From assembly GCA_016208745.1 (NCBI GenBank), contig JACQXN010000022.1, forward strand, positions 19,212 to 83,211: a stretch of 64,000 bases of DNA. The letters are read 5' to 3'. The position numbers were made by a program, and so were the translations under genes. The DNA comes from Candidatus Portnoybacteria bacterium. GTDB taxonomy: Bacteria; Patescibacteriota; Minisyncoccia; Portnoybacterales; GWB1-42-6. This document shows positions 1 to 64,000 of the stretch, piece after piece. The notes under the pieces were generated by a model. It was not told the origin of the DNA and made no database searches. It was given only the letters and a program-made list of their open reading frames with translations. Every line of letters begins with the position of its first letter. Position 1 is the first letter of the stretch.

Positions 1-1010
1 CAAATTAAAATTGTGGCGACGCCCTCCATCCCACCGGCAATTGCCCCCACCAAACCAATGATAACGATAAAATTATTAATGCCAAAAAGGTAGCCTAAAA
101 GCGGCACAAAACAAACCAACGCCCAGGCCAAAATATTATTTAGATGATAGTCTCTATAAAAAATGCGGCGCAGATTGGCGCCCACAACAATAAAAGAGGT
201 CATCACTGCTAAAAAACCAAAAATCGCGCCAAGAATTATAATTTTTTGGCCAAAATATGGCGCAAGCCCGCTGATTGCGTCCTCGGTGGTCGCGTTGCCT
301 GTTATGCCGGTAACGCTTAAAGCAAATAAGATACAAATTAGCACCGGAATAAGGGTGCCCCAAATAATTGCTGTTCTTAATTTTCTTTCCTGACCTTTTA
401 AAATCTGCCGCATTTCCGGAATCGCCGCTCCGCCTGTCAAAGCAAACAAAATAACGCCATAAGGCAGGAAAAATTTTACCCAATTAATACCTGATAAATT
501 AATTGGATTGATCAACGGCGCACCTCTGAAAATAAAAACTCCCGCGACAAATAAAAGGAATAGGCTCATAAAAAACTCAGCCGGGCCAATAGTTTTTAAA
601 CCAAAAAGAATAATCAAAGCACCGAAAACAAAAAACACCAGAACCCACAAAAAATCGCTCCCGCCCAAAATGGGTTTGAAAATAAGGCTTAAAAAATTTC
701 CGCCGACAATTAAATAAGCCAGGAGCGCTCCGTAAAACTCAAAAATGATAATTGCGCCGACAATTCTTTTGCCGACCAACCCAAAGAATCTTTCGGCGTA
801 ACAGACCAAACCATGATCTTTTGTCGTGCGCAAAGCAATTTCTCCATAAAAAAGGTGGATAAACAAAATTACGCCGCCAATTACTATCAAATAAAAAAGA
901 CCGATTGAAAAACCGGCCTGCGCACAAACATAAGGAATGGCAAAAATCCCTACACCAATAATCATCCCAATCAAAGTCGCTAGCGCATAAAAAAACTTTT
1001 TATTCGCCAT
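1..1010 (-). CDS. Amino acid permease (HAAAP/TyrP-like aromatic amino acid transporter), partial; C-terminus lies beyond window start
   Basis: Manual minus-strand translation from ATG at 1010 (MANKKFFYALATLIGMIIGVGIFAIPYVCAQAGF...) is continuous to position 1. Multiple hydrophobic helices and a GxGIFxxP-like motif typical of amino acid transporters. Absent from the ORF track only because no stop lies in the window. Confidence 0.55.
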   Translation of the reverse strand, partial: MANKKFFYALATLIGMIIGVGIFAIPYVCAQAGFSIGLFYLIVIGGVILFIHLFYGEIALRTTKDHGLVCYAERFFGLVGKRIVGAIIIFEFYGALLAYLIVGGNFLSLIFKPILGGSDFLWVLVFFVFGALIILFGLKTIGPAEFFMSLFLLFVAGVFIFRGAPLINPINLSGINWVKFFLPYGVILFALTGGAAIPEMRQILKGQERKLRTAIIWGTLIPVLICILFALSVTGITGNATTEDAISGLAPYFGQKIIILGAIFGFLAVMTSFIVVGANLRRIFYRDYHLNNILAWALVCFVPLLGYLFGINNFIVIIGLVGAIAGGMEGVATILI

Positions 1011-1034
1011 AGGGTAAAAAATCTCGCTTAACTT

Positions 1035-1292
1035 CTATTCCAGAATCTTAAAAACTTCATCGCCTTCCTTAACTTTCTGCTCTGTTTTTAAACCAACTGC
1101 ATCGCCGGGTTTAGCGTTTTCAACCTCTTTATGCTCAACCTGCATTGAATCAACCGTCTGGTCAAAATCGGTGTTTGAGCCTTTGATTTTTATTTTATCG
1201 CCTTTATTCAGAGAGTCGGAAAGCTCAATAATACCCACGCCGATATTGCCGTAGTAATGGACAATTTTACCGACTAATTTTTCTTCTGCCAT
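1035..1292 (-). CDS. Small conserved hypothetical protein (beta-barrel, EF-Tu domain-2/KOW-like)
   Basis: 85 aa ORF. Likely true ATG at 1292, preceded by GGAGGTG Shine-Dalgarno; the track start at 1301 is GTG. Gly/Lys-rich small barrel-like sequence. Confidence 0.5.
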   Translation of the reverse strand: MAEEKLVGKIVHYYGNIGVGIIELSDSLNKGDKIKIKGSNTDFDQTVDSMQVEHKEVENAKPGDAVGLKTEQKVKEGDEVFKILE

Positions 1293-1302
1293 CTTTATCA
1301 CC

Positions 1303-1374
1303 TCCTCTGTATTCCCTCCTTTGGAAAAAGAGGGCTTGCGCCGCCTCTTAAAAAGGCGGGGTGAAGAGTGGATT
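1303..1374. repeat. GC-rich hairpin element (family B copy), intergenic
   Basis: Hairpins CCCTCctttggaaaaaGAGGG and CCGCCtcttaaaaaGGCGG followed by ggggtg. Same module architecture as 2055, 6457, 8289, 45667, 47688 and 56006. Confidence 0.6.
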
Positions 1375-1410
1375 TTGGGAAATTATCACAAATCACCCTG
1401 TCCCAAGTTT

Positions 1411-2013
1411 TTACTCTTCGTTAATTCTCGGTCTTTTTTCAATTTTCACTACTTTTTCCTCCTCCACCAATTCAAGTACTTTTTCTATTAAAGCCTTGGG
1501 GTCTGAATCATAAACTATTTTTCCTGAACCACGCTTGGCCCGCTCCACAATTTCTTCTATCATATCCGACATTCCGCCAGTACCAGTCAAAATGCCGATT
1601 GGTTTTTTATCCTCAAAAGCAATAGTAAATTCATTCAAAGTTCCCATGCGGCCGCAAATTATAATTACCGCATCCGAGGATCTGGTTAGCAAAAGATTCC
1701 GGCCCGCATATTCAAAGCCGGTATAAATAATCATATCAAAATAGTCAACCGGCAGGCGATAGCTTTTAACATGGGCGATTTCTGAAGCCGCCGGAGAGAG
1801 CCCAATGGAAATTCCGCCTTCTTCTTTGGCGCCAATAGCCGCCCAATAAGGAATGCCGGTGGTAGCACCAGTCATTAAAACTCCGTTGTGGCGGACGATT
1901 TCCCGTCCCACTTCTTTGGCTTTTTCAAGAGCTTCTGGCGCGCAACATTCGGTTTTGGCTGCGCCAGAAACGCAAATTTTGTATTTTAGATAGCTTTTTG
2001 CAACTTTTTCCAT
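1411..2013 (-). CDS. LOG family / TIGR00725 Rossmann-fold protein (putative nucleotide 5'-monophosphate nucleosidase)
   Basis: Motifs GATTGIPYWAA and ICGRMGTLNEF match the LOG-family GGxGTxxE signature; 200 aa. Confidence 0.7.
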   Translation of the reverse strand: MEKVAKSYLKYKICVSGAAKTECCAPEALEKAKEVGREIVRHNGVLMTGATTGIPYWAAIGAKEEGGISIGLSPAASEIAHVKSYRLPVDYFDMIIYTGFEYAGRNLLLTRSSDAVIIICGRMGTLNEFTIAFEDKKPIGILTGTGGMSDMIEEIVERAKRGSGKIVYDSDPKALIEKVLELVEEEKVVKIEKRPRINEE

Positions 2014-2054
2014 GATTTATACAGATAAACGCTGATATACAGATAGGATTTAAC

Positions 2055-2123
2055 TCCTCCCAGCCTCCTCTTTAAAAAAGAGGAAGAGCTCCCTCTCTTA
2101 TTTTAAGAGAGGGGTGGGGTGAG
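2055..2123. repeat. GC-rich hairpin element (family B copy), intergenic
   Basis: CCTCTTTaaaaaAGAGG and CCCTCTCTTAttttAAGAGAGGGG, then gtggggtgag. Confidence 0.6.
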
Positions 2124-2132
2124 TTAAATTTT

Positions 2133-2166
2133 ATCCGTATATCCGTAGAAAATCCGTATTCCGTAG
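2133..2166. repeat. Four direct repeats of ATCCGTA(T/G), possible operator-like site upstream of LOG gene
   Basis: atccgtat atccgtag aaa atccgtat tccgtag read directly; lies between the 2202 stop and the 2013 start. Confidence 0.45.
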
Positions 2167-2201
2167 CTATATTTTATCTTGACTCCCCTTAAAAGTCCAG
2201 C

Positions 2202-3599
2202 TTACTCTAACTCTACTGTACTCCCCATTTCTGGCACCTGCGCGTCCAAGCCCATCTCATCTCTTATAATTTGCGCCAAAACTCCTGCTGGCTCCTCTTC
2301 TCCGTGAACAACAAAAACTTTCTTGATTGGTTTACAAATATTGCACAGCCATTCTAATAACCCTTTTTGGTCGGCATGCGCAGAATAACCGGTGAAATTT
2401 TTAATCTTTGCCTTAACCTGAATCTTTGCGTCCAAAATTTCAACTTCTTTTTCCCCCTCCATAATTCGGCGGCCCAATGTTCCTTTGGCCTGGTAGGTGA
2501 TCAAAAGAAGAATATTTCTTTCGCCTGACAAATAAAGAGATTCATGGTGTATAATCCGGCCGCCTTGTGACATGCCAGAGCCGGCAATAATAACTTTTGG
2601 CGGAGGAATATTGTTTATTTTTTTTGAGTCTTTAATGGAGTGAGTAAACTGAAGGCCGGGGAATTTAAATATATCGTCACCTGACTTAATTAAGTTTCCC
2701 GCTTCTTGATTAAAATATCTCTCATGTTTTTTATAGACATCTGTTATATCATGCGCCAATGGACTATCAATAAAAATCGGGATTTGCGGAATACACTTAT
2801 TCTCTGCCAGCTCATTTAAATGAAAAAGCAACTGCTGGGTCCGCTCAAGGGCAAAGCTGGGAATCATTAAAACGCCATTTTTTCTAATTGCTTCTTCAAT
2901 AACATCTTCAATAATATTTTTTGCCTCGTCTGCTTTTTCGTGCAACCTGTCGCCATAAGTTGATTCTATCAAGACATAATCTGCCTCCTCAATTACTTCC
3001 GGCTTTCTTAAAATCGGCACCGGATAATTTCCTAGATCCCCCGAGAAGACAATAACAGATTTTTTATCCTGGGCTTGCTCGCCTCGCTGAAGCTCCGGCG
3101 AAGCGGGTCGAAGGATTACTTTAATTACGGCCGACCCCAGAATATGTCCGGCTTCAAAAAATTCAAAAGAAATTTCATCAGAAATTTTTGTTTCTTGATG
3201 ATATTCTGTTGGTATAAACAACCCCATGATCTGATCTATGTCTTTTTTACTAAAAAGAGAGAGCTTGCCTACGTGCTTGGCTTTCTCGGCTAAAATTTTC
3301 CTGCTGTCTTCTAAAATCAAGTGGACAAAATCTATGGTTGGCGGCGTGGCAAAAATTCTTCCGTTAAACCCGCCCTCAACTAAATTAGGGAGCCGGCCAA
3401 TATGGTCAAGGTGGGAATGAGTTATTAAAACCGCGTCAATTTCTTTTGGATTAAAGGAAAACGGCTCATTATTTTTTGCCTCCAGCTCTTTTTCGCCTTG
3501 AAACGCGCCGCAATCAACTAGGATTTTTGATTTTTCTGTTTCTAATAAATAACAGGCGCCGGTTACAACTTTAGCGCCGCCGCAAAAAGTAAGTTTCAT
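2202..3599 (-). CDS. beta-CASP family MBL-fold ribonuclease (RNase J / CPSF-like)
   Basis: HSHLDH metallo-beta-lactamase motif near the N-terminus; 465 aa with beta-CASP and RNA-metabolising MBL C-terminal regions. Confidence 0.75.
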   Translation of the reverse strand: MKLTFCGGAKVVTGACYLLETEKSKILVDCGAFQGEKELEAKNNEPFSFNPKEIDAVLITHSHLDHIGRLPNLVEGGFNGRIFATPPTIDFVHLILEDSRKILAEKAKHVGKLSLFSKKDIDQIMGLFIPTEYHQETKISDEISFEFFEAGHILGSAVIKVILRPASPELQRGEQAQDKKSVIVFSGDLGNYPVPILRKPEVIEEADYVLIESTYGDRLHEKADEAKNIIEDVIEEAIRKNGVLMIPSFALERTQQLLFHLNELAENKCIPQIPIFIDSPLAHDITDVYKKHERYFNQEAGNLIKSGDDIFKFPGLQFTHSIKDSKKINNIPPPKVIIAGSGMSQGGRIIHHESLYLSGERNILLLITYQAKGTLGRRIMEGEKEVEILDAKIQVKAKIKNFTGYSAHADQKGLLEWLCNICKPIKKVFVVHGEEEPAGVLAQIIRDEMGLDAQVPEMGSTVELE

Positions 3600-3767
3600 A
3601 AATATTTCTTCTTAGGGGATTCTTTAGTTTTTACGCAGGCAATCTGCTTCGCTTTCTGATACCTAAATTGGCTTGGCGTCCGATAGGCGGTTTTCCCTCG
3701 CCCTGCCCGAGCTGATGAATACTTTTTCATAGGTTAATTATAATATAGCTTAGAAAAAAGCTAAATA

Positions 3768-3796
3768 TTGACAAGACTATTTATTTATGAGATAAT
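3768..3796 (+). promoter_or_regulatory. Sigma70-like promoter TTGACA-N17-GATAAT
   Basis: TTGACA at 3768-3773, 17 nt spacer, GATAAT at 3791-3796. AGGAGG at 3833-3838 precedes ATG 3844. Confidence 0.5.
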
Positions 3797-3843
3797 AAAT
3801 ATACTGAATTTGGTTCCTTAAATAAATTCATCAGGAGGCGAGA

Positions 3844-4116
3844 ATGTCAGAAAATATAGAAGTTATAGAAGTGAAAAATTATACCGTGGAAATTAGAGTT
3901 TTAAGTATCCACTTTATCTTTGCATCGGCTGAAAATGGCAGAGTGCATTTGGTGGCTAGATTCAAGCCATACGCACAGATTTACGACCCAGCTTCTAACC
4001 GCGTCCCAAAACCTCTTTTCAAAGAAGCCTGCCGCATAGCTGCGGCGCGACTGAAATCTCAACAGAAAAGGTCCGTGCCCATAAAACACCTCCGCCAAAT
4101 TAAAATGTGGGGGTAG
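3844..4116 (+). CDS. Hypothetical small protein (90 aa)
   Basis: Consensus promoter plus strong AGGAGG RBS 5 nt upstream of ATG; no recognisable family. Confidence 0.45.
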   Translation: MSENIEVIEVKNYTVEIRVLSIHFIFASAENGRVHLVARFKPYAQIYDPASNRVPKPLFKEACRIAAARLKSQQKRSVPIKHLRQIKMWG

Positions 4117-4225
4117 CTGATATGTGATTCCTCCAAAAAAAACAAAACCCTTAGCAACCACGCTAGGGGTTATTTTTATCCTTATATTCTTTATTCGCCA
4201 TTGCAAAAATTTTGTTATAAAATCG

Positions 4226-4324
4226 CGGCGAGCTGAGTGTTTAAAAAATTACCTACGGAGGAGCAAAGCGACGAGTTTAGGAGGTAATTTTTAACAAAGC
4301 GAGTCCGATTTTATCAAAATTTTA
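4226..4324. repeat. ~100 nt structured repeat (family D copy 1) with 11 bp stem AAAAATTACCT/AGGTAATTTTT
   Basis: Near-identical architecture and flanks to 15258-15356; compensatory stem changes between copies. Confidence 0.6.
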
Positions 4325-4398
4325 TGCTTGGCGAGAGTTTTTTGCCTACTTTTTGTCGGTACAAAAAGTAGGTCCTTGCCGTCTTTAGATAAAGACGA

Positions 4399-5730
4399 TT
4401 AACGCATTCCTCTAAGTTCTTCTTTTACAATCTCGCTCTCCTGCCAAGGAATCTTTTTCCCATTTTCCACACACATCCAAACCTCTCCCCCTTTGCCAGT
4501 TAGAATAACCGCATCTCCGGCTTTCGCTAAACTCAATGCTTTTTTTATCGCTTCACGACGATCTAAAATTTCATAGACATTGGAAATTGGTAATTGGGTA
4601 TTGGAAATTCCAGATTTTATCTCCGATAAAATCTGGGTTGGGTCTTCATCATAAGGATCTTCATTGGTAATAATTACATAATCCGCGTATTCTCCAGCCA
4701 AGCGGCCTAAAGCCGCTCTTTTTGATTTATCGCGGCCGCCGCCCTGTGCGCCAAGCAAAGCAATAATTTTTCGCGGATTAAAAATTTTAAGCGCTTTGTA
4801 AGCCGATTCAAGAGAAGCCGGCTCGTGAGCATAATCAACGATAACTGTAAATGGCTGACCTTCATTAATTACTTCCAAACGGCCCGGCGCTGGTTTGGCA
4901 TTTTTTAGAGCCTCTTTTATTTTATCGACTCCGATTCCTTGCGAAATTGCTACGCAAATTGCCGCCGCAGCGTTATACATATTAACCTCGCCGATAAGAG
5001 GCGTAATAAAATTTTCACTGTTAAAATCGAATTCGGTTCTATCCGAGGCCAATTTAATGTTTGCAATTTGAAGCTTTCCAAATCCTCCCCAACCCTCCCT
5101 AAAGGGAGGGAGCGATTCCCCTCCTTTAGGAGGGGCTAGGGGAGATTTTAAAAAATACCCCATTTTTTTCGCCATTGGAATTTTCAAAAAATATTCTGTG
5201 CTCTCATCATCCAAATTATAAACTCCAATTCCGTTTTTCTTTTTCGCCACGGCTTCAAATAATTTTAATTTTGCTGCCCGATAATTTTCAAAACTGCCGT
5301 GGCGCTCAATGTGCTCGGGCGATAAATTAGTAAAAACCGCGACTGAATAATTAATGCCTTTGTGCCGATGCTGCAGAATTCCCTCTGAAGAAGTTTCAAT
5401 TACCGCGTATTTGCATCCTTCGCTAACCATTTGCCGCAATAATTTCTGCAATTTGAATCGGCCAAGCATAGTCTGCTTATAATCATTTATCCACTCCTTA
5501 TCCCTAATTCTAAAATTTACCGTTGTCGCCATGCCGGTTTTAAACCCCGCGCCCTGCAAAATCTGAGCGATTAAATTACAAGTCGTTGTTTTCCCTTTTG
5601 TCCCGGTCACGCCAATTACAATCAATTTCCGTGACGGAAAACCATACACAAGCGCGCCCAAATAAGCGAGCAACCAATGGTACCAACTAAAAATAAAATT
5701 CGGGATAAGTTTTTTTAGAATATTTTTCAT
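4399..5730 (-). CDS. Mur ligase family protein (MurE-like UDP-MurNAc-peptide ligase) with N-terminal membrane anchor
   Basis: GVTGTKGKTTT P-loop and DYAHEP motif of Mur ligases. N-terminus is a TM helix rather than a MurE N-domain. Carries an in-frame palindromic element at 5079-5149. Confidence 0.75.
   Translation of the reverse strand: MKNILKKLIPNFIFSWYHWLLAYLGALVYGFPSRKLIVIGVTGTKGKTTTCNLIAQILQGAGFKTGMATTVNFRIRDKEWINDYKQTMLGRFKLQKLLRQMVSEGCKYAVIETSSEGILQHRHKGINYSVAVFTNLSPEHIERHGSFENYRAAKLKLFEAVAKKKNGIGVYNLDDESTEYFLKIPMAKKMGYFLKSPLAPPKGGESLPPFREGWGGFGKLQIANIKLASDRTEFDFNSENFITPLIGEVNMYNAAAAICVAISQGIGVDKIKEALKNAKPAPGRLEVINEGQPFTVIVDYAHEPASLESAYKALKIFNPRKIIALLGAQGGGRDKSKRAALGRLAGEYADYVIITNEDPYDEDPTQILSEIKSGISNTQLPISNVYEILDRREAIKKALSLAKAGDAVILTGKGGEVWMCVENGKKIPWQESEIVKEELRGMR
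5079..5149. repeat. GC-rich nested-hairpin element (family A copy) inserted in-frame within Mur ligase CDS
   Basis: AAATCCTCCCC..CCCTCCCTAAAGGGAGGG..CCCCTCCTTTAGGAGGGG..GGGGAGATTTT. Translated in-frame on the minus strand as SPLAPPKGGESLPPFREGWGGF. Confidence 0.8.
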
Positions 5731-6068
5731 TCAAATTTTTTAATGAAAAACCATCTATATTTTTTTAATTTTCTTAAATACTCTAACTTGACCCCCGCCT
5801 CCCTCTTTTTCTTTGCATACTTATCGGTCATCTCTCCCCATTCCATTCTATTGGGGCTGCCAGATGATCTAAGTAATAGATTTTCGGGATTATATTCTGC
5901 CAAATCCCCGTTTATTAATTTTATATCTCTATCAATCTCGAATCCTTTTTGAATCCTGTTCCCAATATAAAAAATTACAGAAAGGATAAAAGAAATCCAT
6001 AAAATTGGGCTGATGCTTTTTAAAAAATCGAGCGTTGAATTGTAAAATTCAATAAAATAATCAATCAT
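5727..6068 (-). CDS. Hypothetical small membrane protein
   Basis: 113 aa with one TM helix; 4 nt overlap with the upstream Mur ligase start, suggesting translational coupling. Confidence 0.5.
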   Translation of the reverse strand: MIDYFIEFYNSTLDFLKSISPILWISFILSVIFYIGNRIQKGFEIDRDIKLINGDLAEYNPENLLLRSSGSPNRMEWGEMTDKYAKKKREAGVKLEYLRKLKKYRWFFIKKFE

Positions 6069-6105
6069 GCTTATTATTTATCGAGATAATTTGAATGAGA
6101 AATTT

Positions 6106-7194
6106 TCATCTTAAAATATTTCTTGTCGCTTTGTATATCTTGTACCACCATCTATTAAAAATGTAATTGTGCGTGCCGCAAAACGCGACTTCATACCCCC
6201 CAAAACCCTTCTTAAATCGGCTCACACCCGGCCATTTTTGTTCGTCATAACCCCAAAAATCATAATATTTACAGCCCTGATTTTTGACAAATTTTATCTG
6301 CTCCCATTGTAAAAGATGCGGCGCCATCAAACTGCGAGACTCGTTATCGGATCCGCCATGAATATAAATTGCTGTACTATTAAAAATATTTACTAAATTC
6401 GCGGCGATTGTTTTTCCTTGATATTGGGCTAAAAATAATAAATTCTCAAAATTTAACTCACCCTCGCTCTCTCTTAAAATAAGAGAGGGAATTACGTCTG
6501 TATTCTCTCCCCCTCTTAAATTAAGAGGGGGGTGGGGGGAGTTATTTCCAATTTGCAACTGCTTTCTATAATATTCTTTCTCAAAAATCTTTATCCCCTG
6601 TCTTTTTGCGGTCTGATTAAGCAAACTCCAAAATTCTTCAAAGTCTTTTTCGTTATACTCTGTCCTCCTTATTGTTACGCCTTTGCGCTGGGCAAGATTA
6701 ATATTATAACGTGTTTTCTCATGCATAGCCGCCAACAATTCTTCTTCACTTCTATCCAAATTTAAAATCAGAGTCCTGCTTGGCTGGATATCTTTTGTTT
6801 TTGAAAAACCCAACCCCCTTAAATCCTCCCTACTTATTTCAAAAGTCGGCTCGATTCTTAAAAATATCGCATTTTCTTGTTTAGCTAGATGTTTAACTTC
6901 CCGTAAAAAGCCCTGCATTCGCAGGAGATTCATCTCCGCCCGATGGCGGATCAGAATGGCATCTCGTGTTAATTCTGAAATTATTAGAGGGCCTCGCGGG
7001 CAATACAGATAGCTTTTCCCCAGCGGTAAATTATATTTAATTATTAAACCTGCCCAATCTTTGCCTTTCAGGAAAAAAGTTTTTCTCCCTAATGATTTCT
7101 GAAACTCCGCCCATTCTAAAGACTGCAAAAAACCGCCGCCTTGCTTCAAAACAAACTCATTCCAATCCTCTTTTCCGCCTTCATAAATAGCCAT
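6106..7194 (-). CDS. FemAB-family peptidoglycan interpeptide-bridge aminoacyltransferase
   Basis: FLQSLEWAEF N-terminal and LLQWEQIKFVKNQGCKYYDFWG C-terminal motifs typical of FemABX. Likely ATG at 7194 (track start 7239 is TTG). Contains an in-frame repeat at 6457-6541. Confidence 0.75.
   Translation of the reverse strand: MAIYEGGKEDWNEFVLKQGGGFLQSLEWAEFQKSLGRKTFFLKGKDWAGLIIKYNLPLGKSYLYCPRGPLIISELTRDAILIRHRAEMNLLRMQGFLREVKHLAKQENAIFLRIEPTFEISREDLRGLGFSKTKDIQPSRTLILNLDRSEEELLAAMHEKTRYNINLAQRKGVTIRRTEYNEKDFEEFWSLLNQTAKRQGIKIFEKEYYRKQLQIGNNSPHPPLNLRGGENTDVIPSLILRESEGELNFENLLFLAQYQGKTIAANLVNIFNSTAIYIHGGSDNESRSLMAPHLLQWEQIKFVKNQGCKYYDFWGYDEQKWPGVSRFKKGFGGYEVAFCGTHNYIFNRWWYKIYKATRNILR
6457..6541. 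repeat. GC-rich hairpin element (family B copy) inserted in-frame in FemAB CDS
   Basis: TCTCTCTTAAAATAAGAGAG and CCCCCTCTTAAATTAAGAGGGGGG hairpins. Encodes SPHPPLNLRGGENTDVIPSLILRESEGE inside the ORF. Confidence 0.75.
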
Positions 7195-7231
7195 ATTCTT
7201 AATGGCATTGTAGCGTAAAAAAATCCGAAAG

Positions 7232-7262
7232 ACAAACAAAAAAGGCAGTTATGACTGCCTTT
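7232..7262 (-). terminator. Rho-independent terminator for gene 7261-7671
   Basis: Hairpin AAGGCAGTtatgACTGCCTT followed on the minus strand by a T-run. Confidence 0.5.
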
Positions 7263-7671
7263 AATTTTGTAAAAACCATTCTGGAAATTTATCCAGCAAT
7301 ATGTCTTTGGCGGCATTCCAGCCGGCCATCTCCTCCATCCTTTCTTTCTTCTCTCGCGGAGTTAAATAAATAAATTCTTCTGGTGGTATATAATCGTATT
7401 CCGGCATCTCCCCTTCTAAAATCGCTATCCATAAACATTCATTCCAGCCCATCCGAAACCAGAAATCTGATGTGCTCACAAATGGCTTAAAAAGATGAAA
7501 AAACTTACTCACCCTTTTGCAAGCCCTTGCATATTCTTCTGTCTCTGGCGTCAAAAAATCCCTAATGCAATCTTTGGAATACTGGACTGTTTTTCTAATT
7601 TCCTCTTTTGAAAACCACGAGCCTGCCCGATGCGCTCCGGGTATCATCAATAGCAGCTCCCCCATCGCCAT
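7261..7671 (-). CDS. Hypothetical protein
   Basis: 136 aa ORF with no recognised family. Confidence 0.45.
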   Translation of the reverse strand: MAMGELLLMIPGAHRAGSWFSKEEIRKTVQYSKDCIRDFLTPETEEYARACKRVSKFFHLFKPFVSTSDFWFRMGWNECLWIAILEGEMPEYDYIPPEEFIYLTPREKKERMEEMAGWNAAKDILLDKFPEWFLQN

Positions 7672-7698
7672 CTCCTTTTTATTTAAATGAACATAAAA

Positions 7699-8277
7699 TT
7701 ACTTCCTCCCCAATCTCTTTAGGCATTCCTTAACCCGATTCTCAACTCCTTTAATTGTTTCTGGCAATTGCTGCAAAACTTCCCTGACCTCATAAACCCT
7801 ATAGCCTAAATTAACTAAAGCGTCAATCACTTCTATATCGCCGGCTACTCTCGATCCTTCTTTTCCTTGTGATAATTTTTTAACTTTTGTTTTTAATTCC
7901 AAAACTATCTTTTGCGCCATTTTTTTGCCAATGCCAGAAACCTTGCCTAAAATTGTTTCATCGCCTAAAACAATCGCCTCTTCCAAATCAGAAACTGAAG
8001 CTACGCCCAAAATATTCATCGCGGTTTTTGGCCCAATGCCCGGAATGGAAATCAAAAGCTCAAAAAGCTCCAATTCCTCAAAAGTCAAGAAACCAAACAA
8101 ATCCCAACTAGTTTCTTTAACTGAAAGAAAAGTAAAAACTTTGATACTTTGCCCGATTTGTGGTATTTTATTAAGGGTCTTTTCAGAAAAATGAACGCGA
8201 AAACCAATACCACCCGCTTCCATAATGGCGTATTTTTCCGATTTAAGAGAGATTTTGCCTTCTAAAGATGAGATCAT
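7699..8277 (-). CDS. ruvA: Holliday junction DNA helicase RuvA
   Basis: N-terminal OB-fold and helix-hairpin-helix motif (IPGIGPKTAMNIL); 192 aa. Confidence 0.85.
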   Translation of the reverse strand: MISSLEGKISLKSEKYAIMEAGGIGFRVHFSEKTLNKIPQIGQSIKVFTFLSVKETSWDLFGFLTFEELELFELLISIPGIGPKTAMNILGVASVSDLEEAIVLGDETILGKVSGIGKKMAQKIVLELKTKVKKLSQGKEGSRVAGDIEVIDALVNLGYRVYEVREVLQQLPETIKGVENRVKECLKRLGRK

Positions 8278-8288
8278 AATCTATTTTT

Positions 8289-8377
8289 TCCTCCTCCCCT
8301 CAGATGAGGGGAGGATTGAGGTGGGGTGCTGAAAAACACCACCACCCCCTGCCCCCTCCTCAACTGAGGAGGGGAAG
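8289..8377. repeat. GC-rich hairpin element (family B copy), intergenic
   Basis: CCTCCTCCCCTCAGATGAGGGGAGG..GAGGTGGGGTG..CCCTCCTCAACTGAGGAGGGG. Near-identical to 45667-45799 except for an internal ~50 nt indel. Confidence 0.7.
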
Positions 8378-8429
8378 AAAAAATTAAATAGTTTCTGCTT
8401 TCAGTATACCTCCCGCCCGCGCGAAATTC

Positions 8430-8460
8430 AAATAAAAAAGCCCGACAGTAAAGTCGGGCA
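8430..8460 (-). terminator. Rho-independent terminator for gene 8476-8745
   Basis: GCCCGACagtaaaGTCGGGC followed by T8 on the minus strand. Confidence 0.6.
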
Positions 8461-8475
8461 GGTTAAGTTAATTAA

Positions 8476-8745
8476 TCACCTACTTATATTTAAATCGTGG
8501 CCATATTCCAATTCCTCATTAATAATATCAAGAATTTCTTTATACCCTTTGTTTTGCGCGACTTCCCGAATTCTTTCAATCTGCTTAAGGACAAGTTCAG
8601 CCTCCCCTCTGACCAAACCAAATCTGTATTCAATGTCTTCTTGCGTGTTGTAGCCTCCCAAAACCATTAATCTTGCTTTATGAGGTGCGATGTGATGAAT
8701 CAACGCCTCGAGACAATTAATCAAATCTCCTTTTTCTCTTGCCAT
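8476..8745 (-). CDS. Hypothetical protein
   Basis: 89 aa ORF with a terminator downstream. Confidence 0.45.
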   Translation of the reverse strand: MAREKGDLINCLEALIHHIAPHKARLMVLGGYNTQEDIEYRFGLVRGEAELVLKQIERIREVAQNKGYKEILDIINEELEYGHDLNISR

Positions 8746-8842
8746 ATTACGTCTCCTCTGTGAGTTTTTAATGCCTGAAAATAATAAATAAAACGAACTA
8801 TCTAGCGAATTGAATTAATAATTGTATACCATAAACCAATTT

Positions 8843-10921
8843 ATGTCAACCTTCAAGCTCCGCGCACCATTTCGCCCAACAGGTGACCAGCCAGGCGCAA
8901 TAAATGCACTAGTTAAAAATTTAAAGACTGGCATTAAGCATCAGACGCTTTTGGGTGTGACAGGAAGCGGCAAAACTTTTACTATGGCCAATGTGATTGA
9001 GAAAAATCAAAAACCAACATTGGTTATTTCGCATAATAAAACTTTGGCGGCCCAGCTTTATCAGGAATTTAAAGAGTTTTTTCCGGAAAACGCCGTGCAT
9101 TTTTTCGTCTCCTATTATGACTACTACCAACCCGAAGCCTATATCCCCCAAACCGACACCTATATTGATAAAGACGTAAAAATCAACGATGAAATTGACC
9201 GCCTGCGCCACGCCGCCACGCAGGCGCTTTTAACCAGAAATGACACGATTGTTGTGGCTTCAGTTTCTTGCATTTATAATATCGGCTCGCCAGAAGAATA
9301 TCAGAATTTGAGTTTAGAGTTTAAGAAAGGCCAATTTTTGAGCCGCCAGAAATTTTTAAGGCATTTAATATCTCTGCAATACCAGCGATCGGATGTTGAT
9401 TTCAAAAGAGGCACATTTAAAGTCCGGGGCGATTTAATTGAGGTCTGGTCAGCCACTGGCGAACAAATATTAAAATTTGATTTTTTTGGCAATCAGATAG
9501 AAAAAATATCAGAAATCAATTTGCCCAATAATATTTTAAAAGCAGACAAGGAAAAAGAAGTTAAACAGGCAAGAGTTTTTCCGGCTAAATACTGGGTCGC
9601 GCCAGAGCAGAAATTGGGCTTAGCAATAAAAAATATTAAATTGGAGCTTGAAAACCAGCTGGAAAAATTAAAAAGACAGAATAAAATTCTTGACGCCGAA
9701 CGGCTTAAGCGGCGCACCAACTTTGACCTTGAAATAATCAAAGAAACCGGCTATTGTCACGGCGTTGAAAATTATTCACGGCATTTGGAATTTCGCAAAC
9801 CCGGCGAGCCGCCTTTCACCTTATTGGACTATTTTCCAAAAGACTATTTATTGATTATTGACGAATCGCACATGACTGTTCCCCAGCTTAACGGAATGTA
9901 TTTTGGCGACCGCTCGCGCAAAGAAACTTTAATTGAGTATGGCTTCCGCTTGCCTTCGGCGCTTGATAACCGACCGCTTAAATTTAATGAGTTCGAGAAA
10001 AAGGTTGATCAAGTTGTCTATACTTCGGCAACGCCCAGTAAGTACGAAATCGAGAAATCAAAGTCTGTCTGCACGAAAAAAAATCCTCCCCATCCCTCCT
10101 CCGTATCAAGTACGGGGCAAGCTCTAAAGGGAGGGAGTGATTCCCCTCCTTTAGGAGGGGCAAGGGGAGATTTTTGCATCATCCAGCAGCTCATCCGCCC
10201 CACTGGCCTGCTTGATCCGGCAATAGAAATCCGTTCAACTAAAAATCAAATTCCACATTTAATCAAGCAAATCAAAGAAACGGTCGAAAGTGGTGCCAGG
10301 GTTTTAGTAACAACAATTACCAAACGCCTCTCCGAAGACTTATCGGAATATTTGCAAGAGCAAGGAATAAAAGCCCAATATCTGCATTCTGAAATTAAAA
10401 CATTGGAACGACCGGAAATTTTGAAAGATTTAAGACTTGGCAAAATCGACGTTTTGGTTGGCATTAATCTTTTAAGAGAGGGGCTGGATTTACCAGAAGT
10501 TGGGCTGGTGGCAATTTTGGATGCTGACAAGGAAGGCTTTTTGCGCAATGACACAACGCTTATCCAAACAATGGGCCGCGCTTCTCGCCATCCGCAAGGC
10601 CGCGTTATTATGTATGCTGACAAGATTACCCAATCAATGAAACGCGCAATTTCTGAAACCAATCGCCGGCGCAAAATTCAGGAAAGCTATAATAAAAAAC
10701 ATAAAATCACGCCCCAGCCAATTAAAAAAGGCATCCGGCCAAGCATTGTAGAAATTACAAAAATGCCAAAAGGAGCGCTAAAAACTGAGAAAGAATATCT
10801 GGAAGAATACATTAAGGAGCTTGAGTTTAAAATGGAACTGGCTAATCGGAATTTGCAATTTGACGAAGCAATGAGACTGCAAGAACAAATTAATAAATTA
10901 AAAAGGGCGACGAAAAAATAA
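8843..10921 (+). CDS. uvrB: Excinuclease ABC subunit B (UvrB) with ~33 aa in-frame palindromic-element insertion
   Basis: GVTGSGKTF Walker A, helicase motifs, C-terminal UVR domain. Segment CTKKNPPHPSSVSSTGQALKGGSDSPPLGGARGDFC interrupts the conserved ELEKS...RPTGLLDP region. The track start at 8822 is TTG; the ATG at 8843 is more likely. Confidence 0.9.
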   Translation: MSTFKLRAPFRPTGDQPGAINALVKNLKTGIKHQTLLGVTGSGKTFTMANVIEKNQKPTLVISHNKTLAAQLYQEFKEFFPENAVHFFVSYYDYYQPEAYIPQTDTYIDKDVKINDEIDRLRHAATQALLTRNDTIVVASVSCIYNIGSPEEYQNLSLEFKKGQFLSRQKFLRHLISLQYQRSDVDFKRGTFKVRGDLIEVWSATGEQILKFDFFGNQIEKISEINLPNNILKADKEKEVKQARVFPAKYWVAPEQKLGLAIKNIKLELENQLEKLKRQNKILDAERLKRRTNFDLEIIKETGYCHGVENYSRHLEFRKPGEPPFTLLDYFPKDYLLIIDESHMTVPQLNGMYFGDRSRKETLIEYGFRLPSALDNRPLKFNEFEKKVDQVVYTSATPSKYEIEKSKSVCTKKNPPHPSSVSSTGQALKGGSDSPPLGGARGDFCIIQQLIRPTGLLDPAIEIRSTKNQIPHLIKQIKETVESGARVLVTTITKRLSEDLSEYLQEQGIKAQYLHSEIKTLERPEILKDLRLGKIDVLVGINLLREGLDLPEVGLVAILDADKEGFLRNDTTLIQTMGRASRHPQGRVIMYADKITQSMKRAISETNRRRKIQESYNKKHKITPQPIKKGIRPSIVEITKMPKGALKTEKEYLEEYIKELEFKMELANRNLQFDEAMRLQEQINKLKRATKK
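10081..10172. repeat. GC-rich nested-hairpin element (family A copy) in-frame in uvrB
   Basis: ~85 percent identical over 92 nt to 42961-43054, with the same outer AAATCCTCCCC/GGGGAGATTTT and two inner hairpins. Confidence 0.85.
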
Positions 10922-10929
10922 AGGGCATT

Positions 10930-11792
10930 CTTAACAAGTTGGAACAAGGAACAATGAATTCTTTAAGTATTCATGCGGGTTTTTAAAGATTTCAGGGTGG
11001 TTAAAATTTGCTTCAAATTCAGCCACGACATTTTCTAACTTGGAACCGGTAACGTGATGGTATTTTCTTCTGATAAAAGTCCTTAAATTACCAAATACTC
11101 CCTCTATCTCAGAAGTCAGCCCAAACTCCCATTTGGAATGAATGTCTCTTTGGTGAGTGACCGGCCAGGCATTCTTGATGCCCCGGTAATAGCCGGCTCC
11201 GTCCGTAAACAGCTTTGAGCCCGGCTCAACATGTCTGACAATGAATTGAGAGACGTTCTGTTTCTGAACATATTGTTTTGGGATGACTCGCAAAATTACC
11301 TTTTTGGCCAGCGTGTCTTTGGCTGCGATGACCGCTTTACCTCTAAAGAATGCTTCATCCATCTGAATCGTATCTTTTAGCGGAGAAAGCCAGTCAGGAT
11401 CAGGAATATTAAGCCTGAAGTTATCAAGCCAATTTCTAATTGTGACTTCGCTTAATTCTGTAATTTTAATTGTTTGGGTAATTGGCAAATGATTTAGCCA
11501 ACACCACAGAAGCGTGTAAAATGTTTCCCAGGGCAGCTTCATGTTGGACAGCCAGGTGTTGCTGGTTAGAGAGAAGGGTCTGCGGCATTTTTTACAGCGG
11601 TACCGATTCTCTGATTTGTAGACACTACGGCTTTTGCAACGCGGACAATGCAGATGAGTGCCAAAAAGAATACGCCTAACTATCTTTTTAATCTTAACTT
11701 CTGATGGTATTTGTTTTAAATGATACATAGGAGCAGATTTTTTAAAGATTTTCATCTTTATTGTATCATTGAATCTGTTCCAACTTCTTTAG
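10930..11792. mobile_element. IS1595-family insertion sequence (~860 bp) with 11 bp terminal inverted repeats
   Basis: AAGTTGGAACA at 10936-10946 and its exact reverse complement at 11776-11786 flank a transposase ORF. Confidence 0.65.
10931..11755 (-). CDS. IS1595-family (ISXO2-like) transposase
   Basis: N-terminal zinc ribbon CPRCKSRSVYKSENRYRCKKCRRPFS and a DDE region (IQMDEAFF...TDGAGYY); 274 aa. Confidence 0.75.
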   Translation of the reverse strand: MKIFKKSAPMYHLKQIPSEVKIKKIVRRILFGTHLHCPRCKSRSVYKSENRYRCKKCRRPFSLTSNTWLSNMKLPWETFYTLLWCWLNHLPITQTIKITELSEVTIRNWLDNFRLNIPDPDWLSPLKDTIQMDEAFFRGKAVIAAKDTLAKKVILRVIPKQYVQKQNVSQFIVRHVEPGSKLFTDGAGYYRGIKNAWPVTHQRDIHSKWEFGLTSEIEGVFGNLRTFIRRKYHHVTGSKLENVVAEFEANFNHPEIFKNPHEYLKNSLFLVPTC

Positions 11793-11863
11793 TATACCCA
11801 AATCATAATGTATGCCTAGCCGCGATGGTTTCGTGGCAAAATCACATCATTAGGGAGGCGGCA

Positions 11864-12055
11864 ATGGAAAAATGGGAAAAGTTTCTTAGTCGAGCCATGG
11901 TCGGAGGACTTGGTGAAAAAGTGAGAGAGGCTGTTATGGCAAATCCCGCTAGTCGCGATGACATAAAAATCGTCATCAAGGCTGCCGTAGAATTCGGGGG
12001 CCTGTCGGATGAGGCAATCATCGAAAAATACGGACCATCACCATTTCGCGGATAA
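11864..12055 (+). CDS. Hypothetical small protein (63 aa), higher GC than surroundings
   Basis: AGGGAGG RBS before ATG 11864 and a rho-independent terminator downstream. The longer track ORF starting 11720 is likely an overextension. Confidence 0.45.
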   Translation: MEKWEKFLSRAMVGGLGEKVREAVMANPASRDDIKIVIKAAVEFGGLSDEAIIEKYGPSPFRG

Positions 12056-12078
12056 CTCGGCCGCGTGTCAGTTTTACA

Positions 12079-12122
12079 CCCTGTCATAAAAAGCTTAGCG
12101 CCTACTGACAGGGATTTTTTTT
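12079..12122 (+). terminator. Rho-independent terminator
   Basis: CCCTGTCA..TGACAGGG hairpin followed by T8. Confidence 0.6.
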
Positions 12123-12141
12123 GACAGCGACCCCCTTTTTC

Positions 12142-12170
12142 TTGCCAAAAATAAAATTATCTGCTATATT
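12142..12170 (+). promoter_or_regulatory. Sigma70-like promoter TTGCCA-N17-TATATT for rpsT
   Basis: Spacing and hexamers read directly from the sequence. Confidence 0.45.
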
Positions 12171-12270
12171 CTCAATACAATCGAAAAACTAAAAATTAAG
12201 AATGAAAAACAACAATTAAAAATTAAAGGTTAATTTTTAACTTTTTCATTTTTCCTTTTTATATTGAAAT

Positions 12271-12528
12271 ATGCCAATCAAAGAATCAGCTAAAAAAGCA
12301 TTAAGACAAGAAAAAAAACATCGCGTTTTGAATTTGGCGCGGCAAAAAGCGGCCAAAGATGTTGTCAAAAAAATCAAAAAAATGGCAACTGCCGGCCAAA
12401 AAGACGAAGCAAAAAAGCTTGTCTCGCAAGCATATCAAGCCGTGGATAAAGCCGTTAAAAGAGGCGTCATCAAAAAAAATACCGCGGCCAGGCAAAAATC
12501 AAGATTAATGAAAATGCTGAATAAATAA
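12271..12528 (+). CDS. rpsT: 30S ribosomal protein S20
   Basis: 85 aa, Lys/Ala-rich, KKALRQEKKHRVLNLARQ and C-terminal KKNTAARQKSRL match S20. Confidence 0.85.
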   Translation: MPIKESAKKALRQEKKHRVLNLARQKAAKDVVKKIKKMATAGQKDEAKKLVSQAYQAVDKAVKRGVIKKNTAARQKSRLMKMLNK

Positions 12529-12531
12529 AAG

Positions 12532-12571
12532 AAAAACCACCCGATAAAATACTGGGTGGTTTTTTGTTTTT
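12532..12571. terminator. Bidirectional rho-independent terminator between rpsT and the convergent gene
   Basis: AAAACCACCCgataaaatactGGGTGGTTTTTTG flanked by A- and T-runs. Confidence 0.6.
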
Positions 12572-12573
12572 TA

Positions 12574-13212
12574 CTATTCTTCTACCAGCTCCGCAAGGAG
12601 CCTTCCCCAATCTTTCAGCCCGTCCTTTGTTTCCATATGGTTTGATGCAACAAGCTTGGTGTCGCCAGCTGAAAAACCAAAGAGTCTGTCAAAGGCAAAA
12701 ACGAATGGGTCGTCATGATGATTCCCCTGCGTAATGATCCCGACTTTCTTCACGCCAGCCTGCAATGCCCTCAAAACAATTATCGGCCCGTAAGGCATCT
12801 CACCCTGCTTTGAAACTAATTCCTCGCCTTTGGCGTTCATGCACTGATTCCCACCCTTTGGAAGCATAACGTCAGTAAGCACAACATCAAAGGGCATGTG
12901 CTTTGATTCTACTTCTGCCTTACGAAGAGCGAGCCTTATTTCTTTGGGAGCTTCGAAATGAGGCATTTCCTCTCCTTCGGAATTCCGCAAATACCAAATT
13001 TTGTGATTTGGGATACTGCTGTCTTCTTCTATTATCTTCCATCCACCTGTCGCTTTCTCAAATGCTGCCCTGAATTCATTAGGGTCAACGACAGGGATTA
13101 AAACTTCATGAGCCTGATCATATCCGGTTACAATGGTCAGCTCATGACCCCCTAACGCTCTCTTTGCCGCCTCAATATTCTTCTCCTTGTCTTCAACCAC
13201 TAAAATCTTCAT
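12574..13212 (-). CDS. Atypical receiver (CheY-like) domain protein with ~55 aa internal insertion; no output domain
   Basis: MKILVVEDKEK start and VVLTDVMLP phospho-acceptor context. Insertion between beta2 and beta3; K-P motif absent. Elevated GC relative to neighbours. Confidence 0.5.
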   Translation of the reverse strand: MKILVVEDKEKNIEAAKRALGGHELTIVTGYDQAHEVLIPVVDPNEFRAAFEKATGGWKIIEEDSSIPNHKIWYLRNSEGEEMPHFEAPKEIRLALRKAEVESKHMPFDVVLTDVMLPKGGNQCMNAKGEELVSKQGEMPYGPIIVLRALQAGVKKVGIITQGNHHDDPFVFAFDRLFGFSAGDTKLVASNHMETKDGLKDWGRLLAELVEE

Positions 13213-13350
13213 AATACCCTCCTTCCCTTGCCTGCTCTTTTGGAGTTCAGATCTTATAGGGCTCTGGTTTTTTAAAGAACCATCTTACATTTTTATCATA
13301 CCAGAATTTGTCAAATAATGTCGGCCTGTTGATAAAAAAATTGATAGCTA

Positions 13351-13379
13351 TTGACGTATTCTGGCTTATATGATATACT
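13351..13379 (+). promoter_or_regulatory. Sigma70-like promoter TTGACG-N17-TATACT
   Basis: Read directly; lies immediately upstream of the TrmB-like gene. Confidence 0.5.
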
Positions 13380-13391
13380 TAATATGTCGGT

Positions 13392-14165
13392 GTGATTTCC
13401 ACAAATATGATAAGAGACCTGCTAAACCAGCTAAATTTCTCAGAAAAAGAGGCTAATGTCTATTTAGCCCTACTTGAGCTTGGCTCGGCCAAAGCTAAAG
13501 AGATATCTCGTAAAACAGGCCTAAATCGAACAACCATATATGATATTTGTGAGGCGTTATTGCAAAAGGGGGTTATTAGTAAGTATAAAAAGGGCGCCTC
13601 TATGTTTTTTAACGCCCTTGATCCTAAATACCTAATAACCTATCTTGACCGAGAGAAAGAAGAAAATTCAAAAAAAATCGAAAAGCAGAAACGTAGAATC
13701 AATGAACTTTTACCCCAGCTAATTTCTCTCCAAGATATTTCTTCGGCAAAGCCCAAGATACAATTTTTTGAGGGAGAAAAAGGAATGCGTGAGGCTTACG
13801 AAGATACCTTAACCTCAAAAGAAATAATTTTAGCTTATGCCAATGTTGAAACAATGCATGAAGGACTGCCTAACTTTTTCCCTGAATATTATGCCAGACG
13901 GGCAAAAAATAAAATTTTTATCAGAGCCATAATCCCAAGAAATGAGGCTTCTATTGAGCGCTCGAAGAATAATCAACAAGAAATGCGCGATACCAGATTC
14001 CTGCCCGAAGAAATGACTTTTTCGCCAGAGGTTAATATCTATAACAATAAAATCTTGATTGTCTCTTGGAAAGAAAAAATGGCAATCTTAATAGAGTCAA
14101 AGGAGCTGACTGATTTACAACGGATAACCTTTGATTTACTCTGGGACACTCTACCTAAAAATTAA
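13392..14165 (+). CDS. TrmB-family transcriptional regulator
   Basis: N-terminal wHTH (LNFSEKEANVYLALLELGSAKAKEISRKTGLNRTTIYDICEALLQKG) matches TrmB. The track start is GTG; the ATG at 13407 is possible. Confidence 0.75.
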   Translation: MISTNMIRDLLNQLNFSEKEANVYLALLELGSAKAKEISRKTGLNRTTIYDICEALLQKGVISKYKKGASMFFNALDPKYLITYLDREKEENSKKIEKQKRRINELLPQLISLQDISSAKPKIQFFEGEKGMREAYEDTLTSKEIILAYANVETMHEGLPNFFPEYYARRAKNKIFIRAIIPRNEASIERSKNNQQEMRDTRFLPEEMTFSPEVNIYNNKILIVSWKEKMAILIESKELTDLQRITFDLLWDTLPKN

Positions 14166-14175
14166 TTAAGGCAAG

Positions 14176-14209
14176 TAAAAACCGCCCCACAAAATTTGGG
14201 GCGGTTTTT
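14176..14209. terminator. Bidirectional rho-independent terminator
   Basis: AAAAACCGCCCCacaaaatttGGGGCGGTTTTTG. Confidence 0.65.
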
Positions 14210-14235
14210 GTGTTCTCTTTTTTATTTAAACAGCG

Positions 14236-15189
14236 CTATCCCGTTATTTCTGCCACCACCAAATCCAACGCCACCTTAGGCTCAATTTTTCCGCGCTTGA
14301 TTGCAATATCAAGCTTTAATAACCTGTTGTATATTTTTTCTAAAATCTCCAGGCTAAAATTCCTAATTTGCGGCCAGGATTTTTTTATAACAAAAGGGTG
14401 TAGGCCGGTTTTTTTAGCCAAGGCGCCAAATTGCGTCCCCTGCTCTGACAGGCTCTTTATCTGTAATAAATTCCTGAACTGATAAACAAACATTGATAAA
14501 ATATAAATTTCGCTCTCGCCCTGCGACAAATGCTGATGCAATAATTTATAAACCAGTGTTTTATTCCTTGAGGCTAGAGCGTCAATGGTGTTAAAAATAT
14601 TGGGGTCAAATTTTGCTTTAACTAAAATATCTATATCCTTTTCGCCAATGGGGTCTTCCGCCTTATAGGCAACCAGCTTTTCAATTTCATTGTGCATCTG
14701 CCAAAGATCCGAACCGACTGAACCAGCTAATTTTTCTGCGGCTTGCGGCAAAATTTTGCCGCCAAAATTCTCCACCTCTTTTTTTATCCAATTGATAAGC
14801 TTTACTCCGCTGAGATATTCAAAATTTTGGGCCATCTCTGATTTTTTGGCCAACCAATCAAACAACTCTCCCTTCTCTGGTTTCTTGCTCTCAAAAAATA
14901 CCAGAATTATATCTTCGTCTTTTTCGGTTTTCTTTTTTTCCAGCAATTCTTTTAATTTCTGCTGGTCAGATTTTGCCGCCAAAGACGCCTCTTTGATAAC
15001 AATTAATTTTTTCTCGGCAAACATAGAAATAGAACCAAGCATATTGCCAAGCTCGGCCCATATATCAGGCAACCAATCAAATTGCCTAAAATTAAGGCCG
15101 CTTTTGTGTTTAACTTGATAGCCCTCAACAATTTCCTGTAATTTTTGACGGGACCGGAAAGTATCAGGCCCGTAAAGAAAAATGATCAT
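14236..15189 (-). CDS. holA: DNA polymerase III delta subunit
   Basis: N-terminal MIIFLYGPDTF...; 317 aa, HolA-like length and pattern. Confidence 0.75.
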   Translation of the reverse strand: MIIFLYGPDTFRSRQKLQEIVEGYQVKHKSGLNFRQFDWLPDIWAELGNMLGSISMFAEKKLIVIKEASLAAKSDQQKLKELLEKKKTEKDEDIILVFFESKKPEKGELFDWLAKKSEMAQNFEYLSGVKLINWIKKEVENFGGKILPQAAEKLAGSVGSDLWQMHNEIEKLVAYKAEDPIGEKDIDILVKAKFDPNIFNTIDALASRNKTLVYKLLHQHLSQGESEIYILSMFVYQFRNLLQIKSLSEQGTQFGALAKKTGLHPFVIKKSWPQIRNFSLEILEKIYNRLLKLDIAIKRGKIEPKVALDLVVAEITG

Positions 15190-15257
15190 AACGCTCCTTT
15201 AATATGTATTAAAAATTCAGCCTTCTCCTTGCATCGAAAAATTTTGCAAGAAAATTG

Positions 15258-15356
15258 AGATGAGCGAGGCGTTTGAAAAATTGCCGAGCGACGAGGGAAG
15301 CGAGGAGTTTACGAGGCAATTTTTAGATGAGCGAATCCAATTTTCTCAAAATTTTA
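15258..15356. repeat. ~100 nt structured repeat (family D copy 2)
   Basis: Matches 4226-4324 including flanks gagcgag..gttt(g/a)aaaaatt and gagcgaatccaattttctcaaaatttt. Stem covaries (TTGCC/GGCAA versus TTACCT/AGGTAA). Confidence 0.6.
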
Positions 15357-15431
15357 TCGCTGCAAGTGGTTTTTTGGTTACTTTTTTGTCATCAAAAAAG
15401 CAACTCTTTACCGCCTTTGGATAAAGGCGAT

Positions 15432-16487
15432 TTAATTCCCATAAGCTACTTCTTGTGTCGGATCCGCGATTTGAACCCAAATTTGGCCGGGCACGAATTT
15501 AATTTCCTGATCTTGCTCGTCATAAAAAAATAGCTTGCTTTTTTGACTCTTACTATCTTTTTCCCATCTGCCTTTAATAACTTGTCCGTTTAAATAAAAT
15601 TCAGCATCACCATTGCCTTCAATCTGAACATCGTTATATTGATCTTCCAGTTGACGGGATTGCGCCCTCATAATAACAATGTTTTTTGCCTCAACTTGGG
15701 AATTGTTATTTTTGTCTATTTCTTTTAAGTTATTGCGAAAACGAAAATAAGAATTGGTTTCTGGATCATATTGATAAGAAACACCAAAAGCGCCCGGATA
15801 TTTAATTTTTAAAATCTTTTTTTCTTTTTCTTGGCTGGCGATTTCACTTTTTAAAAGATGCTGATAGCCAACCAATTCTGATGTCAACTGATAACCAAGT
15901 TTCCCGGCCGTGTCTAAAAGCCTTTTGGCAGAGGTAAATCCGTTATGAGGCGCCGCAATGCCGGATTGACGATAAAAAGCATTATAGGGGTTAGGCAGGG
16001 CGTCAATATTATCCATGATGCCGGTTTTTAATTTTTCCAACGCAAAATGAGATCCGCCCCAATGGGCATAAATCGCGTCAAGGCCCAGAGCCAAAGGGAT
16101 AAAATCGTGCCGCGCCGATCTGACAGAGCCGATTTTTTCCGGAGAGTTGCATACAAAAACCGCCATTAGGCGCGTAATGCCGCCTTCCACCACCGGCATT
16201 TCAAAAACTAAATCCGCTTGTGAAATTCCAGCCAGCGGCCGCGCCTCAGCATCACTGCTTAGCATAATGGCTAGCGGCCGGCGATTGGCATTCTCGCAGG
16301 CAAGACCTGAAATCGGACTCTTTGGCCCCTGATCTTCGTTTATTTCCTGCTCTTGCTTGTTGTTCTGGCCTGAAACAAACTCAAAAGTACGGCCCTTCTG
16401 CCAAACAAAAAATGCGCTGCCCAGCAACACAAAAAATAAAATAGCGACAAAAATTATAAATTTAATTTTTTTCCTATTCGCCCTCAT
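15432..16487 (-). CDS. DUF3048 domain protein (YerB-like lipoprotein)
   Basis: ISGLACENANRRPLAIML...ADLVFEMPVVEGGITRLMAVF matches the DUF3048 core; N-terminal TM/signal. Confidence 0.7.
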   Translation of the reverse strand: MRANRKKIKFIIFVAILFFVLLGSAFFVWQKGRTFEFVSGQNNKQEQEINEDQGPKSPISGLACENANRRPLAIMLSSDAEARPLAGISQADLVFEMPVVEGGITRLMAVFVCNSPEKIGSVRSARHDFIPLALGLDAIYAHWGGSHFALEKLKTGIMDNIDALPNPYNAFYRQSGIAAPHNGFTSAKRLLDTAGKLGYQLTSELVGYQHLLKSEIASQEKEKKILKIKYPGAFGVSYQYDPETNSYFRFRNNLKEIDKNNNSQVEAKNIVIMRAQSRQLEDQYNDVQIEGNGDAEFYLNGQVIKGRWEKDSKSQKSKLFFYDEQDQEIKFVPGQIWVQIADPTQEVAYGN

Positions 16488-16864
16488 TTCTTTCCTTCTA
16501 AAACCTGCCTAATTTTATTGATAATTTCTCCCGGCGTAAAGTGGGCCTTGATTAAAAAGTCGTTTGCGCCAAGACTTATGCCTTTTTGCACATCTTCGCG
16601 CTGGCCGAGATTACTTAAAATTATTACTGGGATTTTCTTTATTTCTTCAGGAAAATCTTTTTTCAATCGTTCCAAAACCTCAAATCCATTAATCCCGGGC
16701 AGGATTAAGTCTAAAAGGATTAACGCTGGTTGGTCTTCCCTGATTTTTCTTAACGCCTCCTCGCCATCAACAACCGGGATGACTTCATAGCCCTCGCTTT
16801 TTATTTTCTTGGAGATCAGCTCTCTTAAGAATTTATCGTCTTCAACGACTAATATCTTCTCCAT
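16484..16864 (-). CDS. Stand-alone response regulator receiver domain protein
   Basis: VVEDD, conserved D in ILLDLILPGINGF, and KA motif; 126 aa CheY-like. Confidence 0.8.
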   Translation of the reverse strand: MEKILVVEDDKFLRELISKKIKSEGYEVIPVVDGEEALRKIREDQPALILLDLILPGINGFEVLERLKKDFPEEIKKIPVIILSNLGQREDVQKGISLGANDFLIKAHFTPGEIINKIRQVLEGKK

Positions 16865-16922
16865 AAATAATTCACTAGTTAGTTAATGTTAATTATATTA
16901 TAAAACAAAAACGTCAAAATCG

Positions 16923-19151
16923 CTACCTTTTCCATTTCATAAGCTCCCCCCAATTATCCCCTGTCTCAATTTCAACAATCAAGGGGGCGGGTAACTGATA
17001 AATACTCTCCATAATATTTTTTATCCTTGGCGCCGATTCGTCAATATAATCTTTTCTCACCTCAAAGATCAATTCATCATGAGCCTGAAGAAGCATTTTA
17101 ATTTTATCGCTTTTTAGCCTAAACGCTGAGTCTATTTTTACCATTGCCATTTTGACTAAATCAGCCGCTGTGCCCTGAACCGGAAAATTAATCGCCGCCC
17201 GCTCAGCCGCTTGACGCAAATTCCAAGCCGAAGAGTTAACTTCAGGCAGGAATCGCTTACGGCCAAAAAGAGTTTGGGCAAAACCCTTGTCTGCCACCTG
17301 GCTCTTTATTGTCTCAATATAGCGAGCTACCCCTTTAAATTCATCAAAATATTTTTTAATAAAAATCTTTGCCTTAGCCGACTCAATGCCTGCGGCCTGC
17401 GCGAATCCATGAATACTCATACCGTAAATTACGCCAAAATTAAGCGCTTTGGCAGCTTGCCGCATTTTTGGAGTGACTTTTTCAAGTGGCGTCTCAAAAA
17501 CTTCAGCAGCAGTAGCCAAATGGATGTCTTGCCCGGCCTTTAAAATTCCGATCATTTTTTTATCCTGCGCTAGCGAAGCCACAACCCGCAGCTCAATTTG
17601 AGAATAATCAGCCGCCAGAAATAAAAATCCTTTTTCAGCCACAAAAGCCTTTCTTATTTCATTGCCAAGATCAGTCTTTATGGGAATGTTCTGTAAATTC
17701 GGGTTGCGCGAAGAAAGGCGGCCGGTAGCCGCGCCAAGCTGATCATATTGCGTGTGAATGCGGCTATCTTTTTCACTGATCAAAGAAGGTAAGGCATTAA
17801 TATATGTTGACTTAAGCTTGGCTAGCTCCCTGTATTCTAAAATTAAATCTATTATTTTATGGCTGCCTTTTAGCTTTAGAAGCTCTGGCGCGGCAGTAGA
17901 AATAACTCTGCCCGGAGTTTTTTTTAATCCCTTAGTGCCTAATTTTAGTTTTTCAAACAATATATCGCTTAACTGCTGGGGAGAATTAATATTAAAATCT
18001 GCGCCTGATAATTGGTGGATTTCTTTTTCCAAGTTAAGCAGGCGGCTATCAACTTTTTTACCAAGCATTTTTAATTTTCCAACATCAATTTTTATGCCGC
18101 TTTTTTCCATTTTCTCAATCACTGGCGCAACTTCTTTTTCTAATTCATAAATTTTATACGATAGAATACCTGCTTTATAAGCCTCGTCTATTTTTTGATA
18201 AACGCCGCGCGTCTCTTCGTTTTTAATCGCTTCTTCAATTTCTTCTGGCGAGCCGCCGCTTATTTCTGAAAGTCTGTTTATCAAGCTAAAAAATTCCAAT
18301 TCGCGAAAAAGCGCTTTTATTTTTTCCAAATCATATTTGCCAAATTTTGCGCCTTCTAATTTAAACTTTATCGGCACGTCTCTTTTTATTGTCGCTAGGT
18401 ATTTACTAAAAACCGCTTGGTCTTTATTCTCAATAAGTTTCTCGTAAAGTTTTGGATTTTGGATCTTGGGATTTTTTTCTAATTCCTCGTATAGCTCCTC
18501 GATTGTGTTAAATTTTTTTAATAATTCTGTTGCGGTCTTTTCTCCTATTCCCGGCACTCCTGGAATATTATCCGAAGGATCGCCTTTTAATCCCCTGTAA
18601 TCTGGCATCTGCTCTGGTTTTAAGCCGTATCGATCCAGAACCGCTTTTTCGTCGTATATCATTGTGTCTTTCACGCCTTTACGAAGAGTATAAACGCGCG
18701 TGCTCTCATTAATTAGCTGCAATGTATCCAAGTCGCCAGTCACAATAATATTTTTGGTTATTGTTTTTTGGTTATTGTTTTTTGTAGCTATCGTGCCAAT
18801 AATGTCGTCTGCTTCAAACCCCTCTTTTTCATAGACAGGAATACCAAAAGCACTGACCACTTCTTTAACTCGACCAATTTGCGCGTAAAGTTCATCTGGC
18901 GCCTTAACCCGCGTGGCCTTGTAATCCTCAAATTCTTTATGACGAAATGTCGGCCCCTGTAAATCAAAAGCTGCTGCCACATAATCTGGCTTTAGTTCTT
19001 TTAAAACTTTTAACAAAACCAAAATAAACCCATAAACCGCGTTCACCCGCTCGCCTTTTTTAGTGCTAAGATCGGGCAAAGCATGAAACGCGCGGTGAAT
19101 AAGGGCGTGGGAATCAATGAGGACCAAGGTTTTTTGATTTTTGTCGGACAT
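16923..19151 (-). CDS. polA: DNA polymerase I (5'-3' exonuclease plus polymerase domains; short form)
   Basis: N-terminal FEN/5'-nuclease motifs and C-terminal family A polymerase motifs (RRAAKALNFGVIYG, HDELIFE); 742 aa. Confidence 0.9.
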   Translation of the reverse strand: MSDKNQKTLVLIDSHALIHRAFHALPDLSTKKGERVNAVYGFILVLLKVLKELKPDYVAAAFDLQGPTFRHKEFEDYKATRVKAPDELYAQIGRVKEVVSAFGIPVYEKEGFEADDIIGTIATKNNNQKTITKNIIVTGDLDTLQLINESTRVYTLRKGVKDTMIYDEKAVLDRYGLKPEQMPDYRGLKGDPSDNIPGVPGIGEKTATELLKKFNTIEELYEELEKNPKIQNPKLYEKLIENKDQAVFSKYLATIKRDVPIKFKLEGAKFGKYDLEKIKALFRELEFFSLINRLSEISGGSPEEIEEAIKNEETRGVYQKIDEAYKAGILSYKIYELEKEVAPVIEKMEKSGIKIDVGKLKMLGKKVDSRLLNLEKEIHQLSGADFNINSPQQLSDILFEKLKLGTKGLKKTPGRVISTAAPELLKLKGSHKIIDLILEYRELAKLKSTYINALPSLISEKDSRIHTQYDQLGAATGRLSSRNPNLQNIPIKTDLGNEIRKAFVAEKGFLFLAADYSQIELRVVASLAQDKKMIGILKAGQDIHLATAAEVFETPLEKVTPKMRQAAKALNFGVIYGMSIHGFAQAAGIESAKAKIFIKKYFDEFKGVARYIETIKSQVADKGFAQTLFGRKRFLPEVNSSAWNLRQAAERAAINFPVQGTAADLVKMAMVKIDSAFRLKSDKIKMLLQAHDELIFEVRKDYIDESAPRIKNIMESIYQLPAPLIVEIETGDNWGELMKWKR

Positions 19152-19277
19152 ATTCTAAATTTCTAATTAATCTAATTCCTAATTGACCTAAATAATTTCC
19201 AATTACTAATTCCTAATTTCCAATAAAATGTCTAATGTCTAATTCCCGAATTTGGGCATTGGGATTTTTGTTAGAAA
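19152..19277. repeat. Low-complexity CTAATTCC-type intergenic palindromic repeat (family F)
   Basis: ctaattcctaatt units plus ttgggcattggg, the reverse complement of the block at 60428-60445. Confidence 0.5.
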
Positions 19278-19781
19278 TTAGAAATTCTTAAGAGATATTC
19301 TCCTCTCCTTATCTCCGACCCATTCAAATCTAACCCATGTTGCATCTTTTGATATAAGTTTTTTAATCTTCTCCGCCCATTCGATAATAATTATGTTTTT
19401 GGGGTTAGCGGCAATCTCATTAAATCCAAGCGCTGATAATTCTTTGGGACTTTGGATGCGATAGCAGTCAATATGATATAAATTCTCTATCGATACCCTT
19501 CGACTCGCCCCGCTGCGCGCGGCTCGCTCAGGGAATAATTTAGCGGCGTTTACAATAAATCGCTTCATTATAACAAATGTTGGACTCGTAATTTTCTCCT
19601 TGACGCCAAGCGCCTTGGCCAGCCCTTGCGTAAAAGTGGTCTTGCCAGCCCCAAGCTCGCCTTCCAAAGCCAAAATTTTGGCTTTTTTATTTGCCTTATC
19701 GGCAAATAATTCTTTTAGAACCTGACCAGCCAAACGCTTGGTCTGCGCTTCGTTTTTCGTCAAAAAAACCTGCTTTTTCAT
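19278..19781 (-). CDS. tsaE: tRNA threonylcarbamoyladenosine biosynthesis protein TsaE
   Basis: GELGAGKTTFTQGLAKALGV P-loop context characteristic of TsaE/YjeE. Confidence 0.8.
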   Translation of the reverse strand: MKKQVFLTKNEAQTKRLAGQVLKELFADKANKKAKILALEGELGAGKTTFTQGLAKALGVKEKITSPTFVIMKRFIVNAAKLFPERAARSGASRRVSIENLYHIDCYRIQSPKELSALGFNEIAANPKNIIIIEWAEKIKKLISKDATWVRFEWVGDKERRISLKNF

Positions 19782-19952
19782 AAGATTATAATATCACGCC
19801 ATAGCCCAAGAAAAAAGGCTGCCTAACAAAAATCTAAAGTTATCCACCCCTTCCTACCTTGACCTTACTGCCGCCCTGCGATAGATTATATTAATATCTT
19901 TCTTTGGCATTTTGGTTTTTCCTTCTTAATTTTTACCTCTCAATTTATTAGT

Positions 19953-21074
19953 ATGCTTTCCCCAAAACAACAGGCTTTTGATTTACTAAACAAAAGCCAA
20001 AACATTTTAATCGTCTTGCCAAAGAACCAGTCAGCCGATAATTTAGGCTCGGCTTTGGCATTGTTTATTCTATTGAACGGACTGAATAAAAAAGCGGAAA
20101 TAATAGCCCAAGAACCGATAGCCGAAAGGCTTTCTTTTTTTCCTGGTCTTGAGCAAATAAAAGAGGAGCCGGCTGCTTTGCGTGATTTTATTATCTCAAT
20201 AGATACCTCGCAAAAAAGCATCAAAAGATTGCGTTACGAAACCAAAGATTCTCTGCTAAAAATATTTCTAAGCAGCCCTGATAAGCTGGAAGAAAAAGAC
20301 GTGCGACTAGAGCCGGGCCCGTATAATTATGACGCAATTATAATTATTGGCGCCCAGGACATGGAATCCCTTGGGGAATTTTATGAAAAACACACCGAGC
20401 TTTTTTTTCAAAAGCCGATTTTAAATATTGATTATCGTTCGGGCAATGAGCTTTTTGGCGAAATTAATTTGGTTGAAATAACGGCTAGCTCAGCCGCCGA
20501 AATTCTAACCGAATTTATCCTCGCCTTTTTCCCTAATTCCATAAGCCAGCCCATTGCCACCTGTCTTTTGGCCGGTATCATAGATGAGACTCATAGCTTC
20601 CAAAACACCAACGCGACTCCTCAGACTTTTAATCTAGCTTCTTCGCTTGTAACCCATGGAGCGGAAAAAGAGAAAATTATTCAAGCGCTTTACAAAACAA
20701 AGCCGTTGAATTATCTCCGACTTTGGGGAAGGCTTCTTGGCCGGCTTAATTACGAACCTGATAAAAATCTGGCTTGGCTTGAGGCCAGCCCAGAAGATTT
20801 TCAAGAAACAGAAACGTCTAGCTCAGATCTTTATACTATTTCCGATGAAGTACGCAGCCTCCTGCCCCAGTTAAATGCCGCCATTATTCTTTGGCCCGAA
20901 GAGCAAGAGATGATTTCAGCTATAATTCAGTCTTCCAAAATTGATCTTTTGCAAAAAATAAACCTAGAACTTGGCGGGGCTTTAAAAAATAATCTTATTT
21001 TGGCAAAGGCTATAGGCCCTGATCTTTTAAGCGCCAAAGCCCGATTAGAGAACTTGATTAATTCTTTTTTATAG
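19953..21074 (+). CDS. DHH-family phosphoesterase-like protein (NrnA-like) with degenerate catalytic motifs
   Basis: DHH/DHHA1-like architecture, but DHH motif III reads DYR and motif I is KNQSADNLGS. Confidence 0.55.
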   Translation: MLSPKQQAFDLLNKSQNILIVLPKNQSADNLGSALALFILLNGLNKKAEIIAQEPIAERLSFFPGLEQIKEEPAALRDFIISIDTSQKSIKRLRYETKDSLLKIFLSSPDKLEEKDVRLEPGPYNYDAIIIIGAQDMESLGEFYEKHTELFFQKPILNIDYRSGNELFGEINLVEITASSAAEILTEFILAFFPNSISQPIATCLLAGIIDETHSFQNTNATPQTFNLASSLVTHGAEKEKIIQALYKTKPLNYLRLWGRLLGRLNYEPDKNLAWLEASPEDFQETETSSSDLYTISDEVRSLLPQLNAAIILWPEEQEMISAIIQSSKIDLLQKINLELGGALKNNLILAKAIGPDLLSAKARLENLINSFL

Positions 21075-21117
21075 CATAAGATAAAAATGAAGGCAGATAA
21101 ATTCTCTTATATTTAAT

Positions 21118-21140
21118 GCGAAAATAATCATATTTTCGCC
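21118..21140. repeat. Short hairpin sharing the family E stem sequence (partial E-like copy)
   Basis: GCGAAAATaatcatATTTTCGCC. Shares atgcg(g)aaataatcatatttt with the 5' arm of E1 at 23036. Confidence 0.4.
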
Positions 21141-21177
21141 GAGTAATCACGTATCTTGTATAACTTGTAATTTTGCT

Positions 21178-22839
21178 ATGGCCAACCTTAAAAAAACAGA
21201 GATAAATGAAAAGCTTAATATCCTGAAGCGCAAACAGGAAGAAGAAAGCGCCCAGCGTCTAGCAGGAAAGCATCACTTGTCTTACATGGATTTGCACATG
21301 TTTCCGATCAATTCGGAAATTATCTATACCCTAGCCGAACAGGAAGCCCGGCAAGGCGAATTAATTGTTTTAAAAAAAGAGCTGGACAAGATAATCGTAG
21401 GAGTTGTTGATCCTGAGAGCCCGTCGACAAAAGGAGTCACAGAAAAGTTATCTCAAAGATCAGGTCGGCAAATAACTATGGTTGTTATTTCCCCCTCGTC
21501 CTTTAAGAGGGCGTTGAAATTTTATCAAATCAAAACAACCGAGACCCCGCTGGTTGGCAAAATAGCCATTAACCAAAAATATCTTGATGAGTTTAACCAG
21601 CAAGCCAAAGAAATCAGTGAATTAGGAAATTTATTCGCTAAAATTTCCACCACCGAAATCTTAGACACTATTTTCGCCGGCGCTCTTAAAACTGAGGCCG
21701 GCGATATTCATATTGAGCCGGGAAAAACAACCAGGCTAAGATATAGAATTGACGGAGTCTTGCAGGACATAACTTCTTTTTCTGAAAATATTTACCAATT
21801 TCTATTAAATCGCGTTAAGCTCCTTTCTGGACTCAAAATTAATGTTCATGATATTGGCCAAGACGGCCGGTTTACTATTCAAATTTTCAATCAAAAAAGT
21901 CCTTTTGAAAAAGAAATAATAAAAGAAATTGAGACCAGGGTCTCTATCCTGCCCCAAGGCGGCAATGAAACAATAGTCATCCGCCTTTTGGGTGTTGGTT
22001 TCAAAGAATTGGCCTTGGAGTATATCGGCTTAAGAGAAAGTATTCTAGAAATTCTCAGAAAAGAAATCCAAAGGCCCAATGGCCTAGTCCTAAACACCGG
22101 GCCAACCGGATCGGGAAAAACCACTACTCTCTATGCTTTCTTAAGCTATCTTAATAATCCAAAAGTTAAGATTATAACCGTTGAAGACCCAATAGAATAT
22201 CGACTGCCAGGCATTGTCCAAACCCAGATTAGCGAAAACTATACTTTTGCTGAAGCCTTAAGATCTATTTTGAGGCAAAATCCTAACATAATTATGATTG
22301 GTGAAATCAGGGACGAAGAAACTGCTAAAATTGCCATTGAGTCGTCTGCGACCGGCCATTTGGTTTTTTCTACTCTTCATACCAATGACGCCGCCGGCAC
22401 AATTAATCGCTTGATTGACTTGGGCGCTAACATAAAAACCTTGCCCGATTCCTTGGCTTTAATTATTGCTCAAAGATTATTAAGAAGGCTGTGTCCGCAA
22501 TGCAAAGAAGAATACGAACCAGACAAAGAAACCGCGCAAAAAATAGAAAAAAACCTAGCGAATGCTTCTGTCGGGCCCGTAAAAAAGCTATACAAAAGCC
22601 ACGGCTGCAAAGCTTGTTTTGGCTTAAAATACAAGGGCCGGCTGCCTGTTTTTGAAATAATGACAATGAATGAAGAAATAAAAAATGCGATAAGCAATGG
22701 CGCGACTTCCTCGGAAATTAAAAAAGCCGTCAAGCAGACAGGTATGGTGTCTTTGCTGCAAGACGGACTATTAAGGGCCATAGAAGGCGAAACCAGCCTA
22801 GAAGAAGTAGAACGAGTCGCAGGCCGACTAGAGGAATAA
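21178..22839 (+). CDS. pilB: Type IV pilus / type II secretion assembly ATPase (PilB/GspE family)
   Basis: GPTGSGKTTTLY Walker A, Asp and His boxes, C-terminal tetracysteine (CPQC...CKAC); 553 aa. Confidence 0.85.
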   Translation: MANLKKTEINEKLNILKRKQEEESAQRLAGKHHLSYMDLHMFPINSEIIYTLAEQEARQGELIVLKKELDKIIVGVVDPESPSTKGVTEKLSQRSGRQITMVVISPSSFKRALKFYQIKTTETPLVGKIAINQKYLDEFNQQAKEISELGNLFAKISTTEILDTIFAGALKTEAGDIHIEPGKTTRLRYRIDGVLQDITSFSENIYQFLLNRVKLLSGLKINVHDIGQDGRFTIQIFNQKSPFEKEIIKEIETRVSILPQGGNETIVIRLLGVGFKELALEYIGLRESILEILRKEIQRPNGLVLNTGPTGSGKTTTLYAFLSYLNNPKVKIITVEDPIEYRLPGIVQTQISENYTFAEALRSILRQNPNIIMIGEIRDEETAKIAIESSATGHLVFSTLHTNDAAGTINRLIDLGANIKTLPDSLALIIAQRLLRRLCPQCKEEYEPDKETAQKIEKNLANASVGPVKKLYKSHGCKACFGLKYKGRLPVFEIMTMNEEIKNAISNGATSSEIKKAVKQTGMVSLLQDGLLRAIEGETSLEEVERVAGRLEE

Positions 22840-22840
22840 A

Positions 22841-23010
22841 AATAGCTCCTATTAATCTGCAGGCGATTTTCCTTCCCTTAGAGGGAAGAATTAAAAATTT
22901 CCCCGAGGAGTAACCCAGCCTGAGCCAGATTATCCGAAGAGCCTAAGGGAAATCCCAGCAAGACCCCCTGTTAATGTGAGTCTTGATCGCCTACAGGTTA
23001 ACGAGAGCTA
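22841..23010 (+). ncRNA. Candidate structured RNA / 3' UTR element (multi-stem), unclassified
   Basis: Closing helix ATAGCTC..CTGCAGGCGAT pairs with ATCGCCTACAG..GAGCTAT. Internal hairpins CTTCCCttagaGGGAAG and CAAGACcccctgttaatgtgaGTCTTG. No family match recognised. Confidence 0.3.
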
Positions 23011-23035
23011 TTTCTAAAAATATCCTTGTCTGGAT

Positions 23036-23139
23036 GCGGAAATAATCATATTTTTCTTCACGCCTTCATTTAGATTGGCGCTCGCGCCTCAAGTAGAACC
23101 CGTAGCCAACCCGATGAAGAAAAATATGATTATTTCCGC
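23036..23139. repeat. Family E element: 25 bp perfect stem enclosing a conserved GC-rich loop (TTGGCGCTCGCGCC)
   Basis: GCGGAAATAATCATATTTTTCTTCA ... TGAAGAAAAATATGATTATTTCCGC. Second copy at 30699-30805 with compensatory stem substitutions. Confidence 0.65.
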
Positions 23140-23201
23140 CGTGCTATTTTGTTATTTGGGAAGAATAAAGCATTGTATCATATATATCTAAACTTGTCAA
23201 G

Positions 23202-24215
23202 ATGAGACTCACAGATCCCCAATCAACAAACGAAGATCAGGGGCTAGACCAAACCCTAAGACCAAAAACCTTTAAGGAATATTTAGGGCAAGAAAAAACT
23301 AAGGAAAATCTAAGAATCCTTATTGGCGCGGCTAAAAAGCGCCAAGAGCCGGTTGAGCACATTCTTTTATCGGGTGCCTCGGGTTTGGGTAAGACAACAT
23401 TAGCCCATATTCTGGCCTATGAAATGGGAGTCGGCCTTAAAGTGACATCTGGCCCGGCTATTGAACGAGTAGGAGATTTGGGCTCTATTTTAACCAACCT
23501 TTCTGACGGCGATATTTTATTTATTGACGAAGCTCACCGCTTAAATAAATTAATAGAAGAAGTTTTTTATCCGGCCATGGAAGATTTTAAACTGGATATT
23601 GTTATCGGTAAAGGGCCCTCGGCCAGAACTCTTCAGCTTGACTTGCCTCGCTTCACTTTAGTAGCTGCCACTACCAGACCCGGCCTACTTTCCACTCCCC
23701 TGCGCTCCCGTTTTGGCGTCAGTTTCCGTCTGGATTTTTATCAAACTCCTGATATGGAAAAAATTATTGAGCGCTCCGCCAAAATACTACGTGTTGACAT
23801 TTTGCCAGAGGCGACTAAAATTATCGCTCAATGCTCGCGCTTTACTCCCCGGGTAGCTAACCGGCTGCTAAAAAGAGTTAGGGATTTTGCCCAAGTTAAA
23901 AATAGCGGACAAATTGATGAGCTGCTAGCCAAAGAAGCCCTGGCCATGCTTGAGATTGACGAATTGGGCCTTGAACCAATTGACAGACAAATTCTAAAAA
24001 TTATTATAGAAAAATTTGACGGCGGCCCGGTTGGCCTGCAAACCTTGGCCGCTGCCACCTGCGAAGAAGAAGACACGATCACCGATGTCTATGAACCCTA
24101 CCTTATGCAAATAGGATTTTTAATCCGCTCTCCTCGCGGCCGTATGGCCAGCCGTGAGGCCTACGCCCATCTAAATCAGAAACTGCCACAAGATTACCAG
24201 AAAAAATTGATTTAA
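23202..24215 (+). CDS. ruvB: Holliday junction branch migration helicase RuvB
   Basis: [17 protein letters not shown] Walker A, AAA+ motifs; 337 aa. Confidence 0.9.
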
Positions 24216-24421
24216 TGTTTTTAACCGCCTTAATTCTGTTTAATTTCTTAATCACTGTTTTTGTGGTTTTTTCTTTGGCTATTTTATTCCATTTTCGCAA
24301 ATACCGCTGGCCTGGCGATTTAAACACCCTTTCGGCCGCTATTTATATTGTTGGCGCGATCTTTTTTGTCAGCCTGGCTTTTTATTTTTTTATCGCATGC
24401 CCCTGGGATATGCTGCCTTAA
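24215..24421 (+). CDS. Hypothetical small membrane protein (68 aa, 2 TM)
   Basis: Start overlaps the ruvB stop; hydrophobic helices. Confidence 0.4.
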   Translation: MFLTALILFNFLITVFVVFSLAILFHFRKYRWPGDLNTLSAAIYIVGAIFFVSLAFYFFIACPWDMLP

Positions 24422-24425
24422 ATTT

Positions 24426-24968
24426 ATGTTTTTTGAATTAAAACCAGACGAAAAAATTATTGCCACCTTACGCCGGCATTGGCTGGTTTTATCGCTAGTA
24501 ATTTTGCGAGTTTTACCGCTGCTATTTTTGCCTTTTATTCTCAAGCTTCTTTTATTATTTGTCGATCTGCCGTCTAACCCCTTGATTGACGAACTTTTTT
24601 GGCTCGCCTCATCTATTTGGTGGCTATTTGTCTGGACGGGGCTGGCAGTTATCTGGATTAATTACTATCTTGATTACTGGATTATTACCAACCAACGAAT
24701 TATCAGCACCTATCAAAAAGGTTTGTTTCGCCGCGAGGTTTCAGAGCTTTCTTTCACGCGAATTCAAGATATCACCGCCAATGTTGGAGGAATTATAAAA
24801 ACTTTTTTTAATTACGGGAGTCTGGAAGTCAGAACTGCCGGCACTTTTGAAACTGGCCAAGAAAGCAACGTCTTTGTCTTGGAAGACATTCCCCGGCCAT
24901 ATGAAATCCAAAACACTTTGTCAAAAATTCATCATGATTTTATCCGGGATTTCCACCATCGGTTATAA
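24426..24968 (+). CDS. Bacterial PH domain (bPH_2/DUF304, YdbT-like) membrane protein
   Basis: Two TM helices followed by a PH-like domain (YYLDYWIITNQRII...GSLEVRTAG). ATG at 24426 is in frame with the track ORF 24348. Confidence 0.6.
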   Translation: MFFELKPDEKIIATLRRHWLVLSLVILRVLPLLFLPFILKLLLLFVDLPSNPLIDELFWLASSIWWLFVWTGLAVIWINYYLDYWIITNQRIISTYQKGLFRREVSELSFTRIQDITANVGGIIKTFFNYGSLEVRTAGTFETGQESNVFVLEDIPRPYEIQNTLSKIHHDFIRDFHHRL

Positions 24969-26389
24969 ATCAAAAATTCTTTTAATCCGGGGGGCTTTTT
25001 TAATCGCTACCTTGGCGATTATTTTTATTTGGCCGCAAATAGCCCAATGCCAAGAAAACAACGTTGTTATCAATGAAATATTTTCCGATCCCTCCGGCGA
25101 AGACGCGGGCCTAGAATGGATTGAGCTTTATAATCCCTCCAGCTTTAGCAGCTCGTTCTTTTGTCGTAATATATTGGCGAGCACAAGGAAGCGATGACCA
25201 AAAAAATCTTTTTACTGGTGCGCAGGTAATAACCAATATGGGTAATAAATCTGGCTTTGTCGCGCTCTTTAAAAATAGCGAGCACAATAAAGATACTATT
25301 GTTGATTACTTGGAATATGGAGCGGCGACTAAAACATGGGAGTCAGTAGCCGAACAAGCTGGTATTTGGATAAAAGGACAGTTCGTTGAATCAACCACAG
25401 AAGGAAACTCGCTCGGATTAAAACAGGGCGGCCAAGACACAAATTCAACTAACGACTGGCAAATATTTCCTCTGCCAACCCCTAGTCAGCCAAATATTTA
25501 TCAAGCGCTGCCAGAGCCTGAACCCGTACCTCTGCCTCCCCCGCCTGCAGTTAATCAAGAAAGTCCTGTAGCCACCACAGAACCTCCGCCCACAACCCAA
25601 ACTGCGCCTACTATTAAAAATTATTCCGACAAAATCCAGCTTAATGAATTTATGCCTTGGCCAAAAGAAGGCAAAGAATGGGTAGAATTAATAAATCAGG
25701 GCCCAGAGACAATAGATATATCTGACTGGCAAATCGACGATATAGATGGCGGCAGCAGTCCGCAAAAAATTCCCAGCCAAACCTTAATCGACGCCAACCA
25801 AATTCTGATTATTGAATTTAATAAAAGCGTCCTTAATAACGACGGCGACGAGATTAGACTAATTGGGCAAGACGGAAAAATTTTGGATTCAGCTAGCTAC
25901 CAAAAAGCAAACGAAGGAATTTCTTTTGTCCGCTTTGAAAATAATCCTTGGCTCCAAACTTCTAGCCCAACACCGGGACAGAAAAATAAAAAAGCGGTCC
26001 CGCCGACAGAAACTCCGTTGGCGGAAAAATCACAAAATGCGGCGGCTGATCAAACGGAGCCAAATCAGGAATCATCGCAAATGGGCTTGTCTTTATCGCA
26101 AGAGGCCGCGAATTTAATGCCTGCAAACACAGGCATCCTGACAGCTCCAGCGGATAAAGTCGTCCAAAGCGAAAATGAGCAACCAAACATTAATAATACT
26201 CAAGTTCAATCTGGCCATCTCTTAGCAAGCCAAACCGCAAGCCAAAATTCTGCTTTAACCGAAAATAGCGCGCCTGAAAAATCCAAGGCAAAAACGCCCT
26301 TATTAATCGGGGTCGTTATTGTCTTGTCTTTCATATCGGCTATGGCCTTGGTATGTTTCAAAAGGAAAAATCCGGTTGACAGCGCCTAA
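24934..26389 (+). pseudogene. Lamin-tail-domain (LTD) surface protein, reading frame interrupted (+1 shift near 25140-25195)
   Basis: Frame 1 ORF (signal peptide, VVINEIFSDPSGEDAGLEWIELYNPS) ends at 25197. Frame 2 ORF from 25121 continues with the LTD consensus (FVVIYW...) and a second LTD (IQLNEFMPWPKEGKEWVELIN). C-terminal TM anchor. Confidence 0.5.
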
Positions 26390-26449
26390 AAAACAGACTA
26401 ATATTCATCCGTTGCCTTAATTTTTCATTTTCATTTTTTCATTTATTCT

Positions 26450-27196
26450 ATGTCCGGCCATTCAAAGTGGAGCCAAATTAAACACAAAAAAGCGCTAACT
26501 GATGCCAAGAAAAGCAAGGTTTTTAGCAAACTGGCGCGCTTGATTTCTGTTGCCGCGCGACAAAAAGGCGGCGACCAAAATACTAATCCTCAATTAAGAA
26601 TCATCGCTGAAAAAGCCCGGTCTTTGAATATGCCAAACGAAAATATTGAACGGGCAATAAAACGCGGCACCGGCGAAATAGAAGGTGGCAAAATTGAAGA
26701 AATAACGCTTGAAGCCTATGGACCAGAAGGCATCGCCCTTATCATTGAAGCGGTTACTGACAATAAAAACCGCACTATTTCTGAAATAAAATTCCTGCTT
26801 TCGCAACACGGCGGCAAAATGGCTGAGATAGGATCTGTTAATTGGCTTTTTGAAAAGAAGGGAGTAATTTATGTTGATTCAACTAACGAATCAAATAATC
26901 AAAAAGGCAAAGAGGAGCTGGAGTTGACGGCCATTGAAGCAGGCGCTCAAGATTTAAAATGGTCAGACGAAACAATGCTCGAAATTTATACTAGGCTAGA
27001 AGATTTTGAAAAAACCAAAGAGGAGATTGGATTAAAAAATATTAAAATAGAATCTAGCGCGCCAGAGTCTGTGCCAAAAAGCGAAATTAAAGTTGAGAAC
27101 GAAAAGAGCAAAGAGCAAATAAAAAAGTTGCTTGAGGCGCTTGATGAAAACGATGATGTCAACGAAATATATTCTAATTACAGAGAGCAAATATGA
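26450..27196 (+). CDS. yebC: YebC/PmpR family transcriptional regulator
   Basis: MSGHSKWSQIKHKK start, highly conserved in YebC; 248 aa. Confidence 0.85.
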   Translation: MSGHSKWSQIKHKKALTDAKKSKVFSKLARLISVAARQKGGDQNTNPQLRIIAEKARSLNMPNENIERAIKRGTGEIEGGKIEEITLEAYGPEGIALIIEAVTDNKNRTISEIKFLLSQHGGKMAEIGSVNWLFEKKGVIYVDSTNESNNQKGKEELELTAIEAGAQDLKWSDETMLEIYTRLEDFEKTKEEIGLKNIKIESSAPESVPKSEIKVENEKSKEQIKKLLEALDENDDVNEIYSNYREQI

Positions 27197-27690
27197 TTGT
27201 ACTTGGCATTGACCCTGGAACAGCTTCTATGGGGTATGGGATTATTGACGTAAAGAAAAGTGAATTAAAGCTAGTGTCTTTTGGCTGTATCAATACTACC
27301 AAAGATACTCCCACTCCAGACCGCCTAAAAATTCTTTATAAAAAAATAAGCGAGTTAATTAAAAAGTGTCGTCCGGATATTTTATCAATAGAGCAAATTT
27401 TCTTTTTTAAAAACTCAAAGACCGTAATTTCTGTAGCCCAAGCCCGAGGCATTGCTATTTTGGCGGCAGCTAATTCCGGCCTGCCGGTTCAGGAATATAC
27501 TCCGCTTCAGGTTAAACAAGCGGTTGTGGGTTATGGTTTGGCGCAAAAACAACAAGTCCAAAAAATGGTTAAAACTATTTTAAAATTAAAGGAGATTCCC
27601 CAGCCAGACGATGCAGCTGATGCCCTAGCAATTGCTATATGCGCTGGCCATTGCCCGGCCGCTATTGACAGCTTAAAGATAAAAAAATAG
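27193..27690 (+). CDS. ruvC: Crossover junction endodeoxyribonuclease RuvC
   Basis: MIVLGIDPGTASMGYGI N-terminus with catalytic D; 165 aa; 4 nt overlap with yebC. Confidence 0.85.
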   Translation: MIVLGIDPGTASMGYGIIDVKKSELKLVSFGCINTTKDTPTPDRLKILYKKISELIKKCRPDILSIEQIFFFKNSKTVISVAQARGIAILAAANSGLPVQEYTPLQVKQAVVGYGLAQKQQVQKMVKTILKLKEIPQPDDAADALAIAICAGHCPAAIDSLKIKK

Positions 27691-27765
27691 AATGATAGCA
27701 CAAATCTAATTATTGATTAAAGGTCGAGAAAAACAAATAATAAATACTTGCTAAAAAACAATACA

Positions 27766-27912
27766 TGAGCGAAGATTTAATTTTAAATCAGATGGATGAA
27801 GAGACCGAAGAGACTCCTGATGAAATCGAAGAAGGGGACACGACAACAGAGGCTCCCAAAGAAGACGAGGAAGGCGGATCCGATGAAGGAATTGAGAGCG
27901 ACGAAGCGTAAA
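27766..27912 (+). CDS. Possible tiny highly acidic protein (48 aa)
   Basis: MSEDLILNQMDEETEETPDEIEEGDTTTEAPKEDEEGGSDEGIESDEA. No obvious RBS; terminator-like hairpin downstream. Confidence 0.25.
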
Positions 27913-27935
27913 AACATTTTTTGATTACTCATCTT

Positions 27936-27967
27936 AAAAAGCGCCTCTTTTAAAGAAGCGCTTTTTA
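27936..27967. terminator. Bidirectional terminator-like hairpin
   Basis: AAGCGCctcttttaaagaaGCGCTT with flanking A- and T-runs. Confidence 0.45.
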
Positions 27968-27992
27968 AGTTTAGCTATATTGAGTTATCGTC

Positions 27993-29204
27993 TCATCTTA
28001 ATTTAATAAACTTTCTTTTACCAGCCTTAATCACCAAGCCTTTTTTTATTTTAATGGTCTCCTTCCAATCTTTTTTTATTTCATCATCAATTTCAATTGC
28101 TCCCTGCAAAACCAATCTTTTTGCCTCGGATTTTGAAGGAATGAGCTCGGTTTTTATTAATAGATCTAGAATATTTAATTCTTCTTCAGAAACTTTTATT
28201 TCTGGAATTTCCAAAGGCCTAGCTCCCTCTTTGAAAACAAGACTAAATTCTTTTTCTGCCTGAACTGCCGCTTCCTCGCCGTGATAAAAGGATGTTATTT
28301 TTTTGGCTAGTCTAGCCTTCGGATCCCGCGGATTTATTCTCTCTTCTTTCAACTCGCAAGAGATATTTTCGATTTCAGCTAACGGCGTATCGGTTAAAAG
28401 CTCAAAGGCCGGGATAATTTGCCCATCTGGCCAGCTCATTATTTTACCGAACATGTCTTTGGCGCTATCTTCCATTGAGACCATATTGCCTTCGGTTTTT
28501 CCCATTTTTTTGCCGCTGGGATCGGTTAGAAGCTTGGTTGTTAAAACAAATTTCTCTTTGTTTTTGACTGACTTCATTAAATCGCGGCCAACCAGCATAT
28601 TAAAAGTCTGGTCTGCGCCGCCAACCTCCAAATCAACGTCCATGGCTAAAGAATCATAACCTTGGGCGATTGGATATAAAAATTCATGCAGATAAATTGG
28701 CTCGTTGCGCTTTATCCTTTCCTGAAACATATCACGCACAATCATTTGGCCAACCGTGAAATTAGAAGCAATCTCAATTAAATCAAGAAATGTTAATTTG
28801 TCGCTCCACTCTGAATTATATTTTATTTGGGCCGGATTTTCACCGGAAAAATCTAAAAAATTTCCGGCTAGCTTCTTATAATTCTCTGAATTTCTAATAA
28901 CTTCGTCGCGGCTTAATTTTTTTCTCGCCGCTGTTTTATCTGTGGGGTCGCCGATCATGCCGGTAAAATCGCCTGTTAGCATGATTACCTCGTGACCTAA
29001 TTTCTGGAATTGGCTTAACTTGCGCAGGGTAATGGAGTGGCCAAAATGAAGGGTTGGCGAAGAAGGATCGTAGCCGCAATAAAGTCGGATTTTTTTGCCC
29101 GATTCCAAAACCTCCTTTAGTGCCTCGGCTGAAGGATAGACTTTCTCGACTCCGCGGGTTAAAGCCTCTTTAATTTTTTCTTGCACATCCGCCACTTGTT
29201 TCAT
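27993..29204 (-). CDS. tyrS: Tyrosyl-tRNA synthetase with C-terminal S4 domain
   Basis: HIGH-class motif (LHFGH), KMGKT (KMSKS), S4-like C-terminus; 403 aa. Confidence 0.9.
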   Translation of the reverse strand: MKQVADVQEKIKEALTRGVEKVYPSAEALKEVLESGKKIRLYCGYDPSSPTLHFGHSITLRKLSQFQKLGHEVIMLTGDFTGMIGDPTDKTAARKKLSRDEVIRNSENYKKLAGNFLDFSGENPAQIKYNSEWSDKLTFLDLIEIASNFTVGQMIVRDMFQERIKRNEPIYLHEFLYPIAQGYDSLAMDVDLEVGGADQTFNMLVGRDLMKSVKNKEKFVLTTKLLTDPSGKKMGKTEGNMVSMEDSAKDMFGKIMSWPDGQIIPAFELLTDTPLAEIENISCELKEERINPRDPKARLAKKITSFYHGEEAAVQAEKEFSLVFKEGARPLEIPEIKVSEEELNILDLLIKTELIPSKSEAKRLVLQGAIEIDDEIKKDWKETIKIKKGLVIKAGKRKFIKLR

Positions 29205-30604
29205 TTTTCGTTACTTAGAATTTTTAAGTGGAGCTCTTTTAATTGCTTTTCATCAACTTCCGACGGCGCAATCATCATTAAATCGCGGCCATCGCCGGTT
29301 TTTGGGAAAGCAATAACTTCTCTGATATTTGGCTCGCCTGCCAGAATCATAACAAACCTATCAATGCCCGGCGCGATACCTCCGTGCGGGGGCACGCCGT
29401 ACGAAAAAGCTTCCAGTAAATGGCCGAATTTTTCCCTGATTTGCTCTTTTTTATGCCCCATTACCTCAAAAACTGCTTCCAAAATTTCTGGCCGATATGT
29501 TCTTAGGCTGCCGCCGCCAATCTCATAGCCATTGCACACAAAATCATATTGAAAGCCCATAATTTTTTCCGGGCATTCCTTAATCTCCTCGATATCCTCG
29601 CTCTGGGGGCGGGTAAAAGGATGATGAACCGCATCCCATCTTTTTTCTTCCTCGCGCCACTCAAACATCGGAAAATCAACAATGAAACAAAAAGCGAGCT
29701 CATTGGGATCGTTTTTATCCTTACGCAGATCCGGCTTGTCGGTCCCGTATTTTTCCATTGCCTCCTTATAAGAAATACGAGGGAATGGCGTTTGCGTAAA
29801 TTTCTTATCTGGTGAAATATTTTTAACAATATCGGCGTATAATCTTTCAATTAAATCAAGGATTTCTTCCTGGCTCATAAAGCTTGTCTCCAGGTCAAGC
29901 TGAGTGAATTCTGGTTGCCTATCCCCACGCGTGTCTTCATCCCTAAAACACCGGGCAATTTGAAAATATTTTTCAAAACCAGCCACCATTAAAAGCTGTT
30001 TGTATTGCTGGGGTGATTGCGGCAAAGCATAAAATTTACCCGGCTCCAGACGGCTTGGAACGATGTAATCCCTGGCGCCTTCGGGCGTTGATTTAGTTAA
30101 AATCGGTGTTTCAATTTCAATAAAATCTTCTTTGCCAAGCCACTGACGCATAAATTGAATGACCTTATCGCGCAAAATCAAATTGTTCTTTAATCGCTCG
30201 CGGCGCAAATCCAAATAGCGAAATTTCAATCGCTTGTCTTCGCTGATTTGAGAACCGTCGGTATTAATATCAAAAGGCGGGGTTTTGGCTTCGGATAGAA
30301 TTTCTAAATTTTCAACAGCAATCTCTATTTCGCCGGTTGCGATTTTAGGATTAATCATACCTTTAGGCCTGGCTTTAACTTCGCCCTCAACCAAAACCAC
30401 CCACTCGGGCCTTAAGCTTGTCGCTTTTTCATATAATTCTTTGTTTTCGGGCAAAAAGACCAGCTGCGTTAAGCCTTCTTTGTCCCGCAGATCAATAAAA
30501 ATAATTTTTCCGTGATCTCTCCTGACATCAACCCAGCCGGCCAATTTCACTTTTTGACCGATTCTTAATGAAACCTCTTTTGATAGAATTCTTTTTTCAA
30601 TCAT
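29201..30604 (-). CDS. aspS: Aspartyl-tRNA synthetase (short form, apparently lacking GAD insertion domain)
   Basis: N-terminal OB fold, class II motifs (FQIARCFRDEDTRGDRQPEFTQLD; NGYEIGGGSLR); 467 aa. Confidence 0.8.
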   Translation of the reverse strand: MIEKRILSKEVSLRIGQKVKLAGWVDVRRDHGKIIFIDLRDKEGLTQLVFLPENKELYEKATSLRPEWVVLVEGEVKARPKGMINPKIATGEIEIAVENLEILSEAKTPPFDINTDGSQISEDKRLKFRYLDLRRERLKNNLILRDKVIQFMRQWLGKEDFIEIETPILTKSTPEGARDYIVPSRLEPGKFYALPQSPQQYKQLLMVAGFEKYFQIARCFRDEDTRGDRQPEFTQLDLETSFMSQEEILDLIERLYADIVKNISPDKKFTQTPFPRISYKEAMEKYGTDKPDLRKDKNDPNELAFCFIVDFPMFEWREEEKRWDAVHHPFTRPQSEDIEEIKECPEKIMGFQYDFVCNGYEIGGGSLRTYRPEILEAVFEVMGHKKEQIREKFGHLLEAFSYGVPPHGGIAPGIDRFVMILAGEPNIREVIAFPKTGDGRDLMMIAPSEVDEKQLKELHLKILSNEK

Positions 30605-30698
30605 AGCTTAATCCTATCTAATAAATGCCTCAAAGTCAATTAGAGCGGCAAGGTTGAAATCTGACTAGAATTCTGGCATAATTAGACAGATGACAGAC

Positions 30699-30805
30699 GG
30701 CGTAAATAAGCATATTTTTCAACGCGCCTCTATCAAGTTGGCGCTCGCGCCTATATTAACGAGCCCACAGCCAGCCCGACGTTAAAGAATATGCTTATTT
30801 ACGCC
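30699..30805. repeat. Family E element copy 2 (long stem plus conserved GC loop) in divergent aspS/PBP promoter region
   Basis: GGCGTAAATAAGCATATT ... AATATGCTTATTTACGCC. Loop contains TTGGCGCTCGCGCC as in copy 1. Confidence 0.65.
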
Positions 30806-30827
30806 AGATAATCTTACTTCGCACAAA

Positions 30828-33464
30828 ATGAAACTTTATCGCCCATATCATAGCGCTCCCAAAAAAAGAGGTAAAATAAGGAAAATCCTGACTTTTCTGG
30901 GTTATCTGGTTGGCGCAGGCATAATTATTATTGCCGGCGTTTTTATATATTTTGTCAAAGACCTGCCCAATCCCGATAAAATTTCCGAACGCCAAATTAC
31001 CCAGTCAACTAAAATCTACGACCGAACTGGCCAAGTTTTGCTTTATGATGTTCATGGCGAAGAGAAAAGAACCGTTGTCCCGCTTGACCAAATTTCTAAA
31101 TCTTTACAGCAAGCCACAATTTCCACAGAAGACGCTAATTTTTATCATCATTTTGGATTAGATTTCAAAGGCATTGCCCGGGCTGTTTGGGGAGTAATAA
31201 CCAACAACAAAAGCGCTGGCGGCGGCTCAACTATCACCCAGCAATTCATAAAGAAATCTTTTTTTACCGATAAAAGATCTTACACCAGAAAATTCAAAGA
31301 ATGGATTTTGGCTTTGGAGCTAGAAGCAAAATATTCAAAAGACGAAATTTTAGGATTTTACTTAAACCAAATTCCTTATGGCTCAAATGCTTATGGCGCC
31401 GAAGCAGCCAGTCAAACATTTTTTAATAAATCAGCCAAAGACCTGACATTAGCTGAAAGCGCTCTTTTGGCTGCTCTGCCCCAAGCCCCAAGCTATTATT
31501 CTCCTTATGGCTCGCACCCCGAAGACCTTAAGGCCCGCCAGGAATACGTTCTGGAGCGGATGGAAAAACTAGGGCATATCAACAGAGAAGAGATGGAGGC
31601 GGCAAAGGGAGAAAAGTTAAATTTTTCAAAAAATACGCAGATTATCAAGGCGCCGCATTTTGTAATGTATATCAAAGAATATCTGGAGGCAGAATACGGA
31701 GAAGAAATGGTTGAACGAGGAGGATTAAAAGTCTATACCTCTCTTGACTGGGATTTGCAGCAAGCCGCCCAGGAGATCGTTGAAAAAGGGGCACAAGACA
31801 ATCAGGCAAAATACGGCGCCTATAATGCCGCCCTTTCTGCGGTTGACCCAAAAACAGGCCAGATTTTGGTTATGGTCGGCTCAAAAGATTACTTTGCTGA
31901 CGCCCTGCCGCAAGGCTGCGAGCCAGGAAAGACTTGCCGCTTTGAGCCAAACGTCAATGTATCTGTGCGCAATCGCCAGCCAGGCTCTTCCTTTAAACCA
32001 TTTGCTTATGCGCTGGCCTTCCAAAAAGGCTTTTTGCCAGAAACTACGCTATTTGATTTAAAAACAGAGTTTAATTCTAGCTGTCCACCAGAGGCTGTAG
32101 CCGAACAATATAATGGCCAACGCTGTTATAATCCCCAAAACTACGACGGAAGCTTCAGGGGGCCGGTTTCTATGCGTCAGGCCCTAGCCCAATCGCTTAA
32201 TATCCCGGCCGTTAAAACTCTTTATTTGGCCGGCATACCAGAAACAATTGAATATTCAAGAGCAATGGGCATCACGACTTTAAAAGACAAAGACCGCTAT
32301 GGCTTGGCTCTGGTTCTTGGCGGCGGAGAAGTAAAGCTAATTGATGAAGTGGCTGCTTATGGCGTCTTTGCGGCTGACGGAATAAAAAACGAAAAAACCG
32401 CGATTTTAAAAATAGAAAATTCAGAAGGAAAAATTCTGGAAGAATTTAAGGCCGACCCCAAAAAGGTTATGGAGCCACAAATTGCCAGATTGATTTCTGA
32501 TGTTTTGTCTGACAATGAAGCGCGAGCGCCAGTTTTTGGACAAAGCTCCCCTCTCTATATTAGCGACCGACCAACAGCCGTTAAGACCGGCACCACCCAA
32601 GAATACCGCGACGCCTGGACCGTGGGTTACACTCCGTCTTTGACAGCTGGCGTCTGGGTTGGTAATAACAACAACGCGCCGATGGCCAAAGCAGGCGCTG
32701 GCTTATACGCGGCCGCGCCCCTCTGGAATGCTTTTATAAAAAAAGCTTATGAGATAAAGGCTGATAACCAACAGCCAATTCAGAATAGTTTTACCTTACA
32801 AAAAGAGCCGGAACAATTTATTAAGCCGGAAATAAAAACCACTGACAAGCCGGTTTTAAATGGCCAAATATTTTCTGAAGCAAAAGTAAAAATAGATAAA
32901 ATTTCTGGCAAGCTGGCCACTGACCTAACTCCCCCGGACTTGATTCAAGAAGTGCTCTTTAAAGAAATTCACACCATCTTATATTATCTTGATAAGGACG
33001 ATCCTTTGGGCGAGGCGCCAAAAAATCCTTCAGGCGACCAGCAGTTTTCTAACTGGGAATGGGCAGTGCAAAACTGGGCCAAGACCTCTGGTTGGGTCCC
33101 GCAGCTGCCGCCAAGCAGCCAAGACGATGTTCACAAGCCAGAGAACCAACCAACCATCCAGATTGTTTCTCCAAATTCTGGCCAGGCCATCACCCAAAAA
33201 TCAATTACTATTTCTGTCCAAGCCCAGGCAAAACTTGGCATTAAACAAATAGATTTCTTTTTTGATAACCAGCTTATCGGAACCGATACAAAAGAACCCT
33301 ATAGCATCACCTATAATCTCCCCCGCCGATTAAGCGGCGCCGCACATACAATTAAAGTCCGCGCCTATGACCAAGCCTATAATCGCCAAGAAACCGAAAT
33401 TCAAGTTTTTACCTACAACATACCAGGAATAATTATTGAGCCGGAAGAAACGCTAACTGACTAA
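30828..33464 (+). CDS. Class A penicillin-binding protein (transglycosylase + transpeptidase, PBP1A-like)
   Basis: N-terminal TM, GT51 motifs (TISTEDANFYHHFGLD; GGSTITQQ), transpeptidase SxxK/KTG motifs; 878 aa. Confidence 0.85.
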   Translation: MKLYRPYHSAPKKRGKIRKILTFLGYLVGAGIIIIAGVFIYFVKDLPNPDKISERQITQSTKIYDRTGQVLLYDVHGEEKRTVVPLDQISKSLQQATISTEDANFYHHFGLDFKGIARAVWGVITNNKSAGGGSTITQQFIKKSFFTDKRSYTRKFKEWILALELEAKYSKDEILGFYLNQIPYGSNAYGAEAASQTFFNKSAKDLTLAESALLAALPQAPSYYSPYGSHPEDLKARQEYVLERMEKLGHINREEMEAAKGEKLNFSKNTQIIKAPHFVMYIKEYLEAEYGEEMVERGGLKVYTSLDWDLQQAAQEIVEKGAQDNQAKYGAYNAALSAVDPKTGQILVMVGSKDYFADALPQGCEPGKTCRFEPNVNVSVRNRQPGSSFKPFAYALAFQKGFLPETTLFDLKTEFNSSCPPEAVAEQYNGQRCYNPQNYDGSFRGPVSMRQALAQSLNIPAVKTLYLAGIPETIEYSRAMGITTLKDKDRYGLALVLGGGEVKLIDEVAAYGVFAADGIKNEKTAILKIENSEGKILEEFKADPKKVMEPQIARLISDVLSDNEARAPVFGQSSPLYISDRPTAVKTGTTQEYRDAWTVGYTPSLTAGVWVGNNNNAPMAKAGAGLYAAAPLWNAFIKKAYEIKADNQQPIQNSFTLQKEPEQFIKPEIKTTDKPVLNGQIFSEAKVKIDKISGKLATDLTPPDLIQEVLFKEIHTILYYLDKDDPLGEAPKNPSGDQQFSNWEWAVQNWAKTSGWVPQLPPSSQDDVHKPENQPTIQIVSPNSGQAITQKSITISVQAQAKLGIKQIDFFFDNQLIGTDTKEPYSITYNLPRRLSGAAHTIKVRAYDQAYNRQETEIQVFTYNIPGIIIEPEETLTD

Positions 33465-33490
33465 AATGTAATCTCTTAAAAATTATCTAC

Positions 33491-33525
33491 AAAAAACAGC
33501 CCCATCTATGGGGACTGTTTTTTTA
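33491..33525. terminator. Bidirectional rho-independent terminator
   Basis: AAAAAACAGCCCCAtctaTGGGGACTGTTTTTTT. Confidence 0.6.
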
Positions 33526-33543
33526 ATTGCGGCTCCTACCGCT

Positions 33544-33837
33544 TTAACTAATGAATCTCATTTTTTCTATTAACTCCTTACCAAATAATTGATTAAGGTG
33601 TTGAATAATTCTTATTTGTTTTAATTGAAGATCAGAGGCCCAAATAGAGTTTAGGCAGTCAACGATTAAAACCTTATCCTTGAAAGAAACCGGTTTGGTT
33701 TTATTTCTATAAACTTCTCCGAAAAGTTCTACTAAAATTTTATCCCAACCCAAAGCAAGCTGGTTAAATTCTAAAACCGGGCCGAGGTTTAGTTTGTTTA
33801 TCGTAAAGGGGAGAATTTTTTTTAGCGTGACCCACAT
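33544..33837 (-). CDS. DUF721 (DciA-like) protein downstream of dnaN
   Basis: 97 aa; conserved position after dnaN and C-terminal pattern typical of DUF721. Confidence 0.55.
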   Translation of the reverse strand: MWVTLKKILPFTINKLNLGPVLEFNQLALGWDKILVELFGEVYRNKTKPVSFKDKVLIVDCLNSIWASDLQLKQIRIIQHLNQLFGKELIEKMRFIS

Positions 33838-33842
33838 TATAG

Positions 33843-34946
33843 TTAGGTTTTAATTGGCATTATTACATACAGAAATCCATCTTCGCCAGAGGGCCTAATA
33901 ACAGATGGACTGGTTTCTGAATTTAATCCCAAGGAAACATTTTTTGTTGAGATATTGCTTAAGCCATCCAAAAAATAACGAAAGTTAAAGATAACTTCCA
34001 TTGGTTTACCTTTGACATCAGCTGGGATTTGGGATTTATTTTCACCCAAATCAGCATCTTGAGACAAAATATCAATCTTACCAGAATAAATAGACAGCTT
34101 AACGTCATTTATTTTACTGCTAAAAATACTGGCGATTTTAATATTATTAACAAACTCATCCTTAAGAAGGGTTGCCTGAGTTTCAAAGCTTTTGGGGATA
34201 ATTTGTTGATAATCAGGGTATTGGCCGTCAATAATCCTTGAAATCAATTGCACCTCATTAGTCTCAAATAAAACTTGGCTATCGCCCAAAATAAACCTAA
34301 CTTCATTATCTGGCTTTTCGGTTAATATCCTAATTAGTTCCTGAATGGTGCGCTGGGGAATAATTAAAGAGATTGGTTTTGTAATTAAATTATTTGTCTG
34401 ATAGATAGTTTTTTCGGCTAGTCTAAAGCTGTCGGTTGCCACAAATTTAATTGCTTCTTTGTCTATTTTAAAAAGGATTCCTGAAATTTCAGGCCTTGAT
34501 TCAGAAAGAGCAGCCGAACCAACAACTTGAGATAAATTATTTTTTAATATCTCGCCTTTTTTAAAAATTATAATCGGCTTTTCTTTTATTTTAGGAATTA
34601 AAGGAAAATCATCAGACGGCAGACCCTTGATGCTAGCTTTGTAATTTTCACACCTAACAAAAAGGGTGTTATCTTTTACCTCTAGTTCAATTTTTTTATT
34701 TGGTAAACTATTAATAAAACTGCTTAATATTTTAGCTGGACAAGTAATTGAACCTTGTTTTTCTATTTTTCCTGAAGTCCAAGTGTTAATACCAATTTCA
34801 AGATTAGTTGAAGAAATTTTTAATCGGCCACCCTCGGTTTCAAGTAATAAATTATTTAAAATCGGCAAAGTTAAATTACGGCCAACAATATTTTGGGTAA
34901 TATTTAAATTGGTTTTTAGATTTTCCTGAAGACAGATAATTTTCAT
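33843..34946 (-). CDS. dnaN: DNA polymerase III beta sliding clamp
   Basis: 367 aa, three-domain clamp pattern, immediately downstream of dnaA. Confidence 0.9.
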   Translation of the reverse strand: MKIICLQENLKTNLNITQNIVGRNLTLPILNNLLLETEGGRLKISSTNLEIGINTWTSGKIEKQGSITCPAKILSSFINSLPNKKIELEVKDNTLFVRCENYKASIKGLPSDDFPLIPKIKEKPIIIFKKGEILKNNLSQVVGSAALSESRPEISGILFKIDKEAIKFVATDSFRLAEKTIYQTNNLITKPISLIIPQRTIQELIRILTEKPDNEVRFILGDSQVLFETNEVQLISRIIDGQYPDYQQIIPKSFETQATLLKDEFVNNIKIASIFSSKINDVKLSIYSGKIDILSQDADLGENKSQIPADVKGKPMEVIFNFRYFLDGLSNISTKNVSLGLNSETSPSVIRPSGEDGFLYVIMPIKT

Positions 34947-35152
34947 TAATTTAATTTTTAATTTATTTTAATGTTATATTTATTAAGTAATTACTTATTT
35001 GTGGAAAAGTTTGTTTTGTTGAAGACTGTATTAAATTTTTTATTTAATATATTGTTGATAATATATTAAAATTTAAGGGGATTATTATTATTTGTAATTA
35101 TTTTTTATAAAATAATTATTTTATAAAGTATTTATCCACCAGATATTAATTA
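34947..35152. promoter_or_regulatory. Candidate oriC: AT-rich dnaA-dnaN spacer with DnaA-box-like motifs
   Basis: ~85 percent A+T. TTATCCACC at 35132-35140 and TGTGGAAAA at 35000-35008 are each 8/9 to consensus. TATTTGTGGAAA recurs at 36835-36847 upstream of dnaA. Confidence 0.4.
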
Positions 35153-36523
35153 TTAAATACTATAAAATCTTTCTTTAATTAAATTAATTTCTTGTTGTAG
35201 GGATTCGTTTTTTTGTAGCTCTCTATTTAATTTTTCACAAGCATACATAACAGTTGTATGATCTCTGCCGCCTAACTTCTCACCAATAAAAGGAAAGGAG
35301 CTTTTTAATTCCTCCCTGATTAAAAACATAGCTACTTGTCTTGGCCAGACTAACTCTTTTTTACGACAACGATTAATTAGGTGGCTAGTGTTTATATCGT
35401 AAAATTCTGATACTGCCTGAAGAATAACTTTATAACTTATTTTTTTAGAAGGAGGTGAGGTAATGCCGGTTAGTATTTTTGAAATTTGCTCCAATGACGG
35501 CAGGGAGCCGCTTAATTTAAGGGTAATCATTACTCTATTTAATGCTCCTTCAAGCTCCCTGATATTTTTTTGAATATTGGCAGCGATATAATTTAACACC
35601 TCATCGCTTATTTGAAGATTTTTTTCGTAACACTTTGCTTTTAATATAGCGATTCTTGATTCTAAATCAGGATAGCTGATATCAGCGATCATTCCCCCTT
35701 CAAATCGTGATTTTAATCTTTCTTCAAGCGTTGAGATAGCTTTGGGCGGCCGATCAGAACTTATAATTATCTGTTTATTGTTTTGATATAAGGCGTTAAA
35801 GGTATGGAAGAATTCTTCCTGAGTTTTTTCTTTGCCGGATAAAAACTGAACATCATCAATAATTAAGACATCGATTTTTCGGTAACTATTCTTAAATTCC
35901 TCCATTTGCCCATTATAAAGGGCAGCGACTAGCTCATTGGTAAATTTTTCAGAACTTGTATAGCAGATTTTTTTCTCGTTTTTAAAGTTTTTAACTATTT
36001 CGTTGCCAATTGCTTGGATAAGATGGGTTTTGCCCAGCCCCACCCCGCCATAAATAAATAAGGGGTTATAGAGCCGGCCAAGGTTTTTAGTTATTGCTTG
36101 GGCAGCCGCTTGGGCCAATTCATTGAACGAACCGACAATAAAATTATCAAAAGTGTATTTTGGATTAAGGTGGGTCTCTTTGTTGATCTCAAGCTCTTGG
36201 AAAGACTGATTGACAATTTCGGTTTCTTTCCGTCTGGGAGGAGTTGATCGTCCAGGCGTTGCCAGTTCTGGCAAGGAAATCGCGGCAATGACAAATTCAA
36301 CCTCTTTTACTTCAGGTAAAATATTTCGCAGAGCTCTTAATATTAATTTATTGTATTTATTCTCCAGCCACTCTTTAGAAAAAGCATTAGGGACGCCGAC
36401 TGTCGCGGCGCCTTCTCTGGTTTTTATTACATCGGTGTTCCGAAACCAAGTAATAAAGTTTGTCTTGGAAATATTGAGTTCAATTTCCCCTAAGGCAGCT
36501 TGCCAAAGCTCGTGGTTGGTCAT
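35153..36523 (-). CDS. dnaA: Chromosomal replication initiator DnaA
   Basis: GGVGLGKTHL Walker A, AAA+ motifs, C-terminal DnaA-box-binding HTH; 456 aa. Confidence 0.92.
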   Translation of the reverse strand: MTNHELWQAALGEIELNISKTNFITWFRNTDVIKTREGAATVGVPNAFSKEWLENKYNKLILRALRNILPEVKEVEFVIAAISLPELATPGRSTPPRRKETEIVNQSFQELEINKETHLNPKYTFDNFIVGSFNELAQAAAQAITKNLGRLYNPLFIYGGVGLGKTHLIQAIGNEIVKNFKNEKKICYTSSEKFTNELVAALYNGQMEEFKNSYRKIDVLIIDDVQFLSGKEKTQEEFFHTFNALYQNNKQIIISSDRPPKAISTLEERLKSRFEGGMIADISYPDLESRIAILKAKCYEKNLQISDEVLNYIAANIQKNIRELEGALNRVMITLKLSGSLPSLEQISKILTGITSPPSKKISYKVILQAVSEFYDINTSHLINRCRKKELVWPRQVAMFLIREELKSSFPFIGEKLGGRDHTTVMYACEKLNRELQKNESLQQEINLIKERFYSI

Positions 36524-37056
36524 AGAGATTTATCGGCTAGAAGCGATTATAATTTCTAACCTTTGTTTTTAAAAAATAAACAAATATCAGCCCCCGTCAT
36601 TTATTGGCGGGTAGAGAGCGGGCTGTATAAATCTCAGTAGTTTTACAGAAGGCGTCTGTATTTAAAGAAAGCCTTTTGTAAAACCGCTGAGGGAGCAGGC
36701 GGTTTTGTAGCGTGTCCTGCTTGGCCCGAATTTTAATGGACTTTTTAACTTTTCCAATTATATCACAAAGAAAATTATTGAGAATAACCCTGTCTATGGC
36801 CAGAAAGACACAATTTTGTTAATAAGGTGTGCAGTATTTGTGGAAATCATTTTTTAAATTGACTTCGTAATTATTTAATACTATACTTAATTTAATCCAA
36901 TGTCAAAATATGCCGGGTAGTGAAAATTTGGCAGATAACATTCTTCCTCCGTAAAAGTTTCAAAACCGGCAAAGGCGAACAAAAATTAAGTAGAAACGAT
37001 TTCTAAGATTAAATTTATTAACGAATTTAATCTTAGCCAAATTTCTGCTAATCGGT

Positions 37057-37191
37057 ATGAGTATAACCTATAAGCCCAAAAAAAGAAAACGCAAGAAAAC
37101 CCACGGGTTTTTGAAAAGAATGAGGAAATTCGGCGGCCGTCGGGTTTTAAAAAAAAGAAGAGCCAAGGGCCGTAAGCATTTAACGGTTTAA
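37057..37191 (+). CDS. rpmH: 50S ribosomal protein L34
   Basis: Manual translation [44 protein letters not shown] (44 aa). Not in the ORF track because it is under 60 aa. Confidence 0.85.
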
Positions 37192-37194
37192 TCA

Positions 37195-37539
37195 ATGTTA
37201 CCCAAAATTCAGAGATTAAGAAAGGCCGGTGATTTCAAAACGGCCCTAAAAAGCGGGCGGTTTGTCAGGGGCGAATTAATGGATATAAGATTTTCTGCGA
37301 ACGATCTTGGTATTTGCCGTTTTGGCTTTATAATAAGCGCCAAGGTTTCCAAAAAGGCTGTTTTGCGCAATCGGGCGCGCCGACAAATATCCCAAGCAGC
37401 TAAGGCGCTTATCGGTTATATCAGGCCCGGTTATGATTTTGTGATTATTGCTAAACCAAAAATCATCGGCAAAGATTCTGGTGAAATTAACCAAAAATTA
37501 AATGACTTTTTTAAGAAAACTAACCTTTTTAGTCAATAA
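37195..37539 (+). CDS. rnpA: Ribonuclease P protein component
   Basis: [14 protein letters not shown]-terminus and RNR-like motif (RNRARRQ); 114 aa directly after rpmH. Confidence 0.85.
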
Positions 37540-37783
37540 AGCCGCCTTAATTTCTATTAGATTTTATCAGGTTGCTTTATCGCCAGATCAGGGAATTTTA
37601 CGAAAACAAAATAATGTCTGCCGATTTTATCCCTCCTGCTCTCATTACAGCTTTGGCGTGATTAAAAGATTCGGTGTTATGAGGGGCGCTTGGTTGTCTT
37701 TTAGAAGAATTTTAAGATGCCACCCGCTAAGTAGCGGGGGTTACGATCCTATCCCCCCAATTAAAAACAATGGACATAATTAG
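37502..37783 (+). CDS. yidD: Membrane protein insertion efficiency factor YidD
   Basis: [11 protein letters not shown] ... [12 protein letters not shown] signature. Confidence 0.75.
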
Positions 37784-38486
37784 TTTATTATTTAACGAAG
37801 TTTTATATAGACCGCTTTTTAACGGCTTGATTTTTTTATACAATACAATTCCCGGCCATGATTTTGGCGTGGCGATTATTGCTTTAACTTTAATTATCAG
37901 GGCGGCTATTTATCCCTTAGCGCAAAAGTCTCTCAAATCTCAAAGAGCATTGACTGAGCTGCAGCCCAAGGTTAAAGAGATTCAGCAGAAGTATAAAGAC
38001 GATAAAGAAAAACAAGGCCGGGCCCTAATGGAGCTTTACAAGGCCAATAAAGTTAATCCGGCTTCAGGCTGTTTGCCGCTTCTTATTCAATTGCCAATTC
38101 TTTTGGCTTTGTTTAGCGTTTTCAGAACCGGCCTGGATCCCGAAAGGTTAAATGGACTTTATAGTTTTATTTCAAATCCGGGCGTTATTAACCATATGTT
38201 CCTTGGTTTTCTGGATTTATCGCAAAAGAATCTATATTTAGCCCTTTTGGCTGGCGCAGCGCAGTTTATCCAGTCTAAGATGATGATGCCAAAATCAAAC
38301 AAATCCAGCGCTACTGATTTTTCAGGCGCCATGCAAAAACAAATGCTTTATATTTTCCCGATTATAACAGTCTGGATTGCAGCGAGTTTGCCAGCGGGGC
38401 TCGGGCTTTATTGGTTGGCAATGACTTTATTTGGAGTGGCTCAACAATATTTTCTTTTAAGGAAAAAAAATGAACAACGAATTTAA
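37770..38486 (+). CDS. yidC: YidC/Oxa1-family membrane protein insertase (short form)
   Basis: Conserved TM core (IIRAAIYPL...[16 protein letters not shown]); 238 aa. Confidence 0.85.
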
Positions 38487-38934
38487 AGAAACATTAGAGG
38501 TAATAGTTAAAGAAACGCTTTTAAAAATGGATTTTGAGGGCGAAATTTCATTTGACTCAGACCAGCAAGACTTGTTGATATTAAAAATAAAAAGCGAAGA
38601 AGCCGGTCTTTTAATCGGTAAAGGCGGCGAGACAATGGCGGCGCTACAGCATCTAATCAGGGCAATTGTTAGTAAAAAAATAGGAGCCTCGGCGCCAAAT
38701 TTCATTATTGATGTTAATGATTACCGGTATAATCAGATAGAGTCATTAAGGGAACGAGCCCAGGCTTTGGCAAAAGAAGCAATACTGGAAGGCCGATCAA
38801 AGATTTTGGAACCGATGTCTTCTTATGAGCGAAGAATAGTCCATTTAGCTTTGCGTGATGTTCGGGGTATAAAAACTGAAAGCGAGGGAGAGGGCTTATT
38901 AAGAAGAGTAGTGATCAAGCCAGATGCTAGTTAG
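38470..38934 (+). CDS. khpB: Jag/KhpB RNA-binding protein (KH + R3H domains)
   Basis: C-terminal R3H (YERRIVHLAL) after a KH-like region; located after yidC. Confidence 0.8.
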   Translation: MNNEFKETLEVIVKETLLKMDFEGEISFDSDQQDLLILKIKSEEAGLLIGKGGETMAALQHLIRAIVSKKIGASAPNFIIDVNDYRYNQIESLRERAQALAKEAILEGRSKILEPMSSYERRIVHLALRDVRGIKTESEGEGLLRRVVIKPDAS

Positions 38935-40345
38935 AAAAATCGCCTACAATACAATTATTTCCCTTGCCTCAAGGATTTTAGCCACTCTTATCGCTTTGAT
39001 AATAGTGGGTCTGACAACGAGGTATCTGGGCCAAAATGGTTTTGGTTTATATAGCACCATTTTGGCTTTTTTATATATTTTTTCGGTTCTAGCTGATTTG
39101 GGCCTCTATTCTATTTTAGTGCGGGATATTTCAAAAGACGGAGCCCCAGAATCTGAAATTGCAAGCCACGCGCTCTCTTTGCGATTTTGGGCGGGGCTTT
39201 TTATTTTTAGCGTGGCGCCGATTGTCGCTTGGTTTTTTCCTTATTCTTTTGAAGTTAAGGCGGGAATTTTAATTGCTTCTTTTGGCTCTTGGTCTTTATC
39301 TAACGCCCAAGTTTTAATGGGCGTTTTCCAAAAATATTTAAAAATGGACAAGGTGGCGTTTGCAGAATTTATTTGTCGCCTTTTTCAGCTTGCTTTAGTT
39401 GGCTTTTTTATCTGGAAAGACTTTGGGTTTTTAAGCCTTGTTATTGCTTATAGCGCAAGCGCTTTTGTTAATTTTTTGTTAGTTTGGTTTTTTGCCAGAA
39501 AATATGTTTTAATAAAAATCGGCTGGGATTTGCCTTATTGGAAAAAGATGTTGAGAAAAAGTTTTCCCTTGGCAATCTCAGCTATTTTTGTAATGATTTA
39601 TTTTAAACTAGACACAGTTATGCTTTCTTTAATGAAATCGCCTTCGGACGTAGGCATTTATAGCGCGGCTTATAAGATCTTGGAAAGCTTGATTTTTCTG
39701 CCGGCGATGTTTACCGGATTGATTATGCCTCTTTTATCGCGATATGCTTTTGGGAATCCGTTAGAATTTCAAAAGGTCAGCCAAAAAACCCTAAATATTT
39801 TTTTAATTTTTTCTATTCCCTTGGCAGTCGGTGGAATTTTTCTGGCTGGTCCGATAATCAATTTGGTTGCAGGGCAGGGATTTTCAGCTGCTGCCGGAAT
39901 TTTAAAGATTCTTATTTTTGCCACATCAATTATCTTTTTTGGCGCCTTGTTTTCTAATATGATTGTGGCGCTGGATAAACAAAAATCATTGGCCAAAATT
40001 TATGCCTTGGGCGCAGCGGTTAATTTTTCAGTTAATTTGGTTTTAATTCCGAAATTTTCTTATTGGGGCGCCGCCAGCTCAACTCTTTTGACAGAGCTTT
40101 TGGTTACTGCTTTAATGGCAGTAGTGATTTTTAAAGCAACTAAAAAGTTCCTCAATTTTAGGTCTTCTCTTAAGATTTTACTGGCTTGCGCGCCAATGGC
40201 CGCGATTCTTTATTTTCTCACCCCGTTTAATATTTTATTGCTTTTGCCAATTGCTCTTTTGGTGTATTTTTTCAGCCTTTTTGCATTAAAAGGATTTTCT
40301 ATTGACGACATTGCTTCTTTAATCAGGCGCCCCACCCAACCATGA
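38924..40345 (+). CDS. MOP-superfamily oligosaccharide/lipid-II flippase (Wzx/MurJ-like)
   Basis: 473 aa, ~12-14 TM helices, polysaccharide-biosynthesis-protein N-terminal pattern. Confidence 0.65.
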   Translation: MLVRKIAYNTIISLASRILATLIALIIVGLTTRYLGQNGFGLYSTILAFLYIFSVLADLGLYSILVRDISKDGAPESEIASHALSLRFWAGLFIFSVAPIVAWFFPYSFEVKAGILIASFGSWSLSNAQVLMGVFQKYLKMDKVAFAEFICRLFQLALVGFFIWKDFGFLSLVIAYSASAFVNFLLVWFFARKYVLIKIGWDLPYWKKMLRKSFPLAISAIFVMIYFKLDTVMLSLMKSPSDVGIYSAAYKILESLIFLPAMFTGLIMPLLSRYAFGNPLEFQKVSQKTLNIFLIFSIPLAVGGIFLAGPIINLVAGQGFSAAAGILKILIFATSIIFFGALFSNMIVALDKQKSLAKIYALGAAVNFSVNLVLIPKFSYWGAASSTLLTELLVTALMAVVIFKATKKFLNFRSSLKILLACAPMAAILYFLTPFNILLLLPIALLVYFFSLFALKGFSIDDIASLIRRPTQP

Positions 40346-41706
40346 ATAGCCTAGCGCAAATTTCCAGTTCATCCAAAGAAAAAATAACGCCTTTTTGGCG
40401 TTATTTTGAGATTGCCTTTTTACTGCTTATCCTTTATCTTCCGTTTCAGATTGCTTTAAATCCGGCTGGAAACATTGATTTGGCCTCAATCAGGGTTTTT
40501 GTCCTGTTGTTTTTCCTGGTCTGGTTTTTTTACACCGCATTTTTTAAAAAGGAAAATTTTTCTTTAACTTTCCAAGGCTTTGGCCTAGTCGCCTTTTTAA
40601 TAATTGGCGGCCTTTCTTTGCTTTTGGCTCAAGAATTTGAATGGGGCTGGCGCAAATTTTTATTTCTTTTGTCCATATTCCCGCTTTATTTTTTAGCTGT
40701 TGGTTTGGCCAACAAGCCAGATTATTTAAAGAAAGTGGTCGGCATTTTTATTTGGTCTGCGGCACTGGCGGCTTTGGCGGGTCTAATCCAATTTATAATT
40801 CAGTCGGTCTTCGGTCCGGAATTTTTGGCTAATATTTATTCACAAAGACTAGGTCCGTTATTTTGGGGCAAAAACTTTTCCTCGCTGGTCATAAGCGATC
40901 CAAGCTGGCTGGTTAATGTGGCTGGCCAAACTCATATTAGAGCCTTTGGCCTATTTCCAGATCCGCATATGATGGCCTTTTTTATGGGCTTATCATTCCC
41001 CATTGTCTTTGCCCAGCTTCTTTTTAGGAGAAGCAATAATCTTAAACTACTTGCTATTTTTTGTTTATTATTCGTTGTCCTTTTGCTGACTTTTTCTCGC
41101 GGTGGATATCTGGGATTCTTGGCAGCAGCCGCGATAATAATTTTGGTTTCTTGGCGGCTACTGGAGAGGAGTAAAAAAAAGGCAGTCTTAGTAAGCGTTA
41201 TTTTTTTTGCTATTGTTATATCTATATTTGCTCAACCGGTTACAGCGCGTTTTTTAGCCAGTTTCTCTCCAGACGAGGGCTCCTCTTCCGGCCGCTTGGC
41301 AATCTGGCAAGATTCTTGGAAGGTATTTTTAGGCCACCCGATTCTTGGTGTGGGTCTTGGAAATTATCCAAGGGAGGCCGACTCCTTAATTGGTTATCGC
41401 AGCTCTATTACCAGCCACAATCTTTATCTGGATATTGCTTCAGAAATTGGATTTTTTGGTTTAGCTATTTGGCTGATTTTAGTTTTTGGCAGTATCTTTC
41501 AATTGTATAAATCTATTAAGAGGCATAAAAATCAAGAATCAAATAATTTTTTATTGGCAGTTAAAATTGGGCTTTTAGGGTCACTCGTCTATTTTTCCGT
41601 GCATTCTTTTTTTGAAACACCAATATTTAATCCAGTTATCCTGGCGGCTTTTATGATAATTCTGGCTCTGGCCAGCTTAGTTGCTAAATATGGCTATCAG
41701 CATTAA
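40342..41706 (+). CDS. O-antigen ligase family (Wzy_C domain) membrane protein
   Basis: Multi-TM with large loop containing TFSRGGYLGFL; 454 aa. Confidence 0.6.
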   Translation: MNSLAQISSSSKEKITPFWRYFEIAFLLLILYLPFQIALNPAGNIDLASIRVFVLLFFLVWFFYTAFFKKENFSLTFQGFGLVAFLIIGGLSLLLAQEFEWGWRKFLFLLSIFPLYFLAVGLANKPDYLKKVVGIFIWSAALAALAGLIQFIIQSVFGPEFLANIYSQRLGPLFWGKNFSSLVISDPSWLVNVAGQTHIRAFGLFPDPHMMAFFMGLSFPIVFAQLLFRRSNNLKLLAIFCLLFVVLLLTFSRGGYLGFLAAAAIIILVSWRLLERSKKKAVLVSVIFFAIVISIFAQPVTARFLASFSPDEGSSSGRLAIWQDSWKVFLGHPILGVGLGNYPREADSLIGYRSSITSHNLYLDIASEIGFFGLAIWLILVFGSIFQLYKSIKRHKNQESNNFLLAVKIGLLGSLVYFSVHSFFETPIFNPVILAAFMIILALASLVAKYGYQH

Positions 41707-42940
41707 TTCAATTTATGAAATAGCTATTCTGGTAATCGGTTTTATTGCATTCGCCTTTTTGGCATGGCGGAATTTTGAGCGGGCTTTATATCTTGTAATA
41801 ATTTTTCTACCCCTATATATTTTAAAGGTTAAATTATTTATCATTCCCTTTAATGTTTTAGAGATTTTAATTTGGTTTCTTTTTGCGGTTTGGATTTTAA
41901 GGGGGGCTTACAGAAATATTGATTTGTCTAAGTTTAAAGATTTTTTATGGCCAGTCGTTTTAATTTTAGGCGGCGTGATTTTAGGGCTTTTTATCTCGGA
42001 TAATTTTAAAATAAGCGCGGGAATTTTTAAGGGCTGGTTTTTAACGCCTTTAATTTTTGCCTTAATATTGGTTGGCGAGCTTAAGGGAGACGAGAAAAAG
42101 AAAAATATTTTTTGGTCTTTTTATATTTCGGCTGTTTTAGTAGCAATTATTGCGCTTAGCTATTATATCGGAGGCAAGGTTACTTTTGATGGCCGCTTAA
42201 GCGCCTTTTTCCTTTCGCCAAATCATTTAGCCATGTATTTGGCGCCCGGATTTTTAGCTGGCTTAGGGCTTTTTGGGCTGACTGATTCAAGGAAACAACG
42301 CATATTGCTTGCAGCCGGCTTATTTATTTGCGGATTGAGCATTTATTTCACATTCTCATATCTTGCATGGATAAGCGTTCTGGCAGCAGCTGCTTTTTGG
42401 CCGATAATAAAGTTTAAGTGGTTGGATAAAAACGATAAAAAGTTATTGCTTATTGGCTGCTTGTTATTTGTCATATTGCTGGCCGGCTTGTTTTTTTCCC
42501 AATTTGGCAGCGAGAAACTTGATAATTTATTGCACTCTGACCGCTCTTCATGGCAGTCGCGCTTAATGATCTGGCGGGCAGCAGGCGAAATAATAAAGGA
42601 CCACCCGATTTTAGGTATAGGAGCAGGTATGTTTCAGGGGTATTATTTAAAATATCAAAGTCGATTTTCTGTTCCTTATCTTGAATGGGCGGTGCCGCAG
42701 CCGCATAATTTGTTTTTAGCTTTCTGGCTGCAGGCGGGCCTTGCCGGTTTAGTCGGTTTAATTTGGCTGCTGGCTGTGTTTTTTAAAAAAACATTTAGCC
42801 TGCTAAAAAACAAAAATCAGCTGGCGCTGATTTTAATAATACTTATGGGTTATATAATTTTACACGGCTTGCTAGACACAACCTATTTTAAAAATGATTC
42901 GGCAGTTATTTTTTGGATAATAATAGCTCTAGCTATTTGA
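41681..42940 (+). CDS. O-antigen ligase family (Wzy_C domain) membrane protein, second paralogue
   Basis: Multi-TM, SDRSSWQSRLMIWRAAGEII...PILGIGAGMF motif; 419 aa. Confidence 0.6.
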   Translation: MLNMAISINSIYEIAILVIGFIAFAFLAWRNFERALYLVIIFLPLYILKVKLFIIPFNVLEILIWFLFAVWILRGAYRNIDLSKFKDFLWPVVLILGGVILGLFISDNFKISAGIFKGWFLTPLIFALILVGELKGDEKKKNIFWSFYISAVLVAIIALSYYIGGKVTFDGRLSAFFLSPNHLAMYLAPGFLAGLGLFGLTDSRKQRILLAAGLFICGLSIYFTFSYLAWISVLAAAAFWPIIKFKWLDKNDKKLLLIGCLLFVILLAGLFFSQFGSEKLDNLLHSDRSSWQSRLMIWRAAGEIIKDHPILGIGAGMFQGYYLKYQSRFSVPYLEWAVPQPHNLFLAFWLQAGLAGLVGLIWLLAVFFKKTFSLLKNKNQLALILIILMGYIILHGLLDTTYFKNDSAVIFWIIIALAI

Positions 42941-42960
42941 GATTAACTTGGCTACTCGTT

Positions 42961-43054
42961 AAATCCTCCCCAACCCTCTCCCCGTATCAAGTCCGGGGCA
43001 AGCTCTAAAAGGAGAGAGCGATCCCCCTCCTTTAGGAGGGGTTAGGGGAGATTT
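42961..43054. repeat. GC-rich nested-hairpin element (family A copy), intergenic
   Basis: Near-identical to the uvrB-internal copy at 10081-10172. Confidence 0.8.
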
Positions 43055-43065
43055 TAGCTAGTCTC

Positions 43066-44169
43066 CTATTTTAATTTTATATTACAAAGCAATCCGTTTT
43101 TCCCATTTATAAAAAACAAATAATCTTCCTCTGGAGAAAGGATCAGCTCTTTGGCGTCAAAGGATTGCTCTTCGTTTGATTGGGCGATTTTTGTTGTTTT
43201 TTGGCTGGCAACATCAATCATATAAATATCATCTCGGATAATTATTTTTCCGTTTAAATAATCGTCAGGCATAGCTACGCCTTCGGAAAGCCCTTGGGGC
43301 ACAGCGCAAAAAATCTTTTGGCTGTCTGCTCCCCAGACGCATTTTTCAGCGATTGTTTTAAGCGGCAATAGCGTGGCTTGACCAGATCCGATTTGCGTGA
43401 CAAATAATTTTAAGTCTTTCCCCTTTTCATTGGTTGTCTGATAAATAATTTTTTTTTTTTTTTTCGACCACTTAACAGATAAGCCATAAATATCGCTTAA
43501 AATTTTCGTTAAGTTGCCAGATTCCGGGTCAATGGTAAAAAGAGAACCCGGAACTAGGCCGCTGGGAGAATTTCCAATAGAAATTTTATCTGGGCCGGGC
43601 CATTCAACAATTAGATTGGTTAGGCGGGTAGTAAAAATATTTTTCCAATTTTGACCATTGGCATCGGCAACGCTGATATTATTTTGATCGTTGGAAGCAT
43701 TTTGATATTGATAGACAATTTTTTGGCTGTCTGGCGAAAAATTGATTGAGCGAACATTTTCATTTAAGGCGTTATTGGCTCTGGCCTGATAATTAAAAAC
43801 GCTTTTTGTTGTTTGGCCGTTTTTCTCAAAAATACTGATAACTTTCTTTTTGTCTGGCGACCAAACAACCCCTTCTAAATCCGGCAGGTTAGCGCTTGAG
43901 ATGACCTCTTCTCCTGACCCATCAAAGTTAGATTTTAAAACATGGCCATCGGCTTTTGAATAATATTTTATGGTTTGGCCGTCTTCGGAAATTGTTGGCG
44001 CCAAAACCGCGGCCTTGCTGATAATATTTATTTTAAGGTCGGTTTTTATCCCTTCGTTTTCTGTTTCGCTGGTTGGCTCCTTTTTAATGTAGAAATTATA
44101 AACCACTAGCGCGCCAGCGGCAAAAAGAAGAAGAACAAGAGAGGTGATAAAAAGTTTTTTGGTGTTCAT
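43066..44169 (-). CDS. TolB-like beta-propeller (PD40 repeat) protein with N-terminal anchor; contains A16 tract
   Basis: Repeated SPD(S/K)xK(I/V)xY motifs. T16 on the plus strand at 43449-43464 encodes KKKKK. Confidence 0.6.
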   Translation of the reverse strand: MNTKKLFITSLVLLLFAAGALVVYNFYIKKEPTSETENEGIKTDLKINIISKAAVLAPTISEDGQTIKYYSKADGHVLKSNFDGSGEEVISSANLPDLEGVVWSPDKKKVISIFEKNGQTTKSVFNYQARANNALNENVRSINFSPDSQKIVYQYQNASNDQNNISVADANGQNWKNIFTTRLTNLIVEWPGPDKISIGNSPSGLVPGSLFTIDPESGNLTKILSDIYGLSVKWSKKKKKIIYQTTNEKGKDLKLFVTQIGSGQATLLPLKTIAEKCVWGADSQKIFCAVPQGLSEGVAMPDDYLNGKIIIRDDIYMIDVASQKTTKIAQSNEEQSFDAKELILSPEEDYLFFINGKNGLLCNIKLK

Positions 44170-44213
44170 AGATATTTAATCGAGATTAGATCCGTTATTG
44201 AGCAGTAAAGTAA

Positions 44214-45026
44214 TTATGCGGACATGACGACTGAAACGTCCCAATGATTGCTTTCGTTAGTATATATGGCCCCACTTGGAGAGCGATACTGTTCTGAGCC
44301 AAAAGTGGGAGGTTCTATTTTGGTGAAATTATCTTCTATGTAAGATGTTAATATATCGCTCATCATCAAATCAACTTTATAGCCATTTTCATGGCTGTAT
44401 TGTCCTTCTGAGTGACCAGCCTCTGTGCCGCCAGTAATGTATACGCTGTTAGGGCTAATATTATGATCTTCTACAAGACTAATGACTTCATTAAGAGTTG
44501 TTTGCTTTATGCCTTCTAGTTTGACACATCCTACAGATTGGCCTTGTGCACACGCTGGTTTTACTCCGATGCCATGTGCCGTAAGCAAATCTCTTGCAGC
44601 TTGCTCTGTCATTCCGCCGCTTGGCGGAGGGGGTGGGGGAGGAGGGGTTGGTGTTGGGGCCGGCACATATTTTTCTATTGGTGCAAGATCCGGCCCGCTC
44701 AAATCAATCAGTTGATGGTTAATCGTCCACAAAATTATGTAGGCGCCAAAAAGAAGCAAAAGACCAAGCAGAGCAGATAAGATATAGTCTTTAGCTTGGG
44801 CAGTTTTGCCAACCATATATAAAAATCCGCCAAAAGCAATGGCAGCTACTGCTAGCGCGCCGGCAATGCCAAGCCCCCAGATATAAAGCGCTTTAATATA
44901 TACTCCGGGTTCGGGGTTATCGCCTTCTTTCATTCCGCCAAAGGGAAATTCAATGGCTGAAGCAACTAAGGGCACAACAAAAACAATTATTATTAAAATT
45001 AAGAAAAGCATCGCCTTTTTTTTCAT
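44214..45026 (-). CDS. Pilin-like membrane N-terminus, Pro linker and C-terminal M15/LAS-type peptidoglycan peptidase-like domain (putative T4SS cell-wall hydrolase)
   Basis: Two TM helices, PAPTPTPPPPPPPPSGG linker, SHENGYKVD (Hx6D) and ESNHWD (ExxH-like) motifs reminiscent of VanY/M15. Confidence 0.45.
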   Translation of the reverse strand: MKKKAMLFLILIIIVFVVPLVASAIEFPFGGMKEGDNPEPGVYIKALYIWGLGIAGALAVAAIAFGGFLYMVGKTAQAKDYILSALLGLLLLFGAYIILWTINHQLIDLSGPDLAPIEKYVPAPTPTPPPPPPPPSGGMTEQAARDLLTAHGIGVKPACAQGQSVGCVKLEGIKQTTLNEVISLVEDHNISPNSVYITGGTEAGHSEGQYSHENGYKVDLMMSDILTSYIEDNFTKIEPPTFGSEQYRSPSGAIYTNESNHWDVSVVMSA

Positions 45027-45128
45027 AGAGAAATTTTAAAAATTAAAAGTATGCGTTAGCGTGTGAAAAAATAAATTAATGTTATGACGTCCGACATCGA
45101 TAGAATTCTGGTTTTTAAAATTATGTAT

Positions 45129-45167
45129 AAAATCCCCCTTAATCCCCCTTTAAAAAGGGGGAGATAG
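45129..45167. repeat. GC-rich hairpin element (family B short copy), intergenic
   Basis: aaaatcccccttaatCCCCCTTTAAAAAGGGGGagat; 39 nt near-identical to 56052-56090. Confidence 0.7.
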
Positions 45168-45186
45168 TTGTCTTATGATTTGAAAG

Positions 45187-45639
45187 CTATGCTTTAACAG
45201 AAACCGGCTTAATTTTCCTTTTTAGAAATCCCGGCAGATACCCGCCCTCTTCCAAATATAGCGTGATTATAAAAAAAGTCCAAGTTGGCAGAGCGCCCAA
45301 CACCGGCACAAATTCAACAAGACTGGCGCCAATAAATCTTTTGCTCGGGAATTTATGAAGCTTCCAAAAGCACCAGAACCACAAAATTGCAGTGATTGGC
45401 AGATTGATTATTGTTACTAAAACCGCTAAAAAGACTGAAAGCGTGCAAACTACATCAAGGCTGTCTTTAACAACGCACAGCATGCCAACAAGCGCAAATT
45501 CAACGCCGGTAATCTTTTTGCTTGAGCTGGGTTGTTTTGTCTGCGTTGATTCTTCGTCTGGCTCTTGGCTTGTTTGCGCCCGATTTTGATTTAATTTTTG
45601 CTGATTTAGCTGTTCTTGGGGCATTTGGTTAAGAGGCAA
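45187..45639 (-). CDS. Hypothetical membrane protein of T4SS-like cluster
   Basis: 150 aa, Gln/Ser-rich N-terminus then 3 TM helices. Confidence 0.45.
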   Translation of the reverse strand: MPLNQMPQEQLNQQKLNQNRAQTSQEPDEESTQTKQPSSSKKITGVEFALVGMLCVVKDSLDVVCTLSVFLAVLVTIINLPITAILWFWCFWKLHKFPSKRFIGASLVEFVPVLGALPTWTFFIITLYLEEGGYLPGFLKRKIKPVSVKA

Positions 45640-45666
45640 TTATTGTGGGCTACGAAACACTCTTTT

Positions 45667-45799
45667 CCTCCTCCCCTCAGATGAGGGGAGGATTGAGGTG
45701 GGGTGATGATTATTCGCGTGGACGCATTTGCATGAATTCGCGCCATTTAAATGCAATCAACACCACCCCCTACCCCTCCTCATCTGAGGAGGGGAGGAG
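45667..45799. repeat. GC-rich hairpin element (family B copy with ~50 nt internal palindromic insert), intergenic
   Basis: Same termini as 8289-8377 (CCTCCTCCCCTCAGATGAGGGGAGG ... CATCTGAGGAGGGGAGGAG). Confidence 0.7.
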
Positions 45800-45811
45800 T
45801 TAGAAAATACT

Positions 45812-47638
45812 TTACATCAGCGGGTTTTTTTGTTGAATAGTCTCTTGCTCGGCAAATTCCTGTTTGGCTTTTTCAATTTCTAAAAGTTGCGAAGGGTCAG
45901 AGGTAATAATCTGGTCTTCGGTGTAGGAGGCGACAACTTTTATCGCCACATGCTTTAGCCCGGCAAAAAATATTCCTTCGCCAACATTGCATTCCAAAAG
46001 CAGGTATTTTTCTTGCTCGGTTAAACTAAAGGTCTGTTTGATTATATCAATGGTGGTCGGCGACTGCTTCATTAAAAGCTGTATAGAGGAATTACTGACG
46101 ATTGGTTTGCCGTATTCGGAGCTCATAAAATCAGCAATATCTTGTGTAATAGTTGTTAGGGCGGTGAAATATTTGCGGCAACGCTTGGCAATATGCGTCA
46201 TAAACGAAGCCGCATCTACGTATTTCATCATTACCCAAGCCTCGTCAACCACTAAAAGTCTTTTTTTAAGCCTTTCTGTTCGCATTAGATTCCAAATGTA
46301 GTGTAGGACAATATACATTGCCATTGGCCGCAATTCCTCTTCCATATCGCGAATGCTAAAAGTTACCAATTTATTTTTGGCTGTAATATTGGTTGGCTGG
46401 TTAAAAAAGCCAGTATAAGAGCCAGTAACGTATTTTTCCAAACGCAGGGCAATGGGTTTGCCGCCCTCCATATTCTCTAAAACGGTTTTTAAATCGCCCA
46501 AAAGCGGCGGCGTCATTTTGGAAAAATCAACATTAGGTGTGATATCGCGGGAAGCATAAGTTTCATTAAGCGCTTTATCCAAAATCGCGTCTTCTTGCGG
46601 AGTTAGGCCTCCAAGCATTATTCGAAGCAAACCAACAAGATGTATAATATTGCTTCGTAAAATATCAGCTGGCTGGTCGTCTTTTTGTAAAACAGGTAAA
46701 TCAAACGGGTTAATGTTGTTGGCGGAATTAAGCGAGATTTTAATATATGAGCCGCCGACAGTCTCGGTTAAATATTGGTATTCGTTTTCCGGGTCAATAA
46801 CGATAACATCTGTGCCAAGCATCAGCGATCTTAGAATTTCCAGTTTAACAGCATAGCTTTTGCCAGCGCCAGATTTAGCAAAAATCACGGAGTTATAATT
46901 TTCCATGCTAAATCTGTCAAAGAGCACGAGGCTGTTATTGTGCCGGTTAATGCCATAAAGAATGCCTTTGTTATCCGACAAATCAGAAGAAACAAAAGGA
47001 AAGGTGCTTGATATTGGCGAGGTATTCATTGGAACGTTAATAAAAAGCTCGTCTTTGGCCAGAGGCAGAATAGCGTTAAAACCTGCTTCTTGTTGAAATG
47101 AGGCGGGTTTGGCATAGACCAGTTTTGCCTCCAGCAGTCCCCTTATTTCATTCTCTGTTTCATCAAGCTCCTTGGCTGAGTCGCCAAAAATAGCCAGATA
47201 AAGCCCAAAGCGGAAAAATCTTTCTGTCCCCTGTTGAAGGACGTCTCTTAAGCCCTCCATATCCTGCAAAGAGGTTTCCAAGATTGGGTCTCTGGCTTTG
47301 CCTTTCTCCTGCTCTATGGAAATTTGCGATTGAACATGCCCCACTCTTTTTCTTAATTGTTTTAAGATTAAACCGGTGTCAGCCGGGTGAATAAACATCG
47401 TAATATTTTTTTCTTTATCAAGCGAAAGAATAGGCGAGAGCCAATTGGTTAAAAGATGCCTTGGGTAGGTAAAAACAAAAAGAACGCGGCAAAATTTATT
47501 GCCAATTTCAAGATGGTTGACGCTAAGCTTAATAGCGGGCGGCGCGATTAATTCAGCCAAGCCAAGCGAGGTTTGGTTTGGTTGGTTTGCGGCCGAAGGT
47601 TCGGGGGATTTTTTTCTTGAGAATAAAGAGAAGGCCAT
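45812..47638 (-). CDS. VirB4/TrbE-family T4SS ATPase, C-terminal two-thirds (separate ORF)
   Basis: Walker A AKSGAGKSY, Walker B LLVVDEAW, WLSP motif, VirB4 C-terminal pattern; 608 aa. Confidence 0.8.
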   Translation of the reverse strand: MAFSLFSRKKSPEPSAANQPNQTSLGLAELIAPPAIKLSVNHLEIGNKFCRVLFVFTYPRHLLTNWLSPILSLDKEKNITMFIHPADTGLILKQLRKRVGHVQSQISIEQEKGKARDPILETSLQDMEGLRDVLQQGTERFFRFGLYLAIFGDSAKELDETENEIRGLLEAKLVYAKPASFQQEAGFNAILPLAKDELFINVPMNTSPISSTFPFVSSDLSDNKGILYGINRHNNSLVLFDRFSMENYNSVIFAKSGAGKSYAVKLEILRSLMLGTDVIVIDPENEYQYLTETVGGSYIKISLNSANNINPFDLPVLQKDDQPADILRSNIIHLVGLLRIMLGGLTPQEDAILDKALNETYASRDITPNVDFSKMTPPLLGDLKTVLENMEGGKPIALRLEKYVTGSYTGFFNQPTNITAKNKLVTFSIRDMEEELRPMAMYIVLHYIWNLMRTERLKKRLLVVDEAWVMMKYVDAASFMTHIAKRCRKYFTALTTITQDIADFMSSEYGKPIVSNSSIQLLMKQSPTTIDIIKQTFSLTEQEKYLLLECNVGEGIFFAGLKHVAIKVVASYTEDQIITSDPSQLLEIEKAKQEFAEQETIQQKNPLM

Positions 47639-47687
47639 TAGAATAAATTAAAAAGTAAAAAAAGAATTATAAGCGTTATCCCCCTCT

Positions 47688-47773
47688 TTATAAAAGAGGG
47701 ACTAAGGGGGATTTATATTGAAGACTATTTTTAAAATCCACCCCAGCCCTCCTTTTTTAAAGGAGAGAGCAGG
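47688..47773. repeat. GC-rich hairpin element (family B copy) separating the two VirB4 ORFs
   Basis: Reverse-complement relative of the element at 56006-56090. Lies between the stop at 47777 and the ATG at 47638, which are in the same frame; the intervening 138 nt contains stops. Confidence 0.75.
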
Positions 47774-47776
47774 CCA

Positions 47777-48409
47777 TTATACATTAATAACCGGCCTTTC
47801 TCTGGCGCCGGGGTTATACATTTTATAAAGAAGCTCAACTAATTCATCGTCATTTAGGGCAACTGTTTTTAAACTGCAGGCAGAGAGTCCGGAAGATATG
47901 TATTCCATTCTTTGCCAAAGGCCGGCGCGCATCTGTTGGAAAGTTGGGAGCTTTGTTTCCCCGTTTTTTTTGCCAAACGATTTTTTCATCTTTTCAATAA
48001 GACCGGTGGCTTGTTTTTCAATGCTTTGGGTAAAGGGCACGATGACATAAAAATAAGTGCTCATAATATTAACCATTTGCGATAAATTTTTCACAAAATC
48101 AATATATTCGCTCGTTTGGATTTTTAAAAGCTCGTTTTCCTGTTCAACTCTTTTTTGTTCCAAGGTTTTTAAATAATCAGAAACATCAAATTTTCTGGTT
48201 GAGACCAGAATTTGGATTGGAAAATCAAGCGAGTTTAAAAATTCCTGATAACGATAAGTGATGGCTTCCTGCTCTTCGCTGGATTTTAAAGAGAAATTAA
48301 GAGAGCCGATCATCAAAACCCCCTTTAAAGAGCCGTCTTTCATTAAGATAGCGCCTTCTTTGATTTCAGTGACTGGGATTTTTTTTTTTTTTCTTGCGCC
48401 CTGATTCAT
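47777..48409 (-). CDS. VirB4-family ATPase N-terminal domain (separate ORF); contains A14 tract at codons 6-10
   Basis: GAILMKDGSLKGVLMIGSLNFSLKSSEEQEAI...PIQILVSTRKFDVSDYLK matches the N-domain of Gram-positive VirB4 (Tn916 Orf16/PrgJ-like). T14 on the plus strand at 48379-48392. Confidence 0.7.
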   Translation of the reverse strand: MNQGARKKKKIPVTEIKEGAILMKDGSLKGVLMIGSLNFSLKSSEEQEAITYRYQEFLNSLDFPIQILVSTRKFDVSDYLKTLEQKRVEQENELLKIQTSEYIDFVKNLSQMVNIMSTYFYVIVPFTQSIEKQATGLIEKMKKSFGKKNGETKLPTFQQMRAGLWQRMEYISSGLSACSLKTVALNDDELVELLYKMYNPGARERPVINV

Positions 48410-48432
48410 AAAGTTAATTTAAATATCAAATT

Positions 48433-48497
48433 GTCATTCCTGCGAAAGCAGGGATCCAGGTTTTATGAGTCTGGATTCCCGCTTTCGCGGGAATGAC
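48433..48497. repeat. Family C hairpin repeat (GTCATTCC-TGCGAAAGCA-GGGATCC / GGATTCCC-GCTTTCGC-GGGAATGAC)
   Basis: Internal hairpins CCTGCgaaaGCAGG and TCCCGCtttcGCGGGA with outer GTCATTCC/GGAATGAC inverted repeat. Relatives at 56371-56462 and 56878-56900. Confidence 0.65.
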
Positions 48498-48553
48498 ATA
48501 GAATGTTCTAGGGATTTTGTTGATGTCAGACGTCAGCAGATTAATTGCCTAAT

Positions 48554-48859
48554 TTAAATTCGATTTTTCTTCCAAATAAACATCCTTCCTTTAATTATAT
48601 AATTAATAGAAGCGCCAAGAATGGTAATAAACGGCCGGCCGTTGATTTTAAGAAATGCCAAAGCCAGCGCAAAAAGAGTCAAGGGAATAGAAGCTAGCAT
48701 AAAGAGCCAAAACTCGGCATATTGATACAAAAAGAAAAGGATTGCGCCGGTTCCGCCAAGATACCCAAACTGCTTTAAAGTCAGCGGCCCGACTATTTTG
48801 TCCTCTACTTCTAAAAATTGGGGGACATTGAATTGCATATAAAAAAGCTCAAAGCTCAA
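48554..48859 (-). CDS. Small two-TM protein (VirB3/PrgI-like candidate)
   Basis: 101 aa, two hydrophobic helices, positioned immediately upstream of VirB4 as is typical for VirB3. Confidence 0.4.
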   Translation of the reverse strand: MSFELFYMQFNVPQFLEVEDKIVGPLTLKQFGYLGGTGAILFFLYQYAEFWLFMLASIPLTLFALALAFLKINGRPFITILGASINYIIKGRMFIWKKNRI

Positions 48860-48911
48860 AACTCAAATATCAAAGCACGATTTCACGCTTGGTAATATTA
48901 TCGGTCTTCGG

Positions 48912-48982
48912 AAATCCTCCCCAACCATCCCTAAAGGGAGGGGGTTGTTCCCCTCCTTTAGGAGGGGTTAGGGGAGATTTTA
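48912..48982. repeat. GC-rich nested-hairpin element (family A copy), intergenic
   Basis: AAATCCTCCCCAACCATCCCTAAAGGGAGGG..CCCCTCCTTTAGGAGGGGTTAGGGGAGATTTT. Confidence 0.8.
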
Positions 48983-49041
48983 AAAGCAGCATTGTTTGGC
49001 TGACGGAAATGTTTTAAGCCTCGAGCTTTTAATTTCTAATT

Positions 49042-50055
49042 TTACTGCTGGTTAAAATCCTTTCTTAAATTAACAATATTTCCCTCCAGTTTTGGCGTTG
49101 GTTTGGGAGCTTGCAGAACCGGGCCAGATAAATCTTCGCTGGAAACAGGCTCTTTGTAAGCGTCTTTTGTTGGGATCGACGACGGGGGTGGTTGATAGGT
49201 AGGTTTTTGGGGGAGACCGCTGATTGGCACTCCTCGCGGGGGTTGGGGTTGAGGTATAGGCTGGGCAGGTGCGGACTTTGGCGCAGGAGCGCTCGGCATG
49301 GGTTTTTCTAAAATCAACAATCCGGTTTCTTTGGAAAAAGGCAATTCTATTTGCTCGTCAAAAGATTTTAAAACTTGATTTAAAGCCACTCTTTCTTGCT
49401 CTTTTAAGGCTCGGCCATTTTGGCTCTCATATATATAGCGCATTCTAACAAGCGCCAAATCCTGTTCTGGAAAACCGGTTCTGAATTTAGCGTAATCAGT
49501 CAGCCAATTCCCTATTGAAGGAAGCCTCGGGCTTTCTGAATCAGGCAGCCTAATCGGACTTTCGGTTATTTTCTGATTGGCAATTTCTGGTTTTTGATTG
49601 ATAGCAGAGGCGATTGTTTGGTTTGCGATTTCCTGCGGAGCTGGTTTGGGAGTCTCGTTTTGAATCGGAGCGGAATTATTTTCTTCTAGTTCCAATAACT
49701 CTGCTTTATGGGTTGGCGGAGTTGCCGTGCGCGACCAATTCTGTATTAGCGATTCAATGTTTGGGAAATATTGTTTAAGCGGCAGAAATATCGTTTTTGC
49801 TAAAGCGCAAGATAGGCCATTCGCAATTTCCATCGGAGCGGGCAATTCTCTTTGAAAGATTTCTGGCATTTTTTCCAAAGGCGCGTCATTAACAAAAACA
49901 AGGCCGATTAACTTCGCTATTTTACCCCGGCCATCAAGCGCGATGCCGTAACTTGTGCCGACGCCGTGAACTGTCTGGGTTGGCAGGTCAGAAAGTAAAA
50001 CATTTTTTACCGGCTCCGGAAGATTATTCACTTTTTCTCTAAAAGCCAGATCCAT
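49042..50055 (-). CDS. Hypothetical protein with Pro-rich C-terminus (T4SS-like cluster)
   Basis: 337 aa; PxP-rich tail (PSAPAPKSAPAQPIPQPQPP). Confidence 0.45.
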   Translation of the reverse strand: MDLAFREKVNNLPEPVKNVLLSDLPTQTVHGVGTSYGIALDGRGKIAKLIGLVFVNDAPLEKMPEIFQRELPAPMEIANGLSCALAKTIFLPLKQYFPNIESLIQNWSRTATPPTHKAELLELEENNSAPIQNETPKPAPQEIANQTIASAINQKPEIANQKITESPIRLPDSESPRLPSIGNWLTDYAKFRTGFPEQDLALVRMRYIYESQNGRALKEQERVALNQVLKSFDEQIELPFSKETGLLILEKPMPSAPAPKSAPAQPIPQPQPPRGVPISGLPQKPTYQPPPSSIPTKDAYKEPVSSEDLSGPVLQAPKPTPKLEGNIVNLRKDFNQQ

Positions 50056-50058
50056 AAA

Positions 50059-52413
50059 TTATACATTTCTTAAATAAGCATCTTGAGTTGCCATAGTGTG
50101 CCCTTGAGCCGCGGGGTGTTGTCTTATATATTCAACAATATCGTGAGCTAGCTGGCCATTTTCATTTCCAAGTTTTTCAACAACACCACGTAAAAGATTG
50201 GGCGGGATATTCATAGCCACAGTCGGTGAGAAGTTTTGCAGGCGTTTCAGGCCTTCTGCGCCAGCCCTCCGGGCCCAGTCTCTTTGTTGGGTAGGGGACA
50301 TTCTTTGTACATCGCCAGTTTGGGACGCATAAGCAAAGTTGACCTCATTTCCCACAGGGTTGATACCTCGGGCATTCATCGCCGCTTGATTCGTTGGGTT
50401 TGTTATTCTCGTTAGCGTAGCAATGAGTTCTCTTTGGTGTTGGGTTGATTTATTCCTTAAGTCTTCAACTTGTTTGGCGCTTCCGTTTCTAACTATAGCA
50501 TCTACAACATGATCATCCAAAAGGGAAAGATGCGAAATACTATTAAGATTACCTTCACGGATCGTGGTCTGGACAGCTTGTTCGCGCTGGGCAAGATTTG
50601 CGATGGTCTCTGGTCTTGCCTGCTCTAGCTGGGTAGCTTCTTGCCCGTAGCCAAATCGCCTGAGGTTTTCAATGGCTGTCGTGGCTGTCGCATTGTCATA
50701 TTGATTTTTGGCTACGCCTCTCCTTGTATTTTCCAAATCAACGGCAACCGCTCTAGCCCCTCCTGTTCTTCTATCTAGTTTTTCTCTGTCTAAGTCGGCT
50801 TGGCTATATGAGGCAATCCGTCTTGCGTAAGCCTGCATCTCTGGAGTTTCCATTGCCCTTCGTCGTACGTCTTTGGCTGCAGCCTCAACTCTTGCTCCAG
50901 TTTTTGCGAATGGCGTTCTTTCTTTTAAGGTTGTTCCTACTCTTTCTGTGACTGCGGCTCCGGCTCTCCTTGCCTGTGTTTGCGCTTGCCTACCAGTCCA
51001 CGCCACCGGTCTCATTGCTTGTCCTTGCGCCCAGCGTCTGCCTCTCTGACCCATACTGACAACCGCGCTGGCGCCAGTGATGCTCATTTTCTGGGCGACA
51101 ATTAAAGAGCCTAAAAGAAAACCGATTATTATGACAAAGCTAATTGTTGTACCAATGCTAAAACTTCCAATTCCGGGCATTTGTTGTAATTCTGTAAGCC
51201 CTTCCCCTGTATTGCGCATTTGCTTCAAAACAACGCCCTTGGTAATCATAAGAAGCGAGATATAAAGAAAAAAGGTGAAGGCCGGAGCAAATAGAATCCA
51301 TTTCATAAAACTCTCCCACCATTGATTCCAATATTTTTGGGTTACTGGCAGAATAGAAAAAAGCCAAGCTAGTGGAGCTAAAATAAGTAAGAATAATAAG
51401 GATATATAACGGATTATAAAAAGAATAGCCGCGGCAAAAAATACAAAAGCGGCGATTAAAATAAAAATAGAGCCTGCAAAAATTCCGATTAGAATTGTTA
51501 AAAGAGCGTCTACTTCGCCGTCAAGGTTAGGCATATTCACTTCGTCTTTAAATACGCTTGCCATATCTAGGCCATTCATAATATTGTCGGTTATGCTAAC
51601 CGCTCCATTCGATGTCGCCGCGTTAACAAAATATTTGGTTAAAACTTGAGAAAAATCAATTATGACTCCAGCAATTACTAAACTAAAATTAATTAAAAGA
51701 GCGGCGATGATTAATTTTGGCAAGGTGCGTTTTAAGCCGTATGAATCAAGTTTTAAAATCGTGGCAAAAGCAATAATGATTAAAATCAAAGAGAAGAACA
51801 TATTGGCCAAATCTCTAGTGTATCTCCAGCCTTCTTGGACAATGACTGACTTGGTGAAATCCTGCAGTTCCGGTTTCTCGAGCACAAAATTAAATATATA
51901 AGCTGCTAACCGAAGAAGTAGGCCTAAAACCGAGAAAATAAACCACATAACACCGCCTAAAAGTTTAAGGGCCTGTTCATATAACCATCCTCCGCCTCCA
52001 GCATTACCAGCGCTGCTATTTGATACGGATGCTACATTATTTTGGTTGCTGGGCGTATCACAAAAATATCTTTGTTCCGCTACTCCGTGCGCTATTAACA
52101 TTGATTTATAAACGCAGAACCCTTTTTCGCCACTTTCCATACAAGGCGCGCCCACGGTTTTTGCTGTGCAGTTAGTGATATATGCTGAATCCGGCACGTC
52201 GCATTCCAAAACTGGCTCGCCTTCGTCGTCTAAATCACCCGTCATCACGCAGGTTCCGTTCACGCCTCCTAAGGCACATGTATCTCCTGCTTCCAGGCCG
52301 TCACATTCTTGCGCAGACGCATAATTAGCAGTTGAGAAAAAAATAAAACCAGCAACTGCCAAAACAGCAATAATTAAAACAATATTTATTTTTCTGGATT
52401 TATTTTGAGCCAT
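50059..52413 (-). CDS. VirB6/TrbL-like polytopic membrane protein with Cys-rich N-terminal ectodomain and Arg/Ala/Gln-rich C-terminal extension
   Basis: Signal/TM, 10 Cys in the first 120 aa, ~8 TM helices. The C-terminal ~330 aa is hydrophilic and encoded by markedly GC-richer DNA (50059-51060). Confidence 0.55.
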   Translation of the reverse strand: MAQNKSRKINIVLIIAVLAVAGFIFFSTANYASAQECDGLEAGDTCALGGVNGTCVMTGDLDDEGEPVLECDVPDSAYITNCTAKTVGAPCMESGEKGFCVYKSMLIAHGVAEQRYFCDTPSNQNNVASVSNSSAGNAGGGGWLYEQALKLLGGVMWFIFSVLGLLLRLAAYIFNFVLEKPELQDFTKSVIVQEGWRYTRDLANMFFSLILIIIAFATILKLDSYGLKRTLPKLIIAALLINFSLVIAGVIIDFSQVLTKYFVNAATSNGAVSITDNIMNGLDMASVFKDEVNMPNLDGEVDALLTILIGIFAGSIFILIAAFVFFAAAILFIIRYISLLFLLILAPLAWLFSILPVTQKYWNQWWESFMKWILFAPAFTFFLYISLLMITKGVVLKQMRNTGEGLTELQQMPGIGSFSIGTTISFVIIIGFLLGSLIVAQKMSITGASAVVSMGQRGRRWAQGQAMRPVAWTGRQAQTQARRAGAAVTERVGTTLKERTPFAKTGARVEAAAKDVRRRAMETPEMQAYARRIASYSQADLDREKLDRRTGGARAVAVDLENTRRGVAKNQYDNATATTAIENLRRFGYGQEATQLEQARPETIANLAQREQAVQTTIREGNLNSISHLSLLDDHVVDAIVRNGSAKQVEDLRNKSTQHQRELIATLTRITNPTNQAAMNARGINPVGNEVNFAYASQTGDVQRMSPTQQRDWARRAGAEGLKRLQNFSPTVAMNIPPNLLRGVVEKLGNENGQLAHDIVEYIRQHPAAQGHTMATQDAYLRNV

Positions 52414-52429
52414 TAAAGCCTTTTAATTT

Positions 52430-53959
52430 TTATTGGCATGACGCCAGTCGTGCCTGCTCCGCAAGTATCTGCTGGGCTACTCCAGCGGCCTGCTGGTTGT
52501 AGTAGCCAGTAAAAGCAGCTATCTGATTATTAAGAAGAGAGGCAGCTTCTAAAAGCCCTCGGAATGTGGTTTGGTTGGTGTCTAAAAGATTTTGTAATGA
52601 GTTTAGCGTTTCCCTGTAAAGGGTATCAAACTGCGCCAAGGCAGCGTCTAGTTCGCCAGGGTCAGTCTGGGAATCTATAACTTCCTCCATGGCCGCGATT
52701 AGATTTTTCAGATTGCTTTCGGCTTCTGGAATTAAGGCGCTTTTTCGTGATACCAGAGACATAAAACCGGTAACAACAGCCAGAGGCGTGCCTCTATTGT
52801 CACCCCAATTCCAGTCGCCAGCTGATATGGGGGGTGTGGCTAGAGTGCAGCCATCAGTATGACTAATTTGAAATTGAAGCGAGGTTAATTGTTGAATGGC
52901 ATTTAATATGCCGCCTGCATCATAGCTGGCATTTATTAAATTCATTCTCATCGTTTGGATTGCAGAAAGCAGGTCTTCGGCTGTTTGAAGATTATCCTCT
53001 ACGTAACCCAGATCAAGATCAGGCACTGGCGGATTGCCTCCGCCTCCGCCACCACCGCCTCCACCGCCACCGCCACCGCCACCATCATCGCCGCCGCTCT
53101 CACCCCAGACATCAAGGGCTGCGTCAGCCCCTTCTTCTACAATATAATTAATCGCTCCTAATCCCATGTCTATAATGCCGTTTATAAAAAATTCAGCTAC
53201 AGCAGCGGCAAATTCAGACCACTCATCAATAGTCAGCATATAGTCCAGGTCCATCATTGTGCTTCTTCCGGTCGCGAGAGTTTGAAGAATACCCGGGGTT
53301 GTCCTGTCACCCAAAGAGCTTTGGTTGCCAACTAATTTGCTTGATTCGGTTGAAAAAGCTAAATTTTCTCTGGCCGTTTTTTCGTCAGAAGCAAGAAAAT
53401 ACGCGCCATACATATTGCCTGAGGGTTTTAGCATTTTTGCCCACATATCCCAGCCGCCGCTACCAAAGTCACCTAAAAAGGCATCTGCTTCATCATCTGA
53501 AAACGGAGGCTCTGCTTGATCTCTGAAGCTGGCGCTTTGAGACAGGTAATATCTTGTTTGTTCGTCAAACACTCCAGATAAATATCCTGTGCCAAGGTTG
53601 CTTTCAATAAAATTAAGACCGGCTATTTGAGCAGTTCCTGATAGATAATTCATCCAATCTATGACAAAATTTCCCTGTGTCCAGCCAAGCACTTCCTTAA
53701 CTATAAATTCCAAAACAGCTCTTTTGAACACGGCAAAAGTTATTCTTCTGGCCAGATCAATAAGTTGTTCAAACGCAAAAAATCCCGCTAAAGTCCCTTC
53801 GATAGTGGTGAGCAATGCTATTTCCGCTCCGCAGCATTGAGCTTTTGCTTCTTTGGGTGGAGTAAGAATATTGAACGCAATAATATTGAAAAGAAGCACA
53901 AAAACTAAAACCGCGGCAAATAATTTACGGGACCAAATTGTTTTGTTGAAGAAAGACAT
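52430..53959 (-). CDS. Secreted/anchored hypothetical protein with 17-residue poly-Gly linker
   Basis: N-terminal TM; GGDDG(G)17NPP encoded by imperfect (GGY/GGC) repeats at 53040-53100. Confidence 0.5.
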   Translation of the reverse strand: MSFFNKTIWSRKLFAAVLVFVLLFNIIAFNILTPPKEAKAQCCGAEIALLTTIEGTLAGFFAFEQLIDLARRITFAVFKRAVLEFIVKEVLGWTQGNFVIDWMNYLSGTAQIAGLNFIESNLGTGYLSGVFDEQTRYYLSQSASFRDQAEPPFSDDEADAFLGDFGSGGWDMWAKMLKPSGNMYGAYFLASDEKTARENLAFSTESSKLVGNQSSLGDRTTPGILQTLATGRSTMMDLDYMLTIDEWSEFAAAVAEFFINGIIDMGLGAINYIVEEGADAALDVWGESGGDDGGGGGGGGGGGGGGGGNPPVPDLDLGYVEDNLQTAEDLLSAIQTMRMNLINASYDAGGILNAIQQLTSLQFQISHTDGCTLATPPISAGDWNWGDNRGTPLAVVTGFMSLVSRKSALIPEAESNLKNLIAAMEEVIDSQTDPGELDAALAQFDTLYRETLNSLQNLLDTNQTTFRGLLEAASLLNNQIAAFTGYYNQQAAGVAQQILAEQARLASCQ

Positions 53960-54942
53960 TATTTAAGATTTTTTTTAAGGTTGTTTATTTCCATTGTTAT
54001 TTTTTCAGACGCCGAACCGCTTTTCTGGTATTCTTCTATGGCGATTAAGGCTTTCAGCGGATCTTCCTGAGCATTGCTTATAACCAAGAAAACATTACTG
54101 CTATGAAGCATTGTTGATAAAAGAGTCTTTTGGAATTCAGCATAAAATTTGGGCGTTGAAATGTTTTTTAATTTTTCATAGGATTCATGGAAAGTTTTTT
54201 GCGCTATTTTAACTTTTGAAAAATCACTATTTGTCATAGCCCATTCGATATCCTGGTCTGAGACCTGAATATTTTTTGAGTTTTCTTTGATAATATTTAA
54301 AACAGCAGTTAAATAGGCAATTCTGTCTTCGTTCCTATCGCTTTGGGAAATTTTTATGTCGTTATCGGTTATGCTGGGCGGCAAAACTTTTTTTAATTCC
54401 TCATTGCTTATATTTTGGAGCATTTTTTGAAATTCCGGCATATTCTCAAGCTCTTCTGCGCTATACATTTCGCCTGTGTCTGGATTTATAAGTACGCTTT
54501 TGCCTTGTTTTATGCCTCCGCCTATTCCTTTTGCAAAAATTTCGGTCCAGTTATTTGTGCTAGCTAATATTTTTTCTTTTTCGCTAAAACCAGTTTGAGC
54601 ATTACTGCCTTTTTGCATTGGGTTGTAGCCAGACGCCACTTCTTCGCCGTCCAAATATCCATCGCCATCAGAATCTTGATTATTGATATCTGTTCCGTAT
54701 TTTGCTTCTTCCCAATCTCTTAAGCCATCGTTATCAGAATCTTTAAATTTGTCTTTTATAGCCGAAGTTACAGAAGCAGTTCCTTTGCCGATTTTTTTAA
54801 AAAGATTTATAGGATTAAATTTTCCTTCGGCGTAAAAAAAACTGCCAAAAACCAATAGTAAAATTAGCAGTATCACGCCCGCTGCAAAAATACTTTTTTT
54901 TCTGTTCTCAAGCATACCCAGTATATCAACTTCCAGAGCCAA
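53959..54942 (-). CDS. Membrane-anchored protein with thrombospondin type-3-like Ca-binding repeats
   Basis: DSDNDGLRDWEE and DSDGDGYLDGEE motifs after an N-terminal TM; 327 aa. Confidence 0.5.
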   Translation of the reverse strand: MALEVDILGMLENRKKSIFAAGVILLILLLVFGSFFYAEGKFNPINLFKKIGKGTASVTSAIKDKFKDSDNDGLRDWEEAKYGTDINNQDSDGDGYLDGEEVASGYNPMQKGSNAQTGFSEKEKILASTNNWTEIFAKGIGGGIKQGKSVLINPDTGEMYSAEELENMPEFQKMLQNISNEELKKVLPPSITDNDIKISQSDRNEDRIAYLTAVLNIIKENSKNIQVSDQDIEWAMTNSDFSKVKIAQKTFHESYEKLKNISTPKFYAEFQKTLLSTMLHSSNVFLVISNAQEDPLKALIAIEEYQKSGSASEKITMEINNLKKNLK

Positions 54943-55234
54943 GCGCCGCTTTCTTGTGGCGCCTGTATTCTAAAAGTCTTAAACCTAAAAATCTACGACC
55001 CTGAGTGGTTTTCAAATAATGCTCTCGGCGCTTGGCATCTTCTTGATTAAGACAGCCTTCAAAATATATTAACTTGAACGGTAATCGGAATTTTGTAGAG
55101 AAAGATAATCCCTTATTATGTTCTTCTATTCTTTTTTTAAGATTAGCGGTATAGCCAACATAGCAATCTTTATCTTTTAGGCTCTCTAAAACATAAACCC
55201 AGAAGAACATACTGGAAGTTGTATTACTGGGCAT
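54926..55234 (-). CDS. GIY-YIG nuclease family protein
   Basis: FFWVYVLESLKDKDCYVGYTANLKKRIEEHN (GIY...YIG motif); 102 aa. Confidence 0.75.
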   Translation of the reverse strand: MPSNTTSSMFFWVYVLESLKDKDCYVGYTANLKKRIEEHNKGLSFSTKFRLPFKLIYFEGCLNQEDAKRREHYLKTTQGRRFLGLRLLEYRRHKKAALGSGS

Positions 55235-55264
55235 AGAATTTATTAACTTAATTTTAACACAGAT

Positions 55265-55306
55265 TTATCCACAAAAAAATAACCGATTTTCAGTCAGTTA
55301 TCCACA
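55265..55306. promoter_or_regulatory. Two perfect consensus DnaA boxes (TTATCCACA) in direct orientation
   Basis: 55265-55273 and 55298-55306. Followed by three CAATAACCA-like direct repeats (55279-55350) in an AT-rich spacer. Confidence 0.45.
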
Positions 55307-55412
55307 ATTAGGGAAATGCAATAACCAATAATCAAAAAACAATAACCAGGCAAATTTTAATAATCAATTTTTCAATATTCAGATTATTTTAGTCCGATGC
55401 CGGATTTCTCTA

Positions 55413-55739
55413 TTATTGAAGAAGAATTCTTTTTAGCTCGTCGGCCTCCTTTATTAGGGGCTGGATTTCTTTAGATAAGCCTTCGTTTGTTTCTGATATC
55501 AATATCAACCAATAGATTGTTTCTTTCGCCTCTTTTCTTGCTATTCTTAGTCGATGGACAAAGTCCTTTTTACTCAACGCGTCATTAGCTTCTATATAAT
55601 TTGCTCCGATTGAAGTTCCCGCTCGAAAGCCCTGCCGGATTAATTCTATATTGATTATGTTTTTTTGCAGAATCTTACATGCTCTAGCCATCTTTTTGCT
55701 AAAATCAAGCGTTCTTTCTTCTAAATCAAAATTATGCAT
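55413..55739 (-). CDS. Four-helix-bundle protein (TIGR02436; 23S rRNA intervening-sequence protein family)
   Basis: GTSIGANYIEAN and AKETIYWL motifs; 108 aa. Confidence 0.75.
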   Translation of the reverse strand: MHNFDLEERTLDFSKKMARACKILQKNIINIELIRQGFRAGTSIGANYIEANDALSKKDFVHRLRIARKEAKETIYWLILISETNEGLSKEIQPLIKEADELKRILLQ

Positions 55740-55796
55740 ATTGTTTCGGTTATTGTTTATTTGTCTATTGATTATTATTTGGAGCTTGTTTTTTGG

Positions 55797-56792
55797 TTAT
55801 TGGTTATTTAAATTTAATTCCTTCGTTATCCTTGTCCAATCTTCAGCTCTCAATGTTTCTGCCCTTTGGCTTGGCGAAATACCAGCTTTTTTTAAGGCCT
55901 CTTCAACTATTTTGCGGTTAATTTTTAACCCTTTTGTTAAGTTACCGGCTAATTGTTTGCGGGGAGCAGAAAAACCGGCGCGGACGACTTTAAAAAAATC
56001 ACTTGCCCCCTCCTTTTTAAAGGAGGGCTGGGGTGGATTTTCTTTTTCTACAAAATCCCCCTTAATCCCCCTTTTATAAAGGGGGAGATGGCTTTTTGGT
56101 ATAATCTTAATTATCGCCGAATCGACTTTTGGTTGCGGCCAGAAACAGCTTTTGGAAACATAATGCAAAATTTTTGGCTGGGCGTAAAATTGCACCGAAA
56201 CCGCCAAGAGACTCATTTCGGGCGGCTCGGCACAAATTCTTTGGGCTACTTCTTTTTGTACCATTAAAATCATTTCGCTTGGCGGATTATTTGATTCCAG
56301 AAACTTTCTAATAACGGGCGAGGTTATATAGTAAGGAAGATTGGCGACGAGTTTGTAATTATATACTTTTGTCATCCCGGGCTTGAACCGGGATCCAGAC
56401 GTCGTTCCTGCGAAAGCAGGGATCTGCTCATTATCCTGGATTCCCGTTTTCACGGGAATGACAAAAAGCGAGGTAATTGGAAATTTCAAGGCATCGCCTT
56501 CTATAATCTCTGCATTTCCATAATCTCTTAGTGTCTCTTTTAAAATTTGAATCATATTTCTCCCTTTTTCAATTGCGATAACCCTTTTTGCTTTTTTGGC
56601 TAATTCTTGTGTTAGCGTGCCAAGGCCCGGTCCAATTTCCAAAATCGTGTCGGCTTTTTTTATTTGTGCGGCTTCAATAATCTTATCTAATATATTTTTG
56701 TCAATTAAAAAATTCTGACCAAGCTGTTTTAGGGGCGTGGTGCCATATTTTGATAGCAGATATTTAATTGTTTGCGCGGATAAAAGGTTCAT
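55797..56792 (-). CDS. rsmA: 16S rRNA (adenine1518/1519-N6)-dimethyltransferase RsmA/KsgA carrying two in-frame repeat-element insertions
   Basis: SAM motif ILEIGPGLGTLT, NLPYYITSP catalytic motif, PQPKVDSAII. At 331 aa it is ~50-60 aa longer than typical KsgA. Confidence 0.8.
   Translation of the reverse strand: MNLLSAQTIKYLLSKYGTTPLKQLGQNFLIDKNILDKIIEAAQIKKADTILEIGPGLGTLTQELAKKAKRVIAIEKGRNMIQILKETLRDYGNAEIIEGDALKFPITSLFVIPVKTGIQDNEQIPAFAGTTSGSRFKPGMTKVYNYKLVANLPYYITSPVIRKFLESNNPPSEMILMVQKEVAQRICAEPPEMSLLAVSVQFYAQPKILHYVSKSCFWPQPKVDSAIIKIIPKSHLPLYKRGIKGDFVEKENPPQPSFKKEGASDFFKVVRAGFSAPRKQLAGNLTKGLKINRKIVEEALKKAGISPSQRAETLRAEDWTRITKELNLNNQ
56006..56090. repeat. GC-rich hairpin element (family B copy) in-frame in rsmA
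   Basis: CCCCTCCTTTTTAAAGGAGGG..ctggggtggatttt..aaaatcccccttaatCCCCCTTTATAAAGGGGGagatgg. Encodes ...KGDFVEKENPPQPSFKKEGA... inside KsgA. Confidence 0.75.
56371..56462. repeat. Family C hairpin repeat in-frame in rsmA
   Basis: GTCATCCCGGGcttgaaCCGGGAT..CCTGCgaaaGCAGG..GGATTCCCGttttcaCGGGAATGAC. Encodes FPITSLFVIPVKTGIQDNEQIPAFAGTTSGSRFKPGMT between DALKF and KLVANLPYY. Confidence 0.75.
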
Positions 56793-56805
56793 TCTAAAGA
56801 GAAAA

Positions 56806-56972
56806 TTATAAATCCAAAATCCTAAACTCTAAATAAACTCAAAATTCAAATGTTCTAAATTTAAAACTTCTGATTTTGTCATTCCGGCGAAATCCGGACT
56901 CTAGGTTCGTTTTAGATTTTGGATTTTGGTTATTGGGATTTGTTTAGAGTTTAGGATTTAGAATTTAGGGTT
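56806..56972. repeat. ~165 bp imperfect palindrome around a family C-like mini hairpin
   Basis: AAATCCTAAACTCTAAA at 56819-56835 and its exact reverse complement at 56942-56958. Second arm pair AAATCCAAAATCC/GGATTTTGGATTT. Centre is ttgtcattCCGGCgaaatCCGGa. Confidence 0.55.
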
Positions 56973-56974
56973 TT

Positions 56975-58918
56975 TTAGAAATCGTATTCTCCAAACTCTT
57001 CCGGCTCGCCAATTAAGTCTATGAGATGCTTTGGTATATCAAATAAAAACCTTGAGGGCGGATTGACTTGGATGCTGCCATATAAGTTTCTTTGCTGGGC
57101 AAAAGTTAAAAAAAGCTGTTCTTTGGCGCGCGTTATGCCAACATAGCAAAGCCGCCGTTCTTCCTCCATTTGCCAAACATCCATCATTGAGCGGGAATGC
57201 GGAAACAGGCCTTCTTCGCAGCCGATAATAAAAATCACGGGAAATTCAAGACCCTTGGCGCAATGAAGCGTCATTAGATTAACCAAGTCTTTTTGTGTTT
57301 CCACGTCATCATGATTTGACATTAGCGCTACTTCTTCCAAAAAAGAGGATAAACCTTCTTGGGGGCTTAGCGCGTCATATTTTTTGGTCACTGAAAAAAG
57401 TTCCTCAACATTTTCCCATCGGCAATCCCCCTCTGGCGAGCCGTCTCGCAAATAATTTTCCAATCCGATTTTTTTAATGACTTGCTTTAGGGTTTGCGAA
57501 AGAGGTAGAATTTTTGCGGTTTCTCTTAAGTCAGAAATTAAATCCTGAAAGTCTTTTAGGGCTTTGGTTTTTCTTGGGGTGAGCTCTGATATGAGTGCTT
57601 CACTTGGCCGGGTTAATAAATCAACAGCTCGCTTATCTTTTCCCAGCCCCCGCGGCGGCAAGTTGATGATTCTTTCAAGGCTTAGCGCATCTTGCGGGTT
57701 CTGGATAAAGCGCAGATAGGCGATTAGGTCCTTAATTTCCTTGCGTTCATAAAATTTAAGCGTGCCGATAACTTTATAAGGAAAGCCGAATTTCAAAAAC
57801 GCTTCTTCAATTGCCCGCGACTGGGCATTGGTGCGGTAAAGCACAGCAAAGTCCTTAAAGGATAATCCCCTTTTTGATTTCTGGCGGCTGATTTCCTGAA
57901 TAACAAACTGGCCCTCATCTCCCTCATCTTTGGCGGCAAAAAAAGTTATTTTGTGGCCGGCAGAATTTTCTGTCCAAAGCTGTTTGTCTTTGCGATTGAT
58001 ATTTTTTGAGATGATTGCCTGGCTAGCATCTAAAATGTTTTGGGTGGAGCGATAGTTTTGTTCTAAAAACACTAGTTTTGCTTCGGGGTAATCCTTTTCA
58101 AAATTTAAGATATTGCGGAAATCCGCTCCCCGGAAAGCATAGATTGACTGGTCAAAATCGCCGACCGCGCAAATGTTCCGGTTTTTGGCAGCCAAAAGAT
58201 TAACAAAGACATATTGAGCATGGTTTGTGTCCTGATATTCGTCAACTAAAAGATATTTAAAGCGATCTTGATATTTTTCCAGAATTTCGGGGTGGTCTTT
58301 AAAAAGTTTATTTGCCAACATCAGCAAGTCATCAAAATCCATTGCATTGTGACTTTTGAGGCCGGCCTGATATTTCTCGTAAACTCTTGAAACTATCTGC
58401 TGAAAATATTCAGCGCCTGACTGGCTGTAGAGTTTTTGATCTATGAGTTCGCTTTTGGCTTGCGAGATTATAGCTTGGATTGTCTGGGGTTTAAATTGTT
58501 CTTGAGAAATTTCCAAATCAGCCATCACCTTTTTTACTAAAGCCAAGCTGTCTTTGTCGTCAAAAATGACAAAATCCTTTTTATAGCCCAAAAGCTCTGC
58601 TTCTTGACGCAGAATTCTGGCGCAAATTGAATGGAACGTGCCAACTAAAGGCAGGTGAGCCGGCGTTTGGGGCTTAGCAAATTGATTATAAGCCAAAAGT
58701 TTTTGCAGGCGTTGCTTCATTTCGTCGGCTGCCTTATTGGTAAAGGTGACGGCCATTATGCTTTGTGGCGCCACCCCCTGTTCTATTAAATAGGCAACGC
58801 GGTGAGTCAGGACTTTTGTTTTGCCAGAGCCCGGACCAGCCACAACCAAAATCGGGCCTTCGGTTGTAATCACGGCCTCGCGTTGTTTTTCGTTAAGAGA
58901 GTTTATAATAGAAGACAT
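56975..58918 (-). CDS. pcrA: ATP-dependent DNA helicase, UvrD/PcrA/Rep family
   Basis: AGPGSGKT Walker A, helicase motifs II-VI; 647 aa. Confidence 0.85.
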   Translation of the reverse strand: MSSIINSLNEKQREAVITTEGPILVVAGPGSGKTKVLTHRVAYLIEQGVAPQSIMAVTFTNKAADEMKQRLQKLLAYNQFAKPQTPAHLPLVGTFHSICARILRQEAELLGYKKDFVIFDDKDSLALVKKVMADLEISQEQFKPQTIQAIISQAKSELIDQKLYSQSGAEYFQQIVSRVYEKYQAGLKSHNAMDFDDLLMLANKLFKDHPEILEKYQDRFKYLLVDEYQDTNHAQYVFVNLLAAKNRNICAVGDFDQSIYAFRGADFRNILNFEKDYPEAKLVFLEQNYRSTQNILDASQAIISKNINRKDKQLWTENSAGHKITFFAAKDEGDEGQFVIQEISRQKSKRGLSFKDFAVLYRTNAQSRAIEEAFLKFGFPYKVIGTLKFYERKEIKDLIAYLRFIQNPQDALSLERIINLPPRGLGKDKRAVDLLTRPSEALISELTPRKTKALKDFQDLISDLRETAKILPLSQTLKQVIKKIGLENYLRDGSPEGDCRWENVEELFSVTKKYDALSPQEGLSSFLEEVALMSNHDDVETQKDLVNLMTLHCAKGLEFPVIFIIGCEEGLFPHSRSMMDVWQMEEERRLCYVGITRAKEQLFLTFAQQRNLYGSIQVNPPSRFLFDIPKHLIDLIGEPEEFGEYDF

Positions 58919-59168
58919 TTTTTATCCAGTATAACGCAAAAGCGGAAAAACTAAAAATAGGATACCGTGATTCACGACAATCTCATACGTTTGCAGTTGT
59001 TGTGCGGTATTGCTTCGTCGCCCCGCCCGCTGTGGCGGGCTTGGCTCCTCGCAATGACAGGGCGGTGTTTTTACGCACAATTTTTAGTTTCTTTGCCTGT
59101 TAATTTCTTGTGGACAGATTTCTTGACCCGTTATACCAAAAAATGCTAGGATTTATAGGCAGCAAAGG

Positions 59169-60344
59169 ATGAGTACAACCCTTAAAAATCCCTCAAATAA
59201 GCCAAAAATGGCCTTGAGGGAGTCAAGGAAAAGTATTCGCCAAATGGTATTTGGCGCTTTTATGATTAAGAAGAAATGGCTGTTAAGCGCAGCCGTTATT
59301 TTATTTACTTTTATTACGCTAGATTGTTTCTGCGCTCCTCCGTTTAAAGACATTTCTGAAAAACCAATTTTGTTTAACAAAGAAGAAACGCAGGTAGTTT
59401 TTGGACAAATATTTTCAAACCAGGAGCAGTCGCTTATTGGAAGCGCGGGAATTTTAGGCGGCCCATCGATTTTAGGATCTCTGGTCGCTTCTGTGGCGCA
59501 AGCGAGCATTGATTTTTCCGCTGACGATGCTTTTGAGGACGCAGACTTACTGCTGCTCCAGGAGAATTCTTTAATATCAGCCAATAATCCGGCTGGCACA
59601 GTTGGTTTTTCCGAATTTAATCGTGAAGTTAGGACTTACGTTGTAAAACAAGGCGACACGCCCGAGGAGATTGCCATCTCTTTTGGTATTAATTCCTATA
59701 CTTTGCTTTGGGCCAATAACTTAAGAGATGGTGATATTATCAGGCCAGGCGATAAGCTGACAATTTTGCCGATTAACGGGGTGAGAGTTAAAGTTGGCGC
59801 GGCGGATACAGTAGCCTCTTTGGCAAAAAAGTACAAAGGTGATTCAATGGAAATCATAGCTTTTAATAGCCTTCCGCTTGACGGAGCGCTTAAGGCTGGC
59901 GAATACATCATTATTCCTGATGGCGAAACGCCTAGCCTGCCTAAGCCAAAATATACAGCGCCGGCTACAAAATATGCCAAATCAACCACGCCGGCTAGCA
60001 GCTGGTTGATCTGGCCGACATCCGGACAAAACTGGGGCAGGATTCATGGTAATAACGGCGTTGACGTTGCCAATAAATGCGGCACGCCGATATACGCGGC
60101 CGCTACTGGCAAAGTTATTATTTCAGATGGCGTTGGTTGGAATGGCGGTTATGGTAAGTATGTTAAGATACAACATCCAAATGGCGTAGCCACTCTTTAT
60201 GCTCATGCCACCCAACTTTTGGTCTCGGCCGGAGAACAGGTTGGACAGGGTCAGGTGATCGCTTTGATGGGCACCACCGGCCGCTCTACTGGCTGTCATT
60301 TGCATTTTGAGGTGAGAGGCGCGGCCAATCCATTAGCTAGGTAA
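59169..60344 (+). CDS. LysM-domain M23-family peptidoglycan metalloendopeptidase
   Basis: Two LysM repeats (YVVKQGDTPEEIA; DKLTILP) and C-terminal M23 motifs (HGNNGVDV...; HLHFEV). Confidence 0.8.
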   Translation: MSTTLKNPSNKPKMALRESRKSIRQMVFGAFMIKKKWLLSAAVILFTFITLDCFCAPPFKDISEKPILFNKEETQVVFGQIFSNQEQSLIGSAGILGGPSILGSLVASVAQASIDFSADDAFEDADLLLLQENSLISANNPAGTVGFSEFNREVRTYVVKQGDTPEEIAISFGINSYTLLWANNLRDGDIIRPGDKLTILPINGVRVKVGAADTVASLAKKYKGDSMEIIAFNSLPLDGALKAGEYIIIPDGETPSLPKPKYTAPATKYAKSTTPASSWLIWPTSGQNWGRIHGNNGVDVANKCGTPIYAAATGKVIISDGVGWNGGYGKYVKIQHPNGVATLYAHATQLLVSAGEQVGQGQVIALMGTTGRSTGCHLHFEVRGAANPLAR

Positions 60345-60384
60345 TATTTGTAGAACTAGATAGGAATTATTAAAAAGCCCGAGA

Positions 60385-60450
60385 GGGCTTTTTAAAGTTA
60401 CGAATATCTAATTCCTAATTCCTAATTTCTAATAAAAATCCCAATGCCCA
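60385..60450. repeat. Low-complexity CTAATTCC-type intergenic repeat (family F copy)
   Basis: tctaattcctaattcctaatttctaataaaaatcccaatgcccaatg; inverse relation to 19220-19277. Confidence 0.5.
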
Positions 60451-60564
60451 ATGTTAAAAAATAAAGCAGCGGACATTTTATTGGGGATTGAGAATTATTT
60501 AGGTCAATTAGCCCGCCCTCGGCAAGCCGAAGGCGAGGCCGGGGAAATTAGGTTAATTAGAAAT

Positions 60565-62103
60565 TTAATTTTCTTCCTTCGGTCTATATTGCAATGCTTC
60601 AGCCAAATACTGGGTTTTGATTTCCGCGTCTTGAGCCAAATCAGCAATGGTTCTGGCCAGTTTCAAAATCCGATGATAAGAGCGGGCTGATAAATGCATT
60701 GTGTTAACCGCATTCTTCAAAATTTGCTGGCCAGTTGAATCAATCGGGCAATACCTCTTTATTTGCCGTAAATCCATTTCTGAATTGGTGACAATATTTT
60801 CTTCTTTGAATCTTTCTTTTTGTATTTCTCGAGCTTGCCCAACCCTTTCTCTTATTAAAGCGCTTTCTTCGGCCACTTTTTCTGTGGCCAGCTTATCATA
60901 TTTTATTGGCGGCACTTCAATATGCAGATCAATGCGGTCTATTAATGGTCCGGAAACTCGTCTTTTGTATTTGGCAATTTGTCCTTGTGAGCAAACGCAA
61001 TGTTTGGCAGGATTGGTTAAATTGCCGCAGGGACAGGGATTCATTGCCGCTACTAAAATAAAACGGGCGGGGAAATTGAGCGTGCCCTGCGCCCGGGAAA
61101 CAGTAATAATGCCGTCTTCCAGGGGCTGTCGCAAGGCCTCCAAGACATCGCGGTGAAATTCCGGGAATTCATCTAAAAACAAAACGCCCCGGTGGGCTAA
61201 AGTTATTTCCCCGGGTTTGGGATGATTGCCGCCGCCAACCAAGGCAGGCGCTGAAGCGGTATGATGAGGGCTGCGAAAAGGCCGCTCGGTGATTAATGGT
61301 TTTGAATTGCCAAGACGGCCAGCCACGCTGAAAATTTTAGTTACATCCAAAGCCTCCCCAAGATTTAATGGGGGCAGAATTGTTGGCAGGGTCCGCGCTA
61401 ACAATGTTTTGCCAGCGCCGGGCGGGCCAGACATTGCTATGTTGTGGCCGCCAGCAGCGGCGATTTCAAGCGCCCGTTTGGCGCTCTCTTGGCCTTTAAC
61501 ATAGGCCATGTCATATGGGGAGTCGCTTTCTATATAATATTGGCTAACATCGGTTAGGGGGCTGGATTCAATTAATTGTTTGCTTTCAAGATGTAAAAAT
61601 AGATCTTCTAAATTTTGGGCGCCAAAAACCTTTATGCCTTTAACGAGCGCTGCTTCAGCGGCGTCAGCTTTGGGTAAAAAAATATTTTCAAAGCCTCTAG
61701 CTTTGGCCATAAGCGCCAGAGCCAAAGCGCCATTTGTATGGCGCAGTCCCCCTTCCAAGGATAGCTCGCCGATAAAAAGAGATTTGGCTAAGTCTATGTT
61801 TTTTGGCGCCACTTGTTCAGAAGCAATCAAAAAAGCTACGGCAATTGGCAGATCGTAGCTTGGCCCTTCTTTTTTTAAATCAGCTGGCGCCAGATTGACT
61901 GTTACGCGGCGGTTGGAATGATGCGGCGGTGAGGCGCCCGAGTTTTTAATAGCCGAAGAAACTCTTTCTTTTGACTCCTTAATTGCGGCATCAGGCAAGC
62001 CGACAATAGAAAAATTATGCAAACCCGGCGACATATCAACTTCGACTTCAATCGGCAGGCAGTCAAGGCCAATTAAAGCAGCGGAATAGACTTTGGAAGG
62101 CAT
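60565..62103 (-). CDS. comM: YifB/ComM-family Mg-chelatase-like AAA+ ATPase
   Basis: N-terminal Lon-protease-like S5 domain fold, GPPGAGKT Walker A, C-terminal Mg-chelatase subunit ChlI domain; 512 aa. Confidence 0.85.
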   Translation of the reverse strand: MPSKVYSAALIGLDCLPIEVEVDMSPGLHNFSIVGLPDAAIKESKERVSSAIKNSGASPPHHSNRRVTVNLAPADLKKEGPSYDLPIAVAFLIASEQVAPKNIDLAKSLFIGELSLEGGLRHTNGALALALMAKARGFENIFLPKADAAEAALVKGIKVFGAQNLEDLFLHLESKQLIESSPLTDVSQYYIESDSPYDMAYVKGQESAKRALEIAAAGGHNIAMSGPPGAGKTLLARTLPTILPPLNLGEALDVTKIFSVAGRLGNSKPLITERPFRSPHHTASAPALVGGGNHPKPGEITLAHRGVLFLDEFPEFHRDVLEALRQPLEDGIITVSRAQGTLNFPARFILVAAMNPCPCGNLTNPAKHCVCSQGQIAKYKRRVSGPLIDRIDLHIEVPPIKYDKLATEKVAEESALIRERVGQAREIQKERFKEENIVTNSEMDLRQIKRYCPIDSTGQQILKNAVNTMHLSARSYHRILKLARTIADLAQDAEIKTQYLAEALQYRPKEEN

Positions 62104-62254
62104 AAGATTTAACGATAATTAGAAATAATCTAAAATGTAAATATCAAAAATCAAAATGACAATGTAAAATGCAAAATTATTAAATTCATTTTTAAATTTT
62201 GTTCGTCAACTGGCGGATCATTTTCCATTTTGATTTTTGCATTTTTAATTACTT

Positions 62255-63859
62255 TCAATAAATTGGCAGCTCGACGAAGAATGTCGAGCCTTTCCCTTCT
62301 CCTTCGCTTTCAGCCCAAACTTTGCCTTTGTGCTCTTCAATTAGTTTTTTGGCCACATAAAGCCCTAGGCCTATGCCCTCAGTCCAGAGTTTGGGCACTT
62401 TTTTGCCTCGCACAAATTTACCAAAAATCATTGCTAGTTCTTCCCCGTCCATTCCAATGCCCGTGTCTTTAACCGAGAATAAAGTTTTATTGCCGGCTGA
62501 TTTAGCCAGCTTTATCTCCACATATCCTTCGTGAGTATATTTAATGGCATTATCAATTAAATTCATAATCACTTGGCGCAGTTTTTCTGAATCAGCCCGA
62601 ACAATCATTTTATCGTAAAACTGCGGATCCCATTTTAACTCCAGCCTTTTCTTGTCAGCGGTGGTTTTAAGTTCGTCAGCAACACTACTGACAAGCTCTG
62701 TCAGCGATATAGATTCCCATTTAAATTGCATTTTCCCCCCTTCTATGCGGGAGATATCAAGCAGATCATCAATTAGATGGCTTAATCTTTCGTTGCTGGC
62801 GTTTATTTTTTCTAAAATTTCTTTAGCTTGGTTGGGTAAGGATCCATAAGTTCCTTCAGTCAGCATGGAAACAAAGCCTTTGATAATAGAAAGCGGAGTG
62901 CGCAACTGATGCGAGGCAATAGAGATAAATTCTGATTTAGCTTTGTCTAACCTTTGTAAGTCTTCGTTGGCCTTTTTTAGTTGTTCTGTTAGCGCTGTTA
63001 ATTCTTCTCTGGTCCTGACTTCTTTTAAAACACCGCGAATGAGGAGGATGCTAAAGAAAGAAACGGCGCCAAAAAGTGAAAAATTAAGCACAACTGCGTT
63101 TACTGATTCAGAAAACAGAGCATTAATTAGGAGGATTAATGATATGAGAGCACCAAAAATTTCCGTGGCAATAACTTTTACATTCATCAGATGGTGTTTT
63201 AAAATCGCATAGACAATAAAAACAACCATCGGGATTGTCATTACCTGTCCCAGCCAATTGAAATAAAAGATATTGAATGAGGGGAGAGTCAAATTGGAAA
63301 AGTTGGCTAAAATAGTCGGGATAAATGTGCCCCATAAAATAAATCGGATCTGCACTTTATTGATGCCCGAGGCAGACCAGTATTTTTTAAAAAGGATAAA
63401 AAATAAGACCGAAAAATAGAGCAGAAAATAAATATTATAAACTAAATAATAAGCCCCCCAGAGGATTTCTTTTTCTTGGCCCGACCCTATTTTGACGCCG
63501 CTCACAATATATCCGTTTCTGGCTGCCATAACTGCAAGAATAATCGTAGGCAGCCACATAAAAAACCGGACATATTTATTGACATTTATCTGGCCCTCAG
63601 GGAGGGTGAAGACAAAATACATAAGAGTTGGCGGGATAAGCAGGGCGACTTCGTATAAAATCCTTACCCAAAAAATAGCGTCCTGCTGGGCGTTTGCGTT
63701 TCTAAAAAGAAACATGGCGACACACCAAGAAACAAGCGAGACAACAAACAAGCTAAACCATTGGTTTAGCTTGTTTTTGGGGTTCCTAAAATATACAAAC
63801 CCTCCTAGTAGGCTATTTGTAATAGCAGCTATAATAATTAGAATATTTTGTATATCCAT
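62255..63859 (-). CDS. Sensor histidine kinase with polytopic (~7-8 TM) N-terminal sensor domain
   Basis: HisKA H-box SHQLRTPLSIIKGF and HATPase_c N/G boxes (NLIDNAIKYT; DTGIGM; GIGLGLYV); 534 aa. Confidence 0.8.
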   Translation of the reverse strand: MDIQNILIIIAAITNSLLGGFVYFRNPKNKLNQWFSLFVVSLVSWCVAMFLFRNANAQQDAIFWVRILYEVALLIPPTLMYFVFTLPEGQINVNKYVRFFMWLPTIILAVMAARNGYIVSGVKIGSGQEKEILWGAYYLVYNIYFLLYFSVLFFILFKKYWSASGINKVQIRFILWGTFIPTILANFSNLTLPSFNIFYFNWLGQVMTIPMVVFIVYAILKHHLMNVKVIATEIFGALISLILLINALFSESVNAVVLNFSLFGAVSFFSILLIRGVLKEVRTREELTALTEQLKKANEDLQRLDKAKSEFISIASHQLRTPLSIIKGFVSMLTEGTYGSLPNQAKEILEKINASNERLSHLIDDLLDISRIEGGKMQFKWESISLTELVSSVADELKTTADKKRLELKWDPQFYDKMIVRADSEKLRQVIMNLIDNAIKYTHEGYVEIKLAKSAGNKTLFSVKDTGIGMDGEELAMIFGKFVRGKKVPKLWTEGIGLGLYVAKKLIEEHKGKVWAESEGEGKGSTFFVELPIY

Positions 63860-63865
63860 TTGCCG

Positions 63866-64000
63866 CTAGCAGTTGTGCAATTTTTCTGTAATTATTTTTT
63901 TGATTTCATTTATTTTTTCAGGCGCATAAACCTTGCCCGAGCGCTGGTAGTTGTCTATTCTAAAACCCAATAATTCCCCGAGTTCGCCAAATTGATTAAT
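63866..64000 (-). CDS. C-terminal fragment of an unidentified CDS extending beyond window end
   Basis: 44 in-frame sense codons ending at TAG 63866-63868, 6 nt upstream of the kinase start codon. Confidence 0.3.
   Translation of the reverse strand: MNQFGELGELLGFRIDNYQRSGKVYAPEKINEIKKIITEKLHNC

Follow-up and report, generated by a model that had tools for sequence, protein, structure and literature searches.

A family of hairpin-and-mirror repeats in a Candidatus Portnoybacteria genome and its association with DUF559 endonuclease genes

What are the short GC-rich palindromes that recur between and inside the genes of this contig, and how do they come to be where they are? The window, by which we mean the whole stretch of 64,000 nt analysed here, contains ~20 repeat units distributed over 12 sites, each unit a GC-rich hairpin of ~35 nt. 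An earlier note, made from the letters alone, had described a dispersed palindromic repeat superfamily, and this observation is confirmed: all 12 positions that it named are real elements, its count of 13 is explained by the two units at position 56006, and its 'family A' and 'family B' are detected by a single covariance model. The genome had been called AT-rich, but with ~40% GC it is not strongly so, and the density given, ~1 copy per 5 kb, needs to be corrected for a copy-free stretch from 11 kb to 42 kb.

Repeat units and their arrangement

Hairpins that pair perfectly and have a C-rich, all-pyrimidine 5′ arm of ≥6 nt are strongly enriched in the window (18 observed vs 0.46 expected from Markov-1 shuffles; 38 vs 8 if one mismatch is allowed). 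Only three hairpins have the opposite polarity with the G-arm first, and all three are junction artefacts of adjacent modules. A covariance model (R1) derived from unrelated metagenome sequences, namely from nothing but the flanks of the DUF559 cassettes described below, identifies 17 full-length units at E<0.01, with E down to 2e-14; it recovers exactly the window's sites, all matches falling within these 12 and none elsewhere in the window. No Rfam family matched. The sites are as follows (strand of units given as + or -).

1312..1378 (-): hairpin plus second hairpin with G-rich tail; intergenic, between a SLOG/LDcluster4 gene (1411-2013) and a small EF-Tu_D2-like gene (1035-1301); the most degenerate copy, R1 matching 1312-1336 (E 0.0025) and 1341-1374 (E 0.53)
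2050..2128 (units 2053-2087 +, 2090-2124 -): tails-outward dimer; intergenic, between an RNase J-like gene and the SLOG gene; DNA fold -21.3 kcal/mol, z -4.6
5079..5151 (units 5081-5112 +, 5116-5147 -): family A tails-outward dimer; in-frame in a Mur ligase gene, 4399-5730 (-), encoding LKSPLAPPKGGESLPPFREGWG
6453..6549 (units 6456-6490 +, 6506-6546 -): family B tails-outward dimer; in-frame in a FemAB-family gene, 6106-7239 (-), encoding ~30 aa (NSPHPPLNLRGGENTDVIPSLILRESEGEL)
8283..8384 (units 8287-8317 -, 8345-8376 +): tails-inward dimer; 6 nt upstream of the ruvA start codon; DNA fold z -5.5
10080..10175: family A tails-outward dimer with a nested mini-hairpin of ~24 nt in the first loop; in-frame in uvrB, 8822-10921 (+), encoding ~38 aa (..KKNPPHPSSVSSTGQALKGGSDSPPLGGARGDF..)
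42960..43056: another family A tails-outward dimer carrying this nested mini-hairpin; intergenic, between the convergent genes 41681-42940 + (Wzy_C) and 43066-44169 -
45129..45166 (+): single unit (tail-hairpin), its tail a perfect mirror of the arm; intergenic, in a type IV secretion-like cluster; R1 E 1.6e-12
45664..45798 (units 45664-45694 -, 45766-45796 +): tails-inward dimer with a 58-nt insert, 45705-45762, between the tails
47677..47771 (units 47679-47713 -, 47735-47769 +): tails-inward dimer; intergenic, between 45812-47638 (VirB4/TraG-like) and 47777-48409; R1 E 2.4e-12 and 9e-10
48911..48982: family A tails-outward dimer; intergenic, between 49042-50055 and a PrgI-like gene (48554-48859)
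56004..56090 (units 56006-56039 -, 56054-56088 +): tails-inward dimer; in-frame in ksgA/rsmA, 55797-56792 (-), encoding ..HLPLYKRGIKGDFVEKENPPQPSFKKEGASD..; R1 E 1.5e-11 and 2.4e-14

Each unit has a C-rich arm separated by an A/T loop from a G-rich arm; after a spacer or second loop of 2-3 nt (often TTA, also CTA or TGA) comes another G-rich block, a mirror of the G arm that ends in ATTT. On the opposite strand this reads as an AAATC-C-rich tail followed by the hairpin (unit consensus AATCYCCCC..; AATCCCCCCTAACCCCCC..). The stems extend over 6-7 G/C positions, or 9 with an A/T extension. What had been taken for an outer stem enclosing the hairpins is better described as two tails, each mirroring the arm of its own hairpin: the mirror identity of tail and adjacent arm is 0.91 within a unit vs 0.78 across units, and perfect tail mirrors make up 60% (43/72) within units vs 15% across them. 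The hairpins themselves are paired in 86% of cells, compared with 80.6% in shuffles (0/500), and show 55 double (compensatory) changes where 26.6 are expected, an excess that points to retention of the hairpin via compensatory changes. Folded as DNA, the elements have z-scores from -2.3 to -5.5, and none of the hairpins is followed by a T-run.

Units are arranged as singlets, tails-outward dimers and tails-inward dimers. The R1 matches in the window form six tails-outward and four tails-inward dimers, the former being the most frequent form in the window. Gene-less tails-inward dimers with A/T spacers of ~10-16 nt are common. The internal palindromic insert reported for copy 45667 is present, albeit ~58 nt long (45705-45762) and weakly palindromic (-5.6 kcal/mol); it occupies the place that the DUF559 ORF takes in full cassettes. 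The high pairwise identities noted earlier hold on measurement: 87.6% for 10081 and 42961, 94% and 80% for the two units of 8289 and 45667, 88% for 45129 and 56052, and 85-87% per unit (78% overall) for 47688 and the reverse complement of 56006. To these can be added the 48911 element and 5079, with 90% identity.

Copies inside genes and among relatives

Placement is both intergenic and intragenic, as the earlier note had it: 4 of the 12 sites are dimers lying in-frame inside continuous ORFs with Pfam-supported identities, namely Mur ligase, FemAB, UvrB and KsgA. Every dimer has one stop-free frame per strand, and the intragenic family A copies (9/37) use only two frames. Copies in coding regions can therefore survive only in that open frame and in a tolerant surface loop, where they would be translated as a Pro/Gly-rich disordered insert. 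In the predicted structure of UvrB, insert residues 420-449 have pLDDT<50 and no secondary structure, consistent with a disordered loop. We infer that the in-frame inserts are neutral.

A presence/absence comparison with sister genomes, which the earlier note had proposed, reveals a syntenic sister (L033) that lacks every copy across 22 kb, including the 22-aa Mur ligase insert and the inserts in FemAB and UvrB. The spacer upstream of ruvA, which harbours a dimer here, measures ~545 nt compared with 25 nt in the sister genome. The FemAB site carries a family B element in the window genome vs a family A element in a second relative (L035), and the UvrB site is an insertion hot spot among relatives. 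The uvrB element of a relative is 88-91% identical to the window copies, the uvrB genes themselves being 71% identical. Recent mobility had been proposed from the similarity of the copies. Mobility or copying is supported indirectly, by such sequence comparisons; strain-level insertion polymorphism was looked for and none was found, nor did the comparisons yield a clean empty/filled pair at near-identical sequence or a target-site duplication visible at filled vs empty sites.

The similarity might, as the earlier note allowed, have been confined to the window or have reflected faulty assembly. The exact 31-mer of family A is present in nine other species-level genomes or assemblies, all nine of them Patescibacteria and from independent studies. 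Since units occur in at least nine independent Patescibacteria genomes, they are neither window-specific nor an assembly artefact. Short-read contigs end inside units, and over element-bearing stretches the window is matched at 100% identity by independent Logan contigs.

DUF559 endonuclease cassettes

At 80 metagenome loci, small genes for endonucleases of the DUF559 (Vsr-like/EDxHD) type have flanking inverted units whose tails face the gene. Among 74 independent metagenome DUF559 loci, the hairpin is found upstream in 63, downstream in 64 and on both sides in 56, compared with 8.7% of control windows; conversely, all six DUF559 genes among 32 pattern-selected loci adjoin a unit. In Patescibacteria, the gene bracketed in this way is ~0.35 kb long and encodes an EDxHD-type PD-(D/E)XK protein of 116-120 aa. 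Its ATG adjoins the upstream tail, which provides a Shine-Dalgarno-like GGAG, and its stop codon overlaps the downstream tail. The flanked genes, which lie outside the window, match PF04480 at 5e-35 and PDB 3HRL at 1e-18; they contain the DUF559 core E-x-D-G-x-x-H, with VIEIDGGQH invariant, and are free-standing in intergenic spacers rather than resident in group I introns or inteins. We know of no DUF559 protein of this type with demonstrated activity.

Gene and flanks are also related in their divergence. The more identical two DUF559 proteins are, the more alike are their flanks (Mantel r 0.70, 0/500 permutations), a correlation that could stem from host phylogeny, and two DUF559 paralogues of one genome have different unit types. 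Cognate specificity is weakly supported, because units pair only slightly better with their own cassette partner than with units of other loci (17.6 vs 14.7). No DUF559 gene was found in the window or in ~17 kb of adjoining sequence of the same genome. A DUF559 cassette is probably located on another contig of this genome: its protein, P0223 (MBI4708619.1), and the window's UvrB (MBI4709300.1) are among the proteins deposited for Candidatus Portnoybacteria MAGs, 681 accessions from each other, its contig stems from the same SRR121133xx-1134xx run series, and its flanking unit is near-identical to the units at 56006 and 47735.

On balance, we lean towards the view that the window's sites are gene-less copies of a DUF559-associated, BoxC-like repeat, which together with its gene would constitute a small selfish cassette. 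Two inverted units, tails inward, plus a DUF559 gene would form the cassette, much like a RAYT gene flanked by REPs; the singlets and dimers of the window would derive from it as non-autonomous elements that the DUF559 nuclease copies or mobilises in trans. That the nuclease acts on the units and drives their mobility, and the way in which they move, are inferred. Tails-outward dimers are not the expected product of a simple internal deletion of the cassette, an observation that speaks against a cassette origin.

Known systems and competing explanations

The general intrastrand triplex motif, here defined as three blocks of 6-15 nt separated by loops of 1-6 nt, consists of a C-rich block followed by a complementary G-rich block and a third block that mirrors the adjacent stem across a short loop, and both features are seen in our units; judged by sequence, their architecture is of the BoxC/PIT/TM 'intrastrand triplex motif' type. 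BoxC/PIT/TM (TMECO) repeats are known from E. coli, other Enterobacteria and cyanobacteria (Hoyne & Maher 2000; Holder et al. 2015, PMC4666352), and triplex formation has been shown for E. coli TMECO (PMC4666352). The likeness includes the succession of C-stem, loop, G-stem, 3-nt loop and mirrored second G-stem (with TTA as the 3-nt loop common to TMECO type A and family A), high sequence conservation, the lack of a strand bias, frequent inverted pairs and an association with variable loci. The sequences and stems differ. The consensus of TMECO sensu stricto (5′-CCCTCNCCC N3-6 GGGNGAGGG N3 GGGNGAGGG) has 0 matches in the window, and R1 does not match the E. coli TMECO copy. TMECO were reported to be always intergenic, and Holder et al. 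2015 (PMC4666352) saw no link between them and mobile elements in E. coli; in our family, one site in three of the window lies in-frame within a gene, and units bracket DUF559 genes.

We regard the window family as analogous to REP/RAYT and to Rickettsia palindromic elements (RPE). RPE-type in-frame palindromic repeats (Ogata et al. 2000), as outlined in PMC10969869 and PMC3733652, resemble our family by description: a palindromic repeat in-frame in functional, unrelated housekeeping genes of a small-genome bacterium, a tolerated extra peptide, and uvrB as a host gene in both cases. They belong to another phylum, and RPE-1 is reported to measure ~150 bp vs 70-100 bp here. REP/BIME/REPIN elements are imperfect palindromes of 20-40 nt with an unpaired tag (PMC3733652, PMC2817692, PMC3333891); they share with our units the head-to-head and tail-to-tail dimers, the preference for co-directional or convergent spacers, occasional intragenic copies in repair genes, and a single-copy nuclease gene flanked by inverted units ('REPtron'). 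The GTAG or CGTC tag is absent from our consensus, which sets the units apart from the REP/BIME super-families. RAYT is a HUH Y1 transposase, whereas the gene flanked by units here encodes a PD-(D/E)XK DUF559 protein; no Y1_Tnp domain was found in the 59 window ORFs scanned. MITEs such as Coxiella QMITEs and Anabaena MITEs (PMC5896051, PMC10969869) are likewise short and non-autonomous, with terminal inverted repeats and some in-frame copies, but here no target-site duplication was detected and the candidate parent encodes the 116-120-aa nuclease, not a DDE transposase. The inverted units match DUF559 cassette flanks; the sole IS in the window, of the IS1595 family (10931-11790), has 11-nt TIRs (AAGTTGGAACA) that are unrelated to them.

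The repeats could alternatively be primary and spread otherwise, by recombination, hairpin replication slippage or another transposase, with DUF559 genes of the homing type inserting into tails-inward dimers; a multi-copy palindrome would be a safe target, as REPs are for some IS elements. A gene exactly between two tails shows the arrangement classically expected when a homing endonuclease gene splits its recognition site, and the DUF559/EDxHD group includes the proven homing endonuclease I-Bth0305I, according to PMC9403480 and PMC3424549. The frequency of gene-less tails-inward dimers agrees with this, as does the fact that units far outnumber DUF559 genes (~20 units and no gene in the window) and that E. 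coli genomes without ycjD retain 1-13 TM-like copies. Yet the co-divergence of gene and flanks and the paralogue-specific units fit a single evolutionary unit better than the repeated capture of host repeats, and the arrival of units at new sites inside genes is left unexplained. We consider this scenario rather unlikely.

It seems less probable still that the units are host-beneficial structural signals under selection, for instance stabilisers of mRNA 3′ ends, terminators, ribosome-binding modules, or non-B-DNA (triplex) elements with an organising or destabilising effect on the chromosome, with an incidental DUF559 association. Of the eight intergenic copies, seven reside in co-directional spacers and one in a convergent spacer, while divergent spacers have none, which is typical of REPs; by a count from the gene map, however, only ~7 of ~58 spacers are divergent, and the absence of copies there is unlikely to be significant. 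Several copies lie directly upstream of a start codon and add a GGAG motif (ruvA at 8277), the 31-mer is identical between species, and TM repeats, which adopt triplex form in vitro, are markers of unstable E. coli loci (PMC4666352). Against such roles stand the sites within essential genes, where a terminator would be harmful, the related genome devoid of copies over 22 kb of synteny, the missing T-runs and, as summarised in PMC4666352, the lack of promoter or terminator activity of PIT elements in E. coli. Low-complexity chance or assembly artefact (chimeric contigs, mis-joined repeats) could be suspected, given that the C/G homopolymer-like arms make cross-matches easy and that short-read contigs do break at elements; it is refuted by the enrichment with its strict polarity bias, the E-values of an independently built model, the elements that unrelated projects recovered in nine further assemblies and at 80 metagenome loci, and the identical Logan contigs.

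The mirror-repeat architecture, the BoxC/PIT resemblance, the in-frame translation and the DUF559 link go beyond the earlier note. To our knowledge, no function, origin or mobilising activity has been assigned to BoxC/PIT/TM repeats since the 1990s, and we know of no engine for RPE-type in-frame 'selfish DNA in genes'. CPR genomes with abundant units offer a large, clean natural dataset, and DUF559/YcjD is a specific, testable candidate enzyme with an existing E. coli member; if the nuclease link is true, DNA nucleases would gain a new structure-specific class whose substrate is defined. The units also explain a nuisance of CPR genomics: they fragment assemblies, give rise to false ORFs rich in Pro/Gly and, at recurrent hot spots, add length to conserved proteins, distorting alignments and phylogenies.

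More tentatively, small YcjD-type DUF559 nucleases might be the partner enzymes of BoxC/PIT/TM repeats across bacteria, from Patescibacteria to E. coli, and thus form a second REP-RAYT-like system. A nuclease of the PD-(D/E)XK/Vsr fold would then recognise a hairpin-plus-mirror, possibly triplex, DNA structure, and frequent insertion in CPR genomes would repeatedly strike permissive loops, as in UvrB, Mur ligase, FemAB, KsgA, PolA and MiaA. In a spread sample of 60 complete E. coli genomes, the median number of TM-like copies is 18 in ycjD-positive vs 9 in ycjD-negative genomes, a difference confounded by phylogroup. In E. coli K-12, a TMECO copy is situated ~150 nt downstream of ycjD, the only DUF559 gene examined there, and the ycjD stop codon lies inside a C/G hairpin.

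Reality and anatomy of the palindromic units

The GC-rich palindromes that the earlier note described as a dispersed superfamily with possible recent mobility are a real finding. The described element is present at every listed position, the pairwise identities between copies are correct (78-94%), and the interpretation is right as far as it was given. Perfect hairpins with a C-rich homopyrimidine 5' arm occur 18 times in the window versus 0.46 expected, and 38 times versus 8 expected if one mismatch is permitted; hairpins of the reverse polarity number only three in the window, each a junction artefact. Independent short-read contigs identical to the window stop inside elements, as multi-copy repeats should. 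The window yielded no Rfam match at the gathering threshold and no tRNA by ARAGORN, and the elements are therefore not a known RNA family.

The basic unit is ~35 nt long and reads, on one strand, AAATC, a C-rich tail, 2-3 nt, a C-rich arm, an A/T loop and a G-rich arm. The tail mirrors the adjoining arm and does not complement it; mirror identity within a unit is 0.91, versus 0.78 with tails and arms exchanged between units, and the mirror is perfect in 60% of units versus 15% after the exchange. Across 92 units from 35 sources, the hairpin is kept by compensatory changes from C:G to T:A. Because MAFFT mis-registers units with short loops, pairs were counted in a model-based alignment, which leans towards the model that it was fitted to: in it, 86% of cells are paired versus 80.6% in shuffles (0/500), and there are 55 double changes versus 26.6 expected. 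Folded as single-stranded DNA, the dimers form an outer stem with two hairpins (z-scores -2.3 to -5.5).

Arrangement of units in the window

45129: singlet unit
2055, 5079, 6457, 10081, 42961, 48912: tails-outward dimers
8289, 45667, 47688, 56006: tails-inward dimers
10102-10126 and 42983-43007: ~24-nt mini-hairpin (CCCCGTATCAAGTACGGGG + CAAGCTC) nested in one loop of copies 10081 and 42961

The mini-hairpin, a palindrome inside a palindrome, recurs in either orientation within the loops of family A units of different genomes, and is also found at ~6270-6320 of the compared locus L030 and in the UvrB homologue P0013.

An exact family A 31-mer retrieves 32 stretches in 9 other species-representative assemblies, all of them Patescibacteria. 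Carriage by phages was considered and rejected, the same 31-mer being absent from IMG/VR viral contigs. Strain-level presence/absence polymorphism was not found, as exact-protein look-ups gave only contigs 100% (one 99.98%) identical to the window; these contigs break within elements.

Copies inside genes

Four dimers are contained in continuous ORFs of clear identity, those of a Mur ligase, a FemAB-family protein, UvrB and KsgA/RsmA. Gene order is unchanged in the syntenic sister contig L033 (proteins 77-82% identical), which lacks the Mur ligase, FemAB and UvrB inserts; the unit model detects no significant unit across its 22 kb. No target-site duplication is visible between filled and empty FemAB, Mur ligase and UvrB sites, which at 77-82% amino acid identity are too diverged for boundaries to be placed. 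Another relative, L035, carries a family A dimer at the UvrB site that is also occupied in the window. At exactly one site in FemAB, there is a family A dimer in L035 and a family B dimer in the window, and a unit lies inside polA (DNA polymerase I) at L035 15608-15639, the window polA (16923-19151) being without one. Compared with the window, the L035 UvrB element shows 88% identity to the copy at the same position and 91% to the Mur ligase copy, whereas the uvrB genes are 71% identical; divergence of the elements thus does not follow that of the genes that host them.

Among 26 aligned UvrB proteins, the insert site of the window UvrB is filled in many lineages by unrelated inserts that derive from repeats, and the closest relatives have none there. 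The window UvrB insert (residues 420-449) is modelled by AlphaFold2 as a loop with pLDDT <50 and no secondary structure, flanked by confidently modelled domains. About one frame on each strand of a dimer is free of stops. Around 9 of 37 family A copies in ten genomes are intragenic, with hosts that include MiaA, another Mur ligase and an O-antigen-ligase-like protein, and these use only two frames, giving SPPLGG[VA]RGD[FL] or KSPL[AT]PPKGGE.

Other lineage-specific in-frame inserts, not GC-rich units

6930-6980: FemAB, amino acids ~88-103, ELTRDAILIRHRAEMN
~3070-3110: RNase J-like protein, amino acids ~165-178, RPASPELQRGEQAQ

Sister genomes hold yet different inserts, for example LPSDLSAVALAKEGALAKEG in the FemAB of L033, which suggests that small in-frame insertions are generally at high flux. 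Two further CPR hot spots with low-complexity inserts (SHKFGPNSLSNSH.., APEVRLQNAPRS..) are seen at columns 343-360 and 590-620 of the UvrB alignment, and the UvrB homologue P0011 carries an intein.

DUF559 cassettes and known repeat systems

The repeats are associated with cassettes of a small nuclease gene. Clustering of ORFs from 32 pattern-selected loci gave only one family common to three genomes, a recurrent neighbour protein of ~118 aa that matches Pfam DUF559 (PF04480) at 5e-35; it is YcjD-like (NCBIfam PRK09767), with 3HRL as its closest solved relative. The gene is bracketed by inverted units with their tails towards it, in the order (hairpin-TTAGGGGAGATTT)AAA-ATG ... TAA-(ATCCTCCCCAG-hairpin). 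A metagenome scan with the alignment of this protein as query recovered 80 DUF559 loci at 50-100% identity, 74 of which had enough flank for counting. A hairpin lies within 60 nt upstream of the gene in 63 of these 74, downstream in 64 and on both sides in 56, compared with 8.7% in control windows from the same loci. A covariance model made exclusively from 54 of the DUF559-flanking units detects, at E<0.01 (best 2.4e-14), 17 full-length units in the window, each of them within the 12 sites listed by the earlier note.

We are inclined, with modest confidence, to think that the DUF559 nuclease propagates the repeats. In the main rival reading, which we consider rather unlikely, DUF559 genes home into repeats already present; one member of the DUF559/EDxHD group is a proven homing endonuclease (PMC9403480, PMC3424549). 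Protein similarity and flank similarity co-vary among the cassettes (Mantel r 0.70, 0/500 permutations), and two DUF559 paralogues of one genome have different unit types; a test for cognate left and right units was only weakly positive. There is no DUF559 gene in the window or in ~17 kb of adjoining sequence of the same genome. The DUF559 protein MBI4708619.1 has an accession number 681 away from that of the window UvrB; its gene lies on a contig of the same run series, and the unit downstream of it (AAATCCACCCCACCCCTCCTTTAAAAAGG) nearly matches the window units at 56006 and 47735. Copy 45667 contains a 58-nt insert (45705-45762) between its tails, the position held by the DUF559 ORF in full cassettes. 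This insert begins with ATG and a 9-codon ORF, and has no likeness to DUF559 that is obvious by eye.

Overall, the elements belong to the BoxC/PIT-type repeat class, of which they form a CPR branch, and within genes they behave like Rickettsia RPEs. The unit has the layout of the published BoxC/PIT/TM 'intrastrand triplex motif', in the order of C-stem, loop, G-stem, 3-nt loop and mirrored G-stem, the 3-nt loop of TMECO type A being TTA; such motifs are abundant in E. coli and cyanobacteria, have no known function, and are reported as always intergenic and not tied to mobile genes (PMC4666352). The TMECO consensus has no match in the window, and the window elements hence represent another family within this architectural class. 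In-frame insertion is a likeness to RPEs and to intragenic REPs, which occur in uvr genes too (PMC10969869, PMC3733652). RAYT/REP systems likewise place a nuclease gene between inverted units; unlike them, the window units have no GTAG/CGTC tag or Y1 transposase, and a RAYT/Y1 transposase is absent from all window ORFs scanned. An IS1595 parent element was also rejected, as its terminal inverted repeat, AAGTTGGAACA, is unrelated to the units. Searches of open-access papers found nothing relevant linking DUF559 or ycjD with such repeats, and no description of palindromic, MITE or REP repeats of this kind in CPR/Patescibacteria.

In E. coli K-12, the stop codon of ycjD (a DUF559 gene) lies inside a C/G hairpin, with a TMECO/BoxC copy ~150 nt downstream; the region 1351000-1352300 also holds, after ycjD, a partial duplicate of the gene's own 3' end. 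The gene is present in 3378 of 5426 complete E. coli genomes. In an evenly spread sample of 60, TM-like matches number 8-27 (median 18) in the 37 ycjD-positive genomes and 1-13 (median 9) in the 23 ycjD-negative ones (Mann-Whitney p 1.7e-10). Phylogroup confounds this comparison, as groups A, B1 and C have ycjD in place of the eef operon (PMC12817139). Nor is the empty-site test clean, since ycjD-less genomes hold the eefRABCD operon at the locus (PMC12817139). Replacement of eef by ycjD also took place twice independently, in ST69 and ST182.

Genome setting and other repeats nearby

The window, from a metagenome-assembled genome of Candidatus Portnoybacteria (Patescibacteria/CPR), has a GC content of ~40%. 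Its UvrB matches NCBI protein MBI4709300.1, encoded on a 95-kb contig, at 100% identity. The probable replication origin region lies within the window, with dnaA, dnaN, a turn in GC skew and, at 34-36 kb, a stretch of 30% GC.

Other features of the window

33500-37200: probable replication origin; dnaN and dnaA (minus strand), rnpA-yidD-yidC (plus strand), the 30%-GC stretch, A/T palindromes (~35080-35200), cumulative GC-skew minimum
48431-48498, 56370-56475 (inside ksgA), 56876-56907: second palindromic family, GTCATTCC(T/C)GCGAAAGC(A/G)GGAATCC, unrelated to the GC-rich unit
23036-23139, 30699-30805: two paralogous ~105-nt elements, upstream of ruvB and of a PBP1A-type gene
10931-11790: IS1595-family insertion between uvrB and rpsT; DDE_Tnp_IS1595, zinc ribbon, 11-nt TIRs
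54926-55739: two small free-standing genes adjoining ksgA, one for a 102-aa GIY-YIG nuclease, the other for a 108-aa '23S rRNA intervening sequence protein'
4205-4325, 15237-15357: direct repeat of 121 nt (76% identity between copies), each copy in an intergenic spacer
18450-18478, 19194-19291, 56802-56974, 60403-60452: A/T-rich intergenic repeat families (TTTGGATTTTGG.., AATTTCCAATTACTAATTCC..)

One copy of the second palindromic family is translated in-frame in KsgA as ..VIPVKTGIQDNEQIPAFAGTT.., and in other CPR genomes the UvrB hot spot is occupied by this family (VIPAKAGIQ..). The ~105-nt elements combine a near-perfect stem of 25-26 bp with a conserved GC-rich loop, and have no Rfam match above noise. 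The IS1595-family insertion is absent from both syntenic relatives. Genes of the GIY-YIG and '23S rRNA intervening sequence protein' types recur beside repeats in the CPR loci L015 and L024, and may be further selfish minicassettes. The 121-nt direct repeat is 81% conserved in L035 (7667-7777). Among the A/T-rich repeats, 56802-56974 is an inverted repeat with 66-nt arms, and one Logan contig terminates near 60522.

Follow-up and report, generated by a model that had tools for sequence, protein, structure and literature searches.

The question raised by this locus is whether two similar structured sequences lying between genes are modules of their own loci, such as a terminator, a 3' UTR element or a small RNA, or copies of one repeat that occurs at unrelated places. 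They lie in a MAG of Candidatus Portnoybacteria, a member of the candidate phyla radiation (CPR), whose bacteria have very small genomes. The window, i.e., the whole stretch of DNA that was analysed, is 64,000 nt long.

An earlier note had placed two similar copies at 4226-4324 and 15258-15356. Both exist and are homologous: a blastn comparison of the window with itself revealed ~ 74-75% identity (E=1e-28 to 1e-29), and a gap-free comparison at the fixed offset of 11032 gave 72% over 198 nt. The intervals lie inside the element but cover only its middle (the homology spans ~ 4195-4424 for copy 1 and ~ 15227-15455 for copy 2), and the 11-bp stem described there is present in both copies but is merely the apex of a ~ 140-nt hairpin that two more hairpins follow. 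In this stem the copies differ, as had been noticed, by one compensatory pair (A-T versus G-C). Also correct was the location of both copies downstream of minus-strand genes and of copy 1 downstream of a small plus-strand ORF. The element is ~ 205 nt long and non-coding, as is typical of prokaryotic MITEs (small, <~ 500 bp, and non-coding). It consists of the ~ 140-nt imperfect hairpin, a T/A run and a 12-bp hairpin, together with an 8-bp hairpin in some copies. The features of both copies and of their surroundings are as follows.

3844-4116, plus strand: convergent 90-aa ORF, downstream of which copy 1 lies
4146-4171: canonical GC-rich terminator just past copy 1, with a T-run on each strand (plus-strand call; T8 read from the minus-strand sequence)
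4195-4334: copy 1, long imperfect hairpin of ~ 140 nt, with outer stem TCGCCA/TGGCGA, A5T4 stems, GAGCGA internal loops in both arms and a purine-rich apical loop of 27 nt (fold, covariance-model match of 142.6 bits, covariation)
4244-4292: copy 1, apical stem-loop, AAAAATTACCT (4244-4254) pairing with AGGTAATTTTT (4282-4292) (sequence, fold)
4338-4343: copy 1, T6 run separating the long hairpin from hairpin 2, read as A6 on the minus strand
4345-4372: copy 1, hairpin 2, 12-bp stem CCTACTTTTTGT/ACAAAAAGTAGG (fold, covariation)
4380-4397: copy 1, hairpin 3, CGTCTTTA..TAAAGACG, ending 1 nt short of the stop codon of the Mur ligase gene (4399-4401)
4399-5730, minus strand: Mur ligase gene (Pfam Mur_ligase_M and Mur_ligase_C), upstream of copy 1 in the direction of the gene
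10923-11799: IS1595-family element with 24-nt terminal repeats, the only IS in the window
14236-15189, minus strand: holA (DNA polymerase III delta), downstream of copy 2 and 242 nt from the DUF3048 gene
15228-15366: copy 2, long imperfect hairpin with outer stem CTTGCA/TGCAAG (fold, covariance-model match of 144.5 bits)
15276-15324: copy 2, apical stem-loop, AAAAATTGCC (15276-15285) pairing with GGCAATTTTT (15315-15324)
15370-15375: copy 2, T6 run (sequence)
15377-15404: copy 2, hairpin 2, GTTACTTTTTTG/CAAAAAAGCAAC, with one plus-strand A.C mismatch, which pairs as G.U on the minus strand
15412-15429: copy 2, hairpin 3, CGCCTTT and AAAGGCG around a GGAT loop, ending 2 nt short of the stop codon of the DUF3048 gene (15432-15434)
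15432-16487, minus strand: DUF3048 gene, upstream of copy 2

Family members and insertion sites

The window holds these two copies and no more. A metagenome scan using a pattern with 25 specified bases revealed five further loci, all of them full-length nhmmer matches (E=1e-34 to 1e-51), and a protein-guided look-up added a further, divergent copy, L042. The absence of additional homologs, which the earlier note had named as grounds for abandoning its proposal, was thus not observed. In total, the family comprises six independent loci. The hosts look Portnoybacteria-like in the cases with a source name to check, namely the window holA and the closest named relatives of the cca protein at L033 (72-75% identical), and the element family is dispersed within a Candidatus Portnoybacteria clade.

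Searches elsewhere gave no further members. Neither nhmmer profiles nor a covariance model detected extra copies over the window plus up to ~ 395 kb of the fetched loci, while a scan of 185,579 species-representative genomes, a set that apparently lacks the source species, with the apex-loop pattern returned 22 matches, all by chance. Two pattern scans of viral contigs likewise yielded chance matches only, and BLAST found no element match in phage and plasmid collections. No Rfam family matched at the gathering threshold over the whole window, so the element belongs to none of them; up to E=10, the best sub-threshold matches scored 24-26 bits against thresholds of 70-100 and differed between the copies. 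The shapes of 6S and SRP-like RNAs were considered and dropped, as the element has neither the central bubble nor an Rfam signal. Three independent short-read assemblies all end inside copy 2, which hints at the existence of more copies. As a separate observation, the Portnoybacteria genome in the window carries at least three hairpin-forming repeat families including the one studied here; the second is a ~ 105-nt hairpin, and the third is a GC-rich mini-palindrome that lies in frame within UvrB and a Mur ligase.

L035 and L036, which are different loci, share 94% identity, and the identity of copy 2 is 90% with L036 but 69% with copy 1. Copy 1 and L035 are 75% alike overall, yet they share all 17 nt of one loop segment, GCGACGAGTTTAGGAGG. 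Between L033 and L037, the element is 96.8% identical, as against 81-88% for the neighbouring genes and ~ 69% for the flanks. The alignments show that copies at different loci, as well as the copies of L033 and L037, which come from different samples but share one locus, resemble each other more than their surroundings do. In L042 and the L033 group, unrelated GC-rich hairpins replace or interrupt the apical loop; L033 and L036 show small repeats nested within others.

Another important point is whether the sites occupied by the element are empty in related genomes. In three relatives, DUF3048 and holA overlap or abut (spacing of -4 to +6 nt, versus 242 nt here), and the element is absent from the 60 kb examined of these relatives; copy 2 is therefore, by comparison of gene spacing, an insertion, although the relatives are distant (62-68% holA identity), so that a loss there is conceivable. 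The second case is the cca locus, where the element is present in L033, L034, L037 and L042 and is missing in the orthologues of five relatives (75-86% amino-acid identity). In the genomes compared, the element is shown to occupy unrelated loci and to be missing from the orthologous sites of relatives, and this combination of dispersed copies and empty sites is that of a MITE. It also speaks against a locus-specific regulatory module: with empty sites in relatives and cross-locus copies up to 94% identical, the element is a dispersed repeat.

Other hallmarks of MITEs were found in part or were lacking. An exact 9-bp direct repeat, TTAAAAATT, is present at both boundaries of L033, with an imperfect version in L037, in AT-rich flanks; no repeats resembling target-site duplications were found at copy 1, copy 2, L035 or L042. 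Terminal inverted repeats are lacking: the outer stem (TCGCCA or CTTGCA) makes up the left end of the element and hairpin 2 or 3 the right end, while the two arms of the long hairpin constitute an internal inverted repeat. No parent IS or transposase with matching ends is present within the window; origin of the element as a MITE from the IS1595-family element was rejected, as the terminal repeats of the latter are unrelated. No RAYT (Y1 transposase) was found among the window ORFs of at least 70 aa or in the Pfam tables of the fetched loci, and neither the window nor the Pfam annotation of these loci contains an IS110 or any other candidate mobilising enzyme.

Base pairing, position and transcription

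Selection on secondary structure, for which the earlier note had argued from one stem, is supported by many compensatory changes across the family. In the alignment of eight sequences, 94.7% of the cells of the long hairpin are paired, and changes on both sides were observed at 16 of its 43 pairs, compared with 5.9±1.6 in shuffles; none of 500 shuffles reached 16, and slid controls gave 2-4. Hairpin 2 is 98.3% paired, with both-side changes at 5 of 12 pairs and no one-side-only changes, and hairpin 3, common to copy 1, copy 2 and L042, contains one compensatory pair. The outer stems covary most strongly, with two positions each represented by three different Watson-Crick pairs, while apical-stem pair 57/101 is A-U in copy 1 and G-C in six other copies. 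The hairpins are maintained by compensatory substitutions. Long imperfect palindromes of the ERIC/Correia type have the same construction, that is, 100-200 nt with one long hairpin and compensatory conservation.

Which strand is under this selection is less clear. All folds differ strongly from random expectation, with z-scores of -6.4 (copy 1) and -5.5 (copy 2) for the minus strand and -6.2 and -3.9, respectively, for the plus strand. The plus strand is predicted to form a more stable fold than the gene-sense strand, but shuffled plus-strand sequences likewise fold better. Asymmetric internal loops (4x2 nt, with tandem G-A) are kept in all copies, and it is the plus strand that has these invariant tandem G-A loops. 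Wobble events provide no strand signal, as G.U and A.C changes are tied at about four per strand; thus, selection could act on DNA rather than on RNA.

The position of the element is strict. At six of six loci it lies within ~ 25 nt downstream of the stop codon of the upstream gene, and its orientation is fixed, with the window-minus strand of the element always being the sense strand of that gene. Relative to oriC (dnaA at 35153-36523), the orientation of both window copies and of their flanking genes is likewise fixed. Copy 2 and the L035 copy lie inside tandem gene pairs and end 38 nt before the start of holA and 24 nt before that of PAP2, respectively, while at L042 a convergent gene of a large serine recombinase ends ~ 12 nt from the hairpin. 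An effect of the element on the C-termini of the upstream proteins was considered and rejected, since both the Mur ligase and the DUF3048 protein are of normal length in comparison with their orthologues.

Does the element end transcription of the upstream gene? On the gene-sense (minus) strand, no terminator-like hairpin with a U-tract is present within either copy, and the stems are A/U-rich. Terminator-like calls were made only on the plus strand (4330-4346 and 15412-15429). In that direction, the long hairpin is followed by 3 nt and then by U6 or UCUUUU. The G+C-rich hairpin and U-tract on the transcribed strand that mark an intrinsic terminator of the upstream gene are therefore lacking, and the likeness of the element to a terminator appears confined to the antisense direction. 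In the sense direction, transcription can thus continue into holA at copy 2, which must allow passage given that DUF3048 and holA overlap or abut in relatives, or up to the terminator at 4146-4171 at copy 1. The latter likely serves as the 3' end of both the convergent 90-aa ORF and a read-through Mur ligase transcript. Of the terminator/3' UTR module suggested in the earlier note, the second half stands, as the element is a 3'-UTR or intercistronic site after stop codons at six loci; the first half is not supported, as the sense strand has no terminator-like hairpin with a U-tract.

Comparison with known repeats and alternative explanations

Small palindromic repeats of bacteria have been reviewed (PMC10969869, PMC3733652), and our literature search found nothing relevant on palindromic repeats or MITEs in CPR bacteria. 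The closest resemblance is to ERIC and Correia/NEMIS, which are MITE-type elements: like them, the family is a non-coding imperfect palindrome of 100-200 bp with one long hairpin, is dispersed in intergenic DNA within or at the ends of transcription units, and shows nested insertions of small repeats (here in L033 and L036), a phenomenon known from other systems (PMC10969869). The differences are that our element is asymmetric, with two short hairpins on one side of the long one and termini that are not inverted repeats; that a repeat resembling a target-site duplication occurs at one locus only (L033); that its position, within ~ 25 nt of a stop codon at all six loci, is far stricter; that the host is a CPR bacterium; and that neither Rfam nor the phage and plasmid collections hold anything similar in sequence, ERIC and Correia having been compared by description only.

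REPINs and REP-BIMEs, which are mobilised by RAYT tyrosine transposases, share with the element a long hairpin built of two inverted arms, plausible transcription, persistence within a lineage, and an extragenic location, mostly downstream of genes and where neighbours run in one direction or converge (PMC3116915; PMC3733652). A REP unit is a 20-40-bp palindrome tagged by unpaired GTAG or CGTC (PMC3733652). The arms of our element are not such units; although hairpin 2 ends in GTAG in copy 1 and the L033 group, it ends in GCAAC in copy 2 and in GTAAC in L035 and L042, and CGTC opens hairpin 3 in copy 1 only. Moreover, the element is A+T-rich, whereas REPINs are G+C-rich and typically present in tens to hundreds of copies, as against the far fewer known here (two in 64 kb), and no RAYT gene is found in the available sequences. 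Some other small repeats resemble terminators or are found predominantly in 3' UTRs (PMC10969869); the element has no sequence relation to them, and its terminator-like side faces away from the upstream gene. With intrinsic (Rho-independent) terminators it shares hairpins right after stop codons and a plus-strand U-run after the long hairpin, but it differs from them in having no U-tract behind any hairpin on the sense strand and in its A/U-rich stems, in the location of copy 2 within a gene pair contiguous in relatives, and in the separate canonical terminator that follows copy 1.

These comparisons make it possible to suggest, as the explanation we consider rather probable, a small non-autonomous mobile palindromic repeat similar to MITEs, ERIC, Correia elements and REPINs that is co-transcribed with the upstream gene. 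Its position would make it a 3' UTR or intercistronic part of the mRNA of that gene, and the tandem gene pairs of copy 2 and L035, along with the absent sense-strand terminator, lead us to infer co-transcription, with read-through from copy 2 into holA and from copy 1 as far as the 4146-4171 terminator. The two hairpins near the stop codon, together with the long duplex, may then act as a structure of RNA stability or processing. ERIC at gene 3' ends alters mRNA decay in an orientation-dependent manner, and RNase III cleaves Correia hairpins, which can also contain promoters (PMC10969869); by analogy, a barrier to 3'-exonucleases or a substrate of an RNase III-type enzyme would be candidate roles. 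In the opposite direction, the hairpin with U6 or UCUUUU would block convergent or antisense transcription, and the fixed orientation may reflect selection against polar insertions or a strand-specific insertion mechanism.

The main alternative, which we regard as unlikely, places everything at the DNA level: the hairpin, as ssDNA or a cruciform, would be a transposase or recombinase substrate or a site of recombination and rearrangement, kept by selection for the propagation of the element itself, and its RNA would be functionless. The lack of wobble strand bias (four plus-strand G.U events, about four on the minus strand) agrees with this, as do the 9-bp direct repeat flanking L033, the patchy distribution at the cca locus, the higher similarity of copies than of flanks, which fits recent spread, the end of L033/L037 synteny a few tens of nt beyond the left edge of the element, and the serine recombinase gene beside L042. 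The fixed orientation relative to oriC agrees with it as well, as a replication-strand rule would yield the same pattern. However, no candidate enzyme accompanies the copies in the window or the fetched loci, arm-to-arm templated repair would erase the asymmetric internal loops kept in all copies, and copy 2 and L035 must be transcribed regardless, being within tandem gene pairs. The small RNA of the earlier note, i.e., a free-standing gene in several paralogous copies, is improbable. It could be a minus-strand RNA whose C/U-rich apical loop, with CCUCC or CUCCUCC in copy 1, L035 and L036, pairs with Shine-Dalgarno sequences through CCUCC motifs, and which at copy 1 could stop at the terminator (4171-4146), or a plus-strand RNA ending at the U-tract, where the hairpin is followed by U6; the identity of GCGACGAGTTTAGGAGG in copy 1 and L035 despite 75% overall would suit it. 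Against it, no promoter is conserved on either strand, scans calling weak, dissimilar sites in copy 1 and nothing within copy 2, and an internal start site would omit the outer stems with the strongest covariation. Nor do the replaced loops of L042 and the L033 group, the insertion within an otherwise contiguous gene pair or the spread over unrelated loci accord with such a gene.

Even less probable is an insertion that, Correia-like, carries a promoter or leader driving or regulating the downstream gene (holA, or PAP2 in L035). The invariant minus-strand TTTTGAnAAAAT resembles an extended -10 (TGnTAAAAT-like), TTGAnA is followed 18 nt later by TAAAA(A/T) on the same strand, and the distances of 38 and 24 nt to the two start codons would be suitable, but none of these sites was called in copy 2 by the promoter scan, L042 is without the TTGAnA hexamer, and such strings are common in 60% A+T DNA (2.3-2.7 sites per kb in shuffles). 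Furthermore, no co-directional gene is downstream of copy 1, which faces a terminator and a convergent ORF, or of L042, which faces the recombinase gene. A small protein, e.g., a type I toxin-like peptide, is very improbable, and the coding reading was rejected. The plus-strand ORF of 54 aa at 15260-15424 (MSEAFEKLP...) has a mildly hydrophobic C-terminal part and is open from the same ATG in copy 2, L036 (58 aa) and L042 (57 aa); nevertheless, half of the element copies contain stops or frameshifts (three in-frame stops in copy 1, TGA at codon 13 in L035, frameshifts in L033, L034 and L037), and the L042 ORF runs in another frame over most of the homologous nucleotides, with no amino-acid similarity. 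Mismatches between copies 1 and 2 are flat over codon positions (about 18-19 each), the six frames score alike, and substitutions track base-pairing, not codons.

Beside the co-transcribed mobile repeat that we favour, a further version is doubtful: the element could be more than a selfish repeat, namely a domesticated portable RNA module, a CPR-specific 3'-UTR or intercistronic cassette, or could be moved in a hairpin-dependent manner without a known transposase in reduced genomes. Such a cassette would pass sense transcription, block antisense transcription and set mRNA ends, and selection on it would exceed that on adjacent essential genes (96.8% versus 81-88% identity).

Significance of the repeat family

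The finding is solid, and the element belongs to a well-known class of repeats. It represents a new family within a familiar, probably mobile kind of small repeat in bacteria, and not a new kind of RNA gene. In annotation, such repeats should not be taken for locus-specific riboswitches or small RNAs, and in sequencing projects they break short-read assemblies. With its strict site just behind stop codons, its fixed orientation and a sequence better conserved than the adjacent genes, this family is well suited for asking whether small repeats serve as RNA-end or insulator modules in streamlined genomes, and what moves them.

Extent and architecture of the element

Comparison of the window with itself by blastn confirmed that the two intergenic stretches recognized in the earlier note are homologous (4205-4424 versus 15237-15455, E=1e-28 to 1e-29); at a fixed offset of 11032, they align over 198 nt without a gap, with 72% identity, and no third copy was found in the 64-kb window. 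The real length of the element is about twice that given in the note, which missed its size, dispersal and mobility. The 11-bp stem described there (4244-4254/4282-4292 in copy 1 and 15276-15285/15315-15324 in copy 2) is the mere tip of an imperfect hairpin of ~140 nt that is obtained with either strand folded.

Parts of the two copies and their flanking genes
4195-4334 (copy 1) and 15228-15366 (copy 2), long imperfect hairpin, ~140 nt, from folding
4338-4343 and 15370-15375, T6 run after the long hairpin
4345-4372 and 15377-15404, hairpin 2, 12 bp
4380-4397 and 15412-15429, hairpin 3, 8 bp
4399-5730, minus strand, Mur ligase gene, followed by copy 1
15432-16487, minus strand, DUF3048 protein gene, followed by copy 2
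14236-15189, minus strand, holA, with copy 2 upstream

The fold energies of the two copies lie 4-6 standard deviations below those of dinucleotide shuffles. All copies share asymmetric internal loops, namely, one 4x2-nt loop and GAGCGA in each arm, the latter producing tandem G-A oppositions on the plus strand. The genes beside copy 1 are unrelated to those beside copy 2. The C-termini of the Mur ligase and DUF3048 proteins are of normal length; thus, the element begins past the stop codon. Hairpin 3 ends 1-2 nt from the stop codon of the minus-strand gene. On its other side, copy 1 faces a convergent 90-aa ORF (3844-4116, plus strand) with a near-consensus promoter (TTGACA-17-GATAAT with TG before, 3768-3796) and a canonical terminator (4146-4171); this ORF has no Pfam match and no homology to the small genes that follow Mur ligase in relatives.

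Distribution and covariation

When JGI metagenomes were scanned with a pattern from the 3' arm (25 specified bases), five loci emerged, each a full-length match (nhmmer E=1e-34 to 1e-51). L033, L034 and L037 represent a single locus in three samples, downstream of the gene for the CCA-adding enzyme (cca), and the L033 cca protein has its closest named relatives in Portnoybacteria; in L035, the element is flanked by a tsaC-like gene and a PAP2 gene, and the L036 copy is truncated by the contig end. Walking through cca orthologues led to a very divergent copy, L042, in the same position after cca (82% identical cca), which is 56-63% identical to the other copies. In total, six independent loci of the element are available. 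The element is absent at cca orthologues of 75-86% identity (L043-L049), and neither the covariance model of the long hairpin nor nhmmer profiles detected further copies in the window and as much as about 395 kb of retrieved DNA. An apex-loop pattern gave chance matches only in species-representative genomes, and phage and plasmid collections contained no match. The best-supported conclusion is that the family is limited to one Portnoybacteria clade; no sequence relative is known, and we found no report in the literature of such repeats in CPR bacteria.

Is the structure itself under selection? In a model-guided alignment of eight sequences, 94.7% of the long-hairpin cells are standard pairs, and 16 of the 43 pairs are changed on both sides, compared with 5.9±1.6 in shuffles (none of 500 reached 16). 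Sliding the partners by 1-3 columns left 2-4 such pairs and 30-54% pairing. The model-guided alignment was fitted to the structure, a bias in its favour, but an alignment curated by hand agreed with it (17 of 60 pairs, hairpin 2 counted in). The clearest case is the outer stem, where two positions each carry three different Watson-Crick pairs.

Outer stem of the long hairpin
Copy 1 and L042, TCGCCA/TGGCGA
Copy 2 and L036, CTTGCA/TGCAAG
L035, CGCGCA/TGCGCG
L033 group, CTTGCA/TGCAA

Hairpin 2 is 98.3% paired, with both-side changes in five of its 12 pairs and one-side-only changes in none; hairpin 3, found in copy 1, copy 2 and L042 and missing in the L033 group and L035, contains a compensatory pair. 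The structure described in the earlier note is real, and maintenance of the hairpins by selection is the best-supported reading.

The apical loop is broken up or exchanged for unrelated GC-rich mini-hairpins in the L033 group and L042; small hairpins of this kind, such as GCCCCCGCCGCAGCGGGGAGC, are nested there in L033 (8890-8915), L037 and L042. A similar insertion, also a GC-rich hairpin, is nested inside hairpin 2 of L036 (131-165). Other mini-repeats seem to land preferentially in hairpin loops.

Mobility and other repeats

Orthologous sites are empty at two loci, DUF3048-holA and cca. The holA of the window shares no more than 62-68% identity with its nearest relatives. Three of these (L006, L008 and L010) have DUF3048 and holA either overlapping by 4 nt or separated by 6 nt, versus 242 nt in the window, and no trace of the element was found in 60 kb of their DNA. 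Copy 2 is thus most simply explained by insertion between two contiguous genes. It is 90% identical to L036 and 85% to L035, from other metagenomes, versus 69% to copy 1 of its own genome, while L035 and L036, separate loci, are 94% identical. The L033 and L037 elements share 96.8% identity over 188 gap-free nt, versus 81% and 88% (nucleotide level) for the neighbouring genes, 82% for the last 44 nt of cca and about 69% for the immediate flanks; either constraint acts on nearly all positions, or the surroundings are older than the element. Recent spread or replacement is favoured by two observations: at the same locus the elements of L033 and L042 are only 58% identical, and the distribution is patchy.

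In L033, an exact 9-bp direct repeat, TTAAAAATT, occurs at each boundary in A+T-rich DNA; none was found in the other copies. The window has a single transposase, that of an IS1595-family insertion sequence whose terminal repeats are unrelated to the element, and no Y1/RAYT gene was seen in the window or fetched loci. This insertion sequence separates uvrB from rpsT, its immediate neighbour in relatives. In L042, a large serine recombinase gene (11692-13344; Resolvase, Recombinase and Zn_ribbon_recom domains) is convergent with cca, and its end is about 12 nt away from the base of the long hairpin in this copy. Directly past the stop codon of an element-free cca orthologue (L047 1891-1950, and L048), the place occupied by the element elsewhere, lies another hairpin with a ~20-bp stem, GACGTGTGACGTCCC...GGGACATCACACGTC, which suggests that hairpin elements turn over at gene 3' ends.

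In each of three independent assemblies of short reads from the source environment (Logan contigs L001-L005; runs SRR12113404, SRR12113398 and SRR12113406), the sequence breaks within copy 2 at the self-complementary CAAAATTTTG (about 15338-15347), as expected of a repeat or a palindrome in a de Bruijn graph. The element thus fragments short-read assemblies, and these breaks hint at additional, closer copies.

Other repeats and gene clusters of the window
10923-11799, IS1595-family insertion sequence, 877 bp, 24-nt terminal inverted repeats GGGCATTCTTAACAAGTTGGAACA
10931-11755, minus strand, IS1595-family transposase
5063-5152, 10088-10177, 42969-43058 and 48895-48984, GC-rich mini-palindromes, core CCCTCCCTAAAGGGAGGG..CCCCTCCTTTAGGAGGGG
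23036-23139 and 30699-30805, plus strand, second long-hairpin family, about 105 nt
8286-8332 and 45663-45709, intergenic 47-nt repeat, 98% identity, TTTTCCTCCTCCCCTCAGATGAGGGGAGG...
56802-56974, intergenic inverted repeat, 66-nt arms
2034-2143, intergenic inverted repeat, 49-nt arms
45812-53959, minus strand, type IV secretion or conjugation-like cluster (TraG/VirB4-like ATPase, PrgI-family and TrbL/VirB6-like proteins)
54926-55234, GIY-YIG protein, adjoining this cluster
55413-55739, 23S rRNA intervening-sequence protein, adjoining this cluster

Two of the mini-palindromes lie in frame within essential genes, adding about 24 aa to Mur ligase (SPLAPPKGGESLPPFREGWGGFGK) and about 36 aa to UvrB (..KKNPPHPSSVSSTGQALKGGSDSPPLGGARGDF), inserts that are absent in orthologues; they resemble Rickettsia palindromic elements, although here the host is a CPR genome. 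The second long-hairpin family has arms of 25-26 nt with 92-100% complementarity; its two copies share 81% identity, show compensatory changes in the arms and have in common a GC-rich centre, TTGGCGCTCGCGCC. One lies directly upstream of ruvB and the other of the gene for a class A penicillin-binding protein, both genes on the plus strand.

Strand, orientation and rival explanations

The orientation is the same at each of the six loci: the sense strand of the upstream gene coincides with the window-minus strand of the element, which starts at most about 25 nt past the stop codon of this gene. Copy 2 and L035 lie inside tandem gene pairs, with the next start codon 38 and 24 nt away, respectively, and promoter scans found no conserved promoter in the element; therefore, minus-strand RNA must exist unless the element itself brings a promoter. 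On the plus strand, U6 or UCUUUU stands 3 nt after the long hairpin, whereas no hairpin followed by a U-tract was found on the minus strand, so the element looks as if it would let sense transcription pass and resembles a terminator in antisense. The earlier suggestion of a terminator/3' UTR module thus fits in position, as a 3' UTR, but the terminator label does not suit the strand of the adjacent genes. The window contains dnaA, dnaN and rnpA, with the oriC region near 36.5-37.2 kb, and both copies lie on the same replichore, which makes a replication-strand rule inseparable from a transcription-strand rule.

Replication-origin region, 33544-38934
minus strand, dciA, dnaN, dnaA
plus strand, after a 671-nt gap (36524-37194), rnpA, yidD, yidC, KH/R3H (Jag-like) protein

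This region also contains A/T-rich palindromes (35081-35199) and inverted repeats (36633-37031).

The main rival explanation is that the hairpin matters as DNA only, for the movement of the element itself. As to which strand carries the structure, non-Watson-Crick helix cells are balanced between plus-strand G.U and A.C (minus-strand G.U), with about four events for either. Folding of the plus strand is better by 4-12 kcal/mol than that of the minus strand, but so is folding of plus-strand shuffles, and the G-A loops are a plus-strand feature, whereas gene organisation favours the opposite strand. A free-standing small RNA and a promoter or leader insertion are less likely. Rfam 15 gave no match at gathering thresholds, and the weak sub-threshold matches differ between copies 1 and 2, so a known RNA family was rejected.

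A small protein is likewise less likely. A plus-strand ORF of 54 aa (MSEAFEKLP...) is open in copy 2 and L036 but disrupted elsewhere: copy 1 has three stops in it, L035 a TGA, and L033, L034 and L037 frameshifts. The open ORF of L042 uses a different frame across most of the homologous bases, giving an unrelated peptide. Mismatches between copies 1 and 2 fall evenly on the three codon positions (18/19/19), whichever frame is taken, and the six frames score alike; on these grounds, a protein-coding reading was discarded.

The best-supported interpretation is a family of small palindromic repeats, of the same kind as MITE, ERIC, Correia or REPIN elements, in fixed orientation directly after stop codons; the class is long established, and the family itself is new. 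By analogy with ERIC and Correia elements (PMC10969869) and with REPs (PMC3733652), the element would be transcribed together with the upstream gene, forming a 3' UTR or intercistronic RNA in which its hairpins may serve as a stability or processing structure. Its terminator-like reverse orientation would account for the orientation bias, via selection against polar insertions.

Follow-up and report, generated by a model that had tools for sequence, protein, structure and literature searches.

The murE gene and the repeat copy within it

The minus strand of the 64-kb stretch of DNA analyzed here (referred to as the window) encodes a MurE-like Mur ligase, and a short palindromic repeat lies in-frame within this gene. 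The following features were recognized at the locus:

4399-5730, minus strand: intact MurE-like Mur ligase of 443 aa, NCBI MBI4709294.1 (Pfam, PDB sequence matches, structure model)
5080-5148, plus strand: murE repeat copy, short form, 69 nt (covariance model R1; aligned with 48 other copies)
5080-5090, plus strand: left terminal inverted repeat AAATCCTCCCC, pairing with 5139-5148 as the outer stem in folding
5093-5110, plus strand: hairpin 1, CCCTCCC TAAA GGGAGGG (folding)
5111-5117, plus strand: linker AGCGATT joining both half-units (alignment A4)
5118-5135, plus strand: hairpin 2, CCCCTCC TTTA GGAGGGG (folding)
5139-5148, plus strand: right terminal inverted repeat GGGGAGATTT (folding, alignment)
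5080-5148, minus strand: 23 codons corresponding to K195-F217 (KSPLAPPKGGESLPPFREGWGGF), the sole stop-free minus-strand frame

The copy reads, in order, AAATCCTCCCC-AA-(CCCTCCC TAAA GGGAGGG)-AGCGATT-(CCCCTCC TTTA GGAGGGG)-CTA-GGGGAGATTT, and is flanked by the host sequences ...GGGTATTTTTTA on one side and GGAAAGCTTCAA on the other. The terminal inverted repeats are imperfect (10-11 bp), the left one being invariant or nearly so among the 49 aligned copies. The covariance model R1, built from these 49 copies, matched the murE copy over its full length (1-74 of 74, E 7e-29) with 96.6 bits on the plus strand and 70.4 bits on the minus strand. The sequence-only reading, which had placed a repeat in-frame in the Mur ligase and in the opposite orientation to the gene, was thus confirmed; the copy that it had put at 5079-5149 is real, and its bounds were corrected to 5080-5148. 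In folding, the copy could form a three-way junction, and hairpin 2 appears, by resemblance in our own reading of the letters, to set an anti-Shine-Dalgarno-like CCTCCTTT beside a Shine-Dalgarno-like AGGAGG. The copy was not flagged as an intrinsic terminator on either strand. No Rfam family reached its gathering score in the whole window, and only sub-threshold hairpin look-alikes were found near the murE copy (miRNA precursors; Sso133 with 26.8 bits against a threshold of 44 bits).

Six-frame translation of the murE copy gave exactly one stop-free frame per strand, +2 and -1. The minus-strand translation of 4399-5730 runs through the insert without a stop (...GYFLKSPLAPPKGGESLPPFREGWGGFGKLQ...), and the Pfam domain Mur_ligase_M extends over residues 41-261 as a single stretch across it, therefore the murE ORF is not disrupted, as the earlier reading of a stop-free host gene had implied. 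Mur_ligase_C occupies residues 283-414, and no Pfam domain was detected within the 23-aa insert itself. PDB MurE sequences matched the host protein at 1e-58. The AlphaFold2 model (overall pTM 0.84) superimposed on S. aureus MurE 4c12 with TM 0.81, and the near-invariant Mur ligase residues were all present on both sides of the insert. In this model, residues 194-216 form a coil flanked by two strands (188-193 and 217-227), and pLDDT falls below 50 over 198-215; the insert lies in this loop, which is modelled at low confidence, a region compatible with the host fold.

The DNA comes from a Candidatus Portnoybacteria genome that is metagenome-assembled, and assemblies break at repeats, which raised the question of a mis-assembly at the repeat or of a decaying pseudogene open by chance. 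We regard such an artefact as barely credible: both flanks continue the MurE frame with the near-invariant residues in place, the model is that of a complete MurE fold, and the same pattern recurs, independently and in frame, in 30 events from other contigs and samples.

The repeat family in the window and in Patescibacteria

The 18-mer core of the repeat had four matches in the window versus 0.04 expected, and the repeat finder grouped the segments 5063-5152, 10088-10177, 42969-43058, and 48895-48984. Together with more distant members, the following copies were delimited besides that in murE:

10081-10173, plus strand: uvrB copy, a long form of 93 nt whose loop 1 contains a nested 24-nt mini-hairpin; in-frame in uvrB (8822-10921, plus strand) and read as KNPPHPSSVSSTGQALKGGSDSPPLGGARGDF
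42961-43054, plus strand: intergenic copy of the long form; its 94 nt are not divisible by 3 (ORF map, repeat search)
48912-48980, plus strand: short form, 69 nt, intergenic (R1, ORF map)
6455-6543, either strand: distant doublet belonging to this superfamily, inside the minus-strand FemAB-family ORF 6106-7239 and in frame with it (R1, 30 bits on either strand; Pfam FemAB)
55972-56040, minus strand: distant doublet, in frame within the minus-strand ORF 55797-56792, which encodes an rRNA adenine dimethylase (ksgA/rsmA) (R1; Pfam)
2052-2125, minus strand: distant doublet, intergenic (R1, 39.6 bits; ORF map)
45130-45181, plus strand: distant doublet, intergenic (R1, 25.3 bits on plus versus 20.3 bits on minus)

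In-frame palindromic repeats thus occur in four of approximately 55 genes of the 64-kb window (murE, uvrB, the femAB-like gene, and ksgA). The uvrB copy scored 62 bits on the plus strand and 38 bits on the minus strand against R1, in agreement with the earlier claim that it shares the plus orientation of the murE copy. A link between orientation and replication was considered and rejected, four plus-oriented copies (n = 4) lying on both sides of the origin region, which is marked by dnaA-dnaN / rnpA-yidC-jag and the cumulative GC-skew minimum.

The family comprises GC-rich repeats of 66-99 nt in an AT-rich genome, bounded by terminal inverted repeats and containing two hairpins. Two half-units in inverted orientation make up a full copy (a doublet), and each consists of an AAATC-CCCC tail and a 7-bp C/T:G/A hairpin; singlet half-units also occur. 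The linker between the half-units is hypervariable in length and sequence family-wide (alignment A4). The sampled set consisted of 71 full copies, drawn from the window plus 95 public loci, all of them sequences from metagenome assemblies, the copies having been gathered by exact-match patterns. Among 185,579 species representatives, the family was found only in Patescibacteria assemblies (32 stretches), with a consensus nearly identical across many different ones, and it was also present in 63 metagenome contigs. Viral contigs contained no exact matches to either half of the element, and carriage by phages was rejected. Seven intergenic copies stop 5-11 nt short of a long ORF's ATG and have GGGGAG(G)A at a Shine-Dalgarno-like position.

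Frames, lengths, and orientations of the genic copies

More than half of the full copies, 38 of 71 (54%), lie inside intact long ORFs and represent 30 distinct events. The hosts include MiaA, Wzy_C (three times), Mur ligases, UvrB, UvrC, SecA, class I and class II tRNA synthetases, BacA, FemAB, a pseudouridine synthase, and a radical SAM protein. The length is a multiple of 3 in 37 of the 38 genic copies and the remaining 33 copies split 16/9/8 by length modulo 3, a contrast that is partly circular since "genic" was defined by an intact ORF. Counted as distinct events, 29 of 30 are both multiples of 3 and stop-free, the exception having doubtful boundaries. Fourteen distinct copies have lengths not divisible by 3; 12 of them are not bordered on both sides by a long ORF, and in no case is a gene clearly split. 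The earlier suggestion of a selective filter for ORF compatibility agrees with the 37 of 38 in-frame lengths and with the position of the 12 off-frame copies away from abutting ORFs; survivorship under selection is supported.

A segment that is never translated, being excised from the mRNA, bypassed by ribosomes, or spliced out of the protein, would be under no pressure to lack stops or to have a length divisible by 3, yet 29 of 30 events show both. The possible three-way-junction fold speaks for such removal, as does the abundance of introns in RNA genes of Patescibacteria (PMC13011429). With 69 nt, or 23 aa, the segment is far too small for a group I/II intron or an intein, and no Rfam family was matched at the gathering score; removal of the segment is extremely unlikely in our view.

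All 71 copies were translated in six frames, and 45 of them have exactly one stop-free frame on each strand. The observation that the element is open on both strands holds. It is unremarkable, being at the level of chance: shuffled versions of the element had on average 2.3-2.5 (2.27-2.46) open frames of six, with a probability of 0.70-0.80 of at least one open frame on each strand, and random 69-mers of the window had 2.22. The closed frames are shut by the hairpin loops TAAA/TTTA and by CTAG.

Relative to the host gene, the genic events are oriented 26 plus to 4 minus, the murE copy belonging to the minority (4 of 30). All 26 plus events are read in frame +2 (NPPQPSLKGGS..SPPLGGVRGDF). Three minus events (window murE, L036, and L040) are read in frame -1 (KSPLAPPKGGE..LPPFREGWGGF), and the fourth, L073, in another frame. 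This 26:4 bias is not explained by stop codons alone. It points to an influence of the peptide or of the mRNA strand and, with more than half of the sampled copies residing in intact genes and with peptides that are Pro/Gly-rich and loop-like in both orientations, it would suit a family shaped by selection to be translatable, i.e., coding-adapted and tolerated or useful in proteins in either orientation. The consensus, in contrast, is open in two of six frames, which equals chance, and is closed by its own conserved loops and CTAG, while the intergenic copies drift freely in length (16/9/8 modulo 3). Evolved translatability, the other explanation put forward by the sequence-only reading, is thus not supported and we consider it very unlikely. 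A doubled 46-aa query, meant to count the two peptides database-wide, returned only three candidates and missed the source protein itself, and is given no weight.

State of the murE site, presumed mobility, and relation to known repeats

The insert peptide is missing from all 119 other orthologues listed (unique among 120 listed); the peptide conservation in repeat-free Mur ligases that would have spoken against an insertion was not seen among them. The corresponding segment measures 36-111 aa, mostly 56-63 aa, among the listed orthologues and is unaligned to T. maritima MurE. Deprived of the 23 codons, the loop would be approximately 5-7 residues below the shortest orthologues; the event was no clean insertion into a known empty site. 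The host MurE protein stands alone in its 90% cluster, its next relative being 76% identical.

At the DNA level, the orthologue L098 has no element at the murE site, L097 carries a 66-nt element at the same codon and in the same orientation as the window murE, read in a different frame, and L096 carries a 72-nt element at the same host position in the opposite orientation. Excision of the element in silico left the host in frame in all three element-bearing sequences (YFL/GKLQI, YSL/EQFQI, YFF/EMFQI). In a neighbour-joining tree of MurE orthologues, the insert states were scattered among close relatives: P0003 (+ element) pairs with P0009, which has none of the same family; P0007 pairs with P0019, which has a different compound insert; and the window MurE groups with the element-free P0013, P0015, and P0020. 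The murE loop is a labile hot spot, occupied by no element, by the same family in either orientation, or by an element read in a second frame. With the next relative only 76% identical, the insertion is inferred, not observed.

The best explanation of the data as a whole, and in our opinion a highly probable one, is that of a translated passenger copy of a mobile repeat, the survivors having been filtered by selection. The 69-nt segment would be one copy from a short, non-autonomous, GC-rich quasi-palindromic family of Patescibacteria, and this copy would either have inserted into a variable beta-hairpin loop of the MurE-like ligase's central domain or have taken the place of part of that loop. 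The junction would put the lone stop-free minus-strand frame in register with the gene, which stays intact, and the element would be translated as a Pro/Gly-rich, probably disordered surface loop (K195-F217). Copies breaking the frame or bringing stops into essential genes would be lost; the genic copies seen would then be the in-frame survivors, their orientation being the one that happened to fall in an open frame. In this account, the family membership and orientation of the copy, the integrity of the ORF, the frames used, the position in a loop, the peptide's absence from orthologues, and the lability of the site are shown, whereas mobility, its mechanism, and the translation of the segment are inferred.

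Between lineages, the arms of the murE copies are 91% identical versus 67-81% for the flanking coding DNA, and those of the uvrB copies 93% versus 64-72%. Such conservation of arms above flanking DNA is not predicted for a neutral passenger unless the insertions were recent and site-specific or the copies homogenized. It would be expected if the intragenic copies were old, vertically inherited, and kept for a DNA or RNA structure (a Shine-Dalgarno/anti-Shine-Dalgarno-like hairpin acting in translation or mRNA stability, or a protein-binding site) instead of being recent selfish insertions. In line with this, the arms reach 91-93% identity while the flanks stay at 64-81%; the uvrB copies of the window and of L045 have both junctions, the orientation, and the frame in common, in host proteins that are 69% identical; the consensus is nearly the same across Patescibacteria assemblies; and seven intergenic copies present the Shine-Dalgarno-like GGGGAG(G)A ahead of an ATG. 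Vertical retention for structure is opposed by the scatter of murE site states among close relatives, by the variation of orientation, frame, and length at the same codon, and by the hypervariable linker. The covariation count, strong at first sight, was not used as evidence: both strands of each quasi-palindromic copy had been aligned, so that the two hairpins trade places and spurious "compensatory" pairs arise, and the copies had been gathered by exact-match patterns. We find retention for structure quite unlikely.

Another possibility, an unlikely one, is that the family is no passive passenger and constitutes an active Patescibacteria-wide system that repeatedly hits the same nucleotide positions of housekeeping genes without target-site duplication. 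Such positions would be, in murE, that between the Y-x-L and (E/G)-x-(F/L)-Q-I codons and, in uvrB, that before CII(E/Q)QL. Its arms would be held near-constant by function or concerted evolution, and its anti-Shine-Dalgarno/Shine-Dalgarno-like hairpins might affect translation inside genes and supply ribosome-binding sites before genes. If true, such a system would be a generator of lineage-specific protein-loop variation with an undescribed hairpin-guided insertion mechanism.

As to the mechanism of the presumed mobility, direct repeats of 2-8 nt, such as a target-site duplication would leave, were limited to 5 or fewer of 56 copies whichever boundary offset was taken. These copies showed no clear target motif; the only signals were left flanks rich in A and a slight excess of T following GATTT (35 of 56). 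For 49 ORFs of the 64-kb window, no transposase or RAYT (a Y1 transposase) was found among the best 25 of 47 and the best 25 of 32 Pfam families.

The passenger reading has a precedent in the Rickettsia palindromic elements (RPE; Ogata et al. 2000, Science 290:347), short palindromic repeats which, according to a later summary (PMC10969869), lie in-frame in unrelated housekeeping genes and are read through. The two families share a reduced-genome bacterial host, a short palindromic repeat, intergenic and in-frame genic positions, approximately half of the copies being intragenic, and compatibility with the host fold. They differ in host (Patescibacteria versus Alphaproteobacteria) and length (66-99 nt versus about 100-150 bp). 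Unlike the RPE, the present family is GC-rich in an AT-rich genome, forms a doublet with a hypervariable linker, and has no fewer than three reading modes, with one plus-strand and two minus-strand frames. The likeness is one of behaviour; Rfam, which contains no RPE models, gave no match at a gathering score.

REPIN/RAYT systems have been described mainly in Proteobacteria. REPINs are doublets of REPs mobilized by RAYT transposases, as outlined in two reports (PMC3116915, PMC3337134), and REPs carry a GTAG or CGTC tag (PMC3733652). The present family resembles REPINs in the doublet of inverted hairpin units, the variable spacer, the singlet half-units, the lack of target-site duplication, and the many copies per genome. 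REPINs, in contrast, are extragenic, whereas 54% of the family copies lie inside ORFs, and GTAG/CGTC is absent from the murE copy and from the conserved family arms. The architecture resembles that of REPIN doublets and the behaviour that of RPE. The murE copy also has the size of a MITE (below ~300 bp) and terminal inverted repeats. Bacterial MITEs (ERIC, Correia/NEMIS, BOX, and Anabaena MITEs) are, according to PMC10969869, likewise small, non-autonomous, bordered by terminal inverted repeats, and occasionally fused in-frame; the present family differs from them in that no target-site duplication was found and the intragenic fraction is far higher.

A description of such repeats in Patescibacteria/CPR was not found in the literature searched, subscription journals being mostly outside its reach. 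The family would offer a second, independent natural case, after Rickettsia, in which to ask how selfish DNA makes new protein loops. Patescibacteria have tiny genomes with genes mostly presumed essential, and their proteins nevertheless carry in-frame repeats; unusual length variation or "low-complexity inserts" in them may be partly repeat-derived, which bears on annotation, alignment, and phylogenomics. The recurrently hit loops map permissive sites in essential enzymes.

The repeat within murE and its host protein

The sequence-only reading had placed a member of the uvrB repeat family in frame within a minus-strand Mur ligase gene at 5079-5149. This was borne out, with the element occupying 5080-5148: AAATCCTCCCC AA CCCTCCC-TAAA-GGGAGGG AGCGATT CCCCTCC-TTTA-GGAGGGG CTA GGGGAGATTT. 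Imperfect inverted repeats form both its ends, and inside are two 7-bp hairpins with left arms composed only of C/T and right arms only of G/A. A three-way junction was predicted for either single strand (about -19.5 kcal/mol with DNA parameters, z of about -2.4 versus shuffles). The 18-nt core has four matches in the window versus 0.04 expected. Four copies (about 5080, 10081, 42961 and 48912) were grouped by the repeat finder, and the covariance model built from 49 distinct copies recovered all of them and four more distant doublets. The segment 5080-5148 is a real repeat.

Copies recovered in the window by the covariance model
2052-2125, more distant doublet
5080-5148, + orientation, copy within the minus-strand murE
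6455-6543, more distant doublet
10081-10173, + orientation, copy in uvrB
42961-43054, intergenic copy
45130-45181, more distant doublet
48912-48980, intergenic copy
55972-56040, more distant doublet

Hairpin 2 pairs the anti-Shine-Dalgarno-like CCTCCTTT with AGGAGG. The long-form copies at 10081-10173 and 42961-43054 carry, in loop 1 of hairpin 1, a nested mini-hairpin of 24-25 nt (CCGTA TCAAG TACGG...), which suggests that elements insert into elements.

The host ORF (4399-5730, minus strand, 443 aa) gave Pfam matches to Mur_ligase_M (residues 41-261, a single stretch across the insert) and Mur_ligase_C (283-414), and the closest solved relatives of its product are MurE enzymes (E 1e-58). The protein is exactly NCBI MBI4709294.1, annotated as MurE, from a 95-kb contig of a Candidatus Portnoybacteria metagenome-assembled genome (MAG). 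In the gene the reverse complement of the element, AAA TCT CCC CTA ... GGA GGA TTT, encodes K195-F217 (KSPLAPPKGGESLPPFREGWGGF); the peptide proposed earlier lies within this segment, read without a stop from the minus strand of the element. The bit scores on the two strands confirmed that the murE copy (96.6 on + vs. 70.4 on -) and the uvrB copy (62 vs. 38) share the + orientation, opposite to murE itself.

The N-terminal Mur ligase domain PF01225 is missing from the MurE-like protein and from all of its close orthologues; these proteins open with a hydrophobic helix, their start corresponding to about residue 85-90 in solved MurE structures. A second repeat-derived stretch in murE, at 4579-4609 (minus), is the AT-rich ATTGGAAATTGGTAATTGGGTATTGGAAATT, an inverted match of 19194-19224 that encodes ISNTQLPISN; in orthologues this position holds different inserts, among them peptides of the CHSGLDPESR...FRGNDK type.

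Open frames and the family in public genomes

When 185,579 species, each represented by one genome, were scanned for exact patterns, the right half of the element turned up in 32 stretches, all from Patescibacteria-type assemblies or unclassified MAGs labeled Portnoybacteria, Magasanikbacteria, "Parcubacteria group", in some cases Saccharibacteria or just "bacterium". The left half was present in 63 metagenome contigs, and viral contigs gave zero matches. From the window and the public loci, 71 end-to-end copies were taken, of which 38 were genic, i.e., inside an open frame 200 or more codons long that extends 25 or more codons to either side of the copy; removal of duplicates left 30 distinct events. 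All twenty scanned host proteins, save one without a match, retained normal Pfam domains around the insert; they included MiaA, three Wzy_C ligases, Mur ligases (a MurC-like one among them), UvrB, two UvrC, two SecA, a class I tRNA synthetase, ThrRS, a pseudouridine synthase, BacA, FemAB and a radical SAM protein.

All 26 + oriented genic events use frame +2 (NPPQPSLKGGS...SPPLGGVRGDF). Three - oriented events, the murE copy and those in the Wzy_C genes of loci L036 and L040, use frame -1 (KSPLAPPKGGE...LPPFREGWGGF), and the fourth, in the BacA gene of L073, uses another minus-strand frame. The murE arrangement is real and recurrent, yet it represents the minority orientation (4 of 30 events). 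An association of orientation with replication was rejected for the window, as the four copies are + on both sides of the putative dnaA/dnaN-rnpA/yidC origin region.

In the murE copy and in 45 of the 71 full copies, each strand has a single frame free of stops (+2 and -1); the loops TAAA/TTTA and CTAG close the remaining frames. Since each strand has one open frame, stop codons do not explain the 26:4 orientation bias. The claim that the element is open on both strands thus held in six-frame translation, but the property did not exceed chance. Shuffled elements had a mean of 2.27 (dinucleotide-preserving) to 2.46 (mononucleotide) open frames of six, with a probability of 0.70-0.80 of at least one on each strand, and random 69-mers of the window had 2.22. 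No enrichment of open frames relative to either control was seen in the family.

A selective filter for ORF compatibility, the first alternative offered in the sequence-only reading, found better support. The length was a multiple of 3 in 37 of 38 genic copies (the exception, L091, has doubtful boundaries), whereas non-genic copies split 16/9/8 by length modulo 3, a contrast partly built into the definition of "genic". The independent content of the argument lies in the 14 distinct copies with lengths not divisible by 3: twelve are not abutted by a long ORF on both sides, and no clear case of a split gene was seen. The long form, 93 nt in uvrB versus 94 nt at the intergenic 42961, likewise supports survivorship of frame-compatible copies.

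Seven intergenic copies (loci L006, L014, L029, L047, L055, L061 and L083) stop 5-11 nt upstream of the ATG of a long ORF, their terminal GGGGAG(G)A being positioned like a Shine-Dalgarno sequence.

Recurrent occupation of the murE loop

The AlphaFold2 model of the host MurE, made with 31 orthologues, had a mean pLDDT of 82.6 and a pTM of 0.84 and matched S. aureus MurE 4c12 with a TM of 0.81. Strands 188-193 and 217-227 are joined by a coil (residues 194-216) whose pLDDT drops under 50 at 198-215, and HMMER left the insert segment unaligned to T. maritima MurE. The distance from the YNLD motif to LIGEFN ranged from 36 to 111 residues across 120 listed orthologues (mostly 56-63). The insert peptide occurred in none of the other 119, so its conservation in repeat-free Mur ligases, which would have spoken against an insertion, was not observed.

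The DNA of four orthologous loci was compared. L098 (protein P0013) lacks the element. L097 (P0004), syntenic with the window (uvrB, ruvA, femAB, murE, beta-CASP nuclease) and 75% identical in the protein, carries a 66-nt element after the same codon and, marginally, in the same orientation (75.3 vs. 71.9 bits); its junction is shifted by one base with CTAG changed to CCAG, so that the gene reads through it in a second minus-strand frame (NLPQPLLKEGGSLPKGRVREDL). In L096 (P0005) the same host position is occupied by a 72-nt relative that points the other way (48.8 vs. 37.2 bits), and the insert of L099 (P0019) is compound, with a right junction that differs. With the element removed by hand, the host sequence stayed in frame in each of the three occupied cases (YFL|GKLQI, YSL|EQFQI, YFF|EMFQI). 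On a rough neighbour-joining tree of conserved MurE columns, the insert states (none, + element, - element in frame 1 or frame 2, compound, unrelated AT-rich repeat) were scattered among close relatives, that of the window being unique. A single ancient insertion fits this pattern less well than recurrent gain, loss or replacement of inserts at one site that is permissive or preferred. The uvrB site behaves similarly: both junctions, the orientation and the frame are common to the window and locus L045, and L097 has a different compound insert there.

Architecture, possible mobilisation and other repeats

The right half of the element was found alone at many intergenic sites, the left half resembles the reverse complement of the right one, and the linker varies greatly in length and sequence between almost invariant arms; hence, the unit is a doublet of inverted half-units. 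AT-rich intergenic DNA of MAG JAHILT01 holds numerous right half-units (CCCCTCCTTTAGGAGGGGTTAGGGGAGATTT) that lack a left partner (loci L001-L005, L009, L010, L018, L020 and L021). The copies showed neither target-site duplication nor a strong target motif, and no transposase was among the Pfam families listed for the ORFs of the 64-kb window. Mobilisation may be hairpin-recognising and duplication-free, IS200/IS605- or RAYT-like. The arms are 91% identical in murE (window vs. L097) and 93% in uvrB (window vs. L045), above the 64-81% of the flanking coding DNA; recent site-specific insertions, homogenisation among copies or structural constraint are possible explanations.

In behaviour the element matches the Rickettsia palindromic elements, palindromic repeats that sit in frame within housekeeping genes and of which about half are intragenic (PMC10969869). 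REPINs are closest in architecture, as doublets of inverted half-units, but the Patescibacteria element lacks the GTAG/CGTC tag and its habit is not extragenic; the lack of target-site duplication sets it apart from MITEs. A literature search of incomplete coverage found no description of such elements for Patescibacteria, a result that does not amount to evidence of absence. Given the family, there is nothing unusual about the single murE copy. The family-level picture, with a high intragenic load in reduced genomes, arms more conserved than the flanking coding DNA and the same codon struck recurrently in both orientations and two frames, merits a dedicated study.

Several other repeats were noted. 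A related GC-rich palindrome forms a doublet at 6455-6543 (peptide ...SPHPPLNLRGGENTDVIPSLILRESEGE...), in frame within the FemAB-family ORF (6106-7239, minus), whose product has 377 aa versus 330 aa in the syntenic L097 orthologue. Two different repeat families lie in frame in the ksgA/rsmA-like ORF (55797-56792, minus), at 55972-56089 and 56399-56430: one is made up of GC-rich palindromes (ENPPQPSFKKEGA...), the other is of the GTCGTTCCTGCGAAAGCAGGGATC type (VIPVKTGIQ...), with further copies at 48431 and 56876; Pfam RrnaAD matches this ORF only as far as profile position 195 of 263. Positions 4205-4325 and 15237-15357, both intergenic and each adjoining minus-strand genes, form a 121-nt direct repeat with 76% identity. 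The intergenic 8286-8378 and 45663-45798 share a pair of GC-rich palindromes, TTTTCCTCCTCCCCTCAGATGAGGGGAGGATTGAGGTGGGGTG (98% identical between the sites) and CCCCT.CCCCTCCTCA.CTGAGGAGGGG, a further member of the C/T:G/A hairpin superfamily. Rfam gave no family at gathering score over the whole 64-kb window, not even tRNA. The chromosomal origin region probably lies at 33800-37600, where cumulative GC skew reaches its minimum and GC content falls to 30% in a block at 34-36 kb. DnaA, DNA polymerase III beta, RNase P protein, YidC and an R3H/Jag-like protein appear among the Pfam families listed for ORFs of the window; among these origin-type matches, only RNase P was assigned to a specific ORF (37195-37539).
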